Shown: positions 1 to 35,418 of the stretch, piece by piece | Position numbering within the stretch: the first letter of the stretch is position 1 | Layout of the letters: every line of letters begins with the position of its first letter | From: an uncultured Bacilli bacterium | GTDB lineage: Bacteria; Bacillota_I; Bacilli_A; RF39; UBA660 | Assembly: GCA_947631525.1 (NCBI GenBank) | Contig: CANRLQ010000001.1 | Span: forward strand, 1-35,418 | Reading direction: 5' to 3' | DNA length: 35,418 nt | Notes under the pieces: generated by a model | Told to the model about the DNA's origin: nothing | What the model saw: only the letters and a program-made list of their open reading frames with translations | The model's database searches: none | Program-made: the position numbers and the translations under genes

Positions 1-518
1 TCAATATCTTGACGTTCATATATTGGTAATATTGATTTTAATACTTTTTCTTGTTCAAATCTAAGTGGAAAAGCTCGCATATCCATTGCTTCTAGATAAC
101 TTTTTATTTGTAATTTTTTTGAATTAAGTTCATCTTCAGTATTTGCTGTTATCATAACATGCATTTGAAAATCAAATATTTTTGATTGACTTGCTGCTAA
201 TTGAGAAATAAATACTTCTAATGATTCATAATCTTGTCTAATTCTTTCTTGAATTGTTCTATCATTTTCCTCTTGATATCTTTGTTTTAAAGCATATATT
301 TCTTTGTTTAACATTTTACTAATAACAGAAAATGGAACAGGAATATGTTTCATTACAACTTTTATTCCAGAAATACTTGTTAAAGATGATAAATAACCTG
401 GTGCTATAAATCTAGGATAAGAAATAACTGATAAAATAGTTGCATATTTATCACTAATAATAAAGTGATTTGATTTAAATTCTAAACCTTTGGGTGCTAT
501 TTGTGTTCTTATATCCAT
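1..518 (-). CDS. VirB4/TrsE-type conjugative-transfer ATPase, N-proximal part (partial, continues past the left edge)
   Basis: Absent from the ORF track because no stop is reached. Hand translation from the ATG at 518-516 gives MDIRTQIAPKGLEFKSNHFIISDKYATILSVISYPRFIAPGYLSSLTSISGIKVVMKHIP..., the segment that precedes the NTPase domain in Gram-positive VirB4 homologues. I checked 421..518 codon by codon and found no stop; the rest was read less strictly. The start overlaps the upstream stop as TAATG, and the gene lies downstream of a VirB3-like gene. Confidence 0.55.
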   Translation of the reverse strand, partial: MDIRTQIAPKGLEFKSNHFIISDKYATILSVISYPRFIAPGYLSSLTSISGIKVVMKHIPVPFSVISKMLNKEIYALKQRYQEENDRTIQERIRQDYESLEVFISQLAASQSKIFDFQMHVMITANTEDELNSKKLQIKSYLEAMDMRAFPLRFEQEKVLKSILPIYERQDI

Positions 519-1066
519 TAGCCAATCACCCCTCCAAATGTAGTAGTTTGTCCACCATTTAAGAAGTTATCTAATATAATTCTTAAATCATCATTAGTAA
601 CCTGATGTGATGTTAAGCCAGCATTGGCAAAACTATTTATAAGTTGTCTTATTCTTTTATTTATTTTTTCATTATCTGATTCAGCAAATAACAAGAAATA
701 TTCTGTATCAACGATATTATTATTCATAAAACTATTTGCTTTATTGATATCTTCAATAATCATTTTTCTTTTTATTTGATCTTGGGTTGAATTAAATAAC
801 AACTGCAATTGTGATAGATAAACATTAATATCAACAGGCCTATCTGCAGATATTACCCAAAATTCATAATCTATCATATTATAAGCATTTTTTAAATTCG
901 AAATTATTGCATCTTGAGTTGTACGTTCAAGAATAAATAAATTTCTAGGTATAATTTTTATTCCAGTAACTTTTTTATTGTTATCAAGAACAATCATCCC
1001 ATTTGTTATACTTTTTACTGGTACAAATGAATTTGTATATTTACTACTATTTTTCGTCTGACTCAT
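518..1066 (-). CDS. conjugation protein resembling the extreme N-terminal domain of Gram-positive VirB4 (TcpF / Tn916 Orf16 type), here a separate ORF
   Basis: 182 aa. The stretch FVPVKSITNGMIVLDNNKKVTGIKIIPRNLFILERTTQDAIISNLKNAYN matches the pattern I associate with the start of Firmicute VirB4-like ATPases. It overlaps the PrgI-like ORF by 20 nt and couples to the next ORF by TAATG. Confidence 0.45.
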   Translation of the reverse strand: MSQTKNSSKYTNSFVPVKSITNGMIVLDNNKKVTGIKIIPRNLFILERTTQDAIISNLKNAYNMIDYEFWVISADRPVDINVYLSQLQLLFNSTQDQIKRKMIIEDINKANSFMNNNIVDTEYFLLFAESDNEKINKRIRQLINSFANAGLTSHQVTNDDLRIILDNFLNGGQTTTFGGVIG

Positions 1067-1364
1067 CTCTTAAACACCAACCCTTCCAAATAAATTTTTG
1101 TCTACTAGTAACAAATCTCCACGCTTCCATTATAACAGTCATAACGTTATGATAATTTGGAACGGGGAAAACCAAAAATCCAATTATTGAAGCAGGTGCT
1201 ATTGCTATAAGTGCCCATACAATATCACCTATAGGTAATACCATAACTAGTATTATACTAATAATAACACCTATTATAAATAAAACTAAATCAAATTTGT
1301 TAAAGATTCCTAAAAACAATAATGATTTTTTTGAGTTAGCTGGTATTAAATATGTATCTTTCAT
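1047..1364 (-). CDS. PrgI/VirB3-like small membrane protein
   Basis: 105 aa with two central TM helices (LVLFIIGVIISIILVMVL, WALIAIAPASIIGFLVF). It sits immediately upstream of the VirB4-like genes. RBS GGGGA lies before the ATG. Confidence 0.5.
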   Translation of the reverse strand: MKDTYLIPANSKKSLLFLGIFNKFDLVLFIIGVIISIILVMVLPIGDIVWALIAIAPASIIGFLVFPVPNYHNVMTVIMEAWRFVTSRQKFIWKGWCLRDESDEK

Positions 1365-1379
1365 TTATTTCATCCCCTT

Positions 1380-1877
1380 TTATCCTTTTTTACTTTGTTT
1401 GTCCAACATTTCATTGTATTTCTTTATATCTTTTGTATATGCATCAATATTTCTTTGAGATTGTACAGATGCACTAATTGCAGAATATATAGCATCGAAA
1501 TCGTCTTTTGTTAAACGTGTTCCCGAATTAGAACGAGAATAATCTGTAAATGATTTAAATTGATCTATAAAATCTTCATGTCGTGAATTGTTAATAATAT
1601 TAATTGCTTCAGATTTTTTATCATTATCTAAACTATTAGTCAAGTTAGCAAGAGTATTATTTAAAGTATTCATATTATTTTGTTCTCTAGTTAACATATT
1701 ATTTAATTTCTTTATTTCATTAGCAACTTCACTCGAAGTTCCAGAATCATTTTTAATTCTAGCAAAACTTGTCATCTTGTCGTAAAGTTCATCTTTAAGA
1801 GAGAAATCTTCTCTATAATTACGTTTTACAGCTGCTTCATCAGTTCCTTTTAACCCTGCTTGAATAGCTTTTGTCAA
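1380..1877 (-). CDS. coiled-coil N/K/E-rich protein, most likely the frame-shifted C-terminus of the VirB6-like gene
   Basis: The track start is a TTG with no RBS. The same frame is open upstream to 2045 and reads (L)IEVAKSKSEIEKHQEKINELENKRIAKHPGISAAGEIAYGF..., which continues the coiled coil that ends ORF 2023..3609. Confidence 0.5.
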   Translation of the reverse strand: MTKAIQAGLKGTDEAAVKRNYREDFSLKDELYDKMTSFARIKNDSGTSSEVANEIKKLNNMLTREQNNMNTLNNTLANLTNSLDNDKKSEAINIINNSRHEDFIDQFKSFTDYSRSNSGTRLTKDDFDAIYSAISASVQSQRNIDAYTKDIKKYNEMLDKQSKKG

Positions 1878-2022
1878 ATCTAAACTATCATTTCGATAAG
1901 CATTTGATGCACCTCTAGCAAAACCATATGCGATTTCTCCAGCAGCACTAATTCCAGGGTGCTTTGCAATTCGTTTATTTTCTAGTTCATTAATCTTTTC
2001 TTGATGTTTTTCTATCTCACTT

Positions 2023-3609
2023 TTAGATTTTGCAACTTCTATTAGCTACATCCTGTCTTTTAGCATTAGCAACAGCCTCTTGGGCATCAATTTCACCTTG
2101 TAATCTATCATATTCAGCAACATTTCCTTGCTGAGCTGCTATTGATTGTTGTACAATTAAATTACCTAATTGTGAAGTTGCTGCATTATATTCAGAAGTA
2201 GCAACATTTCTTGAATTTTTAGCTTCTAAATATCTATCAAGTGCATTCCTTCTATTCGTATTTATCTTGTCTATTTCTGCACGTTCAGCATTAATTTTAT
2301 TATTATTACTTCGTACTGCTAAACCATGAGCAATGGCAGAACCAGCTAATCCAACTCCTGCTCCAACAACACCCATAGTAGCATTAGATATTTGTCTTCC
2401 ACCAATAGCTTCAGTTTTTAGTTTTTTCAAAGGATTTATATTAAATGTACCATCCAATTTTAATCTAGGTATTAATGTTTCTAATAATTTAGGTACTTGT
2501 TTAACAAATATAAGAGCTCCAAGTAAGATAAATAAGCTTGTGTAGAAACCATTTTCTTGATTAGTTGATTGAATATCGGCCGCTAATTGTATAACATATA
2601 TAGCAAAATACAACGCTGCTAATCTTATAAACAAAGATAACCAAGTTTTTCCTACTTCAGTAGCCCAATTTTTAAACATATTATGTTTTGAATTATCAGG
2701 CTCTATATATGAAATAATTGGTATTGGTGCAATAATTTGTAAAGCCGCTAATTTTATACTTCGTACTGAAATATCTAAGGCAAAAGATAACAAAATTCCA
2801 CATAATATAACTCCAAATATTGTTGACAATATCCAATGATAATCAACTTGATAATCAACAAAGAAAGCATTTATTGCCGATCCGGTTCCTGGTGCTATGA
2901 CATCAATAATAGATGAGGAAACAGATACAATGGCATCTCCTGTAGAAGCAGGTGCAGTTATATTACCAATATTTAACATAGAATTTACTGTTTGATTACC
3001 AGTACTTGCGCTAGAACATAATACTCCATTAGTATTTATTTCAGTTAATCCTTCAGTTGTTATATCCCCATTAGAATCCCTAAATCTATTTAAATATCCA
3101 GCATCATATTGAAAAAATGGTCTAAAAGCTGCAAGAGATAAGAAATTAGCCGTACTAGTAGTTGTTACTGGTGTATCACAATATGGCGTCCAATATAGTT
3201 GATAACTACCTGTTTGGGTATTAGAATTAGTTGAACCTAAAATAAAGTTTCCCACTATATTATCATCTAATAATGCATTTTGAAAGTCACGTAAAAGATT
3301 AAAAACCCAAGGAAATGATATCAACATTACAAATACTAGTAATACATTAATAATGAATTTTTGAAAACCAACTTGAGCATCCATAAATTTATCAGGCTTA
3401 ACTAAATAATTTATAAATGAAAAACTCACTTTAAATAACATGAAAATACCAAGTGCTGAATATATTCTAGTTGTAAAATCATTAACATTTGACTGATTAA
3501 GAAATTCTAGTCTTGCTAAAGCATCAATCAAATTATATATAACTATTACAAAAGCATATATAAAACTATCAATTGCGGCAAAAAACCACTTTGTTGATAC
3601 TACTGTCAT
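2023..3609 (-). CDS. VirB6/TrbL-like polytopic membrane protein with a central extracytoplasmic domain and a C-terminal coiled coil
   Basis: 528 aa with multiple TM helices at both ends, a loop of about 130 aa (aa ~120-250) and a coiled-coil tail. It lies between pilin-like genes and VirB3/VirB4-like genes. Confidence 0.5.
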   Translation of the reverse strand: MTVVSTKWFFAAIDSFIYAFVIVIYNLIDALARLEFLNQSNVNDFTTRIYSALGIFMLFKVSFSFINYLVKPDKFMDAQVGFQKFIINVLLVFVMLISFPWVFNLLRDFQNALLDDNIVGNFILGSTNSNTQTGSYQLYWTPYCDTPVTTTSTANFLSLAAFRPFFQYDAGYLNRFRDSNGDITTEGLTEINTNGVLCSSASTGNQTVNSMLNIGNITAPASTGDAIVSVSSSIIDVIAPGTGSAINAFFVDYQVDYHWILSTIFGVILCGILLSFALDISVRSIKLAALQIIAPIPIISYIEPDNSKHNMFKNWATEVGKTWLSLFIRLAALYFAIYVIQLAADIQSTNQENGFYTSLFILLGALIFVKQVPKLLETLIPRLKLDGTFNINPLKKLKTEAIGGRQISNATMGVVGAGVGLAGSAIAHGLAVRSNNNKINAERAEIDKINTNRRNALDRYLEAKNSRNVATSEYNAATSQLGNLIVQQSIAAQQGNVAEYDRLQGEIDAQEAVANAKRQDVANRSCKI

Positions 3610-3625
3610 AAATTAACCTCCTAAA

Positions 3626-4666
3626 TTAATCTAGAAAACCACAAAATAAATCGGAACTACTAATACCTGTATCTAACATTAAATCAGTAACATTTACTAA
3701 AAATTCTAATAAAAATGGAACTAATAGAAATACTACAGCAACAACTAATCTTGTAGATACTTTTTTACCAGTTTCTTTCATTTTATCTTCTTCACCAGAA
3801 AATACAACACCTAAATAATCTGCAATACTTAAAACGATAACTAATATAGGAATTATATATCTAATAAGTTTTATAGCCCATGAAATCATTTTTCTAGTTT
3901 GGCTACCTTCTTTACCAAAAATATCACAATTTGCTGTGGAAGCTCCTCCACCATTTGCGGCCGCACCTTGATTTCCTGAAGGCTGATTTGCATCCGCACT
4001 TTTAGCTGCTGAAGATTGTTCTGCAACTACTCGTTGAGGTATTAATTGTTTAAAATTATTATCATTTGCCATGCCATCTCTATACCTAGTACTGTAGACC
4101 TTAGCCTCATTTCCATTAATAGGAACAAGCATGTTACATATAGGACATTTTGCTATTGAAAAAAATTTTTTTACACCATTACTTAAATTATTCATCGCAC
4201 TATCAATATATAAAGCAGGGCATAACCAACCATTACCATTAGGATTTGTTGGATCTCCTCTTAAATAAAAATCTTCTGCAAATACGCCTTGAGCAAATGC
4301 TTGACCACTATATATTCTTGTATTTTGATTATTGTTATAAGTTATAGTAACTGTTGATGACTTTATTTCACCTGATTCCTTTTCTTTAAGAAGCAAATTA
4401 TATTTTGTATTTGTATAACTTAATTTCATAAATAAACCATTTTTAATTGGTTCTACATCAATTTTCATTTCAACATAATCAAAAACATTATTAAAAATAT
4501 TCCAATCACGATTTGTTTTTTCAAATAATGTTTGTAAAACTGTTTTACTTATTACTGATTGCTCATATACACAATGAGTAACTTGTTCAGCCCTAACCTT
4601 TCTTATATCACTAAACATAAATAGACTAATAAGTAATATTGTTATATAAAATATACTTTTTTTCAT
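3626..4666 (-). CDS. secreted protein with a C-terminal VirB2-like pilin module (fusion)
   Basis: I prefer the start at ATG 4666 (RBS AGAGGTG), giving MKKSIFYITILLISLFMFSDIRKVRA (Sec signal). A domain of about 220 aa is followed by a low-complexity A/G/N linker. The tail IIPILVIVLSIADYLGVVFSGEEDKMKETGKKVSTRLVVAVVFLLVPF aligns by eye with the two small pilin-like proteins downstream. Confidence 0.55.
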   Translation of the reverse strand: MKKSIFYITILLISLFMFSDIRKVRAEQVTHCVYEQSVISKTVLQTLFEKTNRDWNIFNNVFDYVEMKIDVEPIKNGLFMKLSYTNTKYNLLLKEKESGEIKSSTVTITYNNNQNTRIYSGQAFAQGVFAEDFYLRGDPTNPNGNGWLCPALYIDSAMNNLSNGVKKFFSIAKCPICNMLVPINGNEAKVYSTRYRDGMANDNNFKQLIPQRVVAEQSSAAKSADANQPSGNQGAAANGGGASTANCDIFGKEGSQTRKMISWAIKLIRYIIPILVIVLSIADYLGVVFSGEEDKMKETGKKVSTRLVVAVVFLLVPFLLEFLVNVTDLMLDTGISSSDLFCGFLD

Positions 4667-4701
4667 ATATTGCACCTCTATTATCATATTTCTCTTTATA
4701 T

Positions 4702-4710
4702 ATTATAACA
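4702..4710 (-). promoter_or_regulatory. extended -10 element TGTTATAAT upstream of the 346-aa fusion gene
   Basis: The reverse complement of 4702..4710 is TGTTATAAT, about 36 nt upstream of ATG 4666. The -35 is weak (TATCTT at 17 nt). Confidence 0.45.
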
Positions 4711-4711
4711 T

Positions 4712-4745
4712 AAAAAAAAACAATAAGATACTAATACTTAATGTT
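4712..4745 (-). terminator. rho-independent terminator after pilin-like gene 2
   Basis: The minus strand reads AACATTAAG-TATTAGTAT-CTTATTGTT followed by T9. The stem is 9 bp with one mismatch, and it starts 26 nt after the stop at 4771. Confidence 0.5.
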
Positions 4746-4770
4746 TTTTTTATTTTTGGTTATATTTTTT

Positions 4771-5127
4771 TTAATTTTTACAATTTTCATTATTTATAAA
4801 GCAGTTTATACAAGCTGAAACTTGTTTTCCATCAAATGAATCACTACCTGATTCATCACTTGCTCTTGATAAAGTTGAAAAAATAAAACTTACAATTGCT
4901 ACTACAAAAAACACTAAAACTGCAGATATACATCTTTTAACAAACTTTCCTTGATTTTCTTTCATTTCTTTTTCTTCTTTGGCCATTACTGCTTTTCCTA
5001 AATCTAACATTCCAAAAAATATAAGTAAAACTGGTATACCTACTTTAATAAAACCTACTATAGAACTAGTAAAATAAGGAATCATGGGATCAATATCCAA
5101 TGAACAAGTATTTAATAATATATACAT
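4771..5127 (-). CDS. VirB2/TrbC-type T4SS pilin-like protein, paralogue 2
   Basis: 118 aa with two TM helices separated by the charged loop KAVMAKEEKEMKENQGKFVKR. It is clearly paralogous to 5199..5543. The Cys-rich tail reads SACINCFINNENC. RBS GGAGG. Confidence 0.5.
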   Translation of the reverse strand: MYILLNTCSLDIDPMIPYFTSSIVGFIKVGIPVLLIFFGMLDLGKAVMAKEEKEMKENQGKFVKRCISAVLVFFVVAIVSFIFSTLSRASDESGSDSFDGKQVSACINCFINNENCKN

Positions 5128-5156
5128 AATAAGCCTCCTATATAAATTATATTAGT

Positions 5157-5184
5157 ATTATAACACTAAAAGAAAAAAAATCAA
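5157..5184 (-). promoter_or_regulatory. sigma-A-type promoter (TTGATT, 16-nt spacer, TGTTATAAT) for pilin-like gene 2
   Basis: The reverse complement of 5179..5184 is TTGATT, and of 5157..5165 is TGTTATAAT (extended -10). The -35 lies in the descending arm of the upstream terminator. Confidence 0.5.
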
Positions 5185-5200
5185 TATTAAATTGATTTTT
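5173..5200 (-). terminator. rho-independent terminator after pilin-like gene 1
   Basis: Perfect 10-bp stem AAAAATCAAT/ATTGATTTTT with a 5-nt loop and a T-run of 8 on the minus strand. It overlaps the stop at 5199..5201. Confidence 0.55.
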
Positions 5201-5543
5201 AACAATCACCATTTATAAAGCATGCGATACAAGTAGTAGCATTACTTGCCTTATTTTCATCTCCCTCATCAGCCTTAGCTAATGTCTTAAATACAAATTG
5301 AACTACTGCTACTACGAAGAATACAAGTACAGCATAAAGGCAACGTTTAATAAATTTTCCTTGTGCTTCCTTCATTTCTTTTTCTTCATTAGCCATTACT
5401 GCTTTTCCTAAATCTAATAATCCCCAAACTATTAAAGCTATTGGAATTAAAATCTTAATAATAGTTACAACTAAATGTACTGTGTTTGGAACTATTATAT
5501 CAATGGTAATATCACCGCATGTAATATCTGTTAATGCAAACAT
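5199..5543 (-). CDS. VirB2/TrbC-type T4SS pilin-like protein, paralogue 1
   Basis: 114 aa. The core IPIALIVWGLLDLGKAVMANEEKEMKEAQGKFIKRCLYAVLVFFVVAVVQFVF gives a two-TM hairpin. The tail reads TCIACFINGDC. Strong RBS GGAGGAG. Confidence 0.5.
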   Translation of the reverse strand: MFALTDITCGDITIDIIVPNTVHLVVTIIKILIPIALIVWGLLDLGKAVMANEEKEMKEAQGKFIKRCLYAVLVFFVVAVVQFVFKTLAKADEGDENKASNATTCIACFINGDC

Positions 5544-5588
5544 AATAAACCTCCTCCATATATTAAGTGTATTATCACTTCTAATTTA

Positions 5589-5617
5589 ATGATACTTTAT
5601 TTTTAATAAAAAGTCAA
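5589..5617 (-). promoter_or_regulatory. sigma-A-type promoter (TTGACT, 17-nt spacer, TATCAT) for pilin-like gene 1
   Basis: The reverse complement of 5612..5617 is TTGACT and of 5589..5594 is TATCAT, with an exact 17-nt spacer. Confidence 0.5.
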
Positions 5618-5638
5618 TTATTTACCATAATAATTGAC
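5605..5638 (-). terminator. hairpin plus T-tract after the tadZ-like gene (probable end of the tad transcript), overlapping the next -35
   Basis: Perfect 10-bp inverted repeat (gtcaattatt at 5613..5622 and aataattgac at 5629..5638) with a 6-nt loop. On the minus strand it is followed by TTTTTATT. Confidence 0.45.
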
Positions 5639-5652
5639 ATTATTTTACATAT

Positions 5653-6636
5653 TTATGATAATCTAGTAAAACCTAATTTTATTAAAAAATCAACTAATTG
5701 TTCTTGACGACTTGCTCTTTCATCTAAAGGTGGCATATTATAAAATATTTTTACTCTAGATTCTGATTCAAAATCGTGAACATCTTTATTATTTAATAAA
5801 CTCTGATTTAAAATAACCTTTTTGTTTTTTAAATCATTTAATATTCTAGAATTTACTATCATTAATCTATTTAATTTAACCATTGAAGGTTCAATTAAAT
5901 AAATTACTTCAGTACATAATTCTTCAGCATTTTTACTATTATTAACATCTAATAGAATAATATCTTTATCAAGATTTTTATTAATAAGAGTTTTAATATT
6001 ACTATTAGTAACTGAAACTAACTCTCTATCATTAAAAAATCTAAAATCTGATTTTTCAACTTCCATAGCAACTACTGAATACTTAGTAGATAATTGTTTC
6101 TTCATCAAATACGTTAAAGTTGTAGCACCCGACTGTTTTGTAACATTTTTAATTCCTAATATTCTAGGTCCTGTTAAAGTTGGCTCACCTTCAATATATC
6201 TATCAACATAAACAGTTTCTGTTTTAACTTGCTGTGGCTGAACTGCATTTACAGGATTAATTATATGTAAATGAGCTACATCTCTATAACTATTAGGATT
6301 ATTATACAAATATAAAATACCATCAGCATTTGTAGTAAAATTATAAATACCCATCGATATTAAATTAGACATATATTGTGGTGATGTAGTATCAGATGAT
6401 TCATCTAATAACAAAATCACTTTTTCCATATCTAATGATAACGATAATTTCTGAATTGTATTAATATTTTTATAATCTTTTAGTGCTGTTATATCTAAAA
6501 TCATTCTTTGAAAAAAGAAATTTTTAAAATTTGCAACTAATTCATCAACATCAAACTGCCCATTCAACTCTTTTATTATTTCAATATCAAGGCTTTCAAG
6601 CATAGATTGATATTTGTTTGAAACAATTACATTCAC
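5653..6636 (-). CDS. TadZ/CpaE-like protein (N-terminal pseudo-receiver-like region plus degenerate ParA/MinD fold)
   Basis: 327 aa. RILGIKNVTKQSGATTLTYLMKKQL sits where ParA/MinD proteins carry KGGxGKTT, but the P-loop lysine is missing. DIILLDVNN is Walker-B-like. Its position at the end of the Tad gene set matches tadZ. Confidence 0.4.
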   Translation of the reverse strand: MNVIVSNKYQSMLESLDIEIIKELNGQFDVDELVANFKNFFFQRMILDITALKDYKNINTIQKLSLSLDMEKVILLLDESSDTTSPQYMSNLISMGIYNFTTNADGILYLYNNPNSYRDVAHLHIINPVNAVQPQQVKTETVYVDRYIEGEPTLTGPRILGIKNVTKQSGATTLTYLMKKQLSTKYSVVAMEVEKSDFRFFNDRELVSVTNSNIKTLINKNLDKDIILLDVNNSKNAEELCTEVIYLIEPSMVKLNRLMIVNSRILNDLKNKKVILNQSLLNNKDVHDFESESRVKIFYNMPPLDERASRQEQLVDFLIKLGFTRLS

Positions 6637-6653
6637 ACTAGTTCACCACCTTT

Positions 6654-7109
6654 TTAAGCATTTCCATTAAAATAACCAAAACTTTTAGTTTCACCCTTTA
6701 CAGGAAATTCAACTGCAGACCCAATAACTGGAAATTCAAAATGCATATAAGTTATAACTTTGTAATAATTATCATTACCATAAGTATGTTTTATTACACA
6801 ATAATTATATCCTGCAGTGGTAGTAATATTTGCACCATAAACTATAGTTTCGTTTGCTTTACCATTTGTTACGCATTCCTTATTTCCTGCACCTGCTCCA
6901 ACTTGATAACCAACCTCTTTTAAATAACTATCTATTTCATCTTTTAAACTATCATTCCAACCATTATTTTCTTCAATAATATTTACAATTTTATTTTTAA
7001 CTTTATAAGCTTTAGAATAACTAATTGAACCAACAAAGAAAATCATTATAACACCAATGATTGACGCAATCATCCCCATAACTAACGAATTTCCTAATGC
7101 CTCTCTCAT
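6654..7109 (-). CDS. pseudopilin-like protein (TadE/TadF position), paralogue of 7122..7541
   Basis: 151 aa with N-terminus MREALG followed by the hydrophobic NSLVMGMIASIIGVIMIFFVG. It shares SYSKAYKVKNKI with the neighbour's SYYKAYKVNNAI and has two conserved Cys. Confidence 0.5.
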   Translation of the reverse strand: MREALGNSLVMGMIASIIGVIMIFFVGSISYSKAYKVKNKIVNIIEENNGWNDSLKDEIDSYLKEVGYQVGAGAGNKECVTNGKANETIVYGANITTTAGYNYCVIKHTYGNDNYYKVITYMHFEFPVIGSAVEFPVKGETKSFGYFNGNA

Positions 7110-7121
7110 ATTCTAATACCT

Positions 7122-7541
7122 CTATTCATTAAAATAATATATATTTTCTGTTGTAGATTTGATTGGAATTTTTAAAAACAAATCTCCAAGTGGAATATCT
7201 ATATTTAAATAAGTTGTTATCTTATATTTATAATAATTATTTTTTTCTTTTCGCGTATCTAACAATTCAACACAATAATCAAAATCTGTATCATTTTTTG
7301 TGTATTCATCATTAGAACATTCATGTTTACCTTTTCTATAACCTAAACTTTCTAATTTAGTACTTATTTCTTTTTTAGCTAAACTATTATATCCTTCATA
7401 TTTTTCAATACTACTAGATATAGCATTGTTAACTTTATAAGCTTTATAATAACTTAAAGTGGCAGCTAAAAAAGCAAATGTTACCACTATAAAAATTGTT
7501 ATTATATTTATCGTAGCTGTAAATCCTATACCTTGCTTCAT
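7122..7541 (-). CDS. pseudopilin-like protein (TadE/TadF position)
   Basis: 139 aa with N-terminus MKQGIG followed by FTATINIITIFIVVTFAFLAA. It lies directly downstream of the Flp-like gene. Confidence 0.5.
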   Translation of the reverse strand: MKQGIGFTATINIITIFIVVTFAFLAATLSYYKAYKVNNAISSSIEKYEGYNSLAKKEISTKLESLGYRKGKHECSNDEYTKNDTDFDYCVELLDTRKEKNNYYKYKITTYLNIDIPLGDLFLKIPIKSTTENIYYFNE

Positions 7542-7564
7542 TAACTACCTCCCTATTCACATTA

Positions 7565-7798
7565 TTATTTTTTGGCTCTTTCTTGATTTTTACAAGAAGC
7601 ATAGTCTAAAGTATTTGCATTATCTGCACTTACTTGACATTTTCCACCCTTCCAGTATCCACCGCAAGCACTACAAGCCGCACTATTCTCTGTACTAGCC
7701 ATCATACTATTTACAATAATAGTACCTATTCCTAAAACTATTGCAATCAAAACAATTGTGATTACTGTCATATTTGCTTCTCCAGCTGCTTCTTTCAT
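7565..7798 (-). CDS. Flp-like major pilin candidate
   Basis: 77 aa. MKEAAG is followed by the hydrophobic EANMTVITIVLIAIVLGIGTIIV and a short Cys-rich head with 4 Cys. It has its own consensus promoter and follows tadC. It lacks the canonical Flp EY motif. Confidence 0.55.
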   Translation of the reverse strand: MKEAAGEANMTVITIVLIAIVLGIGTIIVNSMMASTENSAACSACGGYWKGGKCQVSADNANTLDYASCKNQERAKK

Positions 7799-7890
7799 TT
7801 TATCACTTTCCTTTCATATAAATATATAATAATTATCGTCATATTTTTATTGAAGTACAATTATCCTCTTTACTATATGACTACACTATT

Positions 7891-7919
7891 ATTATAACTC
7901 CATTTATTCTTTTTATCAA
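7891..7919 (-). promoter_or_regulatory. near-consensus sigma-A promoter (TTGATA, 17-nt spacer, TATAAT) for the Flp-like pilin gene
   Basis: The reverse complement of 7914..7919 is TTGATA and of 7891..7896 is TATAAT, with an exact 17-nt spacer. It starts 20 nt after the tadC stop and leaves a leader of about 85 nt before ATG 7798. Confidence 0.6.
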
Positions 7920-7938
7920 TATTTAAGTGTAAAATACT

Positions 7939-8727
7939 TTACATTCCCATCATACTCATCATTGCAATCATTAATAAGACTAATATTCCGCCACCAGTTG
8001 AGAATAACATCATCATTGTTTTATGTTCCATTGTTTCCAAACGATTTTTATATTTATCCTCACGCATTTTATTTTGTAATGTTGAAACACTCTTAGCAAA
8101 CATAACTAATTGTTCATGTTTATTTTCTTGAGCTCCTAAACTTAAACGATATAGAAGTCTCATCATACGCATAGAATCTCTAACAGGATACTCTTTAGCA
8201 AAATCCATATATGGTTCTACTGTAGAATCTCCAGCCTCAATACGTTCTATTAGTCTTGTAAGTCCAGATTTAAATATTTCTGGTGCTGTTTCAACACTTT
8301 TTGCTAATGCTACTGGAACAGTATAATGTTGAATTAAAATTTCCAAACTTTTTAGATAGTATGGTAACATTTGATTTATTTTATTTAAGTTACTTTTATA
8401 ATAAGCTTTTAAATTCATATATGGAATTTTAAAAACCAAATAACCTATTACTATAGAAAATATAACATTAATAAAGCTTAGATTAGAAAACATTAATATA
8501 ATTAAGAAACATCCAATTATAACTAGGGCATTTCTAATTCTTATTGAAAATAATTTATTAATATCTAAATCTTCACTACCATATTTAACATTAAGTAAAA
8601 ATGCATAATCATCTTCCATTAAAAATCTAAAATATGGTTCAATATCTCCTATAAATTTTTTTGAATCAATCATTCTATTGTAATTTAGTACAAATAATAT
8701 TATAGCTGCTATAAATATAAATTCCAT
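7939..8727 (-). CDS. tadC: TadC-like pilus platform membrane protein (GspF/T2SSF-like)
   Basis: 262 aa with TM helices at both ends. The central soluble region LPYYLKSLEILIQHYTVPVALAKSVETAPEIFKSGLTRLIERIEAGDS fits the T2SSF-type helical domain. The start is coupled to tadB by TAATG. Confidence 0.55.
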   Translation of the reverse strand: MEFIFIAAIILFVLNYNRMIDSKKFIGDIEPYFRFLMEDDYAFLLNVKYGSEDLDINKLFSIRIRNALVIIGCFLIILMFSNLSFINVIFSIVIGYLVFKIPYMNLKAYYKSNLNKINQMLPYYLKSLEILIQHYTVPVALAKSVETAPEIFKSGLTRLIERIEAGDSTVEPYMDFAKEYPVRDSMRMMRLLYRLSLGAQENKHEQLVMFAKSVSTLQNKMREDKYKNRLETMEHKTMMMLFSTGGGILVLLMIAMMSMMGM

Positions 8728-9629
8728 TATTCAGCCCCCACATTCTCATTATAATATTTTTCTCCATTAAGTAAGAACAATGTATTAATAATTATAATAG
8801 CGTGTAATAATAATTGAACAAATAAATTATCTAAAAGTGCTATATAAGATTCTACACCTAATAAAAATTGTACTAACATTACCATTAAATATAAAATTAT
8901 ACCAAATTGAAGAAATTTCTTATGGAAATTTGCTCTATCAATTCTATCACGATAAACTGCTTCAACAAGCATGTCTATATCCTGACTCATATTTTCTAAA
9001 GCATCTCCAGAATCTTTAGAACCTTCATTAGTAATTTGTAAGAATAATTGATGTGTATTTTTTACAATATAATAATCATATTTTTGATTAAAAAAGTTAA
9101 TTGACTCTTCTATTGTACCATTGTCATATGCTAAATCAATCATTAATTTAACATCACTTTTTACAGGATCTTCTAATACATCTGATTCATAAACACCTTC
9201 TAAGGCTTTAACAAACGCTTGGGTTGTCCCAAATTCCATTATAACATTGGTTGTATAAACTTGAATTTGTTCAAAGATAAATTCACTATATACTCTTTTA
9301 CATCTAAGATATGTAAGGTATGGAATTACTGCAACAGCAATTACTGCATATATAAATGAAACTATTAAACTATAAAAATATAAATAAGTTATAACAGCTG
9401 CACCAACTGCAAATACAACTATTTGTATAGTATATTGTCTTGTAGTATATTCTTGACCTAAATCTTTTACTTTTTCTCTTATTTCTTTAAAAGAATAAGG
9501 AGCATATTTATCATATATATTACCCGCTGTTTTTGAAATATATTTGTAAACACTTTCACCACTACTGTTTCGATAAGCAATTACAAATATAACAACAAAG
9601 GCAATTATTAAAAATACTATTAATTCCAA
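8727..9629 (-). CDS. tadB: TadB-like pilus platform membrane protein (GspF/T2SSF-like)
   Basis: 300 aa with an N-terminal TM, paired TMs, a soluble helical domain and C-terminal TMs. It lies immediately downstream of the ATPase. Confidence 0.55.
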   Translation of the reverse strand: MELIVFLIIAFVVIFVIAYRNSSGESVYKYISKTAGNIYDKYAPYSFKEIREKVKDLGQEYTTRQYTIQIVVFAVGAAVITYLYFYSLIVSFIYAVIAVAVIPYLTYLRCKRVYSEFIFEQIQVYTTNVIMEFGTTQAFVKALEGVYESDVLEDPVKSDVKLMIDLAYDNGTIEESINFFNQKYDYYIVKNTHQLFLQITNEGSKDSGDALENMSQDIDMLVEAVYRDRIDRANFHKKFLQFGIILYLMVMLVQFLLGVESYIALLDNLFVQLLLHAIIIINTLFLLNGEKYYNENVGAE

Positions 9630-9641
9630 TTTATTCCTCCT

Positions 9642-10637
9642 TTATTCTATATTTCCTACATTATTTTGCATGTTAGGATTATTTGTTTTGTTAATATAAT
9701 TTTGATTACTAATTTGACCATTTTGATTAATGCCATTTGGGTTAATACCGACATTTAATTTATTAGGTTGATTAGTTGACGTATTAATTCCTGTATTATT
9801 TAAATTATTAATATTACTTACTTGTTGCCCAACATTAATTTTTTGATTTGGATTTAAAGCTTTACTTTGATTTACTGTTTGTCCAGTATTTAAAGGTTGT
9901 CTATTGTTAACAATTTGTCCAACATTAACACCTTGAACACTTTGCAAACTTTGTGATGATTTTGTTTCACCTGATTTAATAACATCTTTAGGTAAAACTA
10001 CTCCTTGAGCATCCAAATAATCAATTAAATATTTTGATGGGCTTTTTCTAACCACATGTCCTGTTGTTGACTTTTTATAAATTGTATTTGTTCTTGCTTC
10101 GTTATCTTCAGTAACATAAAATTCTGTAACCTCAGCAATTTCACGTTTAAAACTTCTTGTTACTTTATCTTGATAAGCTCTGATATATACTCCAATTTGT
10201 ATATATCTATAAATTGATTTTAAAAATTGTTCTATATCTTGATTTGTTTCAAGTAAACTATACATACGGTTAGGTATAGATGATGCTTTATCAGCATGAA
10301 TTGTTGATAAAATATAATGTCCAGAAGATATAGAGTTACGTACTGCCATAACGGCCTCTGCACTACGAACTTCGGATAGTAATATCCATTTTGGATTTTG
10401 TCTCATACATGTTACTAAAACATCTGTATAAGAAGCTATATTATTTGTTTTCATAGCTACTATATCTCTATGTGGAAATATTCTATCTAAGTGAAGTTCC
10501 AAAGTATCTTCTATTGTAATTAATTTTTCATCTTCTCTTGTATGTGCTGCTAAATATTTAACAAACTCGGTTTTACCACTACCTGTTTCTCCACATACAA
10601 TTATGTTGCAATGTCCTAAAACACATTGAATCAACAT
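9642..10637 (-). CDS. tadA: TadA/CpaF/VirB11-family secretion ATPase, catalytic part, with a ~110-aa N/Q-rich tail
   Basis: Walker A is CGETGSGKT; other family motifs are ITIEDTLEL, ILLSEVRSAEA and STIHA. The frame is closed by a TAG at 10647..10649, four codons upstream of the ATG, so the N-domain lies in another frame. Confidence 0.8.
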   Translation of the reverse strand: MLIQCVLGHCNIIVCGETGSGKTEFVKYLAAHTREDEKLITIEDTLELHLDRIFPHRDIVAMKTNNIASYTDVLVTCMRQNPKWILLSEVRSAEAVMAVRNSISSGHYILSTIHADKASSIPNRMYSLLETNQDIEQFLKSIYRYIQIGVYIRAYQDKVTRSFKREIAEVTEFYVTEDNEARTNTIYKKSTTGHVVRKSPSKYLIDYLDAQGVVLPKDVIKSGETKSSQSLQSVQGVNVGQIVNNRQPLNTGQTVNQSKALNPNQKINVGQQVSNINNLNNTGINTSTNQPNKLNVGINPNGINQNGQISNQNYINKTNNPNMQNNVGNIE

Positions 10638-11001
10638 ATTGCTCTTCTAATAATTTCCCCTTTTCCAATCTTATTTTAGCAGGTGTTTTACGTATAACGG
10701 CAGCTATACCATTTTTAGCTATTGAATCATGAACGAAATTAAGACGAAGCTCTGCTCCTTCAGCATCCAAAAATGGTGAGGCCATATTAAACGATTTACC
10801 CATGCTATTGGCACATTGAAATGCTAACTTTTCCATAAATGCATTATTTACATTTGGATTTTCAACTCTAAAAAGTCCTTTTGATAAAGTTCTTAACCAA
10901 AGTTGGCCTCCATTGCTATATGAAATATCGGTAACATCATCACTTTGTAAATATTCTTTAAGTGGCCCAAAATCAATTTGGGCAAACATTGAATCAAACA
11001 T
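10579..11001 (-). CDS. tadA: TadA/CpaF/VirB11-family ATPase, N-terminal domain (separated from the catalytic part by a frameshift)
   Basis: VTDISYSNGGQLWL...LRLNFVHDSIAKNGIAAVIRK is the N-domain pattern of T2SSE/VirB11 ATPases. It ends in the out-of-frame tail CFRTLQHNCMWRNR and overlaps the catalytic ORF by 59 nt. Confidence 0.7.
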   Translation of the reverse strand: MFDSMFAQIDFGPLKEYLQSDDVTDISYSNGGQLWLRTLSKGLFRVENPNVNNAFMEKLAFQCANSMGKSFNMASPFLDAEGAELRLNFVHDSIAKNGIAAVIRKTPAKIRLEKGKLLEEQYVDSMCFRTLQHNCMWRNR

Positions 11002-11834
11002 TAATCTTCTTTATCTGTGTTAGTAGTTGTATCAGTTGTATTTGTGTTATCAATTTCATCATTAGCTACTGTATTAGCATTTATGAAATCTTTAAGTGTT
11101 TGAGAACTTACAGCTGTTTCTCCTTCTTCACTTGCAACTGTAGCACCATGTGGTACAGGGAATAATTCAACAGAATAAGAGCTCATATAACTTGCTTTTC
11201 TAAGTAAAATATTAATTTCAGGTACAACACCAAATATTAAATATGCTGGTGTTCTAGATTCTGCACTATTTTCAAATACATTTTTACCTGATGAATCTTT
11301 TACAGCTAAAATTTTAATATTTTCAACTAATTTACCAACCATAATTTTTCCACTTTTGTTTACGGCTTTCATGTAAATGTCAATGTAATTACCAGTATAC
11401 ATTGAGTTACCATAAGTAGTTGCTGTTGTAACTGGGAAGTTATATGGTACTTCACCTTCTTCAACTTCAACAAATGCTGAATCTGGTAATTCTTTTTCTT
11501 CAACAACTGTTTCATTGTAGAATAAACTTCCTGTTGGTATTACAGTATTATAATTACTATACTTACCAATTACCTTATTTGAATCTACATAAACTTCTCC
11601 TTTTTGAAGTACAATTGGTGCAACATCGATATAAGTTATCATATCAGGTGTTATCTTTGTTCTTGGTTGTATTGTTGTTGCTGCTACAGGTATATTTTTA
11701 ACAGGACTTACTTGTTTATTTATTTGATAACGATATCCTAAAAATAATACAAGAATAATTGCCAATACCCCTATGATTGTTACAGTATTTTTGTTTTTGA
11801 AAAAATTTTGTAACGTAATTTTTAAATTATTCAT
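11001..11834 (-). CDS. cpaB: CpaB/RcpC-like Flp pilus assembly protein
   Basis: 277 aa with an N-terminal TM. IPVAATTIQPRTKITPDMITYIDV is SAF-like. The C-terminal pattern IKILAVKD...PAYLIFGVVPEINILLRKASY matches CpaB. It is coupled to tadA by TAATG. Confidence 0.6.
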   Translation of the reverse strand: MNNLKITLQNFFKNKNTVTIIGVLAIILVLFLGYRYQINKQVSPVKNIPVAATTIQPRTKITPDMITYIDVAPIVLQKGEVYVDSNKVIGKYSNYNTVIPTGSLFYNETVVEEKELPDSAFVEVEEGEVPYNFPVTTATTYGNSMYTGNYIDIYMKAVNKSGKIMVGKLVENIKILAVKDSSGKNVFENSAESRTPAYLIFGVVPEINILLRKASYMSSYSVELFPVPHGATVASEEGETAVSSQTLKDFINANTVANDEIDNTNTTDTTTNTDKED

Positions 11835-11884
11835 TTTTTTCTCTCCTTTTCTATATATCTAACTTTGATTAACAAAGTTTAGAA

Positions 11885-12286
11885 CTAATATGGTGTTTCT
11901 AATATTGCATCTATTTTGTTGTCAATTGTAAAGTCAACAACTTCATTTGCAACAGTAGAAGTTTGTTTTGATCTCACCCTTAGACTTACTTTAGGTGGAT
12001 ATTCACTAATATCATAAATATCTATAACATATGTATTTGATAAAGATGCATTTTCTGCAAATCTTCTAACAAATATCTCTGCAAATTTTTCTCCATCTAT
12101 ACTAATATTCCCTGTTTTTGCATATTCAGCTTGATCAATAGCATCATACATTGCTGCTTCAGTTGTTTCTCTAAGCAATGTATAATTTTGCTGATCTGTA
12201 TTAGTAATATTTTGGAAGAAATATATAAAAACTATAGATGTAACTCCGAGCATTAAAATCATGCTCCCCCAAAATGATTCTTTCAT
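11885..12286 (-). CDS. 133-aa prepilin-like / N-terminally anchored protein, cassette A
   Basis: MKESFWG is followed by SMILMLGVTSIVFIYFF. By eye it is about two-thirds identical to 18564..18965. It follows the giant protein gene with an 18-nt gap. Confidence 0.6.
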   Translation of the reverse strand: MKESFWGSMILMLGVTSIVFIYFFQNITNTDQQNYTLLRETTEAAMYDAIDQAEYAKTGNISIDGEKFAEIFVRRFAENASLSNTYVIDIYDISEYPPKVSLRVRSKQTSTVANEVVDFTIDNKIDAILETPY

Positions 12287-12304
12287 TTATATTTCCTCCT
12301 TTAC

Positions 12305-15300
12305 TTATTTCCCATTAGGATATGTAGCTAAAGTTGATGATGAAGAATATTTTTCATAACAACTTCTAAGAGTTGAAGTAGTATCTGTGCTTGAACAATT
12401 TCCTCCAACTAATATACCTTTATATTGTCCACGTAAGAAATTACTACTAACGCAAGTGTTGTCATCACATGTATAATCACTTTTTGTTGGTGTATATGAA
12501 TGTTCTTTATTATAATTTCTTATGCTTTTAATATCTTCTGGAGTTAAATTAATTGTGTATAATATATTTCCATCATCTTTATATAAATTATCAGCTTCTA
12601 CAGTTCCATTATTTGACAATCTTGTATGAATTTTATTTTGAACCCACCATAAATTTCGCCAATTATAACCTGGAAAACGACCTATATTCGTAGTATCATA
12701 TGAAGTTACTTTACCTGAATAAGTCATACCTGGAAATGGATCTTTTAAATCTATAACTCTATATACTATTTTTTTACCTCCATATGGGCAAGTTTGTTCT
12801 TCACAAACAGCTAACGCTTCAGCAATTTGTGATTCATTTGCTGTTGAAGTAGTAAGTCCTTTCTTAGCTAATTCTAATTCTAAACAATATTCTGGATTAC
12901 CCATATCTTCACACTCACCTTCTGGTGGACATCCAGGACATCTATATCTAGTTTCACATATTTCACCATTAGCACATACTTTTTTCCATATAACAGCTTT
13001 TGTTCCCTCTGGTTGTATTGATTTCCAACTACAACTATCTGTATTACATACACTATTACACATTTTATTGTAACAATATTCAAAATCATCAGAAGCATAA
13101 TTTTGATATTTATCTATTTCTTTGCTAAGATTTTTAGATTTTTCTTCAGCTTGTTTTAAAGTTACTGTATTTCCTCTAACATTTAAATTAATTTTTCCTT
13201 TTTCTTGTTCTACTTCGTCATTAATTCTTTGAATTAATTTATTTACTTCATCTTTTAATTTATCATAATCGTTAAGACTTATTCGTGCTTCCTCATTTCT
13301 AACTGTAACATATTCAAGTGATGAAACTTTAATTTGTTTTTTACTTTCAAATTCAGAAACAGATTTTTTTAATTTTTCTAATTTTTGCTTATTTTTTTCA
13401 TTTCTTTCGCTTTGATAACTAGTTTTACATATGCTGCTTTCTATTCTATCTGTAATATTTTCTAATGTTAAATTATTATGAGTTCTATCTTCTATACAAT
13501 CTTCATATTCTTTTATTTCAGTTTCTAATTTTGTTATTTCTTTTATTGCATCGTTATAAGACATTGTTTCATAATCAACTTGTATTTCTCTTTTTGATTT
13601 CAGTTTTTCGATATCTTTTTCTAATTTTTCAATATCTTTATTTAATGTTTCAATAACATTTTTAGCTTGATTAATTGATGAAATAACAATACGATGAACA
13701 TAATCTGTCTGGATGGTATAACGAAATTCATTTGATGAGTTAGTATTTCTTATTGCTTGATCATAGTCATTTTTTAAATTTTGTGTAGAACTTAATAAAT
13801 TTCTACTATTAAAGCAATCTGTTAAATCAACTGTTTGATGATTATATTCACATGTACAATGTTTATAATTTTCATTTTCATATTGTTTTTTATATTCTTC
13901 AAATTCTTCACTTGATAAATAACATAATTTAGTTTGAGCATCTAAGCAAGCAAGATTTGAATTACCACCATTATTGCCAGGCTCCCCACTACATAATAAT
14001 AGCACATCAAGATTTTCTCCTGCCATAGGTGAAGAACTTGGACAAATACAATTATCTTCTCCTCCTACTTCATAAGAACAAGTATAATCAGTTATCTTAC
14101 TTCCAACATTATTATCTATACCTAAATTTAAATTTAATTTCAAATAATATTTACCACTAGCATTTTTAGAAATTGCTAATGAACCTTCTTTTCTATTTTG
14201 AATTAAAGGAAGAACTGCATTAGCATCGTTATTTGTAGAAAAGAATCTACCAGTTTGATCAATCCAAGAATTCAAATTTGCTGGTAATTTAAACCAAGAT
14301 GTTTGTGACATAGAAATTGATGAAGTACCTACTGAGATATTATTTTGTTTCGTAGAACTTAAAACTATTGGACTATTTCCATATTGTTCATCAGTATAAT
14401 TAACTGTAGCACCATTTTGATAGCTACTGTAATAGTCATTAACTAAATTTGTATTTGAAACACTTCCACAAGTAGCCGTAGTTCCCACTGGATCTGGATT
14501 AACAATTGTACAGCTAGTATTGATTGTTATCTTCATTCTATAAGAAGATAATTTATCGTTCCAATTACTAGTTGGCCATTCAAATGAAGTACCAGGTTTC
14601 ATTTGTTTTTTTACATTACCTGGTAATATCAGAGTAAAAGTATCTTTACAATAAACATTACATCCACCAGTTGTTGTACTAACAAATCGTCCATAATAAT
14701 TTGAACGTTGGCCTAAACTTTCATCACAAGAATTATTATCTGTTTTTACAGTATAAACAGACTCAAGAACCATTTTTTTATTATAGTCATCTGTACACTT
14801 TAAATTATTTGTTTTAGTTTGAATTGAATTAGACATACAGCAAGAATTACAATAAACATTTGTATATTGACTTACTATTCCATCTAATCTTCCACTTAAT
14901 GTTGCATTTGTTGGAGATGTTAATGAATTATCATACCAAAACTTAATATAATTTTTTATATCATAATTTTGTACTTTACCAACACAGTCAACAGGTTGAC
15001 ATGAATATTGAAAACAATTGTTTTCATATCGACATAAATCTTCAGCTTGTGCATCACTATATTTTTTATCCGTATATTTTTTTATACAATCTGTAATCTT
15101 AACTTGCCCTCCAGTTATAGGATTAGTACAATACCTATTTGCTGTACAATATAAATCTTTACAAGTAGATTTTGCATTTGCCTCACTTTGACCTGCATCA
15201 ACATAATTTTCAACACAAGTAGTTATATCCATTCCCTTATTTATTGCTGAATCATCAGGACATAAAATTTTATCAGGTGGTGGTATAGCAGCTGATATAT

Positions 15301-16021
15301 CTATAATATTCATACCACATCCCACATCATAATCTTTAGATGTCTCTAAATTATTTTCATTACTACAAAATTCCTTAGTTTTATATTTAATTCCAACATC
15401 TGTAAAATTAGTATAAAAAGCCGCTAACATATCTGAATATCTACTCCTACGTTGTTCTCCACCTTTAACCCTAATTTTTGTAACATTTTTTATTGTGTCA
15501 TAATAAATCGTACCTGAATTACCATTCATAACATATGTAACAACAGGTTCAATAACAATACGATATCCTTTTTTAGCATGTGGTGATTCCTTTTTAGCTG
15601 GTTCACTCTTTTTATAACTAGATTCTCCAGTTTTTTTGAACCATTTTTTGGCATTTTTCCAATCATTCTTTTTAAACCATTCTTTTATTTTCTTGCTTGC
15701 TTCTGCATATTCGGTATTACCAACACCTTTAAGTACCCCACTACTTTTATCTAATATATTTTTATCACCCCAGTTTTTATTAGACCAATATTCACTATAA
15801 TATTTTTTATAACTAGCACCATTTATCCAATATAGTGTAACCTTAACAGTTAAGTGATTGGCATTATTGTACATACAAGGGCCAGAAACACTAGAACAAC
15901 TAGCTCCACTTCCACTTACAACGTCACTACCTTCACCATTATATATCGATGCTGAAACATTAGTATTGCCTATAAAAGCTAATAAAATAAATACAAATAC
16001 AAATTTACATATTTTTTTCAT
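12305..16021 (-). CDS. giant secreted cysteine-rich protein A (1238 aa), function unknown, adhesin or pilus-associated candidate
   Basis: Sec signal MKKICKFVFVFILLAFIGNTNVSA. I hand-counted about 51 Cys. It shares blocks with 18980..22333, for example YYGRFVSTTTGGCNVYCKDTFTLILPGNV, YTCSYEV and IVYRVIDLKDPFPG...RFPGYNW. Confidence 0.8.
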   Translation of the reverse strand: MKKICKFVFVFILLAFIGNTNVSASIYNGEGSDVVSGSGASCSSVSGPCMYNNANHLTVKVTLYWINGASYKKYYSEYWSNKNWGDKNILDKSSGVLKGVGNTEYAEASKKIKEWFKKNDWKNAKKWFKKTGESSYKKSEPAKKESPHAKKGYRIVIEPVVTYVMNGNSGTIYYDTIKNVTKIRVKGGEQRRSRYSDMLAAFYTNFTDVGIKYKTKEFCSNENNLETSKDYDVGCGMNIIDISAAIPPPDKILCPDDSAINKGMDITTCVENYVDAGQSEANAKSTCKDLYCTANRYCTNPITGGQVKITDCIKKYTDKKYSDAQAEDLCRYENNCFQYSCQPVDCVGKVQNYDIKNYIKFWYDNSLTSPTNATLSGRLDGIVSQYTNVYCNSCCMSNSIQTKTNNLKCTDDYNKKMVLESVYTVKTDNNSCDESLGQRSNYYGRFVSTTTGGCNVYCKDTFTLILPGNVKKQMKPGTSFEWPTSNWNDKLSSYRMKITINTSCTIVNPDPVGTTATCGSVSNTNLVNDYYSSYQNGATVNYTDEQYGNSPIVLSSTKQNNISVGTSSISMSQTSWFKLPANLNSWIDQTGRFFSTNNDANAVLPLIQNRKEGSLAISKNASGKYYLKLNLNLGIDNNVGSKITDYTCSYEVGGEDNCICPSSSPMAGENLDVLLLCSGEPGNNGGNSNLACLDAQTKLCYLSSEEFEEYKKQYENENYKHCTCEYNHQTVDLTDCFNSRNLLSSTQNLKNDYDQAIRNTNSSNEFRYTIQTDYVHRIVISSINQAKNVIETLNKDIEKLEKDIEKLKSKREIQVDYETMSYNDAIKEITKLETEIKEYEDCIEDRTHNNLTLENITDRIESSICKTSYQSERNEKNKQKLEKLKKSVSEFESKKQIKVSSLEYVTVRNEEARISLNDYDKLKDEVNKLIQRINDEVEQEKGKINLNVRGNTVTLKQAEEKSKNLSKEIDKYQNYASDDFEYCYNKMCNSVCNTDSCSWKSIQPEGTKAVIWKKVCANGEICETRYRCPGCPPEGECEDMGNPEYCLELELAKKGLTTSTANESQIAEALAVCEEQTCPYGGKKIVYRVIDLKDPFPGMTYSGKVTSYDTTNIGRFPGYNWRNLWWVQNKIHTRLSNNGTVEADNLYKDDGNILYTINLTPEDIKSIRNYNKEHSYTPTKSDYTCDDNTCVSSNFLRGQYKGILVGGNCSSTDTTSTLRSCYEKYSSSSTLATYPNGK

Positions 16022-16035
16022 GTATAAATCACATC

Positions 16036-16689
16036 CTATTTTAATTCATTTTTCTTATCATCTCTATATATAATTATACCACATACTACTATTATTAATG
16101 GTAAGATTATATAATAATATCTTTTATAACTATTTGTAATAATTTCAACCAATCTAGCCAATCCCTGTTTTTCAGCAACTGCTTCTTTTTCTTGTCTATT
16201 CTTTTCTAGTAAGTATTCATTTACTTTCTTTTTAAATTCAGCATCGGTAATGTTTAAATTTATCCATTTTCGACAATATTTATATTCTTGAATATCTTTA
16301 CATAATTCACTTTTATAGTATTTATTATAACTAGGTGTTTTAACATAAATAGTTCTTAACGAATCACTTATACAAACAAAACCTTTTGAATAAACTTCAT
16401 ATCGATACTCTTTGTTAGGTTTTAATCCTTTAACAGTAACATCTTTGTTTGAAGAATATATCTTACCATTTGAAGTATCTTTTATTAACAATTTTCCATT
16501 TAAATTAGTAAAAGTTATATCAAATGTAACATTATTATTAATTTCATTATAAGTATAACTATAAGCTACATTAGCAGATAATTTCTGAATTTCAGATATT
16601 TGTGAATCTAAACAATTTGCTGCTTTAATTTGATATGGAAAAAGTACTAATATAATTAATAGGAAAGAATTAACAAATATTCTTCTCAC
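16036..16689 (-). CDS. secreted FN3-like protein with a C-terminal TM anchor, cassette A
   Basis: I prefer the GTG start at 16689 (RBS GGAGGTG, and the -10 at 16722 leaves no room for the track ATG). It has a signal peptide and a TM anchor YYYIILPLIIVVCGIIIY. VTVKGLKPNKEYRYEVYS is an FN3-type strand signature. It is a paralogue of 23092..23739. Confidence 0.6.
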   Translation of the reverse strand: MRRIFVNSFLLIILVLFPYQIKAANCLDSQISEIQKLSANVAYSYTYNEINNNVTFDITFTNLNGKLLIKDTSNGKIYSSNKDVTVKGLKPNKEYRYEVYSKGFVCISDSLRTIYVKTPSYNKYYKSELCKDIQEYKYCRKWINLNITDAEFKKKVNEYLLEKNRQEKEAVAEKQGLARLVEIITNSYKRYYYIILPLIIVVCGIIIYRDDKKNELK

Positions 16690-16721
16690 AAATTGCACCT
16701 CCATACTCTACCTTAATATAG

Positions 16722-16730
16722 ATTATAACA
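16722..16730 (-). promoter_or_regulatory. extended -10 element TGTTATAAT inside cassette A
   Basis: The reverse complement of 16722..16730 is TGTTATAAT. It lies in the 58-nt gap between the 524-aa gene and the FN3-like gene. Confidence 0.4.
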
Positions 16731-16762
16731 TATTTTTAAAAGAAAAGAAACTAAAATTATAA

Positions 16763-18337
16763 TTATTTTAATTTATATCTGTAAATATTATTTCTAATAT
16801 TAAAAATTAAAGTAATGTTATTTGCTTTTTCTATTTCTTTATAAATTTCAAAATATAAATTTGAATCATTAACCATTTTAGGTTTAATAGGTTTGATTGT
16901 TTGATTCATAATTTTAGTTTCACCATTTATTGTATACTCTATACTACCATATTGATATACTAAATTTTCCAATTTTGAAAAGGTTAGCGGTAAATCTAAT
17001 GAATCAGAATCTACCTCACCATCTAATTTTAAGATTGTTTTTTCATAATTATCTGTATAACTTGGTACTAAATATTCATGTGAATTATAGATTATATTAT
17101 TTATATAATAATTATATCCAACATCCATTCTAGGTGAAATACCATATGAATCTATATATATTTTAAGATCTTTTACCAATTGATTATTTATTTCTAAAGT
17201 TTTACCAATACTTGATTCCTTTTTGTTATTAGAATTAAAGCTTTGAGGTTTAATTCTAATATTAATATAATTATTATTATAATTAGCAAATTTTAAAGTC
17301 ATCTTTTTATTTTTGTATTTTTTTGGTATTTCATATACAAGTAAATATTCGTTTTCTGTTTGACCTTTTATTTCTTCATTATTATAAGTATTTCCAATAT
17401 CAATCAAGTCTTTTTTATATTTTGTTGTATGAACAAAATTAATATCATTTACATTAAGAACAAATCGCTCAGTATTTAAACTACCTCTTTTATTACTATT
17501 GTTTTTTAATTTGAATTTAACGGTAACTATATAATTATCTGTTATTTTTCTATTTTTGTAATCAACATTTGTTATATAAACTTGTTGAGGTGTAAAATTA
17601 AGTAAATCACAATTAACCGATTCACCTAATTTATGAGCTCTATTTTTAACAAAGAAATTAAAATAGATAAAAATTGATAAAACAATTATGGTAAACAACA
17701 CAATAATATTGATAATAAGTTTATTTTCTTTATAAATATATTTAGCATTTCTAAGTTGTCTTTTTATATTTCTTTTTGTTTTATTTGAATCATAGTCTAA
17801 CTCAAATTCAAATTCTTCATTATCTTTTTCTGATATTTCAAAATTCATTTCTTTATCAAAGTCAAATTTTTTAACATCAAATCCTAATGCTCTTACTACA
17901 AAGAAAATAGAACTAATTGTTTGAAGAAGAAATAATACCAAACATATATCATCTATAATTTTTATAACTCTTATATCTACAACACCAATTTCAAGTGTTT
18001 TACATACAGAATATATATATAAATATATAAGTAAAATAAAAACATAAATTATTATATTGAAAATATAATATTTAATTGGTTTTTCTTTCCAATGTAACAA
18101 ATATATAATTATTGATATTAAGATTATTACAAATATAGGAATGATAAATATTAATGAATTAAATAATTGTTTAGTTAAATTAAATACTGATATAATTGAA
18201 CTAGATTGTAAATATTCATTAAAAAAATTTAAAATTGTATTTGTTTTTGTTAATAGATAAACGCTTAATATAGTAAGTATTAAATGAATTATTTTAAAAT
18301 ATTTTATTAAAAATTTATAAGGTTTTCTTAATACCAC
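16763..18337 (-). CDS. 5-TM membrane protein with an acidic cytoplasmic loop and a ~295-aa ectodomain, cassette A
   Basis: 524 aa with a GTG start and RBS AGGAGGG. I predict four N-terminal TMs, the loop EEFEFELDYD, a fifth TM and a beta-rich C-terminal domain. It is a paralogue of 23834..25417. Confidence 0.65.
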   Translation of the reverse strand: MVLRKPYKFLIKYFKIIHLILTILSVYLLTKTNTILNFFNEYLQSSSIISVFNLTKQLFNSLIFIIPIFVIILISIIIYLLHWKEKPIKYYIFNIIIYVFILLIYLYIYSVCKTLEIGVVDIRVIKIIDDICLVLFLLQTISSIFFVVRALGFDVKKFDFDKEMNFEISEKDNEEFEFELDYDSNKTKRNIKRQLRNAKYIYKENKLIINIIVLFTIIVLSIFIYFNFFVKNRAHKLGESVNCDLLNFTPQQVYITNVDYKNRKITDNYIVTVKFKLKNNSNKRGSLNTERFVLNVNDINFVHTTKYKKDLIDIGNTYNNEEIKGQTENEYLLVYEIPKKYKNKKMTLKFANYNNNYINIRIKPQSFNSNNKKESSIGKTLEINNQLVKDLKIYIDSYGISPRMDVGYNYYINNIIYNSHEYLVPSYTDNYEKTILKLDGEVDSDSLDLPLTFSKLENLVYQYGSIEYTINGETKIMNQTIKPIKPKMVNDSNLYFEIYKEIEKANNITLIFNIRNNIYRYKLK

Positions 18338-18533
18338 ACTATCCCTCCTAATTATAAATTATTATCTATTTTATCTAATTTATATATGTATTTGTTTCTT
18401 TTAAATTTTAATAAGTATTCCATTATATAATTTACGAATGAGTTTTTTCTAATATTGATACTTACATACTTTACTTGAAGTTTTTTAATATAACTTTGCC
18501 GACCCCTACTCTATTTACTATTATAAACTATTT

Positions 18534-18560
18534 AAAAAAAAAAGAAAAGTATTTTTTCTT
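18534..18560 (-). terminator. weak hairpin plus T-run after cassette B
   Basis: The minus strand reads AAGAAAA-AATAC-TTTTCTT followed by a T-run. The stem is almost entirely A/T, so it is weak. Confidence 0.25.
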
Positions 18561-18563
18561 TTT

Positions 18564-18965
18564 TTAATAAGGAAGTTCTAAAATAGCATCTATTTTGTTA
18601 TCAATAGTAACTTCTACTATTTCATTAGCCGCATTAGTTGATTTTGTCGCTCTAACTTGCAAACTAACTTTAGGTGGATATTCACTAATATCATATATAT
18701 CAATATAGTAATCGTTAGATAAAGAAGCAACTTCTGAATATCTTCTAACAAAACTCTCAATAAATTTTTCTCTATTAATTTTAACATTTCCTGTATTTGT
18801 ATAATTAACTTTATCTATTGAATCATACATAGCTGCTTCAGTTATTTCTTTTATCAATGTATAATTTTGTTGATCAACATTTGTAACATTTTGAAAGAAA
18901 AATACAAACAATATGGAAATAATTCCTAGTATCAATATCATCGATCCCCAAAATGATTCTTTCAT
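18564..18965 (-). CDS. 133-aa prepilin-like / N-terminally anchored protein, cassette B
   Basis: MKESFWG is followed by SMILILGIISILFVFFF. It shares DIYDISEYPPKVSL and TIDNKIDAILE with 11885..12286. Confidence 0.6.
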   Translation of the reverse strand: MKESFWGSMILILGIISILFVFFFQNVTNVDQQNYTLIKEITEAAMYDSIDKVNYTNTGNVKINREKFIESFVRRYSEVASLSNDYYIDIYDISEYPPKVSLQVRATKSTNAANEIVEVTIDNKIDAILELPY

Positions 18966-18979
18966 TTACTCATCTCTCC

Positions 18980-21900
18980 TTAATTATAACAATTATAAAA
19001 ATCTTTTTCTTTAGATGTACTACTCAATCCATTACAATTACCATTTTTATTATTAAGATTTTTTGATAGTATATTGATTTTATAATCTGTTAATTCACCA
19101 TGTAACAATTTACTTATACAAGCTGAAGAATCACTACTATTTAAACATTTTAAGTCAAAATTATCATAACTATTCTTTTCATTGTATTTTCTTATTGTTT
19201 TTATATCTTTTGAAGTAAGTTTTATTGTATAAAGAGGATTTTTACTATAAATTTTGCTTCCTTTACTATTTCTAGAATTTAATATTTTTTCCTTTACATA
19301 TTGTGAATCCCAGTTACTTCCAGGATATCTTCCATACAAGCTTGTATTACTAAACTTATTTGTTTTTCCATTTGTTTGTAACATTCCAGGAAATGGATTA
19401 TCTAAATCAATTGTTCTAAAGACAATACTGCTATTATAATTTGTTGAACATATAGCAGGTTCACATTCTCTTAAAACTTTATATAGATTTGCTCTATCAA
19501 TCGAATTAATATTTTTAGCTAAATTATTATCAGGCATATATCCATAATTTCTAAGTTTATTTATAACACAAATTTTAGGGTCTCCTGTTAATATTTTGTC
19601 ATTTGGGCAAAAGAAATTAACATCGCAGAAAGTCAAATTTCCATCACAATATTTATATTTAATATTCAATCTATCAGTAGCAACTGCTTCATTTTCCCAT
19701 TTACAATCACCGATGCATGTATTTTCACAAACAGGAATTGTTATATCAGAATCACAATAAGTTGCCTGTAAATCTGCACAGCTTTTATCACTACAACTAA
19801 ATGGTAAAATTTTGTCATAGTTCTTAGTACCAGATGGACACTTACAAACATCGGTTGTTGTAATATATGGTGCTACTTCATAATTACATGTATAATTACC
19901 TTGATTTACAATATCACCAATAATATTTGATGTACCCAAGTTAAAAACCTTTAATTTTAATTCATAAATAGTTGGAAAATCATCAGTAGAAGTTGATATA
20001 ACACCTTTACCTCTATCAAAGGTATTTATGTTTGGATAAGTAAGTATTTCACCACTTATTCTATTATAATATCTATTTACATTTTCATTCAATTTATATG
20101 TTATAACTCTATTTACAGAAACATTTCTATCTGCTGTTGTAAAACCATTCCATCCATCTGTAAAATTAGTTAAATCTTTCGCAATATCCAAAGAACCTTT
20201 ATACCAATGTTTTGATTTTTCCTCATTTACTGTACTACCTGCTTCTATTTGAACCGAAGGATTTTGATTGTTATTGAAGAAATCGCTAGGAGTAAATTTA
20301 TAACTACGACAATCTCCATCAGCTGTACTTCCTTCTCTAATGATAATCTTACATTTTTCTTTTATATTTATTTGAAGTGGATATGTTCCATTTACTGTTG
20401 GCCATTCAAAATAATTTCCACGTGGTATTATTTTAGAAACATTACCTGGAAAACTTAGATTAACTGTCTCTAAACAATATATATCACAATTACCAATTGT
20501 TTTTACATGTCTACCATTATATTTTGATGAACCTTCCTCACATGTATTATCTTCCACTTTTACTGATTCTTCATTATATGAAGCTTCATTATTCTTATCA
20601 GTATTAACACAAACTAATGAATTTGTAAGTGACTTATTACTTAATTTAACATCAAAACAACTTATTGGGCAATATCTTTGCTTACATTCCAAACTTGCTT
20701 CATTTATATCTACAACATCATCATCTGTTGAAGCATTAAGCTTATTTTTTATACAATCTTGATAATCCTTATCAGTTCTTCTATGATATTTACCATAATC
20801 ATCAATCGTTGCACATGGTGCATAACAATTATCCACTTTACACATATCAAGTGCTAATTGTGGTTCTATACCTTTTTTAATATTATCTTTATAACAATCA
20901 CTTATATTAGTTTTATTATTTGGATCTGAAGCTACAGCTTCATCATTCATACCATAAACACAAGATTTACTTTCTGTACAAGTATCGGCTATACATATAT
21001 TCTTAGCATCATCAAAACTAGGTTCCTTAGAACAACATTGTCCATTTTTTGCCATAAATGCCCCTGTACATTTATTAGTATAGTTTTGATTAACTAGAAA
21101 GTATCCTCCTTTGCAAGATGGATTCCAATCCGCAGTTGTATCATTTATTGTACACTTAGTATTATTATCAGTCATATGATAACCAGCTGCACAATATAAT
21201 TTTGTATTATCATATGCATAACAATATGGATAAGCTCCATTTTTACCAACTGCATATCCTGGTGGACAAACAAATTGGTCAGTTCTATCCAGTATACATG
21301 TACGTGTCCCTGAGACAAAAGTATAACCTTGTGGACAATTAGGCTTTACCCTACAATAACCTGTATCTGAATTATATTCATATCCAGATGGGCATTTTCT
21401 TTTTGAAGCATTATCTTTATAACATGTTGTTCCACTTTTTTGCCATCCACTCGAGCAAGAATATGTACATGAAAGTTTAGTAGCATCCCAACTTGTTGAA
21501 TATGTTGTATGTGAACAACATCTATTATTAGAATTATCACCAGAATTATGACATAACTTTCTAGATACAGATCCCCCATTATATCCCGCTGCCGCACAAT
21601 TAGCATAAACTCCTGCTGAAACTGAATGATATGTTGTAGATGATGTTGTTTGATAACAGCTATTACCACTTTTGTTCCATCCACTTGCACATGAGCATGT
21701 TTGAGTAGCATTTTTTGTTTTTCTACAAGTTTTTGCAGAACTATTCCAAGAAAATCCATCACCATTACATGTTGGCTGTACTCTACACCAAGTATTATTG
21801 CTATTCCAGCTAGTTCCACTAGGACAAGTAGCTGTACTAGAATATCTACATGCTGTACCAAGATATTGACCACCACTATTACATGATACTAAATTATTTG

Positions 21901-22333
21901 TAATTAAACATGTCCCACCACCATTTACAGAAGCAAAAGAACCTGCACTACAATTTATATTAGTTTTACTTACACCAACACAAGTAGTTCCACTAAGTAC
22001 ATAAGCAGTTGATGGACAAAAATATTCTTTATCATACATAGTTACTGGTGGATTATTAAATTCTTCATCAACACAACTAGTTATATTTAATTCCGATTTT
22101 GTTTGTGTATCAGTACAAAATATTTGTGAAGTTTGTTCACATTCTTCAGAAGAGTCTCCTAACCATATTAGACCTACACCATAACCTTTACTGCTATCAA
22201 TCAAATTATCTAAAGAAGCAACCCCACTAACTGAACTTAAAGAAAATGAAGAAAATTGTGTTTTTTTAGAATCGTAATACATATAATGTGAAATAGCATC
22301 TACATTTAATTCAAAGTCACTTTCTTTCATCAA
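18980..22333 (-). CDS. giant cysteine-rich protein B, main body (the frame stays open upstream to 22432; its N-terminus is in ORF 22402..23082)
   Basis: 1117 aa from the track, with no signal peptide. I hand-counted about 71 Cys. It contains 13 C-x-x-G-aromatic...C repeats plus the shared blocks YNGRHVKTIGNCDIYCLETVNLSFPGNV, YTCNYEV and IVFRTIDLDNPFPG...RYPGSNW. Confidence 0.75.
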   Translation of the reverse strand: MMKESDFELNVDAISHYMYYDSKKTQFSSFSLSSVSGVASLDNLIDSSKGYGVGLIWLGDSSEECEQTSQIFCTDTQTKSELNITSCVDEEFNNPPVTMYDKEYFCPSTAYVLSGTTCVGVSKTNINCSAGSFASVNGGGTCLITNNLVSCNSGGQYLGTACRYSSTATCPSGTSWNSNNTWCRVQPTCNGDGFSWNSSAKTCRKTKNATQTCSCASGWNKSGNSCYQTTSSTTYHSVSAGVYANCAAAGYNGGSVSRKLCHNSGDNSNNRCCSHTTYSTSWDATKLSCTYSCSSGWQKSGTTCYKDNASKRKCPSGYEYNSDTGYCRVKPNCPQGYTFVSGTRTCILDRTDQFVCPPGYAVGKNGAYPYCYAYDNTKLYCAAGYHMTDNNTKCTINDTTADWNPSCKGGYFLVNQNYTNKCTGAFMAKNGQCCSKEPSFDDAKNICIADTCTESKSCVYGMNDEAVASDPNNKTNISDCYKDNIKKGIEPQLALDMCKVDNCYAPCATIDDYGKYHRRTDKDYQDCIKNKLNASTDDDVVDINEASLECKQRYCPISCFDVKLSNKSLTNSLVCVNTDKNNEASYNEESVKVEDNTCEEGSSKYNGRHVKTIGNCDIYCLETVNLSFPGNVSKIIPRGNYFEWPTVNGTYPLQINIKEKCKIIIREGSTADGDCRSYKFTPSDFFNNNQNPSVQIEAGSTVNEEKSKHWYKGSLDIAKDLTNFTDGWNGFTTADRNVSVNRVITYKLNENVNRYYNRISGEILTYPNINTFDRGKGVISTSTDDFPTIYELKLKVFNLGTSNIIGDIVNQGNYTCNYEVAPYITTTDVCKCPSGTKNYDKILPFSCSDKSCADLQATYCDSDITIPVCENTCIGDCKWENEAVATDRLNIKYKYCDGNLTFCDVNFFCPNDKILTGDPKICVINKLRNYGYMPDNNLAKNINSIDRANLYKVLRECEPAICSTNYNSSIVFRTIDLDNPFPGMLQTNGKTNKFSNTSLYGRYPGSNWDSQYVKEKILNSRNSKGSKIYSKNPLYTIKLTSKDIKTIRKYNEKNSYDNFDLKCLNSSDSSACISKLLHGELTDYKINILSKNLNNKNGNCNGLSSTSKEKDFYNCYN
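21026..22018 (-). repeat. coding array of about 13 cysteine-bounded C-x-x-G-[YWF] modules (EGF / ephrin-receptor-like in look)
   Basis: Examples are CPSGTSWNSNNTWC, CNGDGFSWNSSAKTC, CASGWNKSGNSC, CSSGWQKSGTTC, CPSGYEYNSDTGYC, CPQGYTFVSGTRTC, CPPGYAVGKNGAYPYC, CAAGYHMTDNNTKC and CKGGYFLVNQNYTNKC. The array is absent from paralogue A. Confidence 0.7.
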
Positions 22334-22401
22334 ATAAGCTAATTCAGTTGGTGTACCAAAATAATATTTTTTTTCGGAATTAGAACTACTATTATATCCG
22401 A

Positions 22402-23082
22402 TTAAATTAATGGTTCTACTAATATATAATAATCATTTATACAATAATTAGATAAATCTCTATTAAAAGTTTGTTTTACATATAATTTTATACTGGTTTG
22501 ATTATAATTACCTTCTTTATCATAAACTATAGAATCAAAATATTTTATAACACTACTCCAATCTATAGAATTATTTTTATAATTTAAAGTAATACCTGTA
22601 GGTAATTTAGAAATATTATTATATGAATCTAATGCACTAACACCTTTTTCTTTATAACCATTAAAAATATTACTAGTATCTAATGTTAATTTTGATTTTT
22701 GACCAGATATATTATAATATACATTTTGAGTTTTTGATTTTTCATAATAATAATCCTGGCTATATCCAAATTGATTACCAAATGCTGAAACTAAACTTAC
22801 TCTAAATCCTAAAGCATTAACACTTTGTATCCACTCATTCGTTTTACTTGAATCCATATTAGTTACTGGGGAATTTGAAGTACCAATATTTAATTTATAT
22901 GGATCATTACTTTTTTCTGTCGATTCACTATCTTTTACATCATCTGATCTATTTGTTTCAGTCTTTTCTTCTCTATATAAAATTGAATCAATTTTATAAT
23001 TAGTACTTATATTGAAACTATATAAAGATATGACAAGAATAAAACAAAAATACAAAGTTAAGATTGTTAATAGTTTCTTCAT
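22402..23082 (-). CDS. N-terminal fragment of giant protein B (signal peptide or anchor plus first domain)
   Basis: The N-terminus is MKKLLTILTLYFCFILVISLYSF. The C-terminal DYYILVEPLI aligns with GYRIVIEPVV of protein A (aa ~152-161). The next frame continues LIGYNSSSNSEKKYYFGTPTEL, matching MNGNSGTIYYDTIKNV in A. Confidence 0.65.
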   Translation of the reverse strand: MKKLLTILTLYFCFILVISLYSFNISTNYKIDSILYREEKTETNRSDDVKDSESTEKSNDPYKLNIGTSNSPVTNMDSSKTNEWIQSVNALGFRVSLVSAFGNQFGYSQDYYYEKSKTQNVYYNISGQKSKLTLDTSNIFNGYKEKGVSALDSYNNISKLPTGITLNYKNNSIDWSSVIKYFDSIVYDKEGNYNQTSIKLYVKQTFNRDLSNYCINDYYILVEPLI

Positions 23083-23091
23083 TGTTACCTC

Positions 23092-23739
23092 CTACAGAAT
23101 TCTATCTTTTTGATCAAGCTTATAAATAATAATAACTAAAGAAATTATAATAAATGGAAGAAAAATAAAATAATAACTAGTATAAATTTTTATTAAATAA
23201 TATCTAACTTTCTGTAATAATGTTTCTGTTTCTTCAGGTTGTTCTTCTATACTAGGTTTTATACTTTCTTTGTATTCATCAACTTGCTTTTCAAATTTGT
23301 CTAAACTGATATTAACTTCTTGCCATTTTTGACATAATTTATATTTTTCAATTCCATTACATAATTCATTTTTATAATATTTATTATAATTGGGAAATTT
23401 GACATGTATTGTTCTAACTTTTCTATCACTACATACATTTGAAGGATATACATTAAAAACATACTCCTTACCAGATTTAAAATTATTTATAGTTAAATTA
23501 TCTCCCTTATAATATAAATTTCCATCTGAAGTATTTTCTATAACAAACCTACCATATAAATTGTTAAATGTTATATTAAAAATAGCTGTATCATTACTTT
23601 CTTTATAAGTATAATAATAATTTATGTTATTTGATAATGTTACGTAATTATTAAGCATATCATCTGAACAATAAGCCTTTATCCTAGATGGAAATAAAAT
23701 AACTATCAACAAAAAGCTTAAAAAATATACTTTTTTCAT
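23092..23739 (-). CDS. secreted FN3-like protein with a C-terminal TM anchor, cassette B
   Basis: I prefer the ATG at 23739 (RBS GAAGGA), because the -10 at 23772 makes the track GTG at 23763 implausible. It starts MKKVYFLSFLLIVILFPSRIKA, contains LTINNFKSGKEYVFNVYPS, and carries the TM anchor YYFIFLPFIIISLVIIIY. Confidence 0.6.
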   Translation of the reverse strand: MKKVYFLSFLLIVILFPSRIKAYCSDDMLNNYVTLSNNINYYYTYKESNDTAIFNITFNNLYGRFVIENTSDGNLYYKGDNLTINNFKSGKEYVFNVYPSNVCSDRKVRTIHVKFPNYNKYYKNELCNGIEKYKLCQKWQEVNISLDKFEKQVDEYKESIKPSIEEQPEETETLLQKVRYYLIKIYTSYYFIFLPFIIISLVIIIYKLDQKDRIL

Positions 23740-23771
23740 TTTATCAAATCCTTCGTATCCCACTATAATTT

Positions 23772-23780
23772 ATTATAACA
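23772..23780 (-). promoter_or_regulatory. extended -10 element TGTTATAAT inside cassette B
   Basis: The reverse complement of 23772..23780 is TGTTATAAT, immediately downstream of a strong terminator. Confidence 0.45.
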
Positions 23781-23790
23781 AAAAAGTAAT

Positions 23791-23828
23791 AAAAAAAAAA
23801 TACAATTTGGAGTTTAAATTGTATTTTT
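23791..23828 (-). terminator. strong rho-independent terminator after the 527-aa membrane protein gene
   Basis: Perfect 13-bp stem (aaaaatacaattt / aaattgtattttt) with a 7-nt loop, followed by about T10 on the minus strand. It starts 5 nt after the TGA at 23834. Confidence 0.7.
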
Positions 23829-23833
23829 TACGT

Positions 23834-25417
23834 TCATTTTACTTTATACCTATATATATCATTTCTTATATTAAAATTCAATGTAATAGAATCGGCTTTT
23901 TCTATCTCTTTGTTTACTTCTATATAAAACTCATTTTCATAATTTATTTTAGTAGGGTTAACTCTCCTAATTGTTGAGTTAAAAATTTTTGTTTCACCGT
24001 TTATTTTATACTCTATAGTAACAAAATAATTAATAAAATTATATAAATTTTTTAAATTTGGATTTTTATTATCGCCATCATAAACAACATTACCAACTAA
24101 TTTCATAATAGTTTTTTCATAATTATCTGTATAGCTTGGTACTAAATATTCATATGATTCATACATAATACCATCTAATGATTTAAAATCATAATAAACT
24201 GGCATTTTACTATTTATTTCAACTGAACTAATATTAATAGTTGCATTATTAACAATATCATTATTTATAACTAATTTATCATTTAATTCTACTTCTTTAT
24301 TAACACTTTGAATATTTAATTTTTTTGGATTAATATCTACTTTTATTTTTTTATTACTTCCAATATTATATATAAGTACCATTTCTTTATCAACATACTG
24401 ATTAGGAATTTCAAATACCATTATATAATCACTATAATGTTTCATATCAATATTTTGATCTTTATAAATATTTCCTATATCTAATAAGTCATTAGAGTAT
24501 TTTTCAGTATGATTAAAAGGTATGTTATTTACTAGTAATTGAAATTTTGATTGACTTAAGTAACTATCATTTGAATATTTACTTATTGCTTCCAATCTAA
24601 CTACTACAAGTGTATTATTTGTTATTATATTTTGATCATATTTTTGATTTGTTATAAAGGCATCATCAACTTTAATATTTAATGTACCTATATTAAAAAC
24701 TTCACCAACTTTATAGACCTTATTAATCACATTAGAATATAAATAAATAGATACCCCTATAACAATTATAAAAATTAAAGCCCCTGTTCTTATAAAAAAA
24801 CGATTTTCTTTATATACATACTTAATATTTCTGATATTTCTTTTTATATTTCTTTTTGCTTTATTAGTATCAACACTAACATCAAATTCAAATTCTTCAC
24901 TTTCTGTCCTAGAAATATCTAATTCTAAATCTTTACCAAAATTAAATTTTTTAACATCAAATCCAAGTGCTCTTAATATAAAGAAAATAGCACTTATAGT
25001 TTGAAGAATAAATAATATTAGTGATAAATCATCAATTGCTTTTAGTATTCTTATATCAACTACACCATTTTCAAGTATATTACATATAGAATATATGTAC
25101 ATATAACAACCTATAATTGATATATAAACAACCATGTTAAAAATATAAAAATGTATAGGTTTATGCTTCCATTTTAATAAATATATAATCATAGCAATTA
25201 AAATTATTACAAAAATAGGAATAATAAATAATAATGGATTAAATAATTGTTCTGTTAAATTAGATGTCGATATCAATGAACTAGATGTTGCATATTCATT
25301 AAAAAATGATAGAATATTATTTGTTTTTATAACCAAATAAATACTAAGTATAGTTAGTATTAAATGAATAAATCTAAAATTTTTAATCAGAATTTTATAT
25401 GGTTTTTTTAGTACCAT
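23834..25417 (-). CDS. 5-TM membrane protein with an acidic cytoplasmic loop and a ~295-aa ectodomain, cassette B
   Basis: 527 aa with RBS GGGGGA. The N-terminal 230 aa are about two-thirds identical by eye to 16763..18337. It shares EYLVPSYTDNYEKTI and the tail NIRN.IYRYK.K. Confidence 0.65.
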   Translation of the reverse strand: MVLKKPYKILIKNFRFIHLILTILSIYLVIKTNNILSFFNEYATSSSLISTSNLTEQLFNPLLFIIPIFVIILIAMIIYLLKWKHKPIHFYIFNMVVYISIIGCYMYIYSICNILENGVVDIRILKAIDDLSLILFILQTISAIFFILRALGFDVKKFNFGKDLELDISRTESEEFEFDVSVDTNKAKRNIKRNIRNIKYVYKENRFFIRTGALIFIIVIGVSIYLYSNVINKVYKVGEVFNIGTLNIKVDDAFITNQKYDQNIITNNTLVVVRLEAISKYSNDSYLSQSKFQLLVNNIPFNHTEKYSNDLLDIGNIYKDQNIDMKHYSDYIMVFEIPNQYVDKEMVLIYNIGSNKKIKVDINPKKLNIQSVNKEVELNDKLVINNDIVNNATINISSVEINSKMPVYYDFKSLDGIMYESYEYLVPSYTDNYEKTIMKLVGNVVYDGDNKNPNLKNLYNFINYFVTIEYKINGETKIFNSTIRRVNPTKINYENEFYIEVNKEIEKADSITLNFNIRNDIYRYKVK

Positions 25418-25442
25418 AGTGCCATCCCCCTACCTTTTACTA

Positions 25443-25448
25443 ATTATA
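25443..25448 (-). promoter_or_regulatory. candidate -10 (TATAAT) for the first gene of the accessory block
   Basis: The reverse complement is TATAAT, 26 nt upstream of ATG 25417. No convincing -35 is present. Confidence 0.3.
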
Positions 25449-25515
25449 GTATAACTTATTTTAAAAAAAAATAAAAGACATTTTTTATCTTTTATTTATA
25501 ATTACCTATTTTAAA

Positions 25516-26226
25516 TTACAAATTTTTAAATATATCACCCATATTTTCATTAAATACTAAGGTTGCTAAAGAATCAAATGGAGTTTTATCTTTATTTATC
25601 AATATCAAATTATTGCCTTTAAAATATCTTACTAAGCTAGCAGCTGGATAAACTGTCAATGATGTCCCAGCTACTATTAATGTATCACAATTACGAATAT
25701 AATTAATAGCTTGTTCAAATGTTTCATCTAAAGGTTCTTCATATAACACAACATCTGGTTTTATTATTCCTCCACATTCACATCTAGGTATATCTTTAGA
25801 GTTAAAAATATATTCAGCATCATAAAATTTATTACACTTAATACAATGATTTCTATATATTGAACCATGTATTTCTAATACATTTTTACTATTTGCTTTA
25901 GTATGTAAACCATCAATATTTTGTGTTATAATGCATTTTAATTTTCCTTTTTTTTCTAATTCACTTAGTTTTAAATGTGTAATATTTGGTTTTATATTTA
26001 AAGAATTCATTTTATCTTTATAAAATTTATAAAAATATTTTGTATTATCATAAAAAAATGAATGGCTTAATATTTGTTCTGGTGGATAATCATATTTTTG
26101 ATTATAAAGACCGTCCTTACTACGAAAATCAGGTATACCACTTTCTGTGGATACTCCTGCTCCTCCAAAGAAGACTATATTTTTACTATTATTTATTATT
26201 TGTTTTAATCTATCAATATCTTTCAT
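25516..26226 (-). CDS. cobB: NAD-dependent protein deacylase, canonical SIR2/CobB family
   Basis: Sirtuin motifs GAGVSTESGIPDFRS and TQNIDGLH are present with the catalytic H in EIHGS. The zinc ribbon is CIKC...CECGG. Confidence 0.85.
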   Translation of the reverse strand: MKDIDRLKQIINNSKNIVFFGGAGVSTESGIPDFRSKDGLYNQKYDYPPEQILSHSFFYDNTKYFYKFYKDKMNSLNIKPNITHLKLSELEKKGKLKCIITQNIDGLHTKANSKNVLEIHGSIYRNHCIKCNKFYDAEYIFNSKDIPRCECGGIIKPDVVLYEEPLDETFEQAINYIRNCDTLIVAGTSLTVYPAASLVRYFKGNNLILINKDKTPFDSLATLVFNENMGDIFKNL

Positions 26227-26238
26227 AAAATCTCTTTT

Positions 26239-27375
26239 CTACATCTTTTTTATTTTAATATCTAGTACATCACTAATATCAATATCATTTACTAATGTAA
26301 GTTCTTCATCAGTAGAAATAACCCTTAAAATTAAATTAATTAAATTTTCTACTTTATTTCTACTAATTAAATCTTCTTTATCTACTATATGATTATACCA
26401 TTTTTTATCTAATTCATATCTATTTAATTCTCTTTTTAATTTATCACCTTTTAAATTTTCTAATTTTTTTAATGATTCTAAATCCCATTTTTTAGCAAAT
26501 TTTTCTTTCTCATAATTACTCAATAATTCATGATAACGATACGATAAAACTTGTAAAGTAGGTACTTTTATATTTTTTATATTTTTATCTTTTAATATTT
26601 CAATAAATAACATTAATGAATAAACAAAACCAGGATGAATATTAGGATTTTCTATATCTTTATTTAATTTGTATAATAATCTTTCTACTTTAGAAATTTT
26701 ATTTTTATAAAAATCATTTTGTATACCATATATATAACATGTGTCATTCATTATTCCATAAAATATATGAGGTAATGAATGATAGTTGTAATTTTCATCA
26801 TATATTTTAAAAGTTATTTTATTACTTGCTTCATCCCATGTTGTACCAAGTTCATTTTTAACTTTAACATCATAGCCATAAAATTCTTTAATTTTTGTTT
26901 CTAATCTATAATCAATAAATAAGCTATTTTTAATAAATTCTAATTCTTTAAATAAAAATTTTTCAACATTATTAAAATCTTCTACTCCCATTCGTAACCA
27001 AATTCTTCTTAAAACCCAATTAAGTAAATCCTTACAACTAATTTTTAAATCATATAAACTATATAAATTATATAAATTATTAGTTAAATCCGTTAAATAT
27101 TGAAAAAATTCGGTAGTATTTTTTACATATATAGTTGGACAATTAGTATCATTTTGATTATTTATATTAATTTTTTCCAAATCTTCTTTTTTTATATTTG
27201 AAATTGAATGACCTTTTTTTTCATATGGACTATTCATTATATTATAAAATAAATCAAAATCTTTATTAGGAAATATTATATTAAATTTTGAGGTTTCAAC
27301 TTCATTTATTATATCCGACATTGCACTATTTATAAACATTTCAACGGTTTCTTTAAAAGTTACTGAATTATCCAT
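26239..27375 (-). CDS. hypothetical protein (378 aa), co-transcribed with the sirtuin
   Basis: Long ORF. I prefer the second ATG at 27375 because the first abuts the GGAG. I recognise no motif. It ends 12 nt upstream of the cobB start. Confidence 0.6.
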   Translation of the reverse strand: MDNSVTFKETVEMFINSAMSDIINEVETSKFNIIFPNKDFDLFYNIMNSPYEKKGHSISNIKKEDLEKININNQNDTNCPTIYVKNTTEFFQYLTDLTNNLYNLYSLYDLKISCKDLLNWVLRRIWLRMGVEDFNNVEKFLFKELEFIKNSLFIDYRLETKIKEFYGYDVKVKNELGTTWDEASNKITFKIYDENYNYHSLPHIFYGIMNDTCYIYGIQNDFYKNKISKVERLLYKLNKDIENPNIHPGFVYSLMLFIEILKDKNIKNIKVPTLQVLSYRYHELLSNYEKEKFAKKWDLESLKKLENLKGDKLKRELNRYELDKKWYNHIVDKEDLISRNKVENLINLILRVISTDEELTLVNDIDISDVLDIKIKKM

Positions 27376-27401
27376 AAAATACATCTCCTTATTGGTGTTG
27401 T

Positions 27402-27430
27402 ATTTTATTACTTTATAACTTATTTGTCAA
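27402..27430 (-). promoter_or_regulatory. sigma-A-type promoter (TTGACA, 17-nt spacer, TAAAAT) for the unknown-gene/cobB operon
   Basis: The reverse complement of 27425..27430 is TTGACA and of 27402..27407 is TAAAAT, with a 17-nt spacer. Confidence 0.55.
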
Positions 27431-27549
27431 CTTATTATACACTTCATATTATGTATTAATTTAATAATTAAGTATAATTTTTTATATTAGTTAGCATATA
27501 TATCTTAATTACTATTTATATATTATTTTTTGTATTTTTAGTATTTTAA

Positions 27550-28773
27550 CTAATTTTTTCGTAATAACAAACATACACACTCAACATGATATGTATATGT
27601 AAACATATCAAAAGGTGTTATTTCAATCACTTCATAATAATCTTTTAATACTTCTAAATCTCTAGCAAGAGTTATTGGATCACATGAAACATAAACAATT
27701 TTTTTAGCTTTTGAATTAATTAAATAATTAATTGTTTTTTTATCTAATCCACTTCTAGGTGGATCTACTATAACACTATTAAAATCGTCCTTAATTTTAT
27801 CAATTTTTGAAGCATCTAAACATTCAAAAGTAATATTTTTTATATTATTTATTTTTTTATTATAATTTGCATCATCTATTGCAAACTTATTTATTTCAAT
27901 TCCTTTAACACTTGATACATAATTACTAATATATATTCCAATTGTTCCAGTACCGCAATATAAATCTAATACCTTATCATTACTATTAGGTTTTAAGTAG
28001 TCAAGAACTTTATCATATAAATTTTTAGCTTGAAGTGTATTAACTTGAAAAAATGAATCAGGTGATATCTTATATATGTAATTACCTATTTTATCTTCAA
28101 TAAATCCTTTACCAAATAGTACATAATATTTTTTATCTTGATAAATAATAATATTATCAACTACATCTTTTAAATTTTCTAAAAAGTATTTTTCATTTAT
28201 AGAATCTTTTGTTTTTAAAATTATCATTTTATCATTATTATAATTAGAAACTCTAATAACAACTTCATAAACATTATTTAAATTTATTTTTTTTAATTTT
28301 TTTAATATATCGTTGATTACTGGTAAAGCTATATAACATGTATCAATATCAATAATATCAAAACTTTTTTTAGCATAATATCCTATTTTATTATCAACAT
28401 GTAAAGTTATTTTATTTCTATAATTTTTATTATTATTACCTACAATTGGTTTAATTATATGTAAAGGTAGACTAGTAAATTTATCAATAATTTGTCTAAT
28501 CTTATTTTCTTTATAAATAAGTTCATCAGGGTATGCTAAATGCATCAAATCACATCCACCACATTTTATAAAATATGGACAAATAGGTTCTACTCTTTTA
28601 TTAGAAGTTACAAAATATTTTGTAACTTTTCCTTCCATAATTTTTTTATTTTCTTTTAATATTTCGACATCAACTTCTTCTGAAGGTAAAGCATTATAAA
28701 CAAAAATGGTTTTATTATTAATTTTGCCTATTCCTCGACCTTGATGATCTAATCTTTCTATTTTTACTTTCAT
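27550..28773 (-). CDS. rlmCD: 23S rRNA (uracil-C5)-methyltransferase, RumA/RlmCD family
   Basis: TRAM-like N-terminus; Fe-S cysteines CPYFIKCGGCDLMH; SAM motif LDLYCGTGTIG; also VDPPRSGL, VYVSCDP and the tail FDMFTYTYHVECV. I prefer the ATG at 28773 after the GGAG. Confidence 0.85.
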   Translation of the reverse strand: MKVKIERLDHQGRGIGKINNKTIFVYNALPSEEVDVEILKENKKIMEGKVTKYFVTSNKRVEPICPYFIKCGGCDLMHLAYPDELIYKENKIRQIIDKFTSLPLHIIKPIVGNNNKNYRNKITLHVDNKIGYYAKKSFDIIDIDTCYIALPVINDILKKLKKINLNNVYEVVIRVSNYNNDKMIILKTKDSINEKYFLENLKDVVDNIIIYQDKKYYVLFGKGFIEDKIGNYIYKISPDSFFQVNTLQAKNLYDKVLDYLKPNSNDKVLDLYCGTGTIGIYISNYVSSVKGIEINKFAIDDANYNKKINNIKNITFECLDASKIDKIKDDFNSVIVDPPRSGLDKKTINYLINSKAKKIVYVSCDPITLARDLEVLKDYYEVIEITPFDMFTYTYHVECVCLLLRKN

Positions 28774-28797
28774 AATTATCTCCAAAATTTATATTTT

Positions 28798-29232
28798 TTA
28801 TTTTATTTTTATTTTAGTTTTATTAGTATACAAATTACTAGATAATGAATTATTTGATATGTTTTTCTTTTCATTAAATTTTTTAATTAATTTTTTATGA
28901 TATTCATTTAACTGTGAAACCACCATATCACTTTTAATTAAATATGATGATTTTGGAACAACATTTAATACTGTAATTATTTTTTTTAATTCATAAGCAC
29001 TCATTAAATATCGCCCACAAATACTAGAATAATTTCTTACAAATTCTTCCATATGATCAAGCTCAATATATTTAGAAAAAATTTTTATAATATCTTCATT
29101 TTTAGAAAAATTTTCTACTGACATAAAATAATAAAAATCTGTCCTATTTAATTTTACACAAGCATCATCTGATAATTTCATTAATTCATCATAAGAAATT
29201 ATAGTTTCTTTTTTATACTTATCACTACTCAC
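28798..29232 (-). CDS. hypothetical protein (144 aa)
   Basis: ORF only, with a GTG start and a weak RBS. It lies 12 nt upstream of the methyltransferase gene. Confidence 0.4.
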   Translation of the reverse strand: MSSDKYKKETIISYDELMKLSDDACVKLNRTDFYYFMSVENFSKNEDIIKIFSKYIELDHMEEFVRNYSSICGRYLMSAYELKKIITVLNVVPKSSYLIKSDMVVSQLNEYHKKLIKKFNEKKNISNNSLSSNLYTNKTKIKIK

Positions 29233-29325
29233 TACTTAAACACATCCATTCATTTATTATTTCTATCTATATTTTATCATATATTTCAATATTTTGGAAA
29301 TAATAGAAATAAATGAGGGATACGT

Positions 29326-30789
29326 ATGAAAATAGAAAAAAGTATTGAAAAAAATATTAACATCATTAAAAGTGCCTATGGTAATAGTAATGATTTAGTA
29401 AACAGAAATATAAATATTGGAAGAAAAAAAATTGCTTATGTCTACTTAGAAAGTGTAAGTAGTGATGATAAAATAAGTGATTTTTTAATGAAAAATATAA
29501 GTAGTTTAGTAAAAGAAAATAGTCTAAATCCTTTTAAAGACTTATTTAAAAATTTAAAAAATACTATTTATAATAGTAATTTATCAACTACTAATAATTT
29601 TGATGAATTATATTATAAATTATCATCAGGATTTACTTGTATACTAGTTGAAGGTTTTGATGAAGTAATTACTATTGAAACTAGGTCTATATTAGATAGA
29701 GGAGTCACTGAATCAGCTACCGAATCAGTATTAAGAGGTCCAAAAGATAGCTTTACGGAAAATCATGAAAAAAATTTAGGTTTAATTAGAAAAAGAATTA
29801 AAGATCAAAATCTATGGTTTAAGGATTTAAAAATAGGAAGAAGAACCAAAACAAAAGTTACAATTAGTTATATTCAAGATATAGCTTTAAAAGAAAATAT
29901 TGAAAAAATTGAAAAAGATTTAAAAAAAATAGATATTGATGGAGTATTAGATAGTGGTTATATAAGAGAATTCTTAACTACTAATACAAAATCAGCTTTC
30001 CCACAAATGATAAGTACTGAAAGACCTGACTTAGTATGTGGTTCTCTTTTAGAAGGAAAAATTGTAATTCTTGTAGAAAATAGTCCTTGCGCACTAATAT
30101 TACCAGGATTATTAATTGATTTTTTACATACAGCAGAAGATTATTATCAAAAACCAATTAATATAAGCTTAACAAGAATACTTAGACTTTTAAGTTTTGT
30201 TCTTACAATAATTACACCTGGATTTTATATTGCTGTCACGACGTGGAATCAAGAGGTAATACCAAACGAATTATTAATATCACTATCAATTCAAAAAAAT
30301 GGTGTTCCTTTTCCAACAACCTTAGAACTAATGTTGATGATAGCCATTTTTGAAATATTACGTGAAGCTGATATAAGAATGCCTAATACAACTGGTGCAT
30401 CTATAAGCATCGTTGGAGCCTTAATTTTAGGTGAAGCTGCTGTAAGTGCAGGAGTCGTTTCACCTATTGTTATAATAGTTGTTGCTTTTACATCTATATC
30501 AGGTCTTTTATATACAGATGTAGATTTTATCAATGGAATTAGATGGTGGAGATTAATATTTATTATATTCTCAACTTTGCTCGGTTTTATTGGTTTAATT
30601 ATAGCTTTACTCATATTTATAGTAAGAATATGTAGTATTGAATTTTTAAATACACCTTATACCGTACCATCAAGTCCTATTTTCCCTAAAATACTTGGAG
30701 ATTCATTTATACGAATATCTAGAACTAAACAAAAAGTTAGGGCACCTTATTTAACACATAATAAAAAGAGAATGGAGGAACATAAATGA
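29326..30789 (+). CDS. spore germination protein, GerA (A subunit) family
   Basis: 487 aa with a soluble N-terminal region followed by 4-5 C-terminal TMs. It is the first gene of an A-C-B operon. RBS GAGGGA. Confidence 0.8.
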   Translation: MKIEKSIEKNINIIKSAYGNSNDLVNRNINIGRKKIAYVYLESVSSDDKISDFLMKNISSLVKENSLNPFKDLFKNLKNTIYNSNLSTTNNFDELYYKLSSGFTCILVEGFDEVITIETRSILDRGVTESATESVLRGPKDSFTENHEKNLGLIRKRIKDQNLWFKDLKIGRRTKTKVTISYIQDIALKENIEKIEKDLKKIDIDGVLDSGYIREFLTTNTKSAFPQMISTERPDLVCGSLLEGKIVILVENSPCALILPGLLIDFLHTAEDYYQKPINISLTRILRLLSFVLTIITPGFYIAVTTWNQEVIPNELLISLSIQKNGVPFPTTLELMLMIAIFEILREADIRMPNTTGASISIVGALILGEAAVSAGVVSPIVIIVVAFTSISGLLYTDVDFINGIRWWRLIFIIFSTLLGFIGLIIALLIFIVRICSIEFLNTPYTVPSSPIFPKILGDSFIRISRTKQKVRAPYLTHNKKRMEEHK

Positions 30790-31958
30790 AAAAATTAATA
30801 CTTATAATTCCTATTATTCTCTTATTTTCTGGATGTACTAATTATAAGGAACTAAATAATATTGCTATTGTAACAGGTATAGCAATTGATGTAGAGGATG
30901 ATAAATATGAAGTAAGTATCTTAATATCGAATTCACAAAAACCTGATGAAAGTTCTAAAGAAGGAGATGCTGGAACTATTTTATATAGTGGTAAAGGGAA
31001 AAATATATCTATGGCTTTAAAAAAAATAGACAATATTATCCCAAAACAAATTTATCTTGGGCATTTAGCAGTCGTAGTAGTATCAGAAGATGTTTCTAAA
31101 AAAGGCCTAGATAAAGTTAGTGATTATCTTTTTAGGAGTCCTGAAACAACTAAACAATTTTATATTATAATGACACGTGAAAATGAAAAAGCTAAAGATG
31201 TTTTAAAAATTTTATCACCATTAGAATCATTTCCATCACAAAATATAAAAAATAATATCGATAATGCGAATAATAGTAGTGCTATATCGGATAATCTAAA
31301 TTACAGTCGTTTTGTGGAAATTTATTTAAAAAAAGGAGCTGAACCATATCTACCAACTATAAAAATATATGGTAATGAGAAAAAAGGAAGTAGCAGCAAA
31401 GCTCTTGAATCAGTTGATTTAAAAGCCTATGTTAGTCTTAAAGGATTAGCTTTATTTAAGGGTTCAAAATTTGTTGATTTTGCTAGTGATGATGAAAGTA
31501 GAGGTATTAATGTAGTAAATGGAAATACAACAAAAATGATAATAGAAACGAAATGTGGTGATGGATATATAATAACAGCTATTTCTAATTTAAAAACAAA
31601 AAAGAAAATTAAATTTGAAAATAATGAACCTGTTGTTTATTTAGATGTTAGTGCAAAAGGTGATATCCAAGAAATAACATGTGATGTAAATTTAAATAAG
31701 CAAGGAAATATTGAAAAAATAGGTAAAAAAACAGAAAACAAATTGAAATCATTATTAAATCAAGGTATCCAAAAAGCTAAAGATAATAATACAGATGTCT
31801 TTGGTTTTGGAAATTTAGTGTATAAAAAAAATCCTAAATATTTTAATTCAATCAATGATTGGAATGAAAAATTTAGTAATATAAAAATCAAATCAAAAAT
31901 AACAGTTTATATGAAATCAAAAGGTTCAATAAAACAATCATTAAAGGCGGCTAGATAA
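30786..31958 (+). CDS. germinant receptor C subunit lipoprotein, Ger(x)C family
   Basis: The lipobox is LLFSGC. TNYKELNNIAIVTGIAIDVEDDKYEVSILISN is typical of GerxC N-termini. An ATGA overlap joins it to the A subunit. Confidence 0.8.
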   Translation: MKKLILIIPIILLFSGCTNYKELNNIAIVTGIAIDVEDDKYEVSILISNSQKPDESSKEGDAGTILYSGKGKNISMALKKIDNIIPKQIYLGHLAVVVVSEDVSKKGLDKVSDYLFRSPETTKQFYIIMTRENEKAKDVLKILSPLESFPSQNIKNNIDNANNSSAISDNLNYSRFVEIYLKKGAEPYLPTIKIYGNEKKGSSSKALESVDLKAYVSLKGLALFKGSKFVDFASDDESRGINVVNGNTTKMIIETKCGDGYIITAISNLKTKKKIKFENNEPVVYLDVSAKGDIQEITCDVNLNKQGNIEKIGKKTENKLKSLLNQGIQKAKDNNTDVFGFGNLVYKKNPKYFNSINDWNEKFSNIKIKSKITVYMKSKGSIKQSLKAAR

Positions 31959-33041
31959 ATGAAAACAATAAATAAAATTACAAGTCTTGAATATGGAATA
32001 CTAATTTATTTTTTAATTAGATCAATGACATTAGGAATTGCAGTAAATTCCTATATACATATCGGTGGGGTTGATGGTTATCTATCACCATTTATTGGTA
32101 TGATAATTGGTTTTATTCCTTTATATATTTTTATTAAATTGCTTAATTACAAACCAGATTTAAATATATTTGAAAAAATAGATTTTATATTTGGTAAAAA
32201 AATTGGTACCTTTTTAAATATAATTATAACTGGATTTATTTTATTTTTAGTAACAGTTGTTTTTTGGAATTTATTAAATTTTATAGGTTCTCAATATTTA
32301 TATAAAACATCTATATTATATGTATCAATATTTTTTGGTATTTGCTTTTGCTACACATGTACTAAAAGATTAGTTGTTCTTGTAAGAGCATCTAACTTAT
32401 TATTTTATATATCTATTATTATATTTTTTATATGCTTAATAGGCCTTATAGGTAATCCAAAATTAAACAATTTATTACCTTTCTTAGAGTACGGAATTAA
32501 AAAACCGTTACTAAGTTCTCTATCACATGTAGCATATACTATATTACCTTTATTCATATTATTAATAATTCCTAAAAATGATATTAGAAACAAAGACAAA
32601 TTAAATAAAATGATTATACTATTTTATTGTTTAGCTAATATTGGAAAATTTATTGTTACATTTTTAACAATTTTTGGAATAGATTTAGCTAAATTATATG
32701 AATTCCCTGATTTTGTTCTTTTAAGAAGAATATCAACAACAGGATTTTTTCAAAGATTTGAAAGTATCCTTGCAACACAGTGGATATTTGATTTATTTAT
32801 AATGATATCAATGTGTTTCTACTTTGCAAAATCTTCATATAAACATTTATTTAAAAATAAATACGATAACTATTTCATATTGGTAATTATTTTTACAATT
32901 TGTATTATATGTAGTAATTTCTTATTTAAAAGCAATACTATTGGAGATAATTTTATACTATATAAACTTCCATTTATTTTAGGTATATTTTTATTTATAA
33001 TACCACTAATTATTTTTATAAAATCAAGAAAAAAAGCTTAA
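31959..33041 (+). CDS. germinant receptor B subunit (APC-type permease-like), GerAB family
   Basis: 360 aa with about 10 TM helices. It starts directly after the C-subunit stop. Confidence 0.75.
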   Translation: MKTINKITSLEYGILIYFLIRSMTLGIAVNSYIHIGGVDGYLSPFIGMIIGFIPLYIFIKLLNYKPDLNIFEKIDFIFGKKIGTFLNIIITGFILFLVTVVFWNLLNFIGSQYLYKTSILYVSIFFGICFCYTCTKRLVVLVRASNLLFYISIIIFFICLIGLIGNPKLNNLLPFLEYGIKKPLLSSLSHVAYTILPLFILLIIPKNDIRNKDKLNKMIILFYCLANIGKFIVTFLTIFGIDLAKLYEFPDFVLLRRISTTGFFQRFESILATQWIFDLFIMISMCFYFAKSSYKHLFKNKYDNYFILVIIFTICIICSNFLFKSNTIGDNFILYKLPFILGIFLFIIPLIIFIKSRKKA

Positions 33042-33842
33042 TTATTTAATTAAGCTATAAACACCATATATTATTAAACCTGTTATTATTAAAAGCATTA
33101 TAATAAATATAATCTTTAATAATAACTTTTTTTTAGATTTTTTATTTATTATTTTATCTGCTTCTTCAAAATCTTCTTTATTAAAGTTTAAACTAGAAGT
33201 ATAAAATGAATTATCAATTGTATCTGTATCATCAATTTTTTTATTTTTTTCATCATTAGCTTTTGCTTCTTCAAGTAGCATTTTTATTGATTTATTATCT
33301 TCTATTGTGGTATTATCATTTGAATCTAAATCTAACATGTTTAATCCTAGTTCCTTATCATTCATTTGATTTAACATACTAGTGCTAGTTATTGTATTAA
33401 TTAATTCTTTTAATTCATCTTCTTCATTTTCTATTATTTTATCATTGTTTAATTCTAGATTTTTTAGTATATTATAGTTCGTGTTATCCAAACTTCTAAA
33501 TGATTCTTCTTTTGGTCTTTTATTTTTAGCTTTAGTTAGCACATCTCTTATATCATAAACTTTATCATCTTTTAAATCAAATTCAGGAACAACAGGTTCT
33601 TCTTTTTTTTCTTCATGTAATATTTGTCGATATTGTTTTTGTTTTTTATAAGATTCCCTATCTTTTAACATATCTTTTATTTTACTAATATCAATTTCGT
33701 TTGTTTTTTCTAATGTTGCAACTGCTTCAATATTAGTGTATTCACCCATATCATATATATTACGATATAAATCTTGATTTTTTTGACTTCGTTTTTTAAT
33801 ATTGCTATTATTTCTATAATATTTTTCCATTCTACTAGTCAT
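33042..33842 (-). CDS. hypothetical K/E/N-rich protein with a C-terminal TM anchor
   Basis: ORF with the C-terminal TM LLLKIIFIIMLLIITGLIIYGVY. I prefer the ATG at 33842 (AGGTGGT RBS); the track start at 33902 is also possible. Confidence 0.5.
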   Translation of the reverse strand: MTSRMEKYYRNNSNIKKRSQKNQDLYRNIYDMGEYTNIEAVATLEKTNEIDISKIKDMLKDRESYKKQKQYRQILHEEKKEEPVVPEFDLKDDKVYDIRDVLTKAKNKRPKEESFRSLDNTNYNILKNLELNNDKIIENEEDELKELINTITSTSMLNQMNDKELGLNMLDLDSNDNTTIEDNKSIKMLLEEAKANDEKNKKIDDTDTIDNSFYTSSLNFNKEDFEEADKIINKKSKKKLLLKIIFIIMLLIITGLIIYGVYSLIK

Positions 33843-33943
33843 AATACCACCTATAAATAATAATAACATATTTTTTTTCTTTTTTAAACTCTTTCCTTGC
33901 ATTTATCGACTATTTTTTTTATAATATTAACTGGAGGTAATTA

Positions 33944-34156
33944 ATGGAAAAGGTAAGAGTTAATCAAGATGCGTGTATTGGTTGTGGTGCATGCACTGCA
34001 ATTGCTAGTGAAGTCTTTTCTTTCAATGATGAAGGATTTGCAGAAGCTAATGAAGATAATAATATCTTAGATGAAATGGATAATGAATTAAAAGAAAGTG
34101 TTATTGATGCTTTAGAAGGATGTCCAACTAGCGCTATTGAAAAAATAAATGAATAA
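33944..34156 (+). CDS. fdx: small single-cluster 4Fe-4S ferredoxin
   Basis: 70 aa with CIGCGAC...CP cluster ligands and an acidic composition. RBS GGAGG. Confidence 0.85.
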   Translation: MEKVRVNQDACIGCGACTAIASEVFSFNDEGFAEANEDNNILDEMDNELKESVIDALEGCPTSAIEKINE

Positions 34157-34160
34157 TTTT

Positions 34161-34196
34161 ATCAAAAAATCCTAATTTATATTAGGATTTTTTGAT
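34161..34196. terminator. bidirectional terminator hairpin between convergent fdx and rluB
   Basis: Perfect 16-bp inverted repeat atcaaaaaatcctaat / attaggattttttgat with a 4-nt loop and A/T runs in both arms. It contains the rluB stop codon. Confidence 0.7.
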
Positions 34197-34900
34197 AATG
34201 CATATAATTTTTTTACTTCTTTTGGATTTAATAAACGGTATTCTCCTGATTTTAAGCCACTTAAATTTAAAAATGCTATTGATTCTCTTTTTAATTTTAA
34301 TACACTATACCCTATACTTTCAAACATCTTTTTTACTTGATGATTTTTTCCTTCATGAATGATTATTTCAACTATTGAAGTATCAGTTTTTTTATCATAT
34401 TTTTTTATTCTTACCTTAGATTTTGCTGTTTTTACACCATCAATATAAACACCTTTTTCAAGTTTAATTATTTGTTCTTTTCCAATTAATCCTTTTATTT
34501 TAGCAATATACAATTTATCAACATTGCTTTTAGGATGCATTAACAAATTAGCAAGTTGTCCATCATTTGTTAGAATTATTGCTCCTGTTGTATCATAATC
34601 AAGTCTTCCTACAGGATAAATTCTAATATTGGTATTTATTAAATCAACAACCGTTTTTCTTCCTTTATCATCAGAAGTACTTGTTATAATACCACGAGGT
34701 TTATTTAAAAGATAATAAACTTTATTTTCTTTTTTTAATGTATAACCATCAACTTGAATTGTGTCTGAAAAATCTACCTTAGTACCTAATTCGTAAACAA
34801 TTTCTCCATTAACTTTTACTTTTCCTTCTTTTATGAGTTCTTCGGCTTTTCTCCTAGATGTATAACCACTGTTAGCAATTACTTTCTGTAAGCGTTCCAT
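34172..34900 (-). CDS. rluB: pseudouridine synthase, RsuA/RluB family, with an S4 domain
   Basis: MERLQKVIANSGYTSRRKAEELIKEGKVKVNG is the S4 domain and GRLDYDTTGAIILTNDG is the catalytic Asp motif. I prefer the ATG at 34900 after GAAGGTG. Confidence 0.85.
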   Translation of the reverse strand: MERLQKVIANSGYTSRRKAEELIKEGKVKVNGEIVYELGTKVDFSDTIQVDGYTLKKENKVYYLLNKPRGIITSTSDDKGRKTVVDLINTNIRIYPVGRLDYDTTGAIILTNDGQLANLLMHPKSNVDKLYIAKIKGLIGKEQIIKLEKGVYIDGVKTAKSKVRIKKYDKKTDTSIVEIIIHEGKNHQVKKMFESIGYSVLKLKRESIAFLNLSGLKSGEYRLLNPKEVKKLYALSKNPNIN

Positions 34901-34975
34901 AAAATCACCTTCATGTATCAATTATATATACTATGATTAAAAAAATCAAGAAAAAACATTTAGTAAAACTAAATG

Positions 34976-35413
34976 TTATTTACAAGTGTATCCTTGTTTT
35001 TCTAAGTATTCTTTAGTAGCATCATAATCTCCAGTTGTATCAACAATATTTAATTCTTTTTTATCGTCATCTGACATTTTTTGCAAATCTGCTTTTAAAT
35101 TAAAAGTAAATCCTTCTTTTGTCTTTTCTGTAGAATATGAAACACCTTTTTTTCCATCCAAATTACTAAATTGGTTTTCAACAGATGGAATTATTGTATC
35201 AACATAGTCTAAATAAGTTTCTTCTAATTTCATATCAATTGATACATCCATTTTAGTAACTTCTTTTTTCTTAAATGTTGCTTTAACACTTTGTGTCATA
35301 GTTCCTGTTGTATTTTTACTTTCCATACTACAATCTAATACTTTGTCTTTTCCGCATCCTGTTAATAGACCAACAAATACTACAAGGAATGCTGTTGTTA
35401 AATATTTTTTCAT
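34976..35413 (-). CDS. lipoprotein of unknown function
   Basis: The N-terminus is MKKYLTTAFLVVFVGLLTGC (lipobox LTGC). The mature domain is about 125 aa. Confidence 0.7.
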   Translation of the reverse strand: MKKYLTTAFLVVFVGLLTGCGKDKVLDCSMESKNTTGTMTQSVKATFKKKEVTKMDVSIDMKLEETYLDYVDTIIPSVENQFSNLDGKKGVSYSTEKTKEGFTFNLKADLQKMSDDDKKELNIVDTTGDYDATKEYLEKQGYTCK

Positions 35414-35418
35414 ACATA

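Follow-up and report, generated by a model that had tools for sequence, protein, structure and literature searches.

The locus described here is a chromosomal variant, with no relaxase detected, of a plasmid machine that is known but uncharacterised. With a probability of about 0.6, it is the chromosomal counterpart of the conjugation-type T4SS of the pXO2-like plasmids (pAW63, pBT9727) and pBMB67, coupled to a divergent Tad-like filament module. The combination is known from Bacillus conjugative plasmids; here it is present on the chromosome, without a relaxase in the stretches examined, and it is conserved in more than 200 uncultured gut species. As Tad-like genes, T4SS genes and giant-protein cassettes stay together as one unit across hundreds of species, a joint function is likely.

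Gene content of the locus

The window, that is the whole analysed stretch of 35,418 nucleotides, carries every ORF from 1 to 29232 on the minus strand (Table 1). Read right to left, two m524/m222/giant/DUF5411 cassettes are followed by a CpaB-like gene, the ATPase, two polytopic proteins, an Flp-like gene, two pseudopilin-like genes, a TadZ-like gene, VirB2-like hairpin proteins, VirB6-like and VirB3-like genes and a split virB4, inside which the left edge (position 1) cuts the operon. Ordinary genes (Sir2, a RumA-type methyltransferase) adjoin from 25516. The sequence-only reading had described the single-strand block, its gene order and its ordinary neighbours correctly, although the intergenic distances, which it gave as gaps of 0–20 nt or TAATG overlaps, in reality range from overlaps to gaps of 226 nt.

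Table 1. Features of the locus, with the basis for each assignment.
Feature	Position	Strand	Basis or remark
VirB4 ATPase body (B4c), first 172 aa	3–518	-	gene continues past left window end
VirB4 N-terminal part (B4n), 182 aa	518–1066	-	stop overlaps next ORF's start (TAATG)
VirB3/PrgI-like small membrane protein, 105 aa	1047–1364	-	position, size, family HMM
VirB6/TrbL-like polytopic protein	1380–3609	-	TrbL_4 2.2e-6, 27.7 bits against cut-off 27
Secreted protein with Cys motifs, 353 aa	3626–4687	-	C-terminus a VirB2-like two-helix hairpin
Two paralogous small hairpin proteins, 118 and 114 aa	4771–5543	-	VirB2/T4SS-pilin-like topology
TadZ-like protein, 327 aa	5653–6636	-	degenerate P-loop region
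Two paralogous pseudopilin-like proteins, 151 and 139 aa	6654–7541	-	conserved N-termini
Flp-like small pilin candidate, 77 aa	7565–7798	-	N-terminal motif, hydrophobic helix
Polytopic membrane proteins B and C	7939–9629	-	directly after ATPase; candidate TadB/TadC-type platform
Polytopic protein C, 262 aa	7939–8727	-	platform candidate
Polytopic protein B, 300 aa	8727–9629	-	platform candidate
T2SSE-family secretion ATPase (TadA/CpaF/VirB11-like)	9642–11001	-	T2SSE 1.5e-24
CpaB/RcpC-like (SAF-type) protein, 277 aa	11001–11834	-	TIGR03177 pilus_cpaB, RcpC
Cassette 1 (m524, m222, giant G1, DUF5411)	11885–18337	-	DUF5411 1.5e-48
Cassette 1 DUF5411	11885–12286	-	
Giant G1, 1238 aa, 51 Cys	12305–16021	-	
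Cassette 1 m222	16036–16704	-	
Cassette 1 m524	16763–18337	-	
Cassette 2 (m524, m222, giant G2, DUF5411)	18564–25417	-	resemblance to cassette 1
Cassette 2 DUF5411	18564–18965	-	
Giant G2, split	22402–23082 and 18980–22333	-	frame analysis
Cassette 2 m222	23092–23763	-	
Cassette 2 m524	23834–25417	-	

Only three families in the window pass Pfam thresholds, namely T2SSE, DUF5411 (1e-46 to 1e-48) and TrbL_4. Matches to CpaB/RcpC, T4SS_pilin and TraC are sub-threshold, and none of the ORFs resembling TadB, TadC, TadZ, Flp or pseudopilins matches a family; the profile searches proposed in the earlier reading thus bore out only part of its assignments.

Among the T4SS genes, the division of VirB4 into B4n and B4c is natural and recurs in 80 of 80 related loci. 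B4c is 77–82% identical to 594-aa proteins of relatives, which match AAA_10, P-loop_TraG, DUF87 and the Mycoplasma ICE model VirB4_plasma of NCBIfam (1.3e-110). Relatives of B4n match the TraC-like PF26593, B4n of the window matches the Mycoplasma ICE VirB4 model (positions 97–276, 4.7e-15), and the family HMM finds a 227-aa protein upstream of VirB4 in pBMB67 (8e-23). The VirB3-like protein has no Pfam match, but its family HMM matches a 'PrgI family mobile element protein' of pBMB67 (3e-6) and a counterpart on the zrk4 plasmid (3e-11). The VirB6-like protein has weak NCBIfam matches to Mycoplasma ICE transmembrane proteins, and the T4SS core resembles that of Mycoplasma ICEs. Three VirB2-like genes had been proposed and three are present: two small hairpin paralogues, which are 53% identical and reach T4SS_pilin (PF18895) only at E=0.06, and the 353-aa protein, which has no family match and whose residues 243–330 match a small pilin-like gene of the related locus L002 (7e-8). 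The small hairpin gene is present in one to three copies in relatives. In pBT9727 the corresponding position is occupied by a gene annotated as TrbC/VirB2, to which the VirB2-like family HMM gave no link.

The Tad-like module is a divergent one. The CpaB-like protein matches TIGR03177 (6.6e-7) and RcpC (0.0045) below threshold; in the L088 orthologue the RcpC match is not marked weak, and the family HMM matches the SAF/RcpC protein of pBMB67 at 7.5e-34. The TadZ-like protein has no Pfam, NCBIfam or PDB match, while its family HMM reaches an AAA_31 (ParA/MinD-type) ATPase placed between SAF and T2SSE in pBMB67 (2.6e-4). Polytopic proteins B and C are 80% and 68% identical to those of L002–L004 (medians of 75% and 68% across 80 related loci), and their family HMMs match the pair of genes that follows the T2SSE ATPase in pBMB67 (1e-12, 1.5e-14) and pBT9727 (3e-7, 3e-8). 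Searches against Pfam, NCBIfam and PDB profiles and with hhalign gave no T2SSF signature for either protein, and B against C was not significant by hhalign. One Foldseek match of the AlphaFold model of B (pLDDT 80.8), to the EpsF cytoplasmic domain 3c1q_B (probability 0.95, TM 0.63, rmsd 3.9, E=1.2), supports a predicted EpsF-type platform fold. The Flp-like protein begins with MKEAAGEAN(M/L)TV and a hydrophobic helix, conserved in 49 orthologues, and has conserved Cys in its C-terminus; neither the canonical G/XXXXEY motif nor a family match was found. Given the failed T2SSF and Flp motif tests, the names tadB, tadC and flp were overstated, and true membership of these families is at most weakly suggested by sequence. 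The two pseudopilin-like proteins (31% identical to each other) begin with M[KR][EQ]xxG and about 22 hydrophobic residues, conserved in 57–60 orthologues, and the HMM of one, ps2, matches DUF4320 of pBMB67 (3.7e-5). Altogether, an M-K/R-E/Q-x-x-G N-terminus with a hydrophobic helix occurs in three families, with a looser version, MKESFW(G/A/L), in DUF5411.

The cassette proteins had been considered unnamed. The 133-aa protein is Pfam DUF5411, and therefore one cassette family already has a name; the giants have no Pfam or PDB match. Cassette 2 is 51% (m524), 41% (m222), 28–31% (giant) and 70% (DUF5411) identical to cassette 1, and no second DUF5411 copy was seen in the other loci examined. The four-gene order precedes the cpaB-like gene in L002–L004 and many metagenome loci; in the 80 inspected loci, with little variation, the cassette reads membrane protein, fn3-like protein, giant Cys-rich protein and DUF5411. 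Loci contain none to three giants. Their bodies are hypervariable, and about 170 aa at the C-terminus form a conserved domain, for which the structure model is of low confidence (pLDDT 44.5).

Three window genes are frame-disrupted. The ATPase is split into 140 and 331 aa, with about 23 nt encoding LDIHDFLI missing before Walker A, and the second giant is broken into two ORFs. Intact homologues of the ATPase have 370–500 aa and are 82–88% identical; 7556 proteins score at E<=1e-10. A frameshift near 2024–2060 divides the VirB6-like gene into 528 aa (2023–3609) and a coiled-coil tail (ORF 1380–1877); aligned by tblastn, its orthologues from L014 (782 aa) and L021 (740 aa) span two reading frames. 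This copy may therefore be inactive, unless the disruptions are assembly errors.

Conservation among relatives and on plasmids

Among uncultured gut Bacilli/Mycoplasmatota, at least 219 species representatives encode a relative of the VirB4 N-terminal protein. In the best 80 loci of these, in which synteny was inspected, gene order is nearly identical, which is far beyond chance and identifies the block as a single conserved operon. Motor proteins are 68–85% identical to those of L002, whereas VirB6-like, m524, m222 and giant proteins are only 33–39% identical. Contigs carrying related loci reach 1.05 Mb, and the locus is therefore chromosomal. The sequence-only reading had allowed that the two halves might be independently mobile neighbours: Tad-like genes adjoin the T4SS genes on the upstream side in 50 of the 55 related species with enough flank, which speaks for one unit, while in the other five the T4SS module stands without Tad-like neighbours, so the modules can separate.

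Left of VirB4, relatives carry one or more cell-wall hydrolases (SpoIID, CHAP, glucosaminidase+C39, M23+3D), a protein of about 250 aa, the VirD4 coupling protein and then housekeeping genes (rhodanese or RmuC next after the locus in 51/63). VirD4 lies downstream in 61 of 63 relatives and belongs to the conjugal CD1115 family (314 bits against a curated cut-off of 250); the T4SS genes of relatives also gave a T4SS-DNA_transf match (4e-58). The reported lack of a coupling protein is thus an effect of the window ending before VirD4. In agreement with the earlier reading, neither the window nor the related loci examined contain a recognised relaxase or integrase; in these loci, family scans covered the typical genes and ten atypical ORFs, and the remaining ORFs were compared by homology only. 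The locus also lacks a recognised prepilin peptidase.

The arrangement, previously taken as unrecognised, has relatives on plasmids of B. thuringiensis, in the tra regions of pBT9727/pAW63 and pBMB67. There, the genes for VirD4, VirB3/PrgI, the VirB4 N-terminal part and VirB4 are flanked by or mixed with homologues of the ATPase, of the two polytopic proteins and of DUF5411, and pBMB67 additionally has a CpaB/SAF protein and a TadZ-like ATPase. Family HMMs for the ATPase (1e-38 to 1e-41), DUF5411 (2e-6, 4e-4), VirB4 and VirD4 match pBMB67 and/or pBT9727. The order on pBT9727 (pXO2-like) is closely similar and on one strand, with a 1426-aa giant at its head and Tad-like genes interleaved between the giant and VirB2/VirD4/VirB4. 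Both pAW63 and pBT9727 are conjugative (PMC1196294, PMC9673590), and knowledge of the pAW63 tra region is homology-based according to a review (PMC9673590). Further, a tad locus adjoins VirB4 on Cutibacterium acnes plasmids (PMC5696575) and on a Mycoplasmatota plasmid. The adjacency recurs on three unrelated plasmid backbones; the assertion that Gram-positive conjugation lacks a Tad-type part finds no support in these examples. Whether this is an already known island has a divided answer: homologous plasmid tra regions exist, but the present locus, unlike those of the B. thuringiensis plasmids, is chromosomal and without a detected relaxase in the stretches examined. With no relaxase or integrase there and a fixed chromosomal site across a large clade, the locus gives the impression of a domesticated system, which may act in trans to mobilise other elements, serve the exchange of chromosomal DNA or have another contact-dependent role.

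A possible mechanism and its alternatives

The analysis shows which genes the locus contains, how they are ordered and distributed, and that they are homologous to plasmid tra genes; the scheme that follows is inferred. In systems of this kind the channel has the parts customary in monoderms, namely VirD4, split VirB4, VirB6, VirB3, VirB2-like proteins and cell-wall hydrolases. Coupled to it genetically is the Tad-like module, with the secretion ATPase, two platform-like proteins, CpaB/SAF, a TadZ relative of ParA type and several small proteins whose N-termini resemble those of prepilins, including DUF5411. ATPase and platform would build a short filament or pseudopilus from Flp-like and pseudopilin-like subunits, which together with the m524 and m222 membrane proteins could display or anchor the variable, Cys-rich giants. 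The link between giants and filament is suggested by gene adjacency, and a position at the filament tip is conjectural. The giants would contact a target cell, hydrolases would open the wall, and VirD4/VirB4 would then push a substrate through the VirB6 channel. This substrate is most likely DNA, which is unproven because no relaxase or oriT was found. Filament-displayed giants would have an analogue in IncI plasmid R64, where a type IVb thin pilus with PilV adhesins stabilises mating.

It is unlikely that the locus instead encodes just one T4SS, which makes no Tad-like filament and whose ATPase is of VirB11 type. In that case the ATPase and its membrane partners would assist VirB2-like pilin assembly or channel gating, and the 'Flp' and 'pseudopilins' would be ordinary small T4SS membrane components. 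In favour, the best NCBIfam match of an intact ATPase orthologue is VirB11 (6.6e-34), and the protein has been named VirB11 on pAW63 since 2005 (PMC1196294); the missing T2SSF signal and Flp motif and the lack of a recognised prepilin peptidase in the locus point the same way. However, 'TadA family conjugal transfer-associated ATPase' scores nearly as well (3.2e-29, both below cut-off), CpaB/RcpC/SAF and the ParA-type TadZ relative are parts of Tad rather than VirB systems, the model of B matches a GspF/EpsF platform domain, and a class-III-like leader is common to three families and, more loosely, DUF5411. On the Mycoplasmatota plasmid, moreover, VirB4 directly adjoins CpaF, a T2SSF protein recognised by Pfam and an Flp with the canonical motif (GSPSLEY). 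We hold it equally improbable that the machine serves DNA uptake or exchange (competence or nucleotide scavenging) rather than donor-side conjugation, the filament binding DNA or cells and the T4SS core importing DNA, as in Helicobacter ComB or archaeal Ced. Tad loci are needed for DNA uptake in Liberibacter (PMC8513845) and, according to work cited in PMC5696575, for transformation of Micrococcus luteus. The lack of a recognised relaxase or integrase in the loci examined, the fixed chromosomal site, the uncultured, gut-restricted, Tenericutes/Mollicutes-like lineage and a weak NCBIfam CedD match of VirB4 (4.4e-13) are compatible with such a role. Nevertheless, the closest homologues come from conjugative plasmids, where they are tra genes of the donor side, and nearly all relatives retain a genuine conjugal VirD4 that scores above the curated cut-off. 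ComB and Ced are not known to have such a coupling protein.

Still less probable are two independent neighbours, a Tad-like adhesion pilus with giant adhesins next to a separate T4SS. The five species without adjacent Tad-like genes would agree with this, as would DUF5411+CpaF+PilC-type operons of Clostridia, reported with no mention of a T4SS (PMC9523054), and the view of the C. acnes plasmid authors that tad and conjugation loci serve separate functions (PMC5696575). The preferred reading, a filament module coupled to the T4SS, accounts better for the one-strand adjacency, mostly with short gaps or overlapping stop and start codons, in the other 50 species, for its recurrence on plasmids, for the interleaved order of pBT9727 and for locus L033, in which the TadZ-like gene has remained with those of the T4SS.

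Gene content of the block and its flanks

The window has a G+C content of ~25%, and ORFs between 1 and 29232 are all on the minus strand. Its two paralogous cassettes each encode a multi-pass membrane protein (m524), a protein with a signal peptide, an fn3-like region and a C-terminal anchor (m222), a giant protein and a DUF5411 protein. The sequence-only reading had described these cassettes as joined to a Tad/Flp-type pilus set and a VirB2/3/4/6-type module. This observation was largely right, gene content and order being confirmed in the window; the layout of its gene list stands, while many of the names in it derive from size, topology and position only. In the window, Pfam thresholds are passed only by T2SSE (1.5e-24), both copies of DUF5411 (1e-46 to 1e-48) and TrbL_4. 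The RcpC/CpaB, TraC and T4SS_pilin matches are sub-threshold, and B and C (the two polytopic proteins after the ATPase), the TadZ-like, Flp-like and pseudopilin-like proteins, m524, m222 and both giants match no Pfam/NCBIfam model. The longest non-coding gap in the locus lies between the cassettes and may contain an internal promoter.

To the right of the block lie Sir2 and RumA-type methyltransferase genes and a spore germination receptor operon (GerA 1e-153), so the host is a walled spore former despite the Tenericutes/Mollicutes labels on related MAGs. Two further flanking ORFs gave no Pfam match; the 286-aa one is Lys/Glu/Asp-rich with a C-terminal TM helix.

Features of the window, in transcription order for the block, with flanking features last
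Feature	Position	Strand	Size and remarks
Cassette 2 (m524-m222-giant-DUF5411)	18564-25417	-	m524 524-527 aa (both cassettes), m222 222 aa, DUF5411 133 aa
Signal-peptide ORF, second giant	22402-23082	-	226 aa
Junction, second giant	22280-23082	-	
Second giant, main ORF	18980-22333	-	1117 aa
Gap between cassettes	18338-18563		226 nt
Cassette 1 (same four genes)	11885-18337	-	m222 222 aa, DUF5411 133 aa
First giant (G1)	12305-16021	-	1238 aa
CpaB-like		-	
T2SSE ATPase		-	split into 140 aa + 331 aa
ATPase deletion site	10579-10660	-	~23 nt missing
ATPase Q/N-rich tail	9642-9950	-	C-terminal third
B, then C		-	300 aa, 262 aa
Flp-like	7565-7798	-	77 aa
ps1, ps2 (pseudopilin-like)		-	~140-150 aa
TadZ-like		-	327 aa
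VirB2-like proteins	4771-5543, 3626-4687	-	two small two-helix hairpin proteins, then a 353-aa protein ending in the same hairpin
VirB6-like	2023-3609 and 1380-2024	-	parts aligned by orthologues, in two frames
VirB6-like frame shift	near 2024-2060	-	within 1380-2110
VirB3-like		-	105 aa
VirB4		-	two overlapping ORFs, the second leaving the window at left
Flanking ORF	26239-27384	-	381 aa
gerA-gerC-gerB	29326-33041	+	
Flanking ORF	33042-33902		286 aa

Three genes are disrupted. The ATPase gene, one 370-500-aa protein in homologues, lacks the nucleotides coding 'LDIHDFLI' just upstream of Walker A, at a site that is not a homopolymer; the loss is either a real deletion or an assembly artefact, and an exact-pattern scan of metagenome contigs for the junction, with the intact allele also allowed, gave no match. 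The VirB6-like gene shifts frame relative to orthologues of 740-782 aa, and a 165-aa ORF was rejected as a separate gene, being the detached coiled-coil tail of the VirB6-like protein. In the second giant, the main ORF has no signal peptide, and the ORF holding one, a frame off, looks like its detached N-terminus; the junction is open in the neighbouring frame (…EPLI followed by a stop, versus …YNSSSNSEKKYYFGT…, which resembles G1 residues 155-180). All three disruptions could be either real or assembly errors.

A conjugation-type core and a Tad-like module

The T4SS core enters the window with the VirB4 N-part and the first 172 aa of the VirB4 body. A full-length orthologue matches AAA_10, P-loop_TraG and DUF87, and its NCBIfam matches include VirB4_plasma (1.3e-110) and CD1110 (2e-52). 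The VirB6-like assignment is marginal (TrbL_4, 27.7 bits against a cut-off of 27) and agrees with gene position; that of the VirB3-like protein, through a PrgI family protein of the Bacillus thuringiensis plasmid pBMB67, is likewise marginal and consistent in position. Genes to the left are known from relatives, an exact look-up of the window's VirB3-like protein having returned a 911-bp contig only. In relatives, the genes downstream of VirB4 (594 aa) encode one or two large peptidoglycan hydrolases (SpoIID, CHAP, glucosaminidase+C39-like or M23+3D), a ~250-aa protein and VirD4. The latter, present in 61/63 relatives, matches T4SS-DNA_transf (4e-58) and conju_CD1115 (314 bits against a curated cut-off of 250). 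No relaxase or integrase was found in the window, in one representative locus scanned gene by gene or among ten atypical ORFs elsewhere, a scan that covers typical genes and those ten ORFs. The family-scanned genes fall in conjugation, pilus or housekeeping families, and the contigs are chromosomal and up to 1 Mb long; on these grounds a prophage was set aside as the origin.

The middle module is described here as Tad-like, that is, as a divergent type IV filament module, and is not assigned to the Tad family, because its ATPase, CpaB signals, ParA-type link of the TadZ-like protein, leaders and the fold of B have to be set against the lack of a T2SSF signal, of the Flp motif and of a peptidase recognised in the locus, and against the similar VirB11 and TadA scores of the ATPase. 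The T2SSE (PF00437) match marks the ATPase as TadA/CpaF-type, though its gene is frameshifted here. Its homologues (7556 proteins at E<=1e-10, the top 120 being 82-88% identical) are named TadA, CpaF or VirB11 by their sources in 'Bacilli bacterium' MAGs, and NCBIfam scores for VirB11 and 'TadA family conjugal transfer-associated ATPase' are similar. The protein ends in a Q/N-rich low-complexity tail, which accounts for most of the length variation among homologues (~370 to 500 aa). The CpaB-like protein has sub-threshold matches to TIGR03177 (6.6e-7; 28.8 bits against a cut-off of 71) and RcpC (0.0045), and RcpC is recorded at E<=1e-5 for its orthologue in the related locus L088. The TadZ-like protein has no direct family or PDB match, its sole link being by family HMM to an AAA_31 protein of pBMB67.

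PF00482 (T2SSF) is absent from the window proteins, from ten distant B homologues and from the plasmid homologues. With B as query, HMMER drew 272 matches from 1.84 billion representatives; ten distant full-length ones among them carry no Pfam domain. By hhalign, B against C reached a non-significant probability of 16%, at low power given shallow alignments, and neither B nor C matched significantly the Pfam-positive T2SSF of a Mycoplasmatota plasmid (zrk4), again at low power, with single-sequence templates and shallow alignments. Modelled with AlphaFold (pLDDT 80.8), B has a single sensible match in the PDB, to the EpsF cytoplasmic domain, EpsF being a T2SS platform protein (prob 0.95, TM 0.63 over 121 columns, but E=1.2). 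Profile searches of the PDB with alignments of B, C, the TadZ-like, CpaB-like and DUF5411 proteins and the giant C-terminal domain returned nothing meaningful. The Flp-like protein, ps1 and ps2 begin with a short M-K/R-E/Q-x-x-G leader and ~22 hydrophobic residues, like class III signal peptides; the DUF5411 leader, MKESFW(G/A/L), is a looser version. Across 49 Flp-like orthologues the conserved N-terminus is MKEAAG-EAN(M/L)TV, with no E-Y at +5/+6 as in the G/XXXXEY processing motif. No A24 prepilin peptidase (TadV/CpaA) was recognised among the window ORFs or the family-scanned ORFs of related loci; one may be encoded elsewhere in the genome. The protein m524 was weighed as a hidden prepilin peptidase and carries one invariant Asp in a transmembrane helix, but it shows no A24-like motifs and is not claimed as one.

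Plasmid relatives and comparison with known systems

The sequence-only reading had not recognised the arrangement as any known system. In that it was wrong: the tra regions of B. thuringiensis plasmids carry a homologous gene set. The link came from tblastn of VirB4 against plasmids, which led to pBMB67 and its relatives. The order in pBMB67 is relaxase-VirD4-x-TrbL-PrgI-227aa-VirB4 and, a few kilobases on, 851aa-134aa-SAF-AAA-T2SSE-305aa-244aa-89aa-DUF4320-129aa. In the pXO2-like pBT9727 a single strand carries 1426-aa giant-124-51-127-T2SSE-277-248-120-91-TrbC/VirB2-664-VirD4-1121aa-86-65-DUF5592-222-VirB4-lysozyme/C40. Family HMMs from the gut species match the plasmid proteins one for one; those of m524, m222, the giant C-terminal domain, the Flp-like protein, ps1 and the VirB2-like proteins gave no link to the plasmids.

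Matches (E-values) of HMMs of gut-species families to proteins of two B. thuringiensis plasmids
HMM	pBMB67	pBT9727
ATPase	2e-38	5.5e-41
B	1e-12	3e-7
C	1.5e-14	3e-8
CpaB-like (SAF/RcpC)	7.5e-34	none significant
DUF5411	2e-6	4e-4
TadZ-like (AAA_31 ATPase)	2.6e-4	none
ps2 (DUF4320)	3.7e-5	none
VirB3 (PrgI family)	3e-6	none
VirB4 N-part	8e-23	none
VirB4 body	7e-91	4e-38
VirD4	4e-89	8e-71

The tra regions of pAW63, pBT9727 and pBMB67 have, as the locus does, a giant surface protein at the head and a DUF5411-like protein upstream of a homologous T2SSE ATPase ('VirB11'), which two polytopic proteins follow. They also share PrgI/VirB3, VirB4 and its N-part, a CD1115-type VirD4 and a cell-wall hydrolase with the locus. 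Further, pBMB67 has a SAF/CpaB protein, a ParA-type ATPase and DUF4320, and pBT9727 a closely similar order on a single strand. Protein identity is only 21-33%, and the plasmids have a MOBP relaxase and replication and partition genes, whereas the locus is chromosomal, with no relaxase recognised and, unlike the plasmids, VirD4 at the operon end. The same gene run is given in the 2005 pAW63 paper, with the ATPase named VirB11 (PMC1196294). In a 2022 review of conjugation in the Bacillus cereus group, the words pilus, pilin and Tad are absent and the tra genes are called untested (PMC9673590). Searches of an open-access literature library on RF39 VirB4, DUF4320 and monoderm Tad+VirB4 gave no description of this system.

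Other associations of this kind occur. On the 98-kb plasmid CP074574.1 of Mycoplasmatota strain zrk4 (L087), typed 'non-mobilizable', VirB6/VirB3/VirB4 directly precede a canonical Tad set (VirB4-SAF-AAA-CpaF-295aa-T2SSF-Flp (canonical GSPSLEY)-...-1650-aa giant); it is a further independent case of T4SS-Tad-giant association. In Cutibacterium acnes plasmids, a tad locus follows VirB4/TcpC-like genes (PMC5696575). Miller et al. 2022 noticed DUF5411 once before, in a predicted 'secretion-related operon' of Clostridia (Roseburia/Ruminococcus/Eubacterium) beside CpaF, PilC/GspF and an internalin-like protein (PMC9523054). DUF5411 there adjoins, as in the window, a large surface protein, a CpaF-type ATPase and a protein of platform type, the role for which B and C are candidates in the window, but the operon is a prediction of eight to nine genes with no T4SS genes reported.

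Like the Tad/Flp (type IVc) systems of Aggregatibacter (tad) and Caulobacter (cpa), the locus has two polytopic proteins of ~260-300 aa after a CpaF/TadA-type ATPase. A CpaB-like protein, a putative TadZ relative of ParA-like type, two pseudopilin-like proteins of ~140 aa and a very small candidate pilin are further points in common. Unlike these systems, the locus is without the T2SSF signature, the G/XXXXEY motif, a recognised prepilin peptidase and, as expected in a monoderm, a secretin; its TadZ-like gene follows the pseudopilins, and the set is fused with the T4SS in one operon. IncI1 R64, with an I-type T4SS and a type IVb thin pilus (PilV), is similar as a functional analogue: a filament of a conjugative element, with a variable adhesin part, serves mating contact beside the T4SS. 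The variable PilV adhesins of its thin pilus reportedly stabilise matings. R64 differs in being Gram-negative, in having a type IVb rather than a Tad-like pilus and in varying by shufflon, not gene cassettes. The T4SS core of Mycoplasma ICEs (MICE; Mbov_0397 VirB4 and the membrane protein Mbov_0396/MMCAP2_0566) supplies the best NCBIfam models for VirB4 (1.3e-110; N-part 4.7e-15) and the VirB6-like protein, all MICE-model scores lying below curated cut-offs, and several related genomes are Tenericutes/Mycoplasmatota by NCBI title and taxonomy. MICE elements are mobile and have a DDE transposase; they are not known to carry a Tad-like module or giant cassettes.

Distribution, cassettes and proposed role

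The VirB4 N-part, searched against a single genome for each GTDB species, has a relative in at least 219 species. The best 80 of these 219 are uncultured MAGs labelled Bacilli, Tenericutes or Mollicutes from human, mouse, rabbit, ruminant and chicken guts, and include Acholeplasma sp. CAG:878 and Candidatus Fimihabitans. Related loci among these 80 share the order cpaB-A-B-C-flp-ps1-ps2-Z-pilin(s)-p353-VirB6-VirB3-VirB4n-VirB4c (p353 being the 353-aa protein), and the same order with one cassette is seen on contigs of 0.2-1.05 Mb. T4SS genes adjoin Tad-like genes in 50 of 55 informative loci. Five loci (L031, L033, L048, L067, L071) have Lon, DnaK/PepF or FtsX permease/histidine kinase genes instead of the Tad-like ones, and in L033 the TadZ-like gene alone is kept with the T4SS genes. 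Rhodanese or RmuC comes next after the operon in 51 of 63 loci, and a DedA/VTT gene frequently intervenes. Identity to the related locus L002 is 84% for the ATPase, 80% for B and VirB4 and 70% for the CpaB-like protein, but only 33-39% for the VirB6-like protein, m524, m222 and the giants. This pattern of neighbours, with VirD4 kept and no relaxase or integrase recognised in the genes scanned, fits vertical inheritance at a fixed site rather than a mobile island.

Cassettes were surveyed in 40 metagenome loci of >=9 kb, out of 80 anchored on DUF5411. Usually the operon begins with m524-m222-giant-DUF5411 and goes straight on to the cpaB-like gene. Content varies from no cassette genes, m524 only or m524-m222 without a giant to one, two or three giants; a second DUF5411 with a second m524, as in the window, was seen in no other locus examined. 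Both window copies belong to DUF5411 (PF17424; 164.6 and 156.1 bits against a cut-off of 30). With identities of 51%, 41%, about 30% and 70% (m524, m222, giant, DUF5411), the two window cassettes are old duplicates. The giants have signal peptides, hypervariable bodies and 3-6% Cys (51-71 residues in the window) and share a C-terminal domain of ~170 aa (...IVYRxIDLxxPFPG...RxPGxNW...LTxxDIKxIRxYN...). They have no match in Pfam or the PDB, the AlphaFold model of this domain is unusable (pLDDT 44.5), and the G1 C-terminus found nothing in a word-indexed search and 8 fragments only with an alignment as query.

Taken as sequence comparisons, these results show a conjugation-type T4SS core and a type-IV-filament-like module inherited together, on conjugative plasmids and on gut Bacilli chromosomes, with variable giant surface proteins heading the operon. 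That the parts work together, as the sequence-only reading proposed, is thereby made likely by the comparative evidence. The filament module would build a short fibre or pseudopilus which, with m524 and m222, would present the giants for cell-cell contact; the hydrolases would breach the cell wall, and VirD4 and VirB4 would push substrate through VirB6. By analogy, the R64 thin pilus with PilV would be the nearest functional counterpart. As no relaxase was recognised at the locus, possible roles of the chromosomal version are mobilisation of other elements, exchange of chromosomal DNA, DNA import and protein delivery; donor-type transfer is ranked first, given a VirD4 from a conjugal family and tra genes as the closest relatives. 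A broader reading is held tentatively, at a probability of roughly 0.3: that the gut Bacilli/Mycoplasmatota clade has domesticated a plasmid-type conjugation machine plus Tad-like filament as a core chromosomal organelle with no dedicated relaxase, in which partner specificity would be set by giant, Cys-rich and fast-evolving proteins encoded in arrays. Such an organelle could serve routine exchange or import of chromosomal DNA, or contact-dependent delivery into neighbours.

Little is understood yet of how Gram-positive conjugation systems, which have no classical sex pilus, find and hold a recipient. The comparisons show one class of monoderm T4SS that is, to judge from its genes, stably wedded to a type-IV-filament-like module and large variable surface proteins, a pairing that points to a concrete, testable contact device. 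Should the reading as a domesticated organelle hold, the filament module would also supply one class of Gram-positive conjugative plasmids with its missing mating-pair-formation device. A test organism is at hand, as pAW63 and pBT9727 are conjugative in the cultivable B. thuringiensis. Two things appear to be new here: a version that is chromosomal and clade-wide, in which no relaxase was detected, and the recognition of the plasmids' 'VirB11' region as a filament-type module. The ~25-30 kb machine, whose motor proteins are ~70-85% identical among these gut species, is probably important to the lifestyle of abundant uncultured gut bacteria (>200 species), and may serve gene flow, DNA acquisition or cell-cell interaction. 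The giants and pilins offer surface markers for studying or isolating these organisms.

Some minor observations concern the surface proteins. At its C-terminus the Flp-like protein conserves the pattern cC…GG.W..g.C…c, and the VirB2-like proteins end in CxxCFINxxxC. Such Cys motifs in the predicted extracellular parts of these proteins and of the giants are unusual for an anaerobic Gram-positive surface and suggest disulfides or metal sites. An ~800-aa YfhO-family membrane protein (4.9e-134) is encoded between the tadC-like and flp-like genes of one related locus (L009:1222-3702), and the insertion recurs in L017-L020, L022, L029, L100 and L106. YfhO proteins resemble glycosyltransferases of the GT-C type, a hint of glycosylation of the small pilin in species with the insertion.

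Follow-up and report, generated by a model that had tools for sequence, protein, structure and literature searches.

Three genes in a chromosomal locus of an uncultured, small-genome gut member of the Bacilli lie between pilus (Tad) genes and secretion-channel (T4SS) genes, and an initial annotation had read their products as VirB2-like pilin modules. The question raised is what these proteins are and whether they form a fibre. Gram-positive T4SS are described as having no VirB2-type pilins (PMC4027160 and the 2025 review PMC12857230), the Patescibacteria being the single recent exception. On balance, we think it reasonably likely that the three genes encode PF18895-type subunits, the monoderm counterpart of VirB2, which build a fibre in an apparently relaxase-less chromosomal machine made of Tad and T4SS parts.

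Gene order of the locus

The window, that is, the whole stretch of DNA analysed (35,418 nucleotides), carries the following genes in the region of interest.

5199..5543, minus strand: pil1a, a 114-aa class-1 pilin-like hairpin (hydropathy, AF2, hhalign)
4771..5127, minus strand: pil1b, a 118-aa class-1 pilin-like hairpin, paralogue of pil1a (PF18895 13.9 bits, E 0.06)
3626-4666, minus strand: fusion ORF with a Sec signal, a Cys-bearing passenger of ~220 aa, an A/G/N linker and a pilin-like module
1380..3609, minus strand: VirB6/TrbL_4-like gene (TrbL_4 E 2.2e-6), 16 nt past the fusion stop
1047-1364, minus strand: VirB3/PrgI-like gene (68% identity to the L007 orthologue)
518-1066, minus strand: TraC-like gene (85% identity to the L007 orthologue)
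3-518, minus strand: N-terminus of VirB4 (88% identity to the L007 orthologue)

ORF calls bore out the coordinates that the initial annotation had given to the three pilin-like genes, as well as the layout it had claimed for the fusion, with the Sec signal, the Cys-bearing domain and the A/G/N linker before the module. Each of the ATGs at 5543, 5127 and 4666 has a strong ribosome-binding site in front of it. The longest form of the fusion ORF starts at 4687; the start at 4666 is the better one, since AGGTG precedes it.

The three pilin-like genes occupy the virB2 position, upstream of the VirB6-, VirB3- and VirB4-like genes. The full order is Tad genes, a 327-aa gene, small pilin(s), the signal-passenger-pilin gene, TrbL_4, PrgI-like, TraC-like, VirB4, hydrolase and VirD4; it is kept from Tad to VirD4 in L001, L003, L005, L007, L008, L055 and L056 and in the own genome, where the T4SS cluster goes on in contig C25, which carries the remainder of VirB4 as well as a SpoIID+CHAP hydrolase and VirD4. 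No relaxase gene was found in this chromosomal Tad-plus-T4SS locus, and a tblastn search of 72,556 plasmids with the pilins and the VirB6-like protein gave no match. The VirB6-like gene of the window is split by a frame change near 2030-2045, the intact 732-749-aa orthologues aligning in frame -2 and then in frame -3. Given this frame shift, the machine may be inactive in this MAG.

Since the genes lie where the Tad and T4SS modules meet, their products could also work for the adjacent Tad-like pilus, perhaps in a platform or anchoring role, and not for the T4SS; a Tad part with DUF5411 does stand alone in other gut Firmicutes (PMC9523054). Nevertheless, Flp-like and pseudopilin genes are already present in the Tad set (called genes of related loci), two-TM hairpins of this type do not occur among the Tad families, the TadE/Tad Pfam matches are weak and cover about 20 residues, and the family matched by the modules is T4SS_pilin. 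We regard a Tad role as having little probability.

Family assignment of the modules

The two small proteins are clear paralogues, as the initial annotation had proposed for these two-TM hairpins (53% identity over 109 aa, E 3e-39). Its further claim that the end of the fusion carries the same module was likewise confirmed for the last ~100 residues: pil1a and the fusion C-terminus share 36% identity over 42 aa in a pairwise comparison (E 8e-6), and hhalign of the class-1 alignment (small proteins) against the class-2 alignment (fusion modules) gave 99.6% and E 4.9e-24 over 89 columns. The local class-2 HMM also finds both class-1 proteins of the window, at about 4e-13 for 5199-5543 and about 2e-12 for 4771-5127.

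Against Pfam PF18895 (T4SS_pilin), for which the curated cut-off is 26.6 bits, the window copies stay below the threshold, with 15.3 bits for the fusion module and 13.9 bits for pil1b; pil1a has no match at E<=0.1. Two paralogues elsewhere in the same genome pass the cut-off (30.6 and 28.5 bits). PF18895 is matched by 20 of 31 orthologous class-2 modules (E<=0.01, best 8.9e-10), the next family by 4/31, and among the fusions 42 of 136 match PF18895, no other family recurring. Conversely, the local class-2 HMM finds cut-off-passing PF18895 members at 1e-14 to 1e-24. Class-1 members match PF18895 in 28 of 34 cases, beside a spurious match to 7tm_1 in 29/34. The NCBIfam family NF045849, titled "pilin-like conjugal transfer protein", is reached by 5/31 orthologous modules at E<=0.01 (best 2.1e-5), though not demonstrably at its curated cut-off, and by none of the three window proteins at E<=0.1. 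Hydropathy, charge counts and AF2 find the two-TM helical hairpin with a short basic loop that PF18895 members have, and the modules are encoded inside a T4SS gene set (VirB4, VirB6, VirB3). Together, these comparisons support the homology of the three modules to each other and their placement in the PF18895 superfamily.

A direct relationship to VirB2 itself is another matter. PF04956 (TrbC/VirB2) has no match in the own genome and 2/300 in a sample of the phylum. An hhalign comparison with a 33-sequence TrbC alignment, which represents a narrow subfamily, gave 7.8% and E 0.0044 for class-2, over 54 columns and in the expected register; class-1 gave 0.2%. Foldseek of the 114-aa AF2 model against the PDB returned no match at E<=0.001, its top entries being generic helical hairpins, and PDB profile searches with both module alignments found no solved pilin and chance GPCR-type matches alone. 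Thus the T4SS-pilin assignment of the initial annotation stands at the level of the PF18895 superfamily, by way of relatives, and reaches neither cut-off matches of the window copies nor demonstrable homology with TrbC/VirB2.

The modules could instead be holins, bacteriocin-immunity proteins or another unrelated two-TM family: a short protein with two TM segments and a charged loop is nothing specific, and weak, composition-driven matches to many TM families occur here. A better match to a holin or other two-TM family was looked for and none was found: no holin family is matched in Pfam or PHROGs (all PHROGs matches have E>0.01 and are of unknown function), and lysis or phage genes are absent near the pilin-like genes. 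In addition, T4SS synteny is kept across more than 100 genera. An unrelated origin of the modules is therefore extremely improbable.

Topology of the modules

The pil1a protein begins with an acidic N-tail containing Cys9, continues through TM1, the basic loop and TM2, and ends in a C-tail that bears CxxCFxNxxC. In the small proteins the hydrophobic stretches span roughly residues 21-45 and 68-92, and in the fusion 260-292 and 301-331. Across the three proteins the K/R count is 5-7 in the loop and 0-2 in the tails, where D/E amount to 2-5. The AF2 model of pil1a (pLDDT 74.6) has helices at 17-51 and 54-92 with pLDDT 80-89. Neither pil1a nor pil1b has a signal peptide: their ORFs are maximal and leave some 20 residues ahead of TM1, which do not form a hydrophobic leader. 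Paralogues with a signal peptide before the class-1 N-tail exist. In the fusion, the parts are arranged as follows.

4589..4666, minus strand: Sec-type signal peptide, residues 1-26, ending ...VRA (sequence; conserved V-x-A)
3932..4588, minus strand: passenger of about 220 aa, four Cys, hypervariable, with a C-x-Y start and an A/G/N-rich linker at its end
3629..3931, minus strand: class-2 pilin-like module, residues 246-346 (PF18895 15.3 bits, E 0.022)

The N-terminus contains the signal-like segment MKKSIFYITILLISLFMFSDIRKVRA, and the position of V-x-A is kept in 79-93% of 136 fusions. The class-2 module runs from Cys247 through an amphipathic helix, TM1 (IPILVIV), the loop GEEDKMKETGKKVSTR and TM2 to a tail ending FCGFLD, and is 48-51% identical to the modules of L001, L007, L055 and L056. 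The topology prediction that the initial annotation had called for places the passenger outside the cell.

Throughout the family, N-terminal passengers always stand behind a signal peptide, and where paralogues carry a C-terminal passenger, it is a wall hydrolase (NlpC/P60-like, CHAP) or a Cys-rich tail; both module ends therefore point outward. Stapling of the hairpin by its end cysteines would lack a known catalyst, as genes for DsbA-like (Thioredoxin_4), VKOR and DsbB proteins were not found in the genome, which is 85% complete.

Over 70 modules, the best conserved part is the cytoplasmic loop, with 2.34 bits per column against 0.9-1.0 in the tails. This bears on the view that the hairpin is a general anchor for surface proteins, N-out and C-out, whose T4SS neighbourhood has no mechanistic meaning. 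Two further module genes of the own genome do lie away from the T4SS amid housekeeping genes, on C66 (ABC-F) and C85 (SMC, EngB). However, an anchor would not need the loop that is most conserved, the VirB6-like gene is immediately preceded by the pair of small pilin and fusion in all loci that were read, and curators call the members of PF18895 and NF045849 T4SS-associated. We consider the general anchor improbable.

Prevalence and variability of the passenger

The module is carried by 140 of the 151 genus representatives of the host family, and a search with it at E<=1e-3 brings up 8510 protein clusters. The fusion had at first been taken for an unusual minor or tip pilin; it proved to be the dominant architecture, with signal peptide, passenger and C-terminal module present in 127 of the best 149 matching clusters. 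Pilin-like arrays of 1-4 divergent copies occur, and same-genus relatives that were read have one class-1 copy.

The passengers are unalignable even inside a genus. The passenger of the window is 18-24% identical to its positional orthologues, compared with 48-73% for the neighbouring genes; within the genus the values are 18-21% for the window and 18-29% over all pairs, and shuffled sequences give 19%. Only 111 of 7381 passenger pairs are detectable by BLAST. What recurs is a C-x-[YFW] at the start of the passenger, in 113 of 136 fusions against 18% expected by chance; the cysteines of the window fusion are at 32, 149, 174, 177, 247 and 342. Across the 136 fusions no Pfam domain was found in the passenger, and no VirB5-type family was matched, the window fusion included. 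With the whole fusion as query, a word-based homologue search retrieved nothing but the fusion, and a search for related loci added 2 from genomes and 1 from metagenomes, not enough for a deeper alignment of the passenger. Built on a 5-sequence alignment, the AF2 model of the fusion has a mean pLDDT of 43, with the passenger below 50.

Transcription signals

The initial annotation had assigned each gene its own promoter and terminator. The following elements were located.

5589..5617, minus strand: sigma-70-type promoter-like TTGACT-17-TATCAT before pil1a (motif; same place in relatives)
5176..5200, minus strand: A-U-only stem-loop with U-run right after the pil1a stop, terminator/attenuator-like (-6.4 kcal/mol, z -2.6)
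5157..5184, minus strand: promoter-like TTGATT-16-TG-TATAAT (extended -10) before pil1b, overlapping the 3' arm of the hairpin
4714..4751, minus strand: A-tract/U-tract stem-loop after pil1b, terminator-like, A-U pairs only (-11 kcal/mol, z -2.5)
4702..4710, minus strand: extended -10 box TGTTATAAT before the fusion gene (TGnTAnAAT in relatives)

A consensus scan found promoter-like sites at chance level and called no terminator in the region. The layout is conserved in relatives. The motif TTGAC[AT]-17-TA[TA][TCA]AT occupies the equivalent position in 7 of the 8 related loci that were read, equivalents of the hairpin and T-run with other stem sequences are present in L001, L003, L005, L006, L007, L008, L055 and L056, and TGnTAnAAT comes right after the hairpin in L001, L003, L006, L007, L008, L055 and L056. 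From the fusion gene to the VirB6-like gene there are 16 nt, with AGGAGG only between them, and the two genes are probably co-transcribed. The claim of separate signals was thus partly borne out, with promoter-like sites and terminator-like hairpins around the small genes and a fusion gene that is without a terminator.

Proposed mechanism

In the mechanism that we propose, each module would sit in the membrane as a helical hairpin with both ends outside and the conserved basic loop in the cytoplasm. The 114- and 118-aa proteins would be the abundant "major" form, made in stoichiometric excess from a dedicated sigma-70-type promoter and a strong ribosome-binding site, with a leaky terminator downstream. 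The fusion would be the "minor", modular form, read from its extended -10 promoter into the VirB6-like gene; the Sec signal would export the hypervariable Cys-framework passenger, and a flexible linker would tether it to the pilin module. The VirB6, VirB3 and VirB4 proteins might extract the modules from the membrane via the conserved loop, and the extracted modules might assemble into a short fibre or conduit across the wall. The passenger, shown at the fibre tip or sparsely on the surface, could then recognise a partner cell or surface, a role in which it would replace VirB5. That the structure is a genuine VirB2-type T4SS fibre crossing the Gram-positive wall, with modular tip or surface pilins whose Cys-framework domain picks the partner cell, is a tentative proposal to which we give a modest chance of being correct.

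Polymerisation has a competitor, albeit an unlikely one, in which the modules are T4SS parts that do not polymerise; they would remain in the membrane, surround the VirB6-like protein as components of the channel or stator, and tether outward-facing domains (binding domains, wall hydrolases) to the machine. No monoderm T4SS pilus has been seen (PMC4027160, PMC12857230), and the NlpC/P60-like and CHAP fusions are reminiscent of the VirB1-type hydrolases that Gram-positive T4SS anchor in the membrane. Moreover, the N-terminal hairpin of VirB6-like proteins resembles the module: residues 42-99 of P0072 match PF18895 (E 0.028), and the TrbL-like NF045848 is matched by 12 of 31 modules. On the other hand, the small genes have a dedicated promoter and a terminator-like hairpin, which suggests that they are expressed far above the channel genes, divergent copies are arrayed in tandem, and a hypervariable passenger is more in keeping with a fibre exposed to the outside than with a part buried in the channel.

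Our analysis places a pilin-like array where virB2 would lie in a Gram-positive-type T4SS, in most genera of a large uncultured family of gut Bacilli. The form encountered most often is a pilin module with an exported, extremely variable domain, and there are thousands of such proteins, none of them annotated. The conserved module offers a simple route to variable partner-recognition genes in metagenomes. If a fibre is formed, Firmicutes-type bacteria would have their first T4SS pilus, which would also be a natural display scaffold and a handle on cell contact by unculturable small-genome bacteria. Should it prove to be a VirB2-type fibre with partner-selecting pilins, monoderm T4SS would have had pilins all along, and this relaxase-less, near-universal machine might be an organelle of contact-dependent exchange or uptake on which the lineage depends, as proposed for Patescibacteria.

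Comparison with known systems

The closest parallel is found in the Patescibacteria, where VirB2-like arrays of 2-11 divergent genes, detected with Pfam PF18895/PF04956, adjoin a monoderm-type T4SS (PMC12102498); the pilin array is essential in the cultured Ca. Southlakia epibionticum, as summarised in PMC12857230. Both systems have tandem divergent pilin-like genes of the PF18895 family beside monoderm-type VirB3/VirB4/VirB6 genes, and both are chromosomal, usually relaxase-less and hosted by small genomes. In contrast, the present host is a spore-gene-bearing member of the Bacilli, a Tad-like pilus module adjoins its T4SS, its small members have no signal peptide, and one array member regularly has a hypervariable N-terminal passenger, 60-500 aa long in the family, of which PMC12102498 makes no mention.

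VirB2, TrbC and TraA share with our modules the two-helix hairpin of ~70-100 residues with termini outside and the basic loop inside (here predicted) and a gene beside virB3/virB4/virB6. In the hhalign trial with VirB2/TrbC, the Pro of TM1, an FSG motif and K-F after the loop fell in register in a match that is not significant. The differences are that sequence and profile similarity does not reach significance, that there is no outer membrane to cross, and that the small forms lack a long cleaved leader, a signal peptide being present in the fusion and in class-2 and SP-bearing paralogues. The T-pilin and RP4 TrbC are known to undergo peptide cyclisation. Here, a Cys is conserved at both outer ends instead. 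VirB5 is a minor pilin and tip adhesin, and the Bartonella Trw system has variable VirB2/VirB5 copies (PMC12857230). The role we propose for the fusion, a minor, exposed and variable subunit beside the major pilin and VirB6 that would set the binding of the fibre, is of the same kind, and variation likewise concerns both copy number and sequence as in Trw; unlike VirB5, which is a separate all-helical protein, the putative binding part is fused covalently to a pilin module.

The Mbov_0395 proteins of Mycoplasma ICEs (NF045849) are comparable in that a pilin-like gene stands beside a TrbL-like one (Mbov_0396/MMCAP2_0566) in a Bacilli/Mollicutes-type T4SS; the VirB6-like protein of the window matches NF045848 and NF045889. 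They sit, however, in mobile ICEs with DNA-processing genes, and passenger fusions are not mentioned in the description of NF045849. In modular type IV pilins, such as Streptococcus sanguinis PilB and PilC, a lectin or vWA domain is grafted onto the pilin module. The design principle of a polymerisation module with a globular domain displayed on the fibre would be the same, although the superfamily is unrelated (class III signal peptide and single N-terminal helix there) and the graft, C-terminal there, is here mostly N-terminal, behind a Sec signal. Finally, no passenger fusion was seen in the T4SS/Tad-like transfer regions of Bacillus plasmids of the pBMB67/pAW63/pLS20 type. The plasmid, unlike the present locus, has a MobP3 relaxase, and its hairpin protein could not be matched to the module (E 0.14-1.1 with three HMMs) or to PF18895. 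The likeness lies in VirB4, which is 32% identical, and pBMB67 encodes VirD4, a 126-aa hairpin protein with SP and two TM segments, TrbL, PrgI and VirB4, plus a DUF5411/SAF/TadA set.

Results

Three related pilin-like modules in a row

The 35.4-kb window (25% G+C) is an entire contig of a metagenome-assembled genome of 0.89 Mb (99 contigs, 85% complete), whose closest genomes come from human gut and deer rectum. Three pilin genes, all intact, follow each other:

5199-5543, minus strand: pil1a, small hairpin protein, 114 aa
4771-5127, minus strand: pil1b, small hairpin protein, 118 aa
3626-4666, minus strand: fusion protein, 346 aa, start ATG at 4666

The fusion start was placed at 4666, where AGGTG provides the ATG with a ribosome-binding site; the ATG further upstream, at 4687, has none. 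pil1a and pil1b share 53% identity (E 3e-39), the C-terminal ~100 residues of the fusion match pil1a (pairwise E 8e-6), and alignments from many genomes of the small modules (class 1) and of the C-terminal modules of fusions (class 2) match each other with 99.6% probability (E 4.9e-24, 89 columns). These pairwise and profile-level matches show that the row of three modules described in the initial annotation is real and far above chance. The small gene is present in one to three copies in eight related loci, and four consecutive module genes occur in L005 (10001-13166; 126-aa small, 596-aa fusion, 118-aa small and 143-aa small proteins); array size therefore varies among genomes.

Family assignment

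The Pfam family T4SS_pilin (PF18895, cut-off 26.6 bits) is matched below cut-off by the fusion module (15.3 bits) and pil1b (13.9 bits), and not by pil1a. Among class-1 homologues, a spurious rhodopsin-type match was as frequent (29/34) as the pilin match (28/34), and single-sequence evidence is therefore insufficient. Relatives are more informative. PF18895 is matched by 20 of 31 class-2 modules from other genera (best 8.9e-10; next family 4/31) and by 42 of 136 full-length fusions, in which no other family recurs; NCBIfam NF045849 ("Mbov_0395 family pilin-like conjugal transfer protein") is matched by 5/31 modules. Two further module genes of the same genome exceed the cut-off:

C66 1310-2275 (L009): paralogue without signal peptide, module + S/G linker + NlpC/P60-like domain; after an ABC-F gene
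C85 506-1132 (L010): paralogue with signal peptide + module + Cys-rich tail; between smc and engB

A local HMM built from three class-2 modules recovers these proteins above the cut-off at 1e-14 to 1e-24, and reaches ~1e-12 for the class-1 proteins of the window. Because relatives, paralogues and local HMM link them to PF18895, the three modules are filed here as divergent members of the T4SS_pilin superfamily. The proposed family membership thus holds through relatives, at superfamily level; homology to classical VirB2/TrbC could not be demonstrated: PF04956 (TrbC/VirB2) has no match in the genome, and hhalign against 33 TrbC proteins gave 7.8% for class 2, in correct register, and 0.2% for class 1. 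"VirB2-like" thus refers to architecture, position and Pfam naming, not to demonstrated common descent. Foldseek and PDB profile searches gave no informative match for the modules. A holin reading of the two-helix proteins, considered from the outset as a competitor, was rejected, since no holin family of Pfam or PHROGs matches.

Topology and cysteines

Each module consists of two hydrophobic helices and a connecting loop with 5-7 Lys/Arg; the outer tails carry 0-2 Lys/Arg and 2-5 Asp/Glu. For pil1a, AlphaFold2 (34 homologues) returned a hairpin of two helices (17-51 and 54-92, pLDDT 80-89), flanked by a small beta-hairpin at the N-terminus and another helix at the C-terminus. By the positive-inside rule, the loop is predicted to be cytoplasmic and the two ends to lie outside. 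This topology is in line with three independent observations: every N-terminal extension stands behind a Sec-type signal peptide; paralogues extended at the C-terminus carry wall hydrolases or Cys-rich tails there (NlpC/P60-like on C66, CHAP in a same-genus genome); and the N-tail of the pil1a/pil1b type, which lacks a signal peptide there, stands behind one in some paralogues. The predicted topology and the extensions therefore speak against a cytoplasmic location of the passenger, the variable domain between signal peptide and module, and place it outside. Some passengers are C-terminal, as in L006 (9046-9927; signal peptide + class-1 module + 150-aa unknown domain) and L015 (1381-2577, same-genus genome G003; module + Cys-rich spacer + CHAP amidase domain), and the module takes cargo at either end.

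Cysteines are conserved at both outer ends of class 1 (Cys9 and CxxCFxNxxC) and on each side of the hairpin in class 2, where 107/136 modules have exactly two, which suggests that the hairpin is stapled at its open end. No DsbA-like (PF13462), VKOR or DsbB gene was found in this 85% complete genome, yet pilin modules, passengers and giant neighbouring proteins have many conserved, mostly even-numbered outward cysteines.

Genomic context

Gene order is constant across eight related loci from metagenomes and genomes: large secreted proteins, DUF5411, CpaB-like, TadA-type ATPase, two TadB/C-like, a small Flp-like, two pseudopilin-like, a conserved 327-aa protein, the small pilin(s), signal-passenger-pilin, TrbL_4/VirB6-like, PrgI/VirB3-like, TraC-like, VirB4, a SpoIID/CHAP or M23 hydrolase, one or two unknowns and VirD4. 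The window ends within virB4, and the cluster resumes on contig C25 with the remainder of VirB4, a SpoIID+CHAP hydrolase, VirD4 and then the t6A genes tsaE/tsaB/rimI/tsaD. Four relaxase families were searched in the assembly and none was found. Thus, the pilin genes hold the virB2 place, immediately upstream of virB6/B3/B4, in a machine that is chromosomal and apparently lacks a relaxase. That the module is a general membrane anchor, as the adjacency of dispersed module genes to housekeeping genes might indicate, has a low probability.

A change of frame near 2030-2045 splits the VirB6/TrbL_4-like gene (1380-3609). Intact orthologues of 732-749 aa align in frame -2 to ~2029 and in frame -3 from 2036 to 1395, so that the "165-aa ORF" (1380-1877) is the C-terminal coiled-coil part of this gene product. 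The split reflects either a genuine frameshift or an indel of the assembly; in this genome the machine may be inactive, or the assembly may contain indel errors.

Plasmid pBMB67, whose VirB4 is 32% identical to that of the locus, carries a signal-peptide-plus-hairpin protein ahead of TrbL, in the same position as the module genes here:

L062 11016-11396 (NC_009841.1 45370-45750): 126-aa hypothetical protein between VirD4 and TrbL; two-TM hairpin with charged loop

It has neither detectable sequence similarity to the module nor a PF18895 match; possibly it is a pilin-like protein of conjugative Bacillus plasmids that has gone unrecognised.

A hypervariable passenger on a common architecture

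Compared with positional orthologues, the passenger is 18-24% identical, versus 48-51% for its module, 59-63% for the small pilin, 65-73% for the 327-aa protein and 54-68% for the VirB3-like protein.

Identity among the window and three same-genus genomes
Passenger: window vs same genus 18-21% (shuffled control 19%); all pairs 18-29%
Small pilin: window vs same genus 55-62%; all pairs 55-70%
Fusion module: window vs same genus 30-32%; all pairs 30-51%

The fusion module (3629-3931) is thus closer to the more distant L001, L007, L055 and L056 (48-51%) than to same-genus L017, L022 and L031 (30-32%), unlike the small pilin, which tracks expected relatedness; this hints at exchange of fusion alleles between lineages. 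BLASTP detected 111 of 7381 pairs among 122 passengers, and no Pfam domain was found in those of 136 full-length fusions. Even so, passengers share a frame: shortly past the signal peptide, 113/136 carry C-x-[YFW] (18% in shuffles), a C-P motif is present mid-domain, and 76% have an even number of cysteines. This pattern resembles a single fast-evolving Cys-framework domain more than a set of unrelated ones; structure prediction gave pLDDT <50 and no fold.

A search with the fusion gave a match in 140 of the 151 genus representatives of the family; outside its own genome the aligned part is the module only (residues ~240-346, starting at ~145 in a few cases), and the first ~140 passenger residues align nowhere in these representatives. 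The pair of small signal-peptide-less pilin and signal-passenger-pilin recurs (29 loci of that search plus earlier loci), with N-terminal passengers of none to ~510 residues; the equivalent gene in L003 has signal peptide and module without passenger. A profile of seven class-2 modules matched 8510 clusters at E<=1e-3, and 3093 at E<=1e-10, among 1.84 billion representatives. Among the best 149 matches, 127 end in the module, which is preceded by a passenger of 60 residues or more (median 254), and 118 of these 127 begin with a signal-peptide-like segment; 9 are short and 13 also have a C-terminal extension. The fusion had been called unusual; judged from these matches, it is the norm here, and it is unannotated.

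Expression signals

Upstream of pil1a lies TTGACT-17-TATCAT, and TTGAC[AT]-17-TA[TA][TCA]AT is found at the equivalent site in 7/8 related loci. Each small pilin gene is followed by a stem-loop with T-run and then directly by TGnTAnAAT. In the window, both stems consist of A-U pairs alone and are weak (-6.4 and -11 kcal/mol, z ~ -2.5), a consensus terminator scan called none, and promoter-like sites are as many as expected by chance. Support for the layout is comparative: the hairpin with T-run is kept in 8/8 related loci and the extended -10 box follows in 7, while stem sequences differ among the eight, several being strong (-13 to -24 kcal/mol, intergenic fold). The fusion gene has no terminator, its stop lying 16 nt before the VirB6-like gene. 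Of the promoter and terminator initially assigned to every gene, the arrangement at the small genes is thus retained and the terminator of the fusion is not. We read this as a strong promoter and a leaky terminator probably flanking the major subunit, a layout common in pilus operons; the modular subunit would be less expressed and coupled to the channel genes. A 5' leader stem-loop (5544-5590), between -10 box and GGAGG site of the first small pilin gene and with equivalents in L007, L055, L056 and L001, may be an mRNA stabiliser or regulator.

Discussion

Short acidic N-tails can insert into membranes without a signal peptide (YidC-type insertion), and pil1a and pil1b would be major subunits inserted in this way. 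The VirB4/VirB3/VirB6 set would pull modules out via the loop, where conservation is highest (2.34 bits per column, vs ~1 in the tails) and which is the sole part within reach of a cytoplasmic ATPase. Modules would stack into a short fibre or conduit across the wall, which the modular subunit would nucleate or cap, presenting its passenger for partner recognition; elsewhere this is the job of VirB5, which is not present here. The main rival retains all of this except polymerisation: the modules would be a membrane-resident T4SS part tethering outward domains.

Guglielmini et al. reported "no homologs to T4SS pilins in MPF-FATA" and VirB2 as absent from monoderms (PMC4027160), and a 2025 nomenclature review gives VirB2 and VirB5 as absent from Gram-positive T4SS, with Patescibacteria, where a six-gene VirB2-like array is essential, as sole exception (PMC12857230). 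Pilin-like proteins of monoderm T4SS have already been named by curators at Pfam and NCBIfam (PF18895, NF045849), so this kind of protein is known. What is new is the near-universal occurrence across a large gut Bacilli family, the signal-peptide-less putative major form and, above all, the modular signal-passenger-pilin architecture with its thousands of hypervariable variants. These are of clear interest for T4SS and gut-microbiome specialists, with sequence inference as their sole basis. Quinonero-Coronel et al. described Patescibacteria arrays of 2-11 divergent VirB2-like genes, detected via PF18895 and PF04956, and mention neither passenger fusions nor a Tad module, both of which are present here; they left the origin of the pilins open (PMC12102498). 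The N-terminal hairpin of a VirB6/TrbL-like protein (L003 10992-13049; P0072 residues 42-99) weakly resembles the pilin module (PF18895 E 0.028), and conversely 12 of 31 modules (alignment A5) match the TrbL-like NCBIfam NF045848; the pilin and the first hairpin of VirB6 may have a common origin.

Follow-up and report, generated by a model that had tools for sequence, protein, structure and literature searches.

A shared, non-canonical N-terminal module in five putative filament subunits of a Tad/VirB11-like gene cluster in an uncultured Bacilli bacterium

Five proteins encoded in one gene cluster of an uncultured Bacilli bacterium start with a similar short charged segment that is followed by a long hydrophobic helix. 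We explain them best as the pilin-like, filament-type subunits of a machine that resembles Tad/VirB11 systems but is very divergent and uncharacterised, and to which a Gram-positive type IV secretion module is joined; some of them would be cut by the prepilin peptidase PilD of the cell. We put the probability of this reading at about one half. The recurrence of the pattern M-[KR]-x(3-4)-G in the cluster is not due to chance. The window analysed is a stretch of DNA of 35,418 nucleotides, taken as a whole.

To our knowledge, every characterised type IV filament (pili, T2SS pseudopili, Com, Tad and archaella) is built from subunits whose leader an A24 peptidase removes at a site that can be recognised. 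Most members of a large family of uncultured gut Bacilli with small genomes have retained the present cluster, which encodes pilin-shaped proteins with a different, very conserved start and has no peptidase gene of its own. If the housekeeping PilD cuts these proteins, prepilin peptidases accept more kinds of substrate than is known, and motif-based finders (PilFind, N_methyl) would overlook an entire family of pili in the gut microbiota. If the proteins are uncut, they represent a new way of building or anchoring such filaments. Cut or uncut, the module bears on how bacteria with reduced genomes display giant Cys-rich surface proteins.

The five N-termini

The Flp-sized protein, a candidate major subunit, has 77 residues and is encoded at 7565..7798 on the reverse strand, as are the other window genes given here with coordinates. 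It starts with MKEAAGEANMTVITIV, which can be divided as MKEAAG|EANMTVITIVLIAIV, and its tail contains Cys. Two pilin-like proteins of 139 residues (7122..7541; start MKQGIGFTATINII, divided as MKQGIG|FTATINII) and 151 residues (6654..7109; start MREALGNSLVMGMI, MREALG|NSLVMGMI) are paralogues. They are 32% identical and have the sequence SY.KAYKV.N in common after the helix. The other two proteins are copies of DUF5411 (PF17424), each 133 residues long and 70% identical to one another. Copy A (11885..12286; start MKESFWGSMILMLGV, MKESFWG|SMILMLGV; E 1.5e-48) and copy B (18564..18965; start MKESFWGSMILILGI, MKESFWG|SMILILGI; E 6.2e-46) match the family over its full length, residues 1-132, with 164.6 and 156.1 bits against a gathering cut-off of 30.

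The open reading frames of the window give the five genes and their N-termini exactly as they were first quoted. Upstream of every ATG there is a Shine-Dalgarno-like purine run and, at a distance of 1-6 codons, an in-frame stop (5 of 5 in both cases), so that Met1 is the real start. The earlier note spoke of five proteins sharing the pattern. All five do carry it, but they belong to only three families, because they include a pair of paralogues and the DUF5411 pair.

The frequency of the pattern was determined in ~938 ORFs, a crude set that covers the whole 0.89-Mb genome. An uncharged hydrophobic stretch beginning at residues 6-9 is found in 78 of these. Six ORFs combine M-[KR]-x(3-4)-G with a hydrophobic stretch, and five of the six are the cluster proteins. 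The sixth, on contig C10, resembles a minor pilin of the canonical type.

The module common to the five can be written as M-[KR]-[ED]-[AS]-x-(x)-small residue, followed by ~22 hydrophobic residues. The leader is 6-7 residues long and contains K or R plus E or D, resulting in a net charge of 0. The Gly is followed by 23-29 uncharged residues. A Sec-type signal peptide was considered and rejected: at 23-29 residues the hydrophobic stretch exceeds the length of such a peptide, and it lacks a conserved AxA-type site after it.

Conservation of the module

The N-terminal module is kept across hundreds of uncultured gut Bacilli in all three families, and its conservation spans cluster representatives at 50% identity and extends across genera. 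In the case of the Flp-like protein, 120 homologues are 56-82% identical overall and almost invariant in residues 1-22, although the search was word-based and favours shared N-terminal words. The start in 16 syntenic loci is MK[EA]A[TA]GE[LA]N[ML]TV, with G6 present in 23 of 24 and E7 in 24 of 24 sequences; Gly is found in 54 of 59 sequences of a wider set that includes some spurious ORFs. In the window's protein the residues that follow the Gly are E-A-N-M-T-V, and Glu+1 is invariant in the family. As in pilins, the N-terminus is far better conserved than the tail.

The family of the 151-residue pilin-like protein comprises 779 cluster representatives at E<=1e-3. Its logo has M in 100%, K/R in 90%, E/D in 85%, A/S in 98% and G6 in 82% of the sequences. 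Estimates for the Gly range from 82 to 86%, with A and S together accounting for ~14-16% and N and E being rare. The residue before the helix is G, A or S in 98% of the family, which fits a small residue at position -1. Some orthologues have E in place of the Gly (MKTVSESTW compared to MREVSGSTW). Across the families, about 100% of the sequences have A, S or G at position 4.

Gly7 of DUF5411 is found in 69-82% of the sequences and is otherwise A, S, M, I or T. Ser4 and Trp6, both of which lie inside the supposed leader, are invariant. In the leader generally, the positions K/R2, E/D3 and A/S4 are conserved as well as the Gly or better. It is unusual for a discarded peptide to be conserved this strongly. 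When the pilin-like family was compared to DUF5411 by hhalign, similarity was confined to the first 18 residues (E 8e-5); M-K/R-E-A/S is aligned, but the two Gly positions are not lined up. A distant Erysipelotrichaceae variant from Anaerorhabdus has a different leader and yet has a Gly directly before the helix in 3 of 3 proteins. Its DUF5411 protein, used as a homologue query, found no match but itself.

A closer DUF5411 alignment, used for collecting relatives of the cluster, returned members of the same family only, with 414 species-level matches. In relatives DUF5411 constitutes the N-terminal 133 residues of proteins of 577 and 783 residues that also contain FN3-like, Gly-rich or Big_2 domains, so that its C-terminus faces outward. 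DUF5411 thus behaves in relatives as an N-terminal carrier module for extracellular domains.

Predicted folds and pilin signatures

The AlphaFold2 model of the 151-residue protein (pLDDT 89) consists of a helix at residues 2-47, a second helix at 55-66 and four strands. The model of DUF5411 copy A (pLDDT 82) has a helix at residues 2-48, two short helices and three strands. Both of the larger families are therefore predicted to have a pilin-like shape, in which a helix of ~46 residues is combined with a β-sheet. A hydrophobic segment of ~20 residues, forming the N-terminal half of the long helix, is present according to both the residue count and AlphaFold2. Foldseek comparison of the two models to the PDB gave no match below E 0.05, profile searches against PDB sequences gave none, and no solved pilin fits the models. 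A VirB8- or PilN/O-like fold was considered for DUF5411; the fold matches are insignificant and neither support nor exclude such an assignment.

The absence of the canonical Flp EY motif and of Glu+5, noted at the outset, was confirmed from the five sequences. Neither Glu nor Asp is found at +5, which is T, I or M in some and S/T/L in others across the three families. The Flp-sized protein has no G/xxxxEY motif and no PF04964 match at E<=10, and the 139-residue protein has no Pfam or NCBIfam match. None of the window's proteins matches PF07963 (N_methyl), PF04964 or PF07811, even at E<=10, nor do they match TadE/TadF (PF07811, PF13400). In the whole genome PF07963 has eight matches over its cut-off, none of them on contig C1. 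Five of 130 family members match PF13400 below threshold, with a best E of 0.0062. The pattern had been proposed to fit class III (prepilin-type) signal peptides. This is supported in part: the three families have a conserved N-terminal module in common and the predicted shape is pilin-like, but the N-termini fail as canonical class III signals, in that Glu+5 and Pfam matches are lacking, the leader charge is 0 and the Gly is not invariant.

The operon

A TadA/VirB11-type secretion ATPase is encoded at 9642..11001 in two overlapping frames (10579-11001 and 9642-10637; T2SSE PF00437, E 1.5e-24). It also matches the TIGR03819/VirB11/TadA NCBIfam models, below their cut-offs. The gene is frameshifted here and its single-frame translation contains stops, whereas the relatives have one intact ORF of 362-469 residues. 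The machine may thus be inactive in this genome.

Two polytopic membrane proteins of 300 and 262 residues (7939..9629) occupy the TadB and TadC positions, with synteny kept in 16 of 20 relatives. An hhalign comparison shows the two to be distantly paralogous (E 6e-5), and neither a T2SSF (PF00482) match nor hhalign similarity to the PilC of the same genome was found for them. A CpaB/RcpC-like protein of 277 residues (11001..11834) has a conserved position and a weak match to PF16976 (E 0.0045, below cut-off). The pilin-like gene block ends with a protein of 327 residues at the TadZ position (5653..6636), which has no Pfam match and is 35-53% identical to its counterparts in 16 relatives. The order of tadC-like gene, one or two Flp-like genes, one or two pilin-like genes and TadZ-position gene is constant in the 16 of 20 relatives with synteny. 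DUF5411 copy A is situated between the giant Cys-rich protein A, which it directly follows, and the CpaB-like gene, and copy B comes after the giant protein B. The operon runs on into VirB6/TrbL-like and VirB4/TraC-like genes. It also contains several conserved membrane proteins with no family assignment.

The 151-residue protein and DUF5411 had no tblastn match in 72,556 plasmids. The ATPase is 32% identical to that of Bacillus plasmids of the pLS20 family. The module of plasmid pBamB1895 is syntenic and contains a bitopic protein of 133 residues, the ATPase, two polytopic proteins, a protein of 120 residues and three copies of a ~47-residue protein; the MKEAxG start is absent from its small proteins.

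The prepilin peptidase

The earlier note saw no prepilin peptidase gene in the window, and this proved correct. The genome-wide A24 search that it suggested found one peptidase, at C4:21214-21978 on contig C4, which is the sole A24 match of the genome. The complete lack of a prepilin peptidase, which the note would have taken as a refutation, is therefore not the case. This protein has 254 residues and is of the PilD type (PF01478, E 1.9e-13), with an N-terminal Cys-motif domain and an adjoining PilC-like gene. Searches of the whole genome found neither a short peptidase of the TadV type nor one of the archaeal type, and no operon protein contains a protease-like domain or an A24-like match. 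The genome encodes eight canonical KGFTLxE pilins. Their leaders are 5-8 residues long, end in K/R-G|FTLxE and contain two K/R (charge +2).

An A24 peptidase was found in 149 of 151 sampled genomes of the order and is never linked to the cluster; in most of them it is a single gene with an open frame of 250-290 residues. DUF5411 is present in 122 of the 151. In 100 related loci the stretches up to 10 kb from the cluster contain no A24 gene, and in a closed 1.26-Mb relative the single peptidase gene is ~550 kb from the cluster. The peptidase is also kept in genomes that have no cluster, so its co-occurrence with the cluster is uninformative about its use.

Three genomes with the cluster or its DUF5411 gene and no detected A24 peptidase were considered as counter-examples and rejected. 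Two of these, G023 and G097, are DUF5411-positive and encode 16 and 6 canonical N_methyl pilins, respectively, so that assembly gaps explain the missing A24 gene. The third, G366, is 99% complete and contains the cluster, but neither an A24 peptidase nor PilB nor N_methyl pilins were found in it. A second AsnS is encoded on contig C76 of this genome and is closer to the window's family than to G366's own copy and congener, and the cluster is absent from the other two genomes of its family. Contig C76 was for these reasons treated as misbinned.

Proposed processing and its alternatives

In the reading that we favour, the Flp-sized protein would be the one candidate major subunit and the two paralogous proteins of ~140-150 residues candidate minor subunits. 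The two DUF5411 copies would act as pilin-shaped carriers or adaptors beside the giant Cys-rich proteins. The N-terminal module, which would be the system's own and form the first half of the ~46-residue helix, may be a non-canonical relative of the class III signal. The six-residue leader of the Flp-like and most pilin-like proteins would be cut after Gly6 by the housekeeping PilD. Such a cut would leave Glu+1 as the only buried charge of the major subunit. DUF5411 more probably retains its N-terminus because its Gly can be replaced by Met or Ile and because Ser4 and Trp6 are invariant within the 'leader'. Cleavage is plausible for the Flp-like protein and the pilin-like pair, whereas for DUF5411 it is doubtful.

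This reading as a whole is favoured by the leader length of 6-7 residues (5-8 in canonical pilins), the conservation of the Flp-like protein, the presence of PilD in the genome and the Gly of the Anaerorhabdus variant. The unlinked peptidase, the absent Pfam signatures, the replacement of Gly by N, E, M, I or T and the unrecognisable platform count against it. The suggestion that the 133-residue proteins belong to the filament as minor pilins or adaptors agrees with the shared module, the Tad/VirB11-like operon, the predicted pilin-like shape and the carrier role in relatives. Their Gly frequency of 69-82% and the invariant Ser4 and Trp6 of the leader speak against a canonical class III signal.

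The alternative that survives best, which we regard as a tentative possibility, is that the proteins are uncut signal-anchors. The segment M-[KR]-[ED]-[AS] would then stay on the cytoplasmic face as a tag by which the machine, for instance its ATPase or TadZ-position protein, docks or sorts the proteins, and the Gly would reflect a preference at the helix start or membrane interface. PilN, whose conserved N-terminal peptide binds PilM, provides a parallel. A tag that is fixed in length and highly conserved in all three families, up to the invariant S4 and W6 of DUF5411, would be expected in such a case. The hhalign pairing of M-K/R-E-A/S with non-coinciding Gly positions, the replacement of Gly by M, I, N or E, the lack of a cluster-linked peptidase in 100 loci and the missing canonical prepilin signature point the same way. 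However, K2, E3 and E7 would need to be buried in the core if the Flp-like protein builds a type-IV-like filament. Furthermore, the Flp-like family hardly varies at G6 and E7, the A/S/G substitution pattern suits a cleavage site, and the Anaerorhabdus variant retains the Gly and not the tag.

It is rather unlikely, in our estimate, that the proteins constitute a separate class of type IV filament subunit. In this class the M-K/R-E/D-A/S tag would be cut by no prepilin peptidase and would itself be the assembly or sorting signal, and its users would be the Tad-like motors that are coupled to a Gram-positive T4SS in hundreds of gut species.

Cutting of the leaders by a dedicated, unrecognised protease of the operon instead of PilD is improbable. 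An unannotated polytopic membrane protein would be the candidate, given that several conserved membrane proteins of the operon are without a family and that the motif is unlike the PilD substrates of the same genome (K/R-G|FTLxE). The operon proteins have no protease-like domain, however, the C4 PilD is all that the A24 search of the whole genome gives, and the two polytopic proteins resemble a paralogue pair of the TadB/TadC type. Least probable of all, and disfavoured, is a chance resemblance among common N-terminal membrane anchors, the genome being AT-rich: ~253 of 938 ORFs begin with MK or MR, the five proteins represent three independent families and Gly is frequent at membrane interfaces, but the pattern occurs in only 6 of 78 N-terminally anchored ORFs, five of them in the cluster, and is conserved over 50%-identity representatives and genera in three families.

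Comparison with known systems

The cluster resembles the Tad (type IVc) systems of Aggregatibacter, Caulobacter and Bifidobacterium breve in having an ATPase, two platform-position genes, an Flp-sized gene and two larger pilin-like genes. Like Flp, TadE and TadF, its proteins have a short leader that ends in Gly and precedes a hydrophobic helix. Unlike Tad, they have no G/xxxxEY motif, no Glu+5 and no Pfam Flp or TadE match, and their leader is conserved in sequence and has a net charge of 0. The platform-position and TadZ-position proteins are unrecognisable by Pfam, the cluster continues into VirB6/TrbL-like and VirB4/TraC-like genes, and the genome has no TadV-type peptidase. There are precedents for some of these differences. 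In bifidobacteria tadV is unlinked to the locus, so that the peptidase comes from outside it (PMC7979991), and some Gram-positive tad loci encode Flp-like proteins without Tyr+6 or with no recognisable prepilin motif (PMC3244431).

The canonical type IV/Com pilins of the same genome also have a Gly before a hydrophobic helix of ~20 residues and a leader of comparable length, and presumably they and the cluster proteins are served by the same single PilD. The cluster proteins differ from them by lacking F-T-L-x-E and by a leader charge of 0 as compared to +2.

The class III signals of archaea (PibD, FlaK and EppA substrates) tolerate G, A or S at -1 and do not require Glu+5. The conserved polar Gln at +1 of EppA substrates can be compared with Glu+1, which is invariant in the Flp-like protein. 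Position -2 is normally K or R in archaea, whereas it is T, I, F or W in the cluster proteins.

Modular type IV pilins, such as those of Streptococcus sanguinis, consist of a pilin module with a grafted functional domain. In relatives DUF5411 is similarly an N-terminal module that carries further domains, but it lacks a canonical class III motif and no solved pilin matches its fold.

Miller et al. (2022, PMC9523054) predicted DUF5411-CpaF operons in Roseburia, Ruminococcus and Eubacterium. In these, the DUF5411 gene is accompanied by genes for a CpaF-type ATPase and for a large protein of the adhesin- or invasin-like kind. They form an uncharacterised system, and that study contains no analysis of N-termini or their processing. 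The present cluster differs from those operons in belonging to a family of small-genome Bacilli and in being joined to T4SS genes.

Organization of the operon

The source genome is metagenome-assembled (0.89 Mb in 99 contigs, ~25% G+C, 85% complete), and the window is its contig C1. Related records, from gut and rumen, are labeled uncultured Bacilli, Tenericutes or Mollicutes. The genes form a single block on the minus strand (1-25417), transcribed from right to left. The block begins with two cassettes, in each of which a giant Cys-rich protein is followed by a 133-aa protein (18564-18965 and 11885-12286). Next come a CpaB/RcpC-like gene (a weak match, E 0.0045), a TadA/VirB11-type ATPase (9642-11001), two polytopic membrane proteins, a 77-aa, Flp-sized protein (7565-7798), two pilin-like proteins of 139 and 151 aa (7122-7541 and 6654-7109) and a 327-aa protein in the TadZ position. 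Two-TM proteins labeled VirB2-like, a TrbL/VirB6-like protein and a TraC/VirB4-like fragment complete the block. In 16 of the 20 related loci fetched the order is the same, with one or two genes each of the Flp-sized and the pilin-like type, in that sequence, between the genes in the TadC and TadZ positions.

The ATPase is the sole secretion ATPase of the cluster. It is an intact single ORF in relatives, but a frameshift here breaks it into two overlapping frames immediately ahead of the Walker A region (10579-10646). Whatever the mechanism, the machine may therefore be inactive in this genome. The giant protein of one cassette, B, appears separated (22333-22432) from an N-terminal ORF with a signal peptide (22402-23082). 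Three plus-strand ORFs at 29326-33041 resemble, by eye, a spore-germination receptor operon of the GerA/GerC/GerB type, a candidate that is notable for a genome of ~1 Mb.

The N-terminal motif and its conservation

The five N-termini quoted in the earlier note agree exactly with the ORFs. All five start codons follow a Shine-Dalgarno-like sequence, and an in-frame stop lies 1-6 codons upstream of each, which identifies Met1 as the true start and gives a polar head of six residues, or seven in the 133-aa proteins. A crude whole-genome gene set of ~938 ORFs contains 78 in which an uncharged hydrophobic stretch starts at residues 6-9, and only six combine M-[KR]-x(3-4)-G with such a stretch. Five of the six are the proteins of this cluster; the other resembles a canonical-type minor pilin. 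The pattern is real and concentrated in this cluster. The start is common to all five proteins, as had been claimed, but the independent families number three, because the 139-aa and 151-aa proteins are paralogs and the 133-aa proteins, 70% identical to each other, both belong to Pfam DUF5411 (E 1.5e-48 and 6.2e-46).

The consensus start of the Flp-sized family is MK[EA]A[TA]GE[LA]N[ML]TV, with Gly6 in 23 and Glu7 in all of 24 sequences. Residues 1-22 hardly vary among 120 homologs with only 56-82% identity overall, which were found by a word-based search that is biased towards shared N-terminal words. The pilin-like family (779 cluster representatives, E<=1e-3) starts with M-[KR]-[ED]-[AS]-[IVT]-G: Met is present in 100%, Lys or Arg in 90%, Glu or Asp in 85%, Ala or Ser in 98% and Gly6 in 82% (Ser 8%, Ala 8%, Asn 2%). 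Among 110 proteins taken from another 80 genomes Gly6 reaches 86%, and some orthologs of the family carry Glu at the Gly position (MKTVSESTW versus MREVSGSTW). In DUF5411, whose consensus is MKESFWG, Ser4 and Trp6 are invariant (78/78), whereas Gly7 is found in 69-82% and is otherwise Ala, Ser, Met, Ile or Thr. Profile-profile comparison of the pilin-like family with DUF5411 gives a similarity confined to the first 18 residues (E 8e-5), in which M-K/R-E-A/S superposes and the two Gly positions do not.

A distant operon variant occurs in Anaerorhabdus (Erysipelotrichaceae). Its leaders are different (MKEILQEYGG|FILS, MAGVVKSGG|IFMF and MKGVIQIYG|MLII), yet Gly immediately precedes the helix in all three proteins. 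The operon of two Anaerorhabdus-type genomes (loci L038 and L039 of G311 and G444) is shorter and very divergent, and encodes a 49-aa Flp-like protein, DUF5411, a CpaB-like protein, the ATPase, two platform-position proteins, a 118-aa pilin-like protein and large exported proteins. The 20 kb fetched at these loci contain no T4SS genes.

Predicted structures and the probable role of DUF5411

AlphaFold2 models were built from deep alignments. The 151-aa protein (pLDDT 89) is predicted to fold into a helix spanning residues 2-47, one short helix and a sheet of four strands; for DUF5411 (pLDDT 82) the prediction is a helix spanning residues 2-48, a pair of short helices and a sheet of three strands. 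Both models have the general lollipop architecture of pilins. Foldseek searches of the PDB with these models returned nothing below E 0.05, and profile searches of PDB sequences with the pilin-like and DUF5411 families gave no match, so homology to solved pilins is not established in spite of the shape.

Larger proteins of 577 aa (L019:8435-10168) and 783 aa (L032:9140-11491), one in each of two relatives, have DUF5411 as their N-terminal 133 residues. One fusion leads into Tissue_fac/FN3-like and ALK_LTK Gly-rich domains, the other into Big_2, which argues that the C terminus of DUF5411 is outside the cell. Judged by these fusions, DUF5411 is an N-terminal carrier module in relatives. This fits the earlier suggestion that the 133-aa proteins are adaptors.

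The prepilin peptidase

No A24 peptidase is encoded in the window, as had been noted. The whole genome does contain one, a PilD-type protein of 254 aa (contig C4, 21214-21978; PF01478, E 1.9e-13), which includes the N-terminal Cys-motif domain and whose gene comes after one for a PilC-like protein. The absence of any peptidase from the genome, which the earlier note would have taken as refuting its reading, thus does not apply. Eight proteins of the genome, including two of 352 and 542 aa (contigs C17 and C23), match Pfam N_methyl above cut-off, and nine contain K/R-G|FTLxE or a close variant in a pattern search; none of either set is in the window. Three related genomes of 0.7-0.9 Mb (G002, G010 and G023) encode 16-21 canonical N_methyl prepilin-motif proteins each, many of them within open frames of 500-1280 aa. 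For genomes of this size, large proteins with class III signals are unusually numerous.

Of 151 genomes of the order, 122 have DUF5411 and 149 an A24 peptidase, nearly always one copy whose open frame measures 250-290 aa. This co-occurrence is uninformative, because genomes lacking the cluster retain the peptidase for canonical pilins. A PilD homolog lies within 10 kb of DUF5411 in none of 100 loci, and one relative with a closed genome of 1.26 Mb has its only peptidase ~550 kb away from the cluster. Such a lack of linkage is known from bifidobacteria, where tadV sits outside the tad locus (PMC7979991).

Three DUF5411-positive genomes (G023, G097 and G366) have no detected A24 gene. G023 and G097 were rejected as counter-examples since they still encode 16 and 6 N_methyl pilins, and their peptidase probably fell into an assembly gap. 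G366 (99% complete), which belongs to another family than the window's, has no PilB, no PilD and no N_methyl pilin. The entire Tad-like/T4SS cluster lies on its 26.9-kb contig C76 (L036, L040), together with a second asparaginyl-tRNA synthetase, which matches that of the window's family better (63%) than G366's own copy or its congener's (58%). The cluster is absent from both other genomes of G366's family. On these grounds G366 was also rejected; the contig is probably misbinned. On C76 the cluster extends to VirB4-like and VirD4-like genes, past which lie chromosomal housekeeping genes. Thus, no reliable case of a cluster without a peptidase was found among the genomes searched.

Proposed mechanism

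The reading we prefer, with a probability of about one half as a whole, is that the five proteins are filament-type subunits of a divergent Tad/VirB11-like machine, that the Flp-like and most pilin-like proteins are cut and that DUF5411 probably is not. In the Flp-sized protein, MKEA[AT]G would be removed after the invariant Gly6, leaving a hydrophobic helix with the invariant Glu+1 as its only charge. Glu+1 could pair with the amino terminus of a neighbor, the part played by Glu5 in type IV pili. The main rival, a tentative one, is that no protein is cut and that the conserved tag is a cytoplasmic docking signal. The head of these proteins is conserved as strongly as the supposed cleavage residue, but an uncut Flp-like head would place Lys2, Glu3 and Glu7 in the filament core, which favors cleavage, presumably by the genome's single PilD. 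DUF5411 more probably retains its N terminus, given that Ser4 and Trp6 are invariant and the Gly is replaceable, and would carry the giant proteins, either anchored in the membrane or close to the tip.

Comparison with known systems

The proposed likeness to class III signals holds in part. The proteins have a short head with Lys or Arg, a small residue, mostly Gly, ahead of ~22 hydrophobic residues and a long predicted α1 helix; several paralogs with the same head are encoded in a secretion-ATPase operon, and the genome has a peptidase. Unlike class III signals, the head has a net charge of zero, the Gly is dispensable in DUF5411 and some pilin-like proteins, and Glu+5 and the EY motif are absent, as had been reported. 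None of the cluster proteins matches PF07963, PF04964 or PF07811, and PF13400 matches 5 of 130 pilin-like family members, all below threshold. Flp-like proteins without Tyr+6 exist in Gram-positive tad loci, and some tad-like loci lack a recognizable prepilin motif (Imam et al., PMC3244431); the authors insist on experimental proof of processing. The system is uncharacterized save for one computational mention in the literature. In Clostridia, DUF5411 adjoins CpaF, in a paper without N-terminus analysis (Miller et al., PMC9523054).

In tblastn searches of plasmids the pilin-like and DUF5411 proteins had no match, and the best match was to the ATPase (32% identity). The conjugative, pLS20-family plasmid pBamB1895 of Bacillus amyloliquefaciens (L124) contains a syntenic, unannotated module (11388-16100 of its record) with a bitopic 133-aa protein, a CpaF/VirB11 ATPase, two polytopic proteins, a bitopic 120-aa protein and three tandem copies of a ~47-aa TM protein (MLDQNTDRMYWVIGAVLVVG...). 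The MKEAxG start is absent from the proteins of the plasmid module. The N-terminal module of the cluster is a new variant on the prepilin theme and belongs to no defined pilin family.

Follow-up and report, generated by a model that had tools for sequence, protein, structure and literature searches.

Tandem four-gene envelope cassettes at the head of a predicted pilus-like/T4SS-like operon in an uncultured gut Firmicute

The window, by which we mean the whole 35,418-nucleotide stretch of DNA analysed, belongs to an uncultured, low-GC, spore-forming gut Firmicute. The ORF listing places on the minus strand all genes of two cassettes, A (11885-18337) and B (18564-25417), that share one gene order: a polytopic membrane protein with about five transmembrane segments (5-TM), an FN3-like protein, a giant Cys-rich protein and a DUF5411 protein, all four of them envelope proteins. 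The preliminary description reported each of the four families twice, in one shared order, and BLASTP with composition-adjusted statistics confirms significant similarity between the paralogues in every family; in DNA, A and B align in segments 70-81% identical and 6.7-7.1 kb apart. Its count of four genes per cassette holds for A but not for B, which has five ORFs owing to a 1-nt frameshift near 22405-22410 that splits the giant gene. The features are as follows, where L002 and similar handles denote related loci:

25420..25500, minus strand: operon 5' element upstream of cassette B (sequence reading, fold, conservation in relatives)
23834..25417, minus strand: cassette B gene 1, polytopic membrane protein of 527 aa with about 5 TM segments (ORF, BLASTP, hydropathy profile)
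23092..23763, minus strand: cassette B gene 2, 223-aa protein with a signal peptide, a weakly FN3-like ectodomain and a TM anchor at the C-terminus (similarity to A, TM segments)
22402..23082, minus strand: cassette B gene 3, 5' fragment with signal peptide and N-terminal domain, 226 aa, premature stop (three-frame translation)
22402..22410, minus strand: giant B frameshift site, about 1 nt missing in ...CCA TTA ATT TAA... (three-frame translation and L002 alignment)
18980..22333, minus strand: cassette B gene 3, remainder, listed ORF of 1117 aa (islands of similarity to giant A)
18564..18965, minus strand: cassette B gene 4, DUF5411 protein with N-terminal TM helix, 133 aa (Pfam PF17424, E=6.2e-46)
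18470..18564, minus strand: junction copy of the operon 5' element, hairpin 18531-18564, directly 3' of the DUF5411-B stop codon (repeat, five-way alignment)
18338..18469, minus strand: additional leader of about 130 nt ahead of cassette A (consensus matches only)
16763..18337, minus strand: cassette A gene 1, polytopic membrane protein of 524 aa (ORF, BLASTP against the B copy, hydropathy)
16036..16704, minus strand: cassette A gene 2, type-I membrane protein of 222 aa, FN3-like (Pfam fn3 and Pur_ac_phosph_N, both sub-threshold)
12305..16021, minus strand: cassette A gene 3, giant Cys-rich secreted protein of 1238 aa (ORF, islands of similarity to giant B)
11885..12286, minus strand: cassette A gene 4, DUF5411 protein, 133 aa (Pfam PF17424, E=1.5e-48)

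DUF5411, alone among the four families in being catalogued by Pfam, is the most conserved gene of the cassette (A versus B, 70% identity, E=5e-67), although the nearest relative of the B copy, P0144, is closer to it (80%) than the A copy is. The protein is bitopic, and its N-terminus, MKESFWG followed by a hydrophobic helix, resembles those of the pilin-like proteins of the operon (MKEAAGE..., MKQGIGF..., MREALGN...); this pattern is common to DUF5411, pilin and pseudopilin-like proteins across loci, and the Gly of the MKESFWG motif varies. An AlphaFold model of the A copy (mean pLDDT 71.5) consists of a long N-terminal helix (2-48), followed by two short helices and a small sheet of three strands, with which Foldseek retrieved nothing at E<=0.001. 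The 5-TM proteins, whose reported lengths and membrane segments agree with the ORFs and the hydropathy profile, belong to a family of at least 195 unannotated members and are 51% identical (E=1e-161). Their divergence appears to track topology, the membrane and cytoplasmic part (residues 1-226) being kept at 63.7% identity and the outside domain (residues 227-524; about 300 C-terminal amino acids in the cassette B copy) having diverged to 42.6%. An estimate by eye of two-thirds identity for the small proteins and membrane regions was thus close to the aligned values for DUF5411 and for residues 1-226. The FN3-like proteins are 41% identical (E=2e-47). Of the FN3-like signature and C-terminal anchor ascribed to them, the anchor is supported by TM segments at both ends of the B copy in the hydropathy profile, but the FN3 assignment is weak: the A copy matches fn3 (E=0.0018) and Pur_ac_phosph_N (E=0.0035) without reaching either cut-off, the Pfam search with the B copy gave no match, and fn3 matches occur in 3 of 30 family members (best E=7.8e-5).

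The giant proteins are indeed Cys-rich (51 Cys, or 4.1%, in A; 73 in rejoined B) and share only islands, as the preliminary description had it. BLASTP similarity is limited to residues A282-700 versus B442-860 (28%, E=3e-21) and A987-1176 versus B868-1056 (31%, E=1e-17). Divergence along the two proteins is not uniform: the best 50-column windows, in the central and C-terminal domains, reach 40-42% identity, and these conserved domains alternate with large copy-specific inserts, so that the proteins are modular, with the best conserved part at the C-terminus and the variable parts internal. The insert of giant A, residues 715-985, is a coiled coil about 270 aa long, with weak SMC-like matches spanning residues 715-984; that of giant B is Cys-rich and contains about ten hairpin repeats of the form C-x-x-G-[YWF]-x(n)-C (the regex matches 11 times in the protein), none of which occurs in A. 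Both proteins, 1,240-1,370 aa long, are read from their sequences as having a Sec-type signal peptide and no anchor. Giant A matched nothing in Pfam or the PDB, and Foldseek with an AlphaFold model of giant B residues 540-1117 (mean pLDDT 78) returned nothing at E<=0.001. In giant B the 226-aa ORF ends in ...YYILVEPLI and the stop, and three-frame translation continues it in the -1 frame as NLIGYNSSSNSEKKYYFGTPTEL; the frame of the remainder is already open from about 22427. Rejoined giant B matches the intact giant of L002 (WYLMVEPLITVSKNGSKLGYVIGTPTEL) through the break (E=1e-11). No long homopolymer lies at the frameshift; an A8 tract lies about 40 nt downstream, past the stop codon.

The 5' element upstream of cassette B comprises an A/U-rich hairpin and T-run (25460-25493), then a TATACT/TATAAT-like box and a GGGGG ribosome-binding site, and it is kept upstream in L008, L091 and L002 despite differing upstream genes. 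Its junction copy is a 34-nt repeat, 79% identical at a spacing of 6929 nt, which is not decisive by pairwise score only; its predicted fold has -9.3 kcal/mol. In the leader ahead of cassette A, a promoter-like site lies at 18451-18422 and the putative ribosome-binding site is AGGAGGG, both by consensus match only. It is highly improbable that the tandem arrangement is an artefact, with variants of one cassette from two strains or species placed side by side in a metagenome-assembled contig. The window is the whole contig of an NCBI assembly that lacks named proteins and is probably a MAG, and it carries two indel lesions, but the copies, 59-76% identical in DNA, are far too diverged for assembler confusion, the junction (18338-18563) is unique sequence with its own leader, and giant-gene architecture differs between the copies.

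Judged by profile matches and gene order, the cassettes form the head of a conserved pilus-like/T4SS-like operon, which the preliminary description overlooked together with the giant B frameshift and a broken core ATPase. Downstream of cassette A this operon consists of:

11001..11834, minus strand: CpaB/RcpC-like protein, first gene of the unduplicated core (TIGR03177, E=6.6e-7, and PF16976, E=0.0045, both under cut-off)
9642..11001, minus strand: secretion/pilus ATPase of the CpaF/VirB11/FlaI superfamily (Pfam T2SSE, E=1.5e-24)
518..9629, minus strand: remainder of the operon (profile searches; gene order in relatives)

The L089 orthologue of the CpaB-like protein has a precomputed RcpC match. 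The remainder encodes two polytopic proteins, a 77-aa pilin-like protein, two pseudopilin-like proteins, a 327-aa protein, two small 2-TM paralogues, a 353-aa protein, a VirB6/TrbL_4-like protein (TrbL_4, 27.7 bits, the cut-off being 27), a 165-aa protein, a VirB3-like protein and a VirB4-like N-terminal ORF (NF045975 VirB4_plasma, E=4.7e-15), in a gene order repeated in L003, L015, L036, L045 and L089. The two polytopic "platform" proteins matched no T2SSF model, and the window contains no prepilin peptidase. In a three-way DNA alignment with L008 and L002, the ATPase gene has a 23-nt deletion at about 10628/10629 that leaves ORFs of 140 aa and 331 aa; the gene is intact in L002 and L003 (400-430 aa). 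Because the core ATPase carries this deletion, the system may be decaying in this genome; taken together, the giant B frameshift and the ATPase deletion mean either that it is decaying here or that the assembly is imperfect.

The order 5-TM, FN3-like, giant, DUF5411, CpaB-like, ATPase and onward recurs in 16 of 28 related loci and in L089-L092, and none of the 28 loci covering this region has the full four-gene duplication. A survey of copy number, proposed in the preliminary description, finds zero to three copies of the giant gene per relative: it is missing in about nine loci, lies upstream of the 5-TM gene in three and is present in two to three copies in L033, L035 and L038, and the order in L091 is 5-TM, giant, FN3-like, giant, FN3-like, giant, DUF5411. 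Loci without the giant retain DUF5411, FN3-like and 5-TM genes, which are therefore more than mere helpers of the giant. Identity to L002 is 64-83% for core genes and 24-55% for cassette genes. Between A and B, dN/dS is likewise uneven (DUF5411 0.21, FN3-like 0.45, 5-TM 0.47) at dS 0.8-1.15, values that are rough because dS is near saturation. Compared with L008, dN/dS for copy A is 0.14 in DUF5411, 0.40 in 5-TM, 0.50 in FN3-like and 0.65 in the giant, and 0.04-0.17 in core genes, with dS alike in core and cassette genes (0.55-0.87). All dN/dS values are below 1, increasing from DUF5411 towards the giant, and no sign of gene-wide positive selection is seen. By these estimates the duplication is old, and A and B both evolved under purifying selection. 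Divergence is centred on outside-facing regions and lineage-specific inserts.

One rival reading gives the duplication no function today. Cassette B could be redundant and heading for loss, with the whole system being inactivated, as the giant B frameshift outside a slippage-prone tract, the ATPase deletion relative to L008 and L002, and the retention of a duplicated cassette in none of the 28 relatives might suggest. We consider this unlikely: frames are open in both copies with dN/dS of 0.21-0.47 over dS of about 1, so that selection has maintained both cassettes during most of their history; in the 6.8 kb of cassette B the single frameshift is the one interruption; the two lesions could be recent or assembly errors; and the giant gene has multiplied repeatedly in other lineages.

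Origin by transfer is possible, if somewhat doubtful. Cassette B would then be a xenologue from a related lineage that was inserted in tandem, in front of the resident cassette, and brought along a 5' element of its own. In the 5-TM tree copy A is sister to its L008 orthologue and B lies outside, A and B being exclusive sisters in none of 100 bootstraps; DUF5411-B has its closer relative in P0144; and L008, the closest relative, with a core 85-96% identical, has a single, A-like cassette. However, an old in-place duplication followed by loss in the L008 lineage yields the same pattern, dS between A and B is slightly above dS between window and L008, a search for integrase, transposase and flanking repeats found none, and composition is uniform throughout the region.

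What the giant does could in principle be explained by secretion. As the substrate (toxin, enzyme or colonisation factor) of a type-II-secretion-like or T4SS machine and not a fixed adhesin, it would be accompanied by small membrane proteins for export or self-protection. Type IVb pili do export proteins such as TcpF and CofJ, and the giant has a Sec signal peptide without an anchor. DUF5411/CpaF operons have also been called "secretion-related" by computational prediction (PMC9523054). This explanation is nevertheless improbable, since none of 40 family members has an enzyme or toxin domain and structural searches found none, the conserved C-terminus and internal variability are the reverse of polymorphic toxins, and no small variable "immunity" gene follows the giant, the gene there being the strongly conserved DUF5411.

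With moderate confidence we favour an old event in which the operon's first four genes were duplicated in tandem, giving two versions of an outward-facing target-recognition module. The duplication would have taken along the operon's own 5' hairpin/promoter element. The operon encodes a type-IV-filament-like machine (CpaB-like protein, CpaF/VirB11/FlaI-type ATPase, two membrane proteins, a short pilin-like and two pseudopilin-like proteins) joined to VirB6-, VirB3- and VirB4-like genes of Mycoplasma-ICE type, and the cassette would be its outward-facing module for target recognition. In this module the giant may be the adhesin or specificity determinant, docked to the machine through its conserved central and C-terminal domains, with the inserts peculiar to each copy, the coiled coil of A and the Cys-hairpin repeats of B, facing the target; the 5-TM, FN3-like and DUF5411 proteins would be its matched membrane partners in export, anchoring or docking, and two cassettes would provide two alternative specificities. 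We infer surface exposure, docking, adhesion and specificity from these features; adhesion, docking and tip location stay putative because the cassette proteins match no characterised family or solved structure in Pfam, PDB and structural searches, and two working specificities are only putative in this genome because giant B and the core ATPase are disrupted. An earlier interpretation, diversification of an exposed component on a conserved scaffold, stands as regards paralogy, gene order and uneven divergence; the ligand binding that it ascribed to the component stays putative, and the 5-TM and FN3-like "scaffold" genes are strongly diverged themselves.

Among known systems, PilC/PilY1 proteins are Sec-signalled non-pilins of about 1,000 aa in which the C-terminal part is conserved and the N-terminal or central part varies, and they occur as diverged paralogues beside small pilin-like partner genes, as in Neisseria PilC1/PilC2, where one copy is often off through frameshift, and in three M. 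xanthus pilY1-plus-minor-pilin clusters. The giants resemble them in the Sec signal, the conserved C-terminal part, the pilin-like partners, the diverged paralogues and the one frameshifted copy. They differ in that no PilY1/PilC domain is detected in them, the frameshift lies outside a repeat tract, the machine is not a type IVa pilus, and the 5-TM, FN3-like and DUF5411 partners have no counterpart in PilY1 systems. Tip adhesins of this type and their minor-pilin sets are treated in related papers (PMC13533445, PMC13190605). The thin pilus of IncI plasmids such as TP114, with its shufflon-variable PilV adhesins, likewise combines type IV pilus genes with a conjugative T4SS and uses alternative adhesin variants to set partner specificity (PMC9045228). 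It does so through site-specific inversion, which acts on C-terminal segments within a single minor pilin, whereas here whole four-gene cassettes are duplicated, and neither a recombinase nor meaningful inverted repeats are present.

The predicted "secretion-related" operon of Roseburia, Ruminococcus and Eubacterium (Miller et al. 2022, PMC9523054) also belongs to Gram-positive gut bacteria and joins DUF5411 and a CpaF-type ATPase to otherwise unannotated genes, its function being predicted only. That operon, of Clostridia, has eight to nine genes, including PilC/GspF-type and internalin-like proteins; the present one is longer, with VirB6/VirB3/VirB4-like genes and a polytopic pair that does not match T2SSF, and its head cassette families are undescribed there (PMC9523054). 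The VirB4-like ORF, and weakly the VirB6-like protein, match Mycoplasma ICE families (VirB4_plasma/Mbov_0397, Mbov_0396, MMCAP2_0566) with scores far under curated cut-offs. Those ICEs lack a pilus-like module and such a head cassette, and no relaxase, coupling protein or integrase was seen within the window.

In Myxococcus xanthus the Kil (Tad-like) pilus is served by four paralogous clusters of "Tip" genes, KilL/M/N (Herrou et al. 2025, PMC12075869). The tip components there are three true minor pilins (TadE/F/G-like) that carry prepilin signals and are encoded at scattered places in the genome of a diderm predator, whereas here the large protein is a Sec-signalled non-pilin, the cassette adds a polytopic membrane protein and an FN3-like anchor, the copies stand in tandem at the operon head, and the host, a gut Firmicute, is monoderm; neither in sequence nor in fold was a relationship found. 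The points of likeness are that several paralogous clusters serve one filament machine, forming distal complexes that are interchangeable, with bases that are conserved and disulfide-rich outer domains that vary; that a domain of the large component is without PDB relative; and that there is functional coupling between the machine and a second secretion apparatus (PMC12075869). By analogy, Tad-like pili with paralogous, interchangeable tip clusters may offer a precedent for reading the two cassettes as alternative versions of one module (PMC12075869).

Two copies of the same four-gene cassette (A, 11885-18337; B, 18564-25417) lie in tandem on the minus strand, at the head of a long co-directional operon. 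The window that contains them is a complete contig of 35,418 bp; it has a G+C content of ~25% and encodes the spore-germination proteins GerA, GerAC and a spore permease; its housekeeping genes appear intact, and exact-protein look-ups found no identical copies of its proteins on other contigs. The cassette encodes four envelope proteins: a 5-TM protein, an FN3-like protein, a giant Cys-rich secreted protein and a DUF5411 protein. The genes, in cassette order, are:

16763-18337, minus strand: cassette A, 5-TM protein (524 aa)
16036-16704, minus strand: cassette A, FN3-like protein (222 aa)
12305-16021, minus strand: cassette A, giant protein (1238 aa)
11885-12286, minus strand: cassette A, DUF5411 protein (133 aa)
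23834-25417, minus strand: cassette B, 5-TM protein (527 aa)
23092-23763, minus strand: cassette B, FN3-like protein (223 aa)
22402-23082 and 18980-22333, minus strand: cassette B, giant protein in two ORFs (226 aa and 1117 aa)
18564-18965, minus strand: cassette B, DUF5411 protein (133 aa)

The preliminary description of tandem cassettes with four families in the same order is borne out by the ORFs, by BLASTP with composition-corrected statistics and by the DNA, in which segments 70-81% identical recur at a spacing of 6.7-7.1 kb. Between A and B, the DUF5411 proteins are 70% identical (E=5e-67), the 5-TM proteins 51% (E=1e-161) and the FN3-like proteins 41% (E=2e-47); the giants, as had been noticed, share islands alone, one of 28% identity over 458 columns (E=3e-21) and one of 31% over 200 columns (E=1e-17). 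The paralogy of the cassettes is thus real and far beyond chance. The count of four genes each holds for cassette A but not for cassette B, in which the giant gene is interrupted. The FN3-like signature ascribed to the second protein fares unevenly: copy A matches Pfam fn3 below the cut-off (E=0.0018; 18.9 bits versus 25), copy B has no fn3 match, and fn3 is matched by three of 30 family members, the best at 7.8e-5.

Divergence between the cassettes is concentrated in outside-facing regions and inserts. Residues 1-226 of the 5-TM proteins, comprising the N-terminus, four TM helices, a conserved acidic cytoplasmic loop and TM5, are 63.7% identical, and identity is 42.6% in the outside domain (227-524), which includes a 61% island near 400-440; identity of the DUF5411 proteins is uniform along their length (60-75%). 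The giants possess three conserved regions: an N-domain (motifs GYRIxIEP and GCGxNIIDIS), a central domain (C.IYC.E..LPGNV..G.YF.WPT; DRG.GVIS; C.CP.GT.NAG) and a C-terminal domain (IVYRVIDLxNPFPG...R.PG.NW...LYTIKLTP..IK.IR.YN). All three are kept in eight aligned family members, and the central and C-terminal regions also in 40 more distant ones. Giant A has an insert that forms a ~270-aa coiled coil (residues 715-985) with weak SMC-like matches; the insert of giant B contains hairpin repeats of the form C-x-x-G-[YWF]-x(n)-C, about ten in number. A regex for this form finds 11 matches in giant B as a whole and none in giant A, and similar repeats occur at a different position in other family members. 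With conserved regions interleaved with copy-specific inserts, divergence along the giants is clearly non-uniform, as the earlier conserved-scaffold, variable-surface reading requires. Within the giant family, conservation is highest in the C-terminal domain, a pattern that led us to reject a polymorphic toxin/immunity cassette; an immunity role for the gene downstream of the giant was likewise rejected because DUF5411 is the most conserved cassette gene.

The G+C content rises to 0.345 at 21000-22000, compared with ~0.25 elsewhere in the window. This peak falls where giant B has its Cys/Gly/Ser-rich hairpin repeats; it is a coding-composition effect, not evidence of foreign DNA. A 176-aa ORF that overlaps giant B (21346-21876) is spurious.

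By the Nei-Gojobori method, dS between A and B is 0.78 to 1.15, and dN/dS is 0.47 for the 5-TM, 0.45 for the FN3-like and 0.21 for the DUF5411 genes. The closest relative of the window is a locus from another genome, L008 (ATPase fragments 85-96% identical, CpaB-like protein 86%), from which it differs by a dS of 0.55-0.87 in cassette genes and core genes (the unduplicated operon genes downstream, from the CpaB-like protein and ATPase onward) alike; in this comparison the dN/dS range of core genes is 0.04-0.17, and the cassette values are 0.14 (DUF5411), 0.40 (5-TM), 0.50 (FN3-like) and 0.65 (giant). Both cassette copies have been maintained by purifying selection. Similar dS with higher dN/dS than the core indicates that cassette genes evolve faster at the protein level, which makes replacement by transfer unnecessary to explain their divergence. 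Neither A versus B nor the window versus L008 gives a dN/dS sign of positive selection, a comparison with little power at dS ~1. Of the proposed diversification of an exposed component on a conserved scaffold, the uneven, outward-weighted divergence stands, but positive selection is not seen in dN/dS. That an accessory surface module should duplicate in tandem and diverge is nothing out of the ordinary in evolution, and there are good precedents for it. A neighbour-joining tree built from 5-TM proteins places A as sister to L008 and B outside this pair, and A and B are exclusive sisters in 0 of 100 bootstraps; the closest relative of DUF5411 B is a homologue from another genome (P0144, 80% identical, versus 70% to A). 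Accordingly, either the duplication is older than the divergence of the window and L008 lineages, or B came from a related lineage.

A copy of the operon 5' element directly follows the DUF5411-B stop codon, so that the repeated unit consists of this element and the four genes. The element is made up of an A/U-rich 12-bp hairpin with a T-run, immediately upstream of a promoter-like box resembling TATAAT, and of a G-rich ribosome-binding site; it precedes the operon in three related loci (L008, L091 and L002) despite differing upstream genes. Its hairpins are located as follows:

25460-25493: window, 5' element hairpin
18531-18564: window, 5' element hairpin
~190-225: L008, 5' element hairpin
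~9935-9970: L091, 5' element hairpin

The pairwise score of 34 between the two 5' intergenic regions, reached in 0 of 1000 shuffles, is not decisive, since another AT-rich intergenic region scored 38; support for a shared element comes from the five-way alignment with other genomes. The hairpin may serve as an insulating terminator or may regulate the operon from its 5' end. No Rfam RNA families were found in the window. The structure of the unit does not separate duplication in place from tandem insertion.

The 5-TM gene is single within ~10 kb in 87 of 88 related loci, and the other has a partial second copy on the opposite strand. A census of cassettes was based on the 28 loci that cover the whole stretch between the 5-TM and CpaB-like genes: 16 have a canonical single cassette, six lack the giant, in two the giant lies upstream of 5-TM, two lack both giant and DUF5411, two lack both the FN3-like gene and a recognised giant, and the four-gene duplication is in none of them. 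L033, L035 and L038 carry giants in tandem, two or three per locus, and a widely sampled lineage (L089-L092) has a multi-giant operon (L089, 1-9988; L091, 11663-21578) in the order 5TM, giant(1277), FN3-like(217), giant(1242), FN3-like(213), giant(987), DUF5411, in which the giants are 31-44% identical to one another and the FN3-like copies 40%. The head module has therefore been amplified repeatedly, in units that differ, the full four-gene repeat unit being found in the window only, among the loci compared. The cassette is the fastest-evolving, copy-number-variable head of a filament-like/T4SS-like operon. Its duplication here and the zero to three giant copies elsewhere mark the head module as fast-evolving and dispensable, and genes that set specificity typically vary in such a way.

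DUF5411, with 1421 homologues, is the sole cassette family catalogued in Pfam; both copies are full-length members (164.6 bits for A and 156.1 bits for B against PF17424, gathering score 30; profile positions 1-133 of 134). Pfam scans of single proteins and of 40 giant, 50 5-TM and 30 FN3-like members, an NCBIfam scan of six proteins from cassette A and the operon, PDB sequence and profile searches and Foldseek searches with two AlphaFold models assigned no characterised domain or fold to any cassette protein. Of the giant family (1,015 representative clusters at E<=1e-3, clustered at 50% identity), 40 members were scanned and none has a Pfam domain, and sequence and profile searches gave it no PDB relative; the 5-TM family (at least 195 members) yields scattered sub-threshold DUF4352 and PepSY_2 matches and nothing more in 50 members; and the FN3-like family profile matches nothing in the PDB. 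Giant, 5-TM and FN3-like anchor are thus three sizeable families without a Pfam model in the members scanned. The PilY1/Neisseria_PilC beta-propeller domain has no Pfam match in giants A and B, in homologues P0002-P0006 from relatives or in 40 further members. An AlphaFold model of giant B residues 540-1117 (mean pLDDT 78) is beta-rich in its central part and mixed in its C-terminal part, and these C-terminal 578 aa have no Foldseek match at E<=0.001 in the PDB or BFVD. The DUF5411 model (mean pLDDT 71.5) combines a three-stranded sheet with a long helix at the N-terminus (2-48) and two short ones; it matches no pilin or other PDB structure at the same threshold. Weak top Foldseek matches to generic beta-sandwiches and NTF2/VirB8-like folds were set aside (rmsd ~4-30 Å; 11-17 Å for both classes).

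Distant 5-TM homologues (27-32% identity; L050-L088, e.g. L052 and L067-L069) occupy a different, recurrent neighbourhood with no recognisable FN3-like, giant or DUF5411 genes (one instance reads 5TM, 291 aa, 135-157 aa, 779 aa, 220 aa), indicating that the 5-TM family serves more than one kind of system.

Downstream of the cassettes, the operon encodes, in order:

First gene downstream, minus strand: CpaB/RcpC-like protein (TIGR03177, E=6.6e-7, 28.8 bits versus a cut-off of 71)
9642-11001, minus strand: T2SSE-domain ATPase (T2SSE, E=1.5e-24)
After the ATPase, minus strand: two polytopic proteins (300 aa and 262 aa)
7565-7798, minus strand: 77-aa pilin-like protein, starting MKEAAGEANMTVITIVLI
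After the pilin-like protein, minus strand: two pseudopilin-like proteins, then a 327-aa protein
4771-5127 and 5199-5543, minus strand: two small Cys-containing 2-TM paralogues in tandem, 53% identical
Between the 2-TM paralogues and the VirB6-like gene, minus strand: 353-aa protein
Next, minus strand: VirB6/TrbL_4-like polytopic protein (PF19597, 27.7 bits versus a cut-off of 27, a marginal pass; E=2.2e-6)
After the VirB6-like protein, minus strand: VirB3-like protein
518-1066, minus strand: VirB4-like 182-aa ORF (NF045975, Mycoplasma-ICE family, E=4.7e-15)

The CpaB-like protein also has a weak match to PF16976 (E=0.0045), and its L089 orthologue has an RcpC match in precomputed annotation. 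In the PDB, the intact L002 ATPase has FlaI, CpaF and VirB11 as equally near relatives (4e-16 to 8e-15), and it matches the NCBIfam VirB11 and TadA models below their cut-offs. No T2SSF (TadB/TadC platform) match was found by Pfam or NCBIfam in the 300-aa and 262-aa proteins or their L002 orthologues, precomputed Pfam annotation of the L089 platform-position proteins is likewise empty, and no TadV/peptidase A24 prepilin peptidase was detected among the window ORFs scanned. The pilin-like protein lacks the EY of the Flp G/XXXXEY processing motif. Across loci, DUF5411 (MKESFWG...), the pilin (MKEAAGEANMTV...) and both pseudopilin-like proteins (MKQGIGF... and MREALGN...) begin alike, with a short charged leader and then a hydrophobic helix; the class III signal Gly is not invariant in DUF5411, being replaced in several orthologues. 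The match of the 182-aa VirB4-like ORF spans positions 97-276 of the 894 in the NF045975 profile, and the next frame (1-520) has a weak TraC_F_IV match (E=0.011); the contig ends within this gene, as do the relatives' loci fetched. A further frameshift at this point was rejected because an equivalent separate 182-aa ORF with the same end point is present in a related locus (L036, 20925-21473), and the split thus appears native; two genes or programmed frameshifting, not an error, could account for it.

The predicted extracellular parts encoded at 7565-7798, 4771-5543 and 3626-4687 are Cys-rich, with 4 Cys in the 77 aa of the pilin-like protein and 5 Cys in each 2-TM protein. Such surface parts are unusual for a Gram-positive anaerobe, and their Cys-richness hints at disulfide- or metal-stabilised surface structures. 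The small 2-TM genes, of which relatives possess one to three, encode proteins with no family match that may be VirB2-like pilins and that recall the arrays of VirB2 genes which have been reported for Patescibacteria (PMC12102498). The ATPase C-terminus (9642-9980) is a ~110-aa Asn/Gln-rich low-complexity tail (…NVGQIVNNRQPLNTGQTVNQ…) that seems lineage-specific, as orthologue lengths vary from 362 to 489 aa. Outside the operon, a 381-aa ORF between Sir2-like and RumA-like genes (26239-27384) has no Pfam match.

Relatives sampled in gut and other metagenomes have the operon in the same order, and in them it sits amid chromosomal housekeeping and sporulation genes; tblastn found no 5-TM homologues in a plasmid collection and no DUF5411 homologues in plasmid and phage collections. 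A DUF5411-plus-CpaF operon of Clostridia has been computationally predicted to be 'secretion-related' (PMC9523054).

Two genes of the operon are damaged. The 226-aa ORF of giant B carries the signal peptide and ends in ...YYILVEPLI before the stop codon, past which the protein continues in the -1 frame as NLIGYNSSSNSEKKYYFGTPTEL; the lesion of ~1 nt lies within TTAATTTAA, which is neither a slippage-prone tract nor a long repeat. The giant N-domain profile on its own missed this ORF, and its assignment to giant B comes from the alignment across the frameshift, in which the rejoined protein matches the intact L002 giant over the break (E=1e-11). Shufflon or phase-variable switching was rejected, as the ORFs scanned contain no recombinase domain, the inverted repeats found are just short, imperfect and AT-rich, and the frameshift is not in a long repeat. 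The ATPase gene has a 23-nt deletion at ~10628/10629 relative to the intact L008 and L002 genes; it is not a homopolymer-type error, takes out LDIHEFLI and shifts the frame, leaving ORFs of 140 aa and 331 aa, the latter starting at a chance ATG (MLIQCV...). Unless the assembly is wrong, the ATPase deletion together with the giant B frameshift suggests that the system is being lost in this genome, which would make the window an example of an accessory system under loss; two lesions, however, are too few for their enrichment in the operon to be statistically meaningful.

Four uncharacterised head families share one conserved operon, for a likewise uncharacterised machine, in never-cultured gut Firmicutes. 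The cassette may be a target-recognition module, in which the giant would bind the target and be docked via its conserved central and C-terminal domains, 5-TM, FN3-like and DUF5411 proteins would be its matched membrane partners, and two cassettes would give two specificities; we consider the chances of this reading to be about even. If it is true, 'interchangeable filament tips' extend from predatory Proteobacteria to monoderm gut commensals and are tied to a T4SS, which bears on partner choice in contact-dependent exchange. A bolder reading, which seems rather unlikely to us, is that the operon encodes an undescribed hybrid machine, chromosomally conserved in uncultured gut Bacilli/Mycoplasmatota-related Firmicutes, with a type-IV-filament-like module fused to a Mycoplasma-ICE-type T4SS and with the head cassettes as interchangeable modules setting the partner cell or surface that may be engaged for DNA or protein transfer. 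Such a machine would be a monoderm counterpart of Kil 'Tips' or shufflon PilV, and the giant family would amount to a large class of specificity determinants in bacteria that has so far gone unrecognised. Although the locus falls outside the Kil 'Tips', PilC/PilY1 and shufflon PilV by the membership criteria of each, the mechanism proposed for the target-recognition module would work like the interchangeable Kil 'Tips' of Myxococcus (PMC12075869), and resembles both the PilC/PilY1 paralogues with their minor pilins and the shufflon-variable PilV of IncI plasmids (PMC9045228).

Follow-up and report, generated by a model that had tools for sequence, protein, structure and literature searches.

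The window, meaning the whole stretch of DNA analysed in this study, was 35,418 nucleotides long and came from an uncultured Bacilli bacterium. Its features are listed in Table 1. The product of gene A exactly matched P0001 in the protein collection. Cys made up 4.1% of its residues, and since C5 lies inside the signal peptide, the mature protein would contain 50 Cys. The N-terminus, MKKICKFVFVFILLAFIGNTNVSAS, had the n/h/c layout of a Sec signal peptide with an AXA-like site and carried no prepilin leader; a scan of the whole protein found no hydrophobic segment outside it. We infer that the product of gene A is exported by Sec. The recount and the hydrophobicity scan agreed with an earlier reading of this DNA (the sequence-only reading), which had given 51 Cys, 50 after cleavage, and a Sec signal. 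It had also seen no LPXTG, SLH or choline-binding motif, and both the LP.TG pattern and Pfam were blank for gene A. The C-terminal sorting signal of sortase-anchored adhesins was thus absent. SLH, CWB2, choline-binding, LysM and WxL domains were absent by Pfam in gene A, its paralogue B and 40 family members. The even number of mature Cys held for gene A but not as a family trait, the count being even in only 64% of members. The label "giant" was generous for a product of 1238 aa.

Table 1. Positions of genes and features in the window; aa numbers within gene A refer to its product.
Feature	Position	Strand	Basis
T4SS-type gene block	1-6636	minus	
VirB4/TraC-like N-terminus, frameshifted, cut by window end	1-1066	minus	TraC_F_IV E 7.9e-7, two frames joined
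TrbL/VirB6-like protein	2023-3609	minus	TrbL_4 E 2.2e-6
Two VirB2-like small membrane proteins	5199-5543, 4771-5127	minus	T4SS_pilin weak, E 0.06
327-aa, 353-aa secreted, 165-aa and 105-aa proteins	within 1-6636	minus	
Tad-like filament gene block	6654-11834	minus	
Two minor-pilin-like proteins	7122-7541, 6654-7109	minus	pilin-like leaders
Flp-like pilin	7565-7798	minus	pilin-like leader
Two polytopic proteins	8727-9629, 7939-8727	minus	TadB/C label by position only
T2SSE ATPase, frameshift-split	9642-11001	minus	T2SSE E 1.5e-24
CpaB/RcpC-like protein	11001-11834	minus	RcpC weak
DUF5411 protein, 133 aa, probable minor pilin, immediately downstream of gene A	11885-12286	minus	PF17424 E 1.5e-48
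Gene A, Cys-rich protein, predicted secreted, 1238 aa, 51 Cys	12305-16021	minus	ORF and translation, Cys count
Gene A: conserved C-terminal domain, aa 1085-1225, IVYR.IDL..PFPG ... R.PG.NW ... PLY.I.LTP..IK.IR.YN ... 4 Cys	12347-12769	minus	alignments
Gene A: Cys-rich knot region, aa ~981-1084, including EYCLELELAKKGL...CEEQTC	12770-13081	minus	Cys conservation
Gene A: coiled-coil insert, aa ~745-980, K/E-rich, 2 Cys	13082-13789	minus	helices in AF2 model, absent from homologues
Gene A: central all-beta domain(s), aa ~409-660, ending Y.C.Y....C.CP	14042-14797	minus	P0002 model, conservation
Gene A: two helical Cys modules, aa 254-346, [IL]T.C[VI]...C...C	14984-15262	minus	regex, P0002 model
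Gene A: N-terminal alpha/beta domain, aa ~25-245, including KGYRIVIEP and GCGMNIIDIS blocks and W/K helix pair	15287-15949	minus	aligned blocks, P0002 model
Gene A: signal peptide, aa 1-24, cleavage between MKKICKFVFVFILLAFIGNTNVSA and S	15950-16021	minus	sole hydrophobic window; cleavage site inferred by eye
222-aa module partner: signal peptide, FN3-like beta domain, C-terminal membrane anchor	16036-16704	minus	translation; weak fn3 E 0.0018
524-aa module partner: polytopic N-terminal membrane part and extracellular domain	16763-18337	minus	translation
Second DUF5411 copy, 133 aa, 70% identical to 11885-12286	18564-18965	minus	pairwise comparison
Paralogue B, Cys-rich, frameshift-split	18980-23082	minus	ORF 22402-23082 (226 aa, signal peptide) and ORF 18980-22333 (1117 aa, 71 Cys)
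Second copies of module partners, 223 aa and 527 aa	23092-25417	minus	41% and 51% identity to first copies

The N-terminal domain of gene A was predicted as strands mixed with helices, with pLDDT 80-95 in the P0002 model. Its conservation in the family was weak, and no column was at least 90% conserved among 112 aligned members. A Trp/Lys patch (KEWFKK...) pointed out earlier was found at aa 113-130, but it was the form taken by a conserved helix pair in this lineage and not a separate motif. The recurring Cys module was borne out: the quoted motifs were in place, and the strict pattern occurred twice (aa 264-292 and 307-336) against 0.08 expected, with at least two occurrences in 0.3% of shuffles. 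Looser copies were located at aa 731-736 and 1044-1078. The modules were predicted as helical hairpins in the P0002 model. Just 5% of the columns of aa 254-346 were filled in at least half of the 112 members, and judged by this alignment the modules are a lineage-specific insert.

The part of the P0002 model equivalent to aa ~409-660 was all-beta with pLDDT above 90. This central domain had 13 columns at least 90% conserved in the 112 members, and C409, C454, C458, C504, C648, C658 and C660 were each conserved in at least 93%. For the coiled coil, NCBIfam yielded only noise of the SMC/TrlF coiled-coil type, and gene A had the top helical-composition score among 134 members. Absent from homologues, this segment is also a lineage-specific insert, specific to the gene A product. 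In the knot region, C983, C988, C1028, C1046, C1073 and C1078 were each at least 88% conserved, and Cys 992, 997, 1016 and 1022 were gained or lost jointly (r at least 0.9). The C-terminal domain was predicted as a mixed alpha/beta unit of ~140 aa. It had 32 columns at least 90% conserved (112 members) and the highest mean identity to gene A of any region, 0.34. Between gene A and paralogue B it was likewise the best conserved part, with 31% identity. The earlier claim that the block from aa 1085 is the best conserved was therefore true against paralogue B and across the 112 members.

In most loci examined, the gene order of the module was a ~525-aa polytopic membrane protein, a ~220-aa single-pass protein, one to three Cys-rich proteins and DUF5411. 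These were followed by a CpaB-like protein, a CpaF/TadA-type (T2SSE) ATPase and three more pilin-like proteins; in longer loci, VirB2/VirB6/VirB4-type genes came after the pilus-type genes. The order was kept down to distant members, and locus L018 had the same genes in permuted order. The 524-aa partner, which had no family match, belongs to the type that heads the module in most complete loci. The ~220-aa partner adjoined the Cys-rich gene in most loci. The DUF5411 gene came after the last Cys-rich gene in most loci, and in L018 only module partners intervened. In the window, the whole four-gene module was tandemly duplicated. The first frame of paralogue B ended in ...YILVEPLI* and resumed as NLIGYNSS...YYFGT in the other frame; the counterpart in gene A was RIVIEPVVTYVMNGNSGTIYYDT.

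The leader of the DUF5411 protein was M[KR]ESFWG followed by a hydrophobic helix, and a similar form was found in the three other pilin-like proteins. This layout of a short M[KR]E..G leader and a hydrophobic helix was conserved across loci in DUF5411 and its three small neighbours, as expected of prepilins. These proteins are thus prepilin-like, and DUF5411 is a probable minor pilin. The pilin-like leaders ended in Gly, without the canonical Flp motif (G/XXXXEY site). The putative TadB/C platform proteins had no T2SSF match, the RcpC match was unmarked in homologous locus L001, and the T2SSE ATPase family also includes VirB11. No prepilin peptidase, relaxase or coupling protein was visible in the window. 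The Tad type of the locus could only partly be confirmed. The sequence-only reading had pointed to pilus fractions, and gene A was indeed in a pilus-type locus, directly upstream of the pilin-like DUF5411 gene, as in most related loci. Some distant members were off such loci. The copy in locus L011 was between dacA and murG-murB-ftsQ, those in L006 and L009 were similarly placed, and no pilus locus was nearby.

The family was searched exhaustively with HMMER over cluster representatives, using a profile built partly from gene A. It comprised 1015 cluster representatives at E of at most 1e-3, 725 at 1e-10 and 196 at 1e-30. Gene A itself matched at E 2.9e-283 to this partly self-derived profile. 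Gene A is therefore neither orphan nor rare, and belongs to a large unannotated family of ~1000 clusters. All family blocks were found in gene A: the C-terminal domain with its 4 terminal Cys, the central C..YC.E...LPGN...F.WPT and Y.C.Y....C.CP. A hydrophobic N-terminus was present in 130 of the 134 full-length members. Twenty-one Cys of gene A were at least 88% conserved in the 112 members, and in an alignment of 40 members Cys filled 12 of the 21 columns that were invariant. The gene A product is probably disulfide-stabilised. The relatives were gut Bacilli MAGs, some labelled Tenericutes by depositors; this is the sole basis of the anaerobic Firmicute host presumed earlier.

The members reached 2044 aa, and their inserts differed in kind and position, gene A having a coiled coil and other members arrays of Cys hairpins. 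Identity between genomes was 57-86% for the machinery genes and only 25-43% for the Cys-rich proteins. Within the duplicated module, identity was 70% for DUF5411, 51% for the 527-aa protein, 41% for the 222-aa protein and 28-31% for the Cys-rich proteins. The gene A family is most likely fast-evolving. The pattern of a constant C-terminus with variable N-terminus and inserts is adhesin-like and would count for an adhesin.

Pfam, NCBIfam, PHROGs and PADLOC gave no family match for gene A. A PDB sequence-profile search found no relative of gene A, and its C-terminal domain was likewise without a relative in PDB or Pfam. The AlphaFold model of the closest homologue (pLDDT 75) had no structural match by Foldseek in PDB and BFVD, where the top results were generic beta-sandwiches (E 0.015). 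The C-terminal block, which the sequence-only reading did not recognise, thus had no relative by HMM or structure search, and the whole protein matched no known adhesin, toxin or S-layer family. The sequence-only reading was supported in this respect. No relatives were found in phage or plasmid collections or viral contigs. Gene A was rejected as a TadG/TadE/TadF pseudopilin, since it had no Pfam match to the TadE/Tad segment (PF07811/PF13400) or the TadG vWA domain and its N-terminus was of Sec type. It was also rejected as a sortase-anchored adhesin of the MSCRAMM/PrgB type, having neither LP.TG nor a C-terminal hydrophobic segment.

The large unannotated family and the neighbourhood of pilus genes in most loci suggested that gene A most likely encodes a surface adhesin. 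Gene A is best read as a non-pilin, probably disulfide-stabilised surface adhesin that may work with the adjacent pilus-type machine (rough probability 0.5). The distant members off pilus loci, the missing structural match, the only partly confirmed Tad type of the locus and the frameshifts in this genome count against this role. After export by Sec and removal of the signal peptide, the ~21 family-conserved Cys would form disulfides or possibly bind metal. These would fix the fold of the C-terminal domain as well as that of the central beta domains and of the Cys-knot region. Conservation and gene order suggest that the ~140-aa C-terminal domain binds a conserved partner. The best candidate, guessed from gene order, is the DUF5411 minor-pilin-like protein immediately downstream, which would place gene A at the tip of the pilus. 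Alternatively, the partner could come from the pair of 222-aa and 524-aa membrane proteins. More speculatively, the N-terminal domain and lineage-specific inserts may face outward and bind a strain-variable target. In gene A these inserts would be the pair of helical Cys modules together with a coiled-coil stalk of ~235 aa, and in relatives long CPSG..G.C hairpin arrays. Host mucus or glycans are candidate targets, as is another cell contacted by the adjacent VirB2/VirB4/VirB6-type apparatus.

Whether gene A still has this function in the present genome is a separate matter, which concerns the state of this copy and not the function of the family. Three frameshifts were found in 25 kb of the locus (T2SSE ATPase, ~10633-10640; VirB4-like gene, near 518; paralogue B, near 22405-22432), none at a long homopolymer, compared with none in a 10 kb housekeeping flank. 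The apparatus may therefore be non-functional or decaying in this genome, and gene A could be a relic with an intact-looking ORF and no current function. However, a 3.7-kb ORF kept open at ~27% G+C points to selection that is recent or still going on, the homologous loci carry intact genes, and the frameshifts could be assembly errors. A relic is rather unlikely.

Without LPXTG or a membrane anchor, the product of gene A needs some non-covalent anchor. It could instead be a pilus-independent surface coat or matrix protein decorating the cell envelope, with the C-terminal domain as a new non-covalent binder of the wall or of a membrane protein in the role of SLH, WxL or CWB2, and with linkage to the pilus locus reflecting co-regulation only. 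A ligand pocket could be built from the R, D, PFPG, R, NW and Y that are invariant in the C-terminal domain, the two module membrane proteins with extracellular domains could hold the protein, and the orphan copy in L011 amid the cell-wall genes dacA, murG, murB and ftsQ is consistent with such a role. A coat protein is nevertheless unlikely in view of the strict adjacency to pilin-like DUF5411 and the ATPase in most loci, including distant members, and the lack of likeness to any known wall-binding domain in gene A and 40 members.

The adhesin reading was also weighed against one in which the adjacent machine would secrete gene A as its substrate, for example as an effector, a toxin or a bacteriocin-like protein. 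A type II secretion-like pseudopilus could push it through the wall, or the VirB-type part could deliver it to other cells. The locus joins a T2SSE ATPase, pilin-like proteins and VirB4/VirB6-type genes, related DUF5411/CpaF operons were termed "secretion-related" by Miller et al. 2022 (PMC9523054), and gene A is large, variable and multi-copy like polymorphic toxins. However, polymorphic toxins vary at their toxic C-terminus, while in the gene A family no region is better conserved than the C-terminus. Downstream, in place of a small variable immunity-type gene, lies DUF5411, which is highly conserved. No toxin or enzyme domain was found in 40 diverse members, and gene A has its own Sec signal peptide. 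A polymorphic toxin was rejected on the first three of these points, and a substrate of any kind is improbable. A Cys-rich spore-surface (exosporium or coat) protein like CsxA or CdeC of clostridia is very improbable: gerA/gerB/gerC-type germination genes are nearby in the genome and spore envelopes characteristically contain Cys-rich proteins (PMC7333573), but mother-cell-made coat proteins lack the Sec signal peptide that gene A has, linkage in most loci is to pilus genes and not sporulation genes, and relatives occur in MAGs labelled Tenericutes by depositors.

The adhesin reading of gene A was compared with known systems. PilY1 of Pseudomonas and PilC of Neisseria are non-pilin tip adhesins of ~1000-1200 aa with a Sec signal, encoded among minor-pilin genes. 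They dock on minor pilins through a conserved C-terminal domain and bind through a variable N-terminal part. Gene A is alike in size, signal peptide, pilin-like neighbour and conserved-C/variable-N pattern, being a non-pilin beside pilin-like genes, with the pilin nature of DUF5411 inferred. However, PilC/PilY1 beta-propellers had no Pfam match at E of at most 0.01 in gene A, paralogue B or 40 diverse members, and Foldseek against PDB gave no propeller. Gene A has no vWA domain or structural match, and its C-terminal domain is a mixed alpha/beta unit of ~140 aa rather than a ~500-aa propeller. Other differences are its extreme Cys content, the monoderm host and a machine of Tad-like rather than type IVa kind.

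In the R64 (IncI) thin pilus, a type IV pilus set lies beside a conjugative T4SS, and the hypervariable PilV is thought to choose the partner cell. The present locus similarly has pilus-type then VirB2/VirB6/VirB4-type genes, with the Cys-rich proteins as its variable, multi-copy component. However, PilV, at ~430-470 aa, is a minor pilin whose C-terminus is varied by a shufflon, whereas gene A is a non-pilin with a constant C-terminus and varies by gene duplication and inserts. Any conjugative function of the present locus would be putative, with no relaxase or coupling protein visible in the window. By sequence and predicted fold, gene A is outside the PilY1/PilC and PilV families, and the resemblance would be functional. 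Among Gram-positive conjugation adhesins, PrgB (aggregation substance) is a large secreted surface protein encoded with T4SS genes that mediates cell-cell contact; it is LPXTG-anchored and Cys-poor, with polymer-adhesin and Ig-like domains, and gene A has none of these features. Family members share long C..G......C hairpin arrays with Cys-rich repeat surface proteins of the EGF/furin-like and Giardia VSP types, e.g. CPSGTELKNGKCY in P0029, and one member had a weak cEGF match (E 0.0034). Gene A differs in having only 2 hairpins, no significant family match, a bacterial origin and another overall architecture.

The DUF5411/CpaF/PilC operons of Roseburia, Ruminococcus and Eubacterium (gut Clostridia) reported in PMC9523054 include a large protein described as having remote internalin-B-like homology, and VirB-type genes were not reported for them. 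Like the present locus, they combine DUF5411 and a CpaF-type ATPase in one operon with a large surface-type protein in Gram-positive gut hosts. The present locus differs in its Cys-rich gene A, its uncultured Bacilli host and its VirB-type genes.

The product of gene A, the Cys-rich protein encoded at 12305-16021, began with MKKICKFVFVFILLAFIGNTNVSAS, laid out like a Sec signal peptide, as the sequence-only reading had claimed. The signal peptide was the sole hydrophobic 19-residue window of the protein. The pattern scan found no LP.TG motif, as that reading also had it. The claimed count of 51 Cys (4.1%), with one Cys inside the signal peptide and 50 left after cleavage, was confirmed, and the quoted motifs were all found at their places. 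The remark that the number is even carries no weight, because only 64% of the family members had an even count. The strict form of the module [IL]T.C[VI]...C...C occurred twice, versus 0.08 times expected in shuffled sequence, and looser copies lay at aa 731-736 and aa 1044-1078. A chance ORF was ruled out, because the 3.7-kb frame is open at about 27% G+C and has clear homologues. The promoter and terminator scan returned 133 sites versus 139 expected and was uninformative in this AT-rich DNA.

In aerobic Firmicutes, the average exported protein contains about 0.5 Cys and 70% are free of Cys; the rule is looser in anaerobic Firmicutes, where 33% are free of Cys (Daniels et al. 2010, PMC2823432). 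Set against these values, 50 Cys in one exoprotein, with about 21 Cys positions conserved in the family, make gene A an outlier and raise the question of how such proteins fold in these bacteria. In the 112-member alignment, 21 Cys of gene A were at least 88% conserved, and 12 of the 21 invariant columns of the 40-member alignment were Cys. This conservation is compatible with structural disulfides or metal sites. Cys co-occurrence across members mostly followed clades, so disulfide partners could not be assigned from it.

The region boundaries of the protein were derived from the alignments and from the model of its closest homologue, P0002 (Table). The C-terminal domain had 32 columns at least 90% conserved, versus 13 in the central region and 0 in the N-terminal domain, which bore out the earlier view of the C-terminal block as the best conserved part. 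The mean identity to gene A was 0.34, 0.22, and 0.12, respectively. The signature of the C-terminal domain was IVYR.IDL..PFPG ... R.PG.NW ... PLY.I.LTP..IK.IR.YN, followed by four conserved Cys. C409, C454, C458, C504, C648, C658, and C660 were kept in at least 93% of the 112 members. The W/K patch of the N-terminal domain was the local form of a helix pair that is conserved. Inserts differed in kind and position among members, the most striking being long CPSG..G.C-type hairpin arrays.

Table. Positions of the features in the window (nt) and of the regions of the gene A product (aa).
Feature	Position	Strand	Remark
Four-gene module, tandemly duplicated	11885-25417	minus	order ~525-aa, ~222-aa, Cys-rich, DUF5411
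Paralogue B, ORF 1	22402-23082	minus	226 aa, signal peptide
Paralogue B, ORF 2	18980-22333	minus	
222-aa module protein	16036-16704	minus	
Gene A	12305-16021	minus	ORF, 1238 aa
DUF5411 protein	11885-12286	minus	133 aa; PF17424, E 1.5e-48
CpaB/RcpC-like protein		minus	filament-type gene
T2SSE ATPase	9642-11001	minus	E 1.5e-24
Two polytopic proteins	7939-9629	minus	TadB/TadC position
Flp-like pilin	7565-7798	minus	77 aa
Two further pilin-like proteins	7122-7541, 6654-7109	minus	
327-aa protein		minus	T4SS-type gene group
Two VirB2-like small proteins	5199-5543, 4771-5127	minus	weak
353-aa secreted protein		minus	T4SS-type gene group
TrbL/VirB6-like protein		minus	T4SS-type gene group; E 2.2e-6
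Two small proteins		minus	T4SS-type gene group
VirB4/TraC-like N-terminus	1-1066	minus	PF11130 TraC_F_IV, E 7.9e-7, two frames joined
Signal peptide	aa 1-24		only hydrophobic stretch
Alpha/beta N-terminal domain	aa ~25-245		poorly conserved
Two helical Cys modules	aa 254-346		common only to gene A and nearest relatives
All-beta central region	aa ~409-660		pLDDT >90 (P0002 model)
Cys-rich linker	aa 661-744		
Coiled coil	aa 745-980		strongest such insert in family
Cys-knot region	aa 981-1084		several Cys at least 88% conserved
C-terminal domain	aa 1085-1225		most conserved region

Scans with Pfam, NCBIfam, PHROGs, and PADLOC gave nothing useful for gene A, its paralogue B, or the module partners; the sole matches of gene A were SMC-type coiled-coil noise at aa 715-984. 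No recurring Pfam domain was found when 40 diverse members were scanned one by one, which gave three unrelated single matches. In PDB sequence searches, no match below E 0.3 was obtained with the C-terminal or full-length profile, the DUF5411 protein, or either of the two putative platform proteins. AlphaFold prediction of gene A (aa 39-1238) from 7 sequences was unusable, with a pLDDT of 42.8. P0002 (992 aa) is collinear with gene A without the coiled coil and 40-47% identical to it, depending on the alignment. Its prediction from 73 sequences was usable because of the deep alignment, with a pLDDT of 75.2 and values above 90 in the central domain. Foldseek with this model, for which the whole chain was the query so that weak single-domain similarities may be missed, detected nothing at E<=0.001 in either PDB or BFVD. 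The top-ranking structures were generic beta-sandwiches (E 0.015-0.03) with negligible TM-scores. The protein and its C-terminal domain, the latter not recognised in the sequence-only reading, thus matched no known family in Pfam, PDB, or Foldseek. Megablast and tblastn of gene A against the plasmid and phage collections were negative, with tblastn covering 72,556 plasmids and 50,697 phage records, and the C-terminal motif had no relative among IMG/VR viral contigs. A phage tail fibre was rejected, as there were no phage genes and no phage matches.

The word-indexed homologue search returned just 5 relatives for the full protein and 8 fragments for the C-terminal profile, and a further search with a 73-sequence profile returned the query alone. 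The impression of a rare family was overturned when HMMER was run exhaustively, with a 7-sequence profile, over 1.84 billion cluster representatives: 1015 representatives were found at E<=1e-3, 725 at E<=1e-10, and 196 at E<=1e-30. The family comprises at least 1000 clusters (50% identity) that neither Pfam nor NCBIfam nor known structures cover. The 160 sequences analysed ranged from 124 to 2044 aa with a median Cys content of 4.3%, and 130 of the 134 long members had a hydrophobic N-terminus. The GTDB-representative genomes with the family were all uncultured gut MAGs, from human, Hadza, rabbit, and water deer. Their depositor labels were mostly Bacilli, Firmicutes, Lactobacillales, or Tenericutes; one short contig was labelled Muribaculaceae. 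This Cys-rich family is well defined, sizeable, and uncharacterised, and an adhesin function is a testable hypothesis for it.

Gene A lies in one long co-directional cluster on the minus strand, which starts near 25417 and reaches the left edge of the window, with housekeeping genes (sirtuin, rumA, gerA/C/B, and rluB) on the right flank. In the order of transcription, the cluster consists of the duplicated module, filament-type genes, and T4SS-type genes. The ~525-aa module protein is a polytopic membrane protein, and the ~222-aa protein carries a C-terminal anchor in addition to a signal peptide and a weak FN3-like region. The DUF5411 protein and the proteins at 7565-7798, 7122-7541, and 6654-7109 carry an M[KR]E..G leader and, behind it, a hydrophobic stretch of about 20 residues, conserved across all loci. 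The leaders suggest prepilin-type processing after Gly; the canonical Flp G/XXXXEY motif is absent from these four proteins. The DUF5411 protein is probably a minor pilin, because its leader and hydrophobic helix have the prepilin layout. Cys also occurred in other predicted extracellular parts: 4 in the 77-aa pilin, 5 each in the VirB2-like proteins of 114 aa (5199-5543) and 118 aa (4771-5127), and 5 in the 222-aa module protein. The predicted cytoplasmic or membrane-embedded machinery had mostly about 0-1% Cys, and the split ATPase 1-2%.

The polytopic pair at the TadB/TadC position was 57-82% identical across loci, and had no T2SSF, other Pfam, or PDB match. The T2SSE ATPase family also includes VirB11, and no prepilin peptidase was visible in the window. 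These three points limit the label "Tad" for the locus. No relaxase or coupling protein was visible in the window. The cluster of Tad-like and VirB2/VirB6/VirB4-type genes may be either an integrative conjugative element or a hybrid machine that has been domesticated. In gut Clostridia, Miller et al. 2022 (PMC9523054) singled out related DUF5411/CpaF/PilC operons as a "secretion-related" system that is uncharacterised.

The same gene order was found in the homologous loci L001-L005, L007, L008, L012, and L014-L017, including family members as distant as E 6e-51, and was permuted in L018. The chromosomal site is syntenic between the window and L002, because the rumA/gerA flank is shared. A gene for a phage-CI/HTH_3-type repressor (L018, 157-894) lies just upstream of one homologous module, a hint that mobile elements carry some of the loci. 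Between the window and other loci, the machinery and module partners were 57-86% identical, versus 25-43% in local matches for the Cys-rich proteins. Within the duplicated module of the window, identity was 70% for DUF5411, 51% for the 527-aa protein, 41% for the 222-aa protein, and 28-31% for the Cys-rich proteins. The Cys-rich protein is the fast-evolving, expandable element of a conserved machine, because its identity is lower than that of the machinery and each locus has one to three copies. In uncultured gut Bacilli of humans, rabbits, and ruminants, the family is the most variable part of a surface machine that is otherwise conserved.

The gene A product may be a surface adhesin working with the filament, at a probability of about 0.5. 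The Sec signal without an anchor, the conserved C-terminal domain, the variable N-terminus with stalk-like inserts, and the fixed location beside a pilin-like gene point to this reading. Docking would be carried out by the C-terminal domain, and binding by the variable N-terminal parts and inserts. Export and disulfide formation, like docking and binding, are inferred. PilY1/PilC, and R64 PilV in a conjugative setting, are thought to work by such a split. The membership tests of both families placed gene A in neither, so the likeness is functional only. If this machine has the protein as its adhesin, the choice of host surface or partner cell probably depends on the protein, which would make it a candidate determinant of colonisation or gene exchange. 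Adhesins that are not pilins but serve a pilus-type machine are a known kind of thing. The family, its fold (as far as Foldseek tells), such an extreme Cys content in a Firmicute exoprotein, and the Tad-like/VirB-type locus served have not been described before.

Distant members (about 25% identical) occurred with no pilus genes nearby at L011 3219-6311, L006 7214-10366, and L009 3930-6935, and the L011 member sits between dacA and murG-murB-ftsQ. The orphan copies among cell-wall genes in L011 lend support to a pilus-independent coat protein anchored in the wall or membrane, which we consider rather unlikely for gene A. A secreted substrate or toxin is quite improbable, as the C-terminus is conserved and there is no immunity gene. 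A spore-surface protein is hardly credible and was rejected, since gene A has a signal peptide and a pilus context.

The adhesin reading can be extended, speculatively and with low confidence, to the Cys-rich proteins as interchangeable target-recognition heads of an undescribed hybrid, in which a Tad-like filament and a VirB2/VirB4/VirB6-type channel are genetically joined at a conserved chromosomal site in uncultured gut Bacilli. Such a machine would correspond, in Gram-positive bacteria, to the R64 thin-pilus/PilV arrangement, and would serve cell-to-cell contact and possibly DNA or protein transfer. The family would also provide a clear case of heavily disulfide-bonded gut-Firmicute exoproteins, and would imply that these organisms have an unrecognised route of extracytoplasmic oxidative folding.

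Paralogue B, which the sequence-only reading took as an intact protein, is split by a frameshift. Its first ORF ends in ...YILVEPLI*, and the continuation NLIGYNSS..YYFGT lies in another frame, which opens at 22432 and runs into the second ORF. The VirB4/TraC-like gene is split into a 182-aa ORF (518-1066) and a second frame running off the left edge. The T2SSE ATPase, of the CpaF/TadA type, consists of two overlapping ORFs with a frameshift at about 10633-10640; in other loci, each homologue is one ORF of 397-474 aa. The copy of the machine in this genome may be decaying, as the three frameshifts, none at a long homopolymer, would indicate, or the frameshifts may be assembly errors. The C-terminal ~110 aa of the ATPase (ORF 9642-10637, minus strand) form a long low-complexity N/Q-rich tail, NNRQPLNTGQTVNQ...NQNYINKTNN. 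Such a tail was also present in the homologues, with different sequences.

Follow-up and report, generated by a model that had tools for sequence, protein, structure and literature searches.

The window, the whole stretch of 35,418 nucleotides that was analysed, contains a Tad-like type IV filament operon and, immediately upstream of it, two duplicated cassettes. Each cassette comprises genes for a protein of about 525 aa with hydrophobic segments, a partner protein of about 220 aa, a large protein and a DUF5411 protein, and this synteny is conserved in L002 and L003. In cassette 1, on the minus strand, we found a 527-aa protein (23834..25417) whose hydrophobic N-terminal segments look membrane-like by eye, the partner protein (23092..23763) with a hydrophobic stretch near each end, the large protein B (18980..22333) and a DUF5411 protein (18564..18965; PF17424, 156.1 bits at a cut-off of 30). 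Cassette 2 contains the paralogues of the 527-aa protein (16763..18337) and of the partner protein (16036..16704), the large paralogue A (12305..16021, minus strand) and a second DUF5411 protein (11885..12286, minus strand; PF17424, 164.6 bits at a cut-off of 30).

The Tad-like filament genes are located at 7565..11834 on the minus strand. They include a CpaB/RcpC-like gene (11001..11834), whose 28.8 bits are sub-threshold relative to the 71-bit cut-off, and a TadA/CpaF-type secretion ATPase that matched PF00437 (T2SSE) with 86.8 bits at a cut-off of 24.9. The ATPase is split into two ORFs here (10579..11001 and 9642..10637), whereas the L002 orthologue is an intact protein of 466 aa. Two TadB/C-like membrane proteins (8727..9629 and 7939..8727) were assigned by position only and gave no T2SSF match, a 77-aa Flp-like pilin candidate (7565..7798) was recognized by eye, and a prepilin peptidase was not seen within the window. 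Predicted pilus-like operons that include DUF5411 have been reported from gram-positive gut bacteria (Nat Commun 2022, PMC9523054). The present locus resembles these predicted type IV pilus/T2SS-like operons, and Tad/Flp pili in general, in its CpaF/VirB11-type ATPase, its DUF5411 proteins and the large adhesin-like proteins next to them. Unlike in those systems, the large Cys-rich proteins of the present locus belong to a family without an internalin-like or any other Pfam domain.

ORF B encodes 1117 aa from a TTG start. Besides the array described below, it contains the conserved core of its family (about residues 474-1117), including the motifs PGN..F.WP, NRYYN, CxCPxGT, and IDLxNPFPG...PGxNW. 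We identified 288 relatives at E<=1e-3, all of them in MAGs of uncultured gut Bacilli/Firmicutes, with a typical length of about 1,000 aa. Sec-type N-termini are present in 119 of the 128 long members, the mature part has an even Cys count in 97, and none of the 128 has an LPXTG or other C-terminal anchor. B thus belongs to a sizeable unannotated family of uncultured gut Bacilli, nearly all of whose members have Sec signal peptides and which adjoins pilus-assembly genes; the suggested pilus link is one of co-location only. With the well-predicted family core, Foldseek returned no match at E<=1e-3 among solved (PDB) or viral-predicted (BFVD) structures, and a PDB sequence search with B was likewise without a match. 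The closest relative of B, P0002 (phmmer E = 4.9e-63, BLASTP 2e-71), carries a degenerate Cys-rich insert of 345 aa at the site of the array of B. Neither whole B nor a di-module profile of the array found a homologue in a word-indexed search, whose other matches were all of <=700 aa and which thus probably covers shorter proteins only.

The array is encoded at 21026..22018 on the minus strand (B residues 106-436). A preliminary description had noted about 13 tandem Cys-bounded modules at these positions, and this was borne out: the coordinates are correct (the first base of residue 106 is at 22018 and the last of residue 436 at 21026), all nine peptides quoted there are found in ORF B, and segmentation of the 331 residues with their 32 Cys by hand gave 14 Cys-bounded units of 19-31 aa with two Cys apiece. 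Seven of these, at B215, 293, 314, 333, 356, 381, and 407, have the canonical form C-x-x-G-[YW]-x(5-10)-C, and the units of the N-terminal half (residues 106-292) are degenerate. The strict motif C..G[FWY] occurs seven times in the array as compared to 0.35 times expected by chance, a loose hairpin motif 13 times as compared to 0.9, and the coefficient of variation of the Cys gaps is 0.41 as compared to 0.91; none of 20,000 shuffles equalled any of these three values. An HMM that was built from modules of other proteins only detected four strong units (11.7-17.5 bits) and two weak ones in B, with 20.4 bits for B and 7.5 bits for the best of 500 shuffles. By these measures, B carries an uncurated bacterial CPSGY-type repeat, in which units of the form C-[PAS]-x-G-[YWF]-x(4-12)-C follow one another in tandem.

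Paralogue A (1238 aa, with a Sec signal peptide) contains neither a hairpin motif nor a match to the module HMM, and in the alignment with A the array of B forms a single clean insert, flanked by A271 and A282, in agreement with the proposed module insertion relative to A. A in turn has a coiled-coil-like insertion (about A740-985; 13067..13804, minus strand) with weak SMC/TrlF-type matches and no counterpart in B. We saw three kinds of insert in all: hairpin arrays at either of two sites, and the coiled coil at yet another.

The N-terminal and C-terminal halves of the array are related to each other. Their local alignment scored 124, as compared to 49.5 +/- 8.8 in shuffles (z = 8.5, 0/500), which supports the periodicity and points to duplication of a block of six modules. 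Block 1 (B151-292; 21458..21883, minus strand) comprises 6-7 mostly degenerate modules and block 2 (B293-433; 21035..21457, minus strand) six well-formed ones, and their alignment contains CPSGTSWNSNNTWCRVQPTC opposite CPSGYEYNSDTGYCRVKPNC. As no tandem repeat was found within the array at the DNA level, a recent DNA-level tandem duplication is ruled out as its origin. The GC3 of the array (0.109) is that of the rest of gene B (0.106). The local GC content is higher at the array (34.5% versus about 27%), and a foreign origin was ruled out as the cause of this rise, since the excess lies wholly at codon position 2.

AlphaFold2, for which a 10-row alignment of non-orthologous arrays served as input, modelled 9-10 of the 14 units with short strands that pair within the unit, at a low confidence (mean pLDDT 47, pTM 0.22); block 2 was the best-predicted part (pLDDT 52-70). 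The model consists of strings of short beta-hairpins and shows no globular packing, which at this low confidence agrees with tandem modules rather than a single globular domain. With a mean pLDDT of 47, the hairpin geometry and the disulfide pairing are putative, and the inter-unit Cys gaps of 6-13 residues equally allow disulfides between neighbouring units. A thiol-disulfide oxidoreductase was not identified within the window.

On balance, we lean towards the view that the array forms a disulfide-stapled hairpin spacer or variable surface of a pilus- or surface-associated adhesin-like protein, and that the present copy may be newly inactivated. Each of the approximately 14 mini-modules of 19-31 aa would be a short beta-hairpin bounded by two Cys, with the family consensus C-P-S-G-Y/W-x(3-6)-G-x-x-C and a subsequent linker of 5-10 residues, and we infer that the two Cys of a hairpin form the disulfide that closes it, as in the C5-C6 hairpin of cEGF and the CxxGYxLxGxxxxxC hairpins of CCP/Sushi domains. 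In the CCP fold, the two Cys of this hairpin pair with other Cys and not mutually. The array would have grown within the gene when the block of about six modules was duplicated and then diverged, with the codon usage of the host. Within a large Cys-rich protein, with an N-terminal domain on one side and the conserved core on the other, it may act as an extended, disulfide-stabilised, protease-resistant spacer or as a variable surface, and it would in this way set the reach and the manner of display of the N-terminal domain on the adhesin-like protein. Relatives may use other inserts for the same problem, such as the coiled coil in A and hairpin arrays in the central domain elsewhere. An effect of the array on the putative binding specificity or reach of protein B, as suggested in the preliminary description, is plausible.

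A more far-reaching proposal, which we make only tentatively and consider rather improbable at present, is that the Cys-rich proteins of about 1,000 aa act as adhesins, at the tip or on the surface of Tad-like filaments of gram-positive, uncultured gut Bacilli. Together with their three cassette partners, they would make up an adhesin system that has not been described before and whose core fold is unrecognised. Plug-in hairpin or coiled-coil inserts at alternative sites would vary reach and surface in this system, and the hairpin arrays could also bind host EGF or CCP partners. If these proteins are adhesins, their variable inserts would be a compact case of a change of length and surface by the swapping of small modules.

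The preliminary description had overlooked that ORF 18980..22333 has no signal peptide. Upstream of it, on the same strand, lies an ORF of 226 aa (22402..23082) with a signal-peptide-like N-terminus and the end ...YYILVEPLI, which resembles the family motif GYRIxIEP in the form Y-x-I-x-V-E-P. The Sec signal peptide and the GYRIxIEP N-domain of the family are absent from ORF B and present in diverged form in the 226-aa ORF, in another frame. At the frame junction (22402..22432, minus strand), the stop codon TAA of the 226-aa ORF (22402-22404) is reached when the frame of B is already open, and a single 1-nt indel within 22402..22432 would fuse the two ORFs. Both the family N-domain HMM and the alignment with P0002 run colinear across this junction, with a weak N-domain homology (HMM 4.6 bits; BLAST E about 0.3), and the number of Cys is even (72) only if the two ORFs are joined. 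Gene B thus probably begins at 23082, with a diverged N-terminal domain encoded by the 226-aa ORF and, beyond a frameshift, ORF 18980..22333 as its 3' part. That the 226-aa ORF might be another, third copy of the partner protein of about 220 aa was ruled out, as there is no similarity. We consider programmed -1 frameshifting at the junction unlikely, because the sequence UUA-AUU-UAA does not follow the canonical X XXY YYZ pattern of a slippery site.

As the array-bearing ORF is separated from the signal-peptide ORF by a frameshift, this copy may be newly inactivated. It is a real possibility, if not a probable one, that this is the main point, i.e., that gene B is a recent pseudogene that lost signal peptide and N-domain by the frameshift near 22402-22432, and that the degenerate N-terminal units of the array reflect decay. 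The cell would in that case have ceased to produce the array in an extracellular protein. The lack of a signal peptide in ORF B, in contrast to 119 of 128 relatives, the family motif at the end of the upstream ORF, the colinearity across the junction and the Cys parity of the joined ORFs would all be expected from such a break. The junction sequence is identical in an ENA short-read contig, which may come from the same sample, so that its independence is not clear. The secretion ATPase of the locus is likewise split, and together with the missing signal peptide of ORF B this suggests that the filament system may be decaying. On the other hand, besides the weakness of the N-domain homology, the 1117-codon ORF is still open in a genome of 25% GC, so that any inactivation would be of very recent date, unless the cell tolerates or bypasses the break. 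In any case, gene B is possibly not intact here.

With regard to the spacer or variable surface that we favour, it has to be considered which of the two functions the modules would have. They might form a ligand-binding or antigenically variable face, with the number and sequence of the modules tuning specificity and not reach, which we regard as unlikely. In agreement with such a role, the loops between the Cys vary widely (4-12 residues) and only the C, the G and the aromatic residue are fixed, and the number and position of the arrays differ among paralogues and species, with several paralogues per genome. Of the 131 long representatives of the family, 12 (about 9%), always the longest ones, have hairpin arrays, and these are related in sequence (array-to-array BLAST, E = 1e-5); in the relatives they lie inside the central domain, and in B upstream of it. 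The earlier statement that only one paralogue has an array consequently holds within the window and fails for the family as a whole. Neither a ligand nor a conserved pocket nor a confident 3D model speaks for a binding face. In A, the place of the arrays of others is taken by a coiled coil, an element found more typically in spacers, and the degenerating N-terminal half of the array speaks against strong selection on single units.

The preliminary description had called the array eukaryote-like, with EGF, furin-like and ephrin-receptor-like repeats in mind. That an EGF, CCP or furin-like block was acquired from a eukaryote and mimics host extracellular domains is very improbable. The idea draws on motif-level likeness: the C-x-x-G-[YF]-x(4-8)-C signature of cEGF, the C5-C6 hairpin sub-domain of EGF-like domains, is common to the array and gave the best Pfam match, and the top PDB matches of the di-module profile align exactly to the Sushi/CCP hairpin Y-x-C-x-x-G-Y-x-L-x-G-x(4-5)-C. 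In numbers, however, no eukaryotic domain model reached its cut-off. cEGF (PF12662) scored 11.2 bits on B106-436 and 19.2 bits on B293-436, below the gathering cut-off of 26.6 bits, and gave nothing at E<=1 with whole B; bacterial arrays in which this unit repeats more regularly reach 27.8 bits. Apart from cEGF and FXa_inhibition fragments, no EGF-family model matched the array at E<=10, and neither did GCC2_GCC3, furin-like and ephrin-receptor-like models, for which the HMMER filters may lose very weak matches. Sushi/CCP (PF00084, cut-off 20.7 bits) has no match in B, and the PDB matches of the di-module profile cover just the hairpin in CCP, EGF, and snaclec chains, those to CCP being of about 18 residues each and individually insignificant. 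With the array model, Foldseek found nothing at E<=0.001; the non-significant matches were mostly tandem EGF proteins, and also EGFR, TNFR-family, and LRP2 chains, and they are uninformative because of the low confidence of the model.

The unit itself also differs from these domains. It has two Cys in 19-31 aa, as compared to six in the EGF-like domain (about 40 aa; C1-C3, C2-C4, C5-C6) and four, with a conserved Trp, in CCP (about 60 aa); in comparison to cEGF, the array has no N-terminal EGF sub-domain, and its units are arranged head-to-tail with 5-10-residue linkers. Furin-like/EGFR Cys-rich, TNFR, and GCC2_GCC3/ephrin-receptor-like rods resemble the array in design, as elongated extracellular elements made of tiny disulfide-closed beta-hairpins such as those predicted for B, but their modules carry CxxC or 2-3 disulfides, and there is no significant structural match. 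GC3 and codon choice as in the host gene and the internal block duplication argue against acquisition as well. A profile search with the array yielded 37 further proteins (E down to 1e-31). Two of them, which speak for acquisition, are eukaryotic and rich in Cys, one being a Chromera oocyst wall protein; 35, which speak against it, are prokaryotic or metagenomic with bacterial signal peptides or anchors. Since its hairpin unit is common across several unrelated families of bacterial proteins, the array, judged by its sequence, is not a sign of eukaryotic origin, and it provides no evidence for a eukaryote-to-bacterium transfer.

Binding of metal ions by the array Cys in a cytoplasmic, zinc-ribbon-like protein without disulfides is hardly conceivable: ORF B as called lacks a signal peptide and some similar array proteins draw spurious zinc-ribbon Pfam matches, but the Cys are 8-16 residues apart, with a C-x-C at 213/215, two CC doublets and no CxxC pair, the overwhelming majority of the family has signal peptides, and the even Cys parity and the hairpin context fit disulfides.

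The two-Cys hairpin CPSGYxxxGxxC thus recurs in about 9% of the family and in many unrelated bacterial proteins, as a widespread, uncurated bacterial repeat that databases label only via accidental partial cEGF or Sushi matches. Uncurated bacterial CPSGYTLSGTTC hairpin-repeat proteins (P0155-P0191) contain the unit of B, often in 6-15 copies, and are secreted or membrane-anchored. Their host proteins differ from B and include N-terminally anchored Firmicutes proteins of 500-700 aa, an Agrobacterium protein, a Saccharibacteria pilin-like protein, and TraN. The units of B are more degenerate than theirs, and the one example that was examined lies outside any pilus locus; that hairpin arrays are not confined to pilus loci is a point against the view that we favour.

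The open reading frame B (18980..22333, minus strand, 1117 aa) contains a cysteine-rich hairpin array at residues B106-436 (22018..21026, minus strand), with 32 Cys per 331 residues and abundant S, T, G, and N. Manual segmentation gave 14 Cys-bounded units of 19-31 aa, each consisting of a 10-17-residue C...C stretch and a short linker. Seven units (starting at B215, 293, 314, 333, 356, 381, and 407) show the canonical C-x-x-G-[YW]-x(5-10)-C, and the N-terminal half holds seven degenerate versions, such as CPSTAY.., CSAGSF.., CNSGGQY.., and CPSGTSW... The tandem C-x-x-G-aromatic...C modules of the preliminary description, including all peptides quoted there, are present. Against 20,000 composition-preserving shuffles, the repeat statistics were clear: the strict motif occurred 7 times (0.35 expected) and the loose hairpin motif 13 times (0.9 expected), counts that 0/20,000 shuffles reached in either case, and the coefficient of variation of the Cys gaps was 0.41 versus 0.91 in the shuffles, again matched by 0/20,000. 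As a non-circular test, a module HMM trained only on modules of other proteins detected four B units at 11.7-17.5 bits, two more with weak scores, and zero units in the paralogue A. The array is genuine and has firm statistical backing. A 176-aa ORF (21346..21876) lies within it on the same strand in another frame; it seems to stem from the compositional bias rather than to be a gene.

The two halves of the array align with each other (Smith-Waterman score 124; shuffles 49.5 +/- 8.8; z = 8.5), and each module has one counterpart in the other half, such as CPSGTSWNSNNTWCRVQPTC and CPSGYEYNSDTGYCRVKPNC. The array therefore arose by duplication of a block with about six modules, now B151-292 and B293-433. 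As no tandem repeat was found at the DNA level, this duplication is old. Homology between B and paralogue A (12305..16021, 1238 aa) covers B442-860 and B868-1116, and A contains no hairpin motif. When the two are aligned colinearly, A271 (..DITTCVE) and A282 (NAKSTCKDLYC..) bracket the array, which is a clean insertion relative to A, as had been proposed. A itself carries about 250 aa of coiled-coil-like inserted sequence (A about 740-985; 13067..13804) with weak SMC/TrlF-type matches, at a site where B has only eight residues; this may be an alternative spacer module. A second Cys motif, (D/N)-I-T-x-C-[VI]-x(10-20)-A-x(3)-C-x(3-4)-C, recurs in A (about 266-340), in B (about 84-91, 474-503, and 520-555), and in the family, where its placement relative to the central domain varies between subfamilies.

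An AF2 prediction of B95-445, based on an alignment of ten arrays, had a mean pLDDT of 47 and a pTM of 0.22, with the best region at B294-394 (pLDDT 52-70). Its only secondary structure was strand pairs of 3-5 residues, located between both Cys in 9-10 units, with strand 1 beginning at the aromatic residue and strand 2 finishing at the closing Cys. This low-confidence string of strand pairs gave no sign of a single globular domain, in agreement with tandem modules, and the confidence is too low for proof of a rod. Foldseek found no PDB match at E<=1e-3; viral fibre shafts and proteins with tandem EGF domains were the top matches, all non-significant. For the core (B437-1117), AF2 with 50 aligned sequences reached pLDDT 71.6; B556-826 forms a beta-rich domain predicted with confidence (pLDDT about 90), and the core fold had no match at E<=1e-3 in PDB and BFVD. 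The B part with the second Cys motif was below pLDDT 50 in this model and only partly helical.

The array had also been described as eukaryote-like, resembling EGF or furin-like repeats. Pfam gave no match at E<=1 for whole B; for the array alone, cEGF was best with 11.2 bits, rising to 19.2 bits for the six regular C-terminal units, below the 26.6-bit cut-off, and DUF4215 reached 14.4 bits. The EGF, GCC2_GCC3, ephrin-receptor-like, furin-like, and Sushi models were absent from the array even at E<=10. When a di-module profile was searched against all PDB sequences, no individual stretch was significant; its matches were confined to factor Xa EGF, the hairpin at the N-terminus of snake C-type lectins, and the ~18-residue CCP hairpin Y-x-C-x-x-G-Y-x-L-x-G-..-C. 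The described likeness is therefore real, but at the motif level only, comprising one disulfide-type hairpin and not an EGF, CCP, or furin-like domain. Base composition does not suggest a foreign origin either. GC is locally raised to 34.5% at the array, but the entire excess is at codon position 2 (0.59 vs 0.36) and reflects how much Cys, Gly, Ser, Thr, and Ala is encoded. The array has a GC3 of 0.109, against 0.106 for the remainder of B and 0.103 for A, with no difference in synonymous codon choice. A eukaryotic origin of the array is not supported.

An exhaustive HMMER search found 288 relatives of B at E<=1e-3, all via the core B474-1117. The array is absent from A, as first described, but it is not a peculiarity of one paralogue: at least four hairpins occur in 12 of 131 long family representatives, which are the longest members, with a maximum of 16 in the relatives P0027 and P0029 and the consensus CPSGYTxxGxxC[YK]K. 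Ten array-bearing relatives have landmarks that can be recognised, and in 10/10 the central domain (PGN..F.WP to NRYYN) contains the array, whereas all 13 hairpins of B are upstream of it; arrays at both sites are similar in sequence (BLAST E = 1e-5). The closest full-length relative of B, P0002 (E = 2e-71), has a Cys-rich, degenerate 345-aa insert at B's array site. A profile of ten arrays retrieved 37 further proteins (E down to 1e-31), each with 3-15 CPSGYTLSGTTC-type units in unrelated contexts. They include N-terminally anchored proteins of 500-700 aa from Firmicutes/Bacilli MAGs, an Agrobacterium sp. protein, a TraN, a Saccharibacteria protein whose N-terminus is pilin-like, and, from eukaryotes, two Cys-rich proteins including an oocyst wall protein of Chromera. 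Pfam calls a few of the 37 cEGF (27.8-40.9 bits) or Sushi (38 bits), labels that arise by summing partial matches, and leaves most unlabelled. The two-Cys hairpin is thus a widespread, uncurated bacterial extracellular repeat, a distribution that speaks against acquisition from a eukaryote. In B, this bacterial hairpin repeat, two-Cys and cEGF-like, expanded inside the gene. One of the 37 proteins is encoded away from any pilus locus. At another locus outside the family (P0166, contig of GCA_016648615.1), the hairpin-array gene is directly followed by a 174-aa thioredoxin-family gene, which may encode a dedicated disulfide oxidoreductase for such proteins.

Of greater interest than the repeat is the unannotated protein family and its cassette. 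The family contains no Pfam or NCBIfam domain. Among 128 long members, 119 have a Sec-type N-terminus, 97 an even Cys count in the mature part, and none an LPXTG or C-terminal anchor, a pattern that fits secreted, disulfide-bonded proteins. A genome scan yielded 40 family loci, mainly from gut samples (e.g., water deer, rabbit, human), with an annotation as uncultured Bacilli or Firmicutes MAGs in nearly every case and a few labelled Muribaculaceae or Oscillospiraceae. The array is one of several interchangeable inserts in this uncharacterised, adhesin-like, probably secreted family, and we infer a role as spacer or variable surface.

The window is a complete NCBI contig (35,418 bp), in which a four-gene cassette is tandemly duplicated (11885..25417). 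Cassette 1 comprises a 527-aa protein with hydrophobic membrane-like segments, a 223-aa partner, the 226-aa ORF plus B, and DUF5411; cassette 2 a similarly hydrophobic 524-aa protein, a 222-aa partner, A, and DUF5411. A CpaB-like gene, a T2SSE ATPase, two membrane proteins, a 77-aa Flp-like pilin candidate (7565..7798, four Cys, beginning MKEAAGEANMTVITIVLIAIVLG), and two pseudopilin-like ORFs with hydrophobic N-termini (7122..7541 and 6654..7109; 139 aa and 151 aa) follow in this order; Pfam found nothing in the last three. The big proteins adjoin this Tad-like filament operon and are linked to it by co-location only. DUF5411 is known from predicted pilus/T2SS-like operons of gram-positive gut bacteria (PMC9523054). 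Two related loci, L002 and L003, share the gene order and have ATPases 71-80% identical to that of the window; they contain two or three big paralogues, only some with arrays, despite just one DUF5411 gene. Each of the four window proteins whose sequence clusters were checked (A, GerA, the 527-aa protein, and one DUF5411 protein) was the only member of its cluster. Downstream of the filament genes, 2023..5543 may be a second, conjugation-like or secretion module: it encodes a TrbL/VirB6-like protein (27.7 bits), two paralogous membrane proteins of ~115 aa that end in C-I-x-C-F-I-N-x-x-C, and a 353-aa protein whose N-terminus resembles a signal peptide. A tRNA U5-methyltransferase and GerA (27550..30789) flank the locus; as both are also adjacent in another organism's contig (L042), which lacks the pilus cassette at this site, the cassette region may be an insertion.

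ORF B has no signal peptide and probably represents the 3' portion of a longer gene, whose signal peptide and N-domain would lie in another frame in the 226-aa ORF immediately upstream (22402..23082, minus strand). This ORF has a signal peptide, and its C-terminus ..NYCINDYYILVEPLI resembles the family motif GYRIxIEP. As the B frame is already open from 22432, one 1-nt indel within 22402-22432 would yield a single 1,368-aa protein. Four observations favour one ancestral gene: an HMM of the family's N-domain is colinear across the junction, although weak (4.6 bits); P0002 is colinear with both sides; the 226-aa ORF is unrelated to the ~220-aa partner family, of which it was rejected as a member; and the mature Cys count is even only once both ORFs are fused. 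A one-off homopolymer error was also rejected, because the ENA short-read contig L041 (ERZ27060504 NODE_53823, 1217 bp), possibly from the same sample, shows the identical junction. L041 fuses the first 203 codons of B (100% identity) to a Toprim (GyrB/ParE-like) coding sequence, which looks like a low-coverage assembly chimera. The Tad-type secretion ATPase (9642..11001) is likewise split into overlapping ORFs of 140 aa and 331 aa, with about 5 aa missing and a frame change near 10633-10642, whereas its L002 orthologue is one 466-aa ORF; the second ORF has an ATG start just ahead of the Walker A motif. This copy of gene B, and perhaps the whole locus, may have been inactivated recently.
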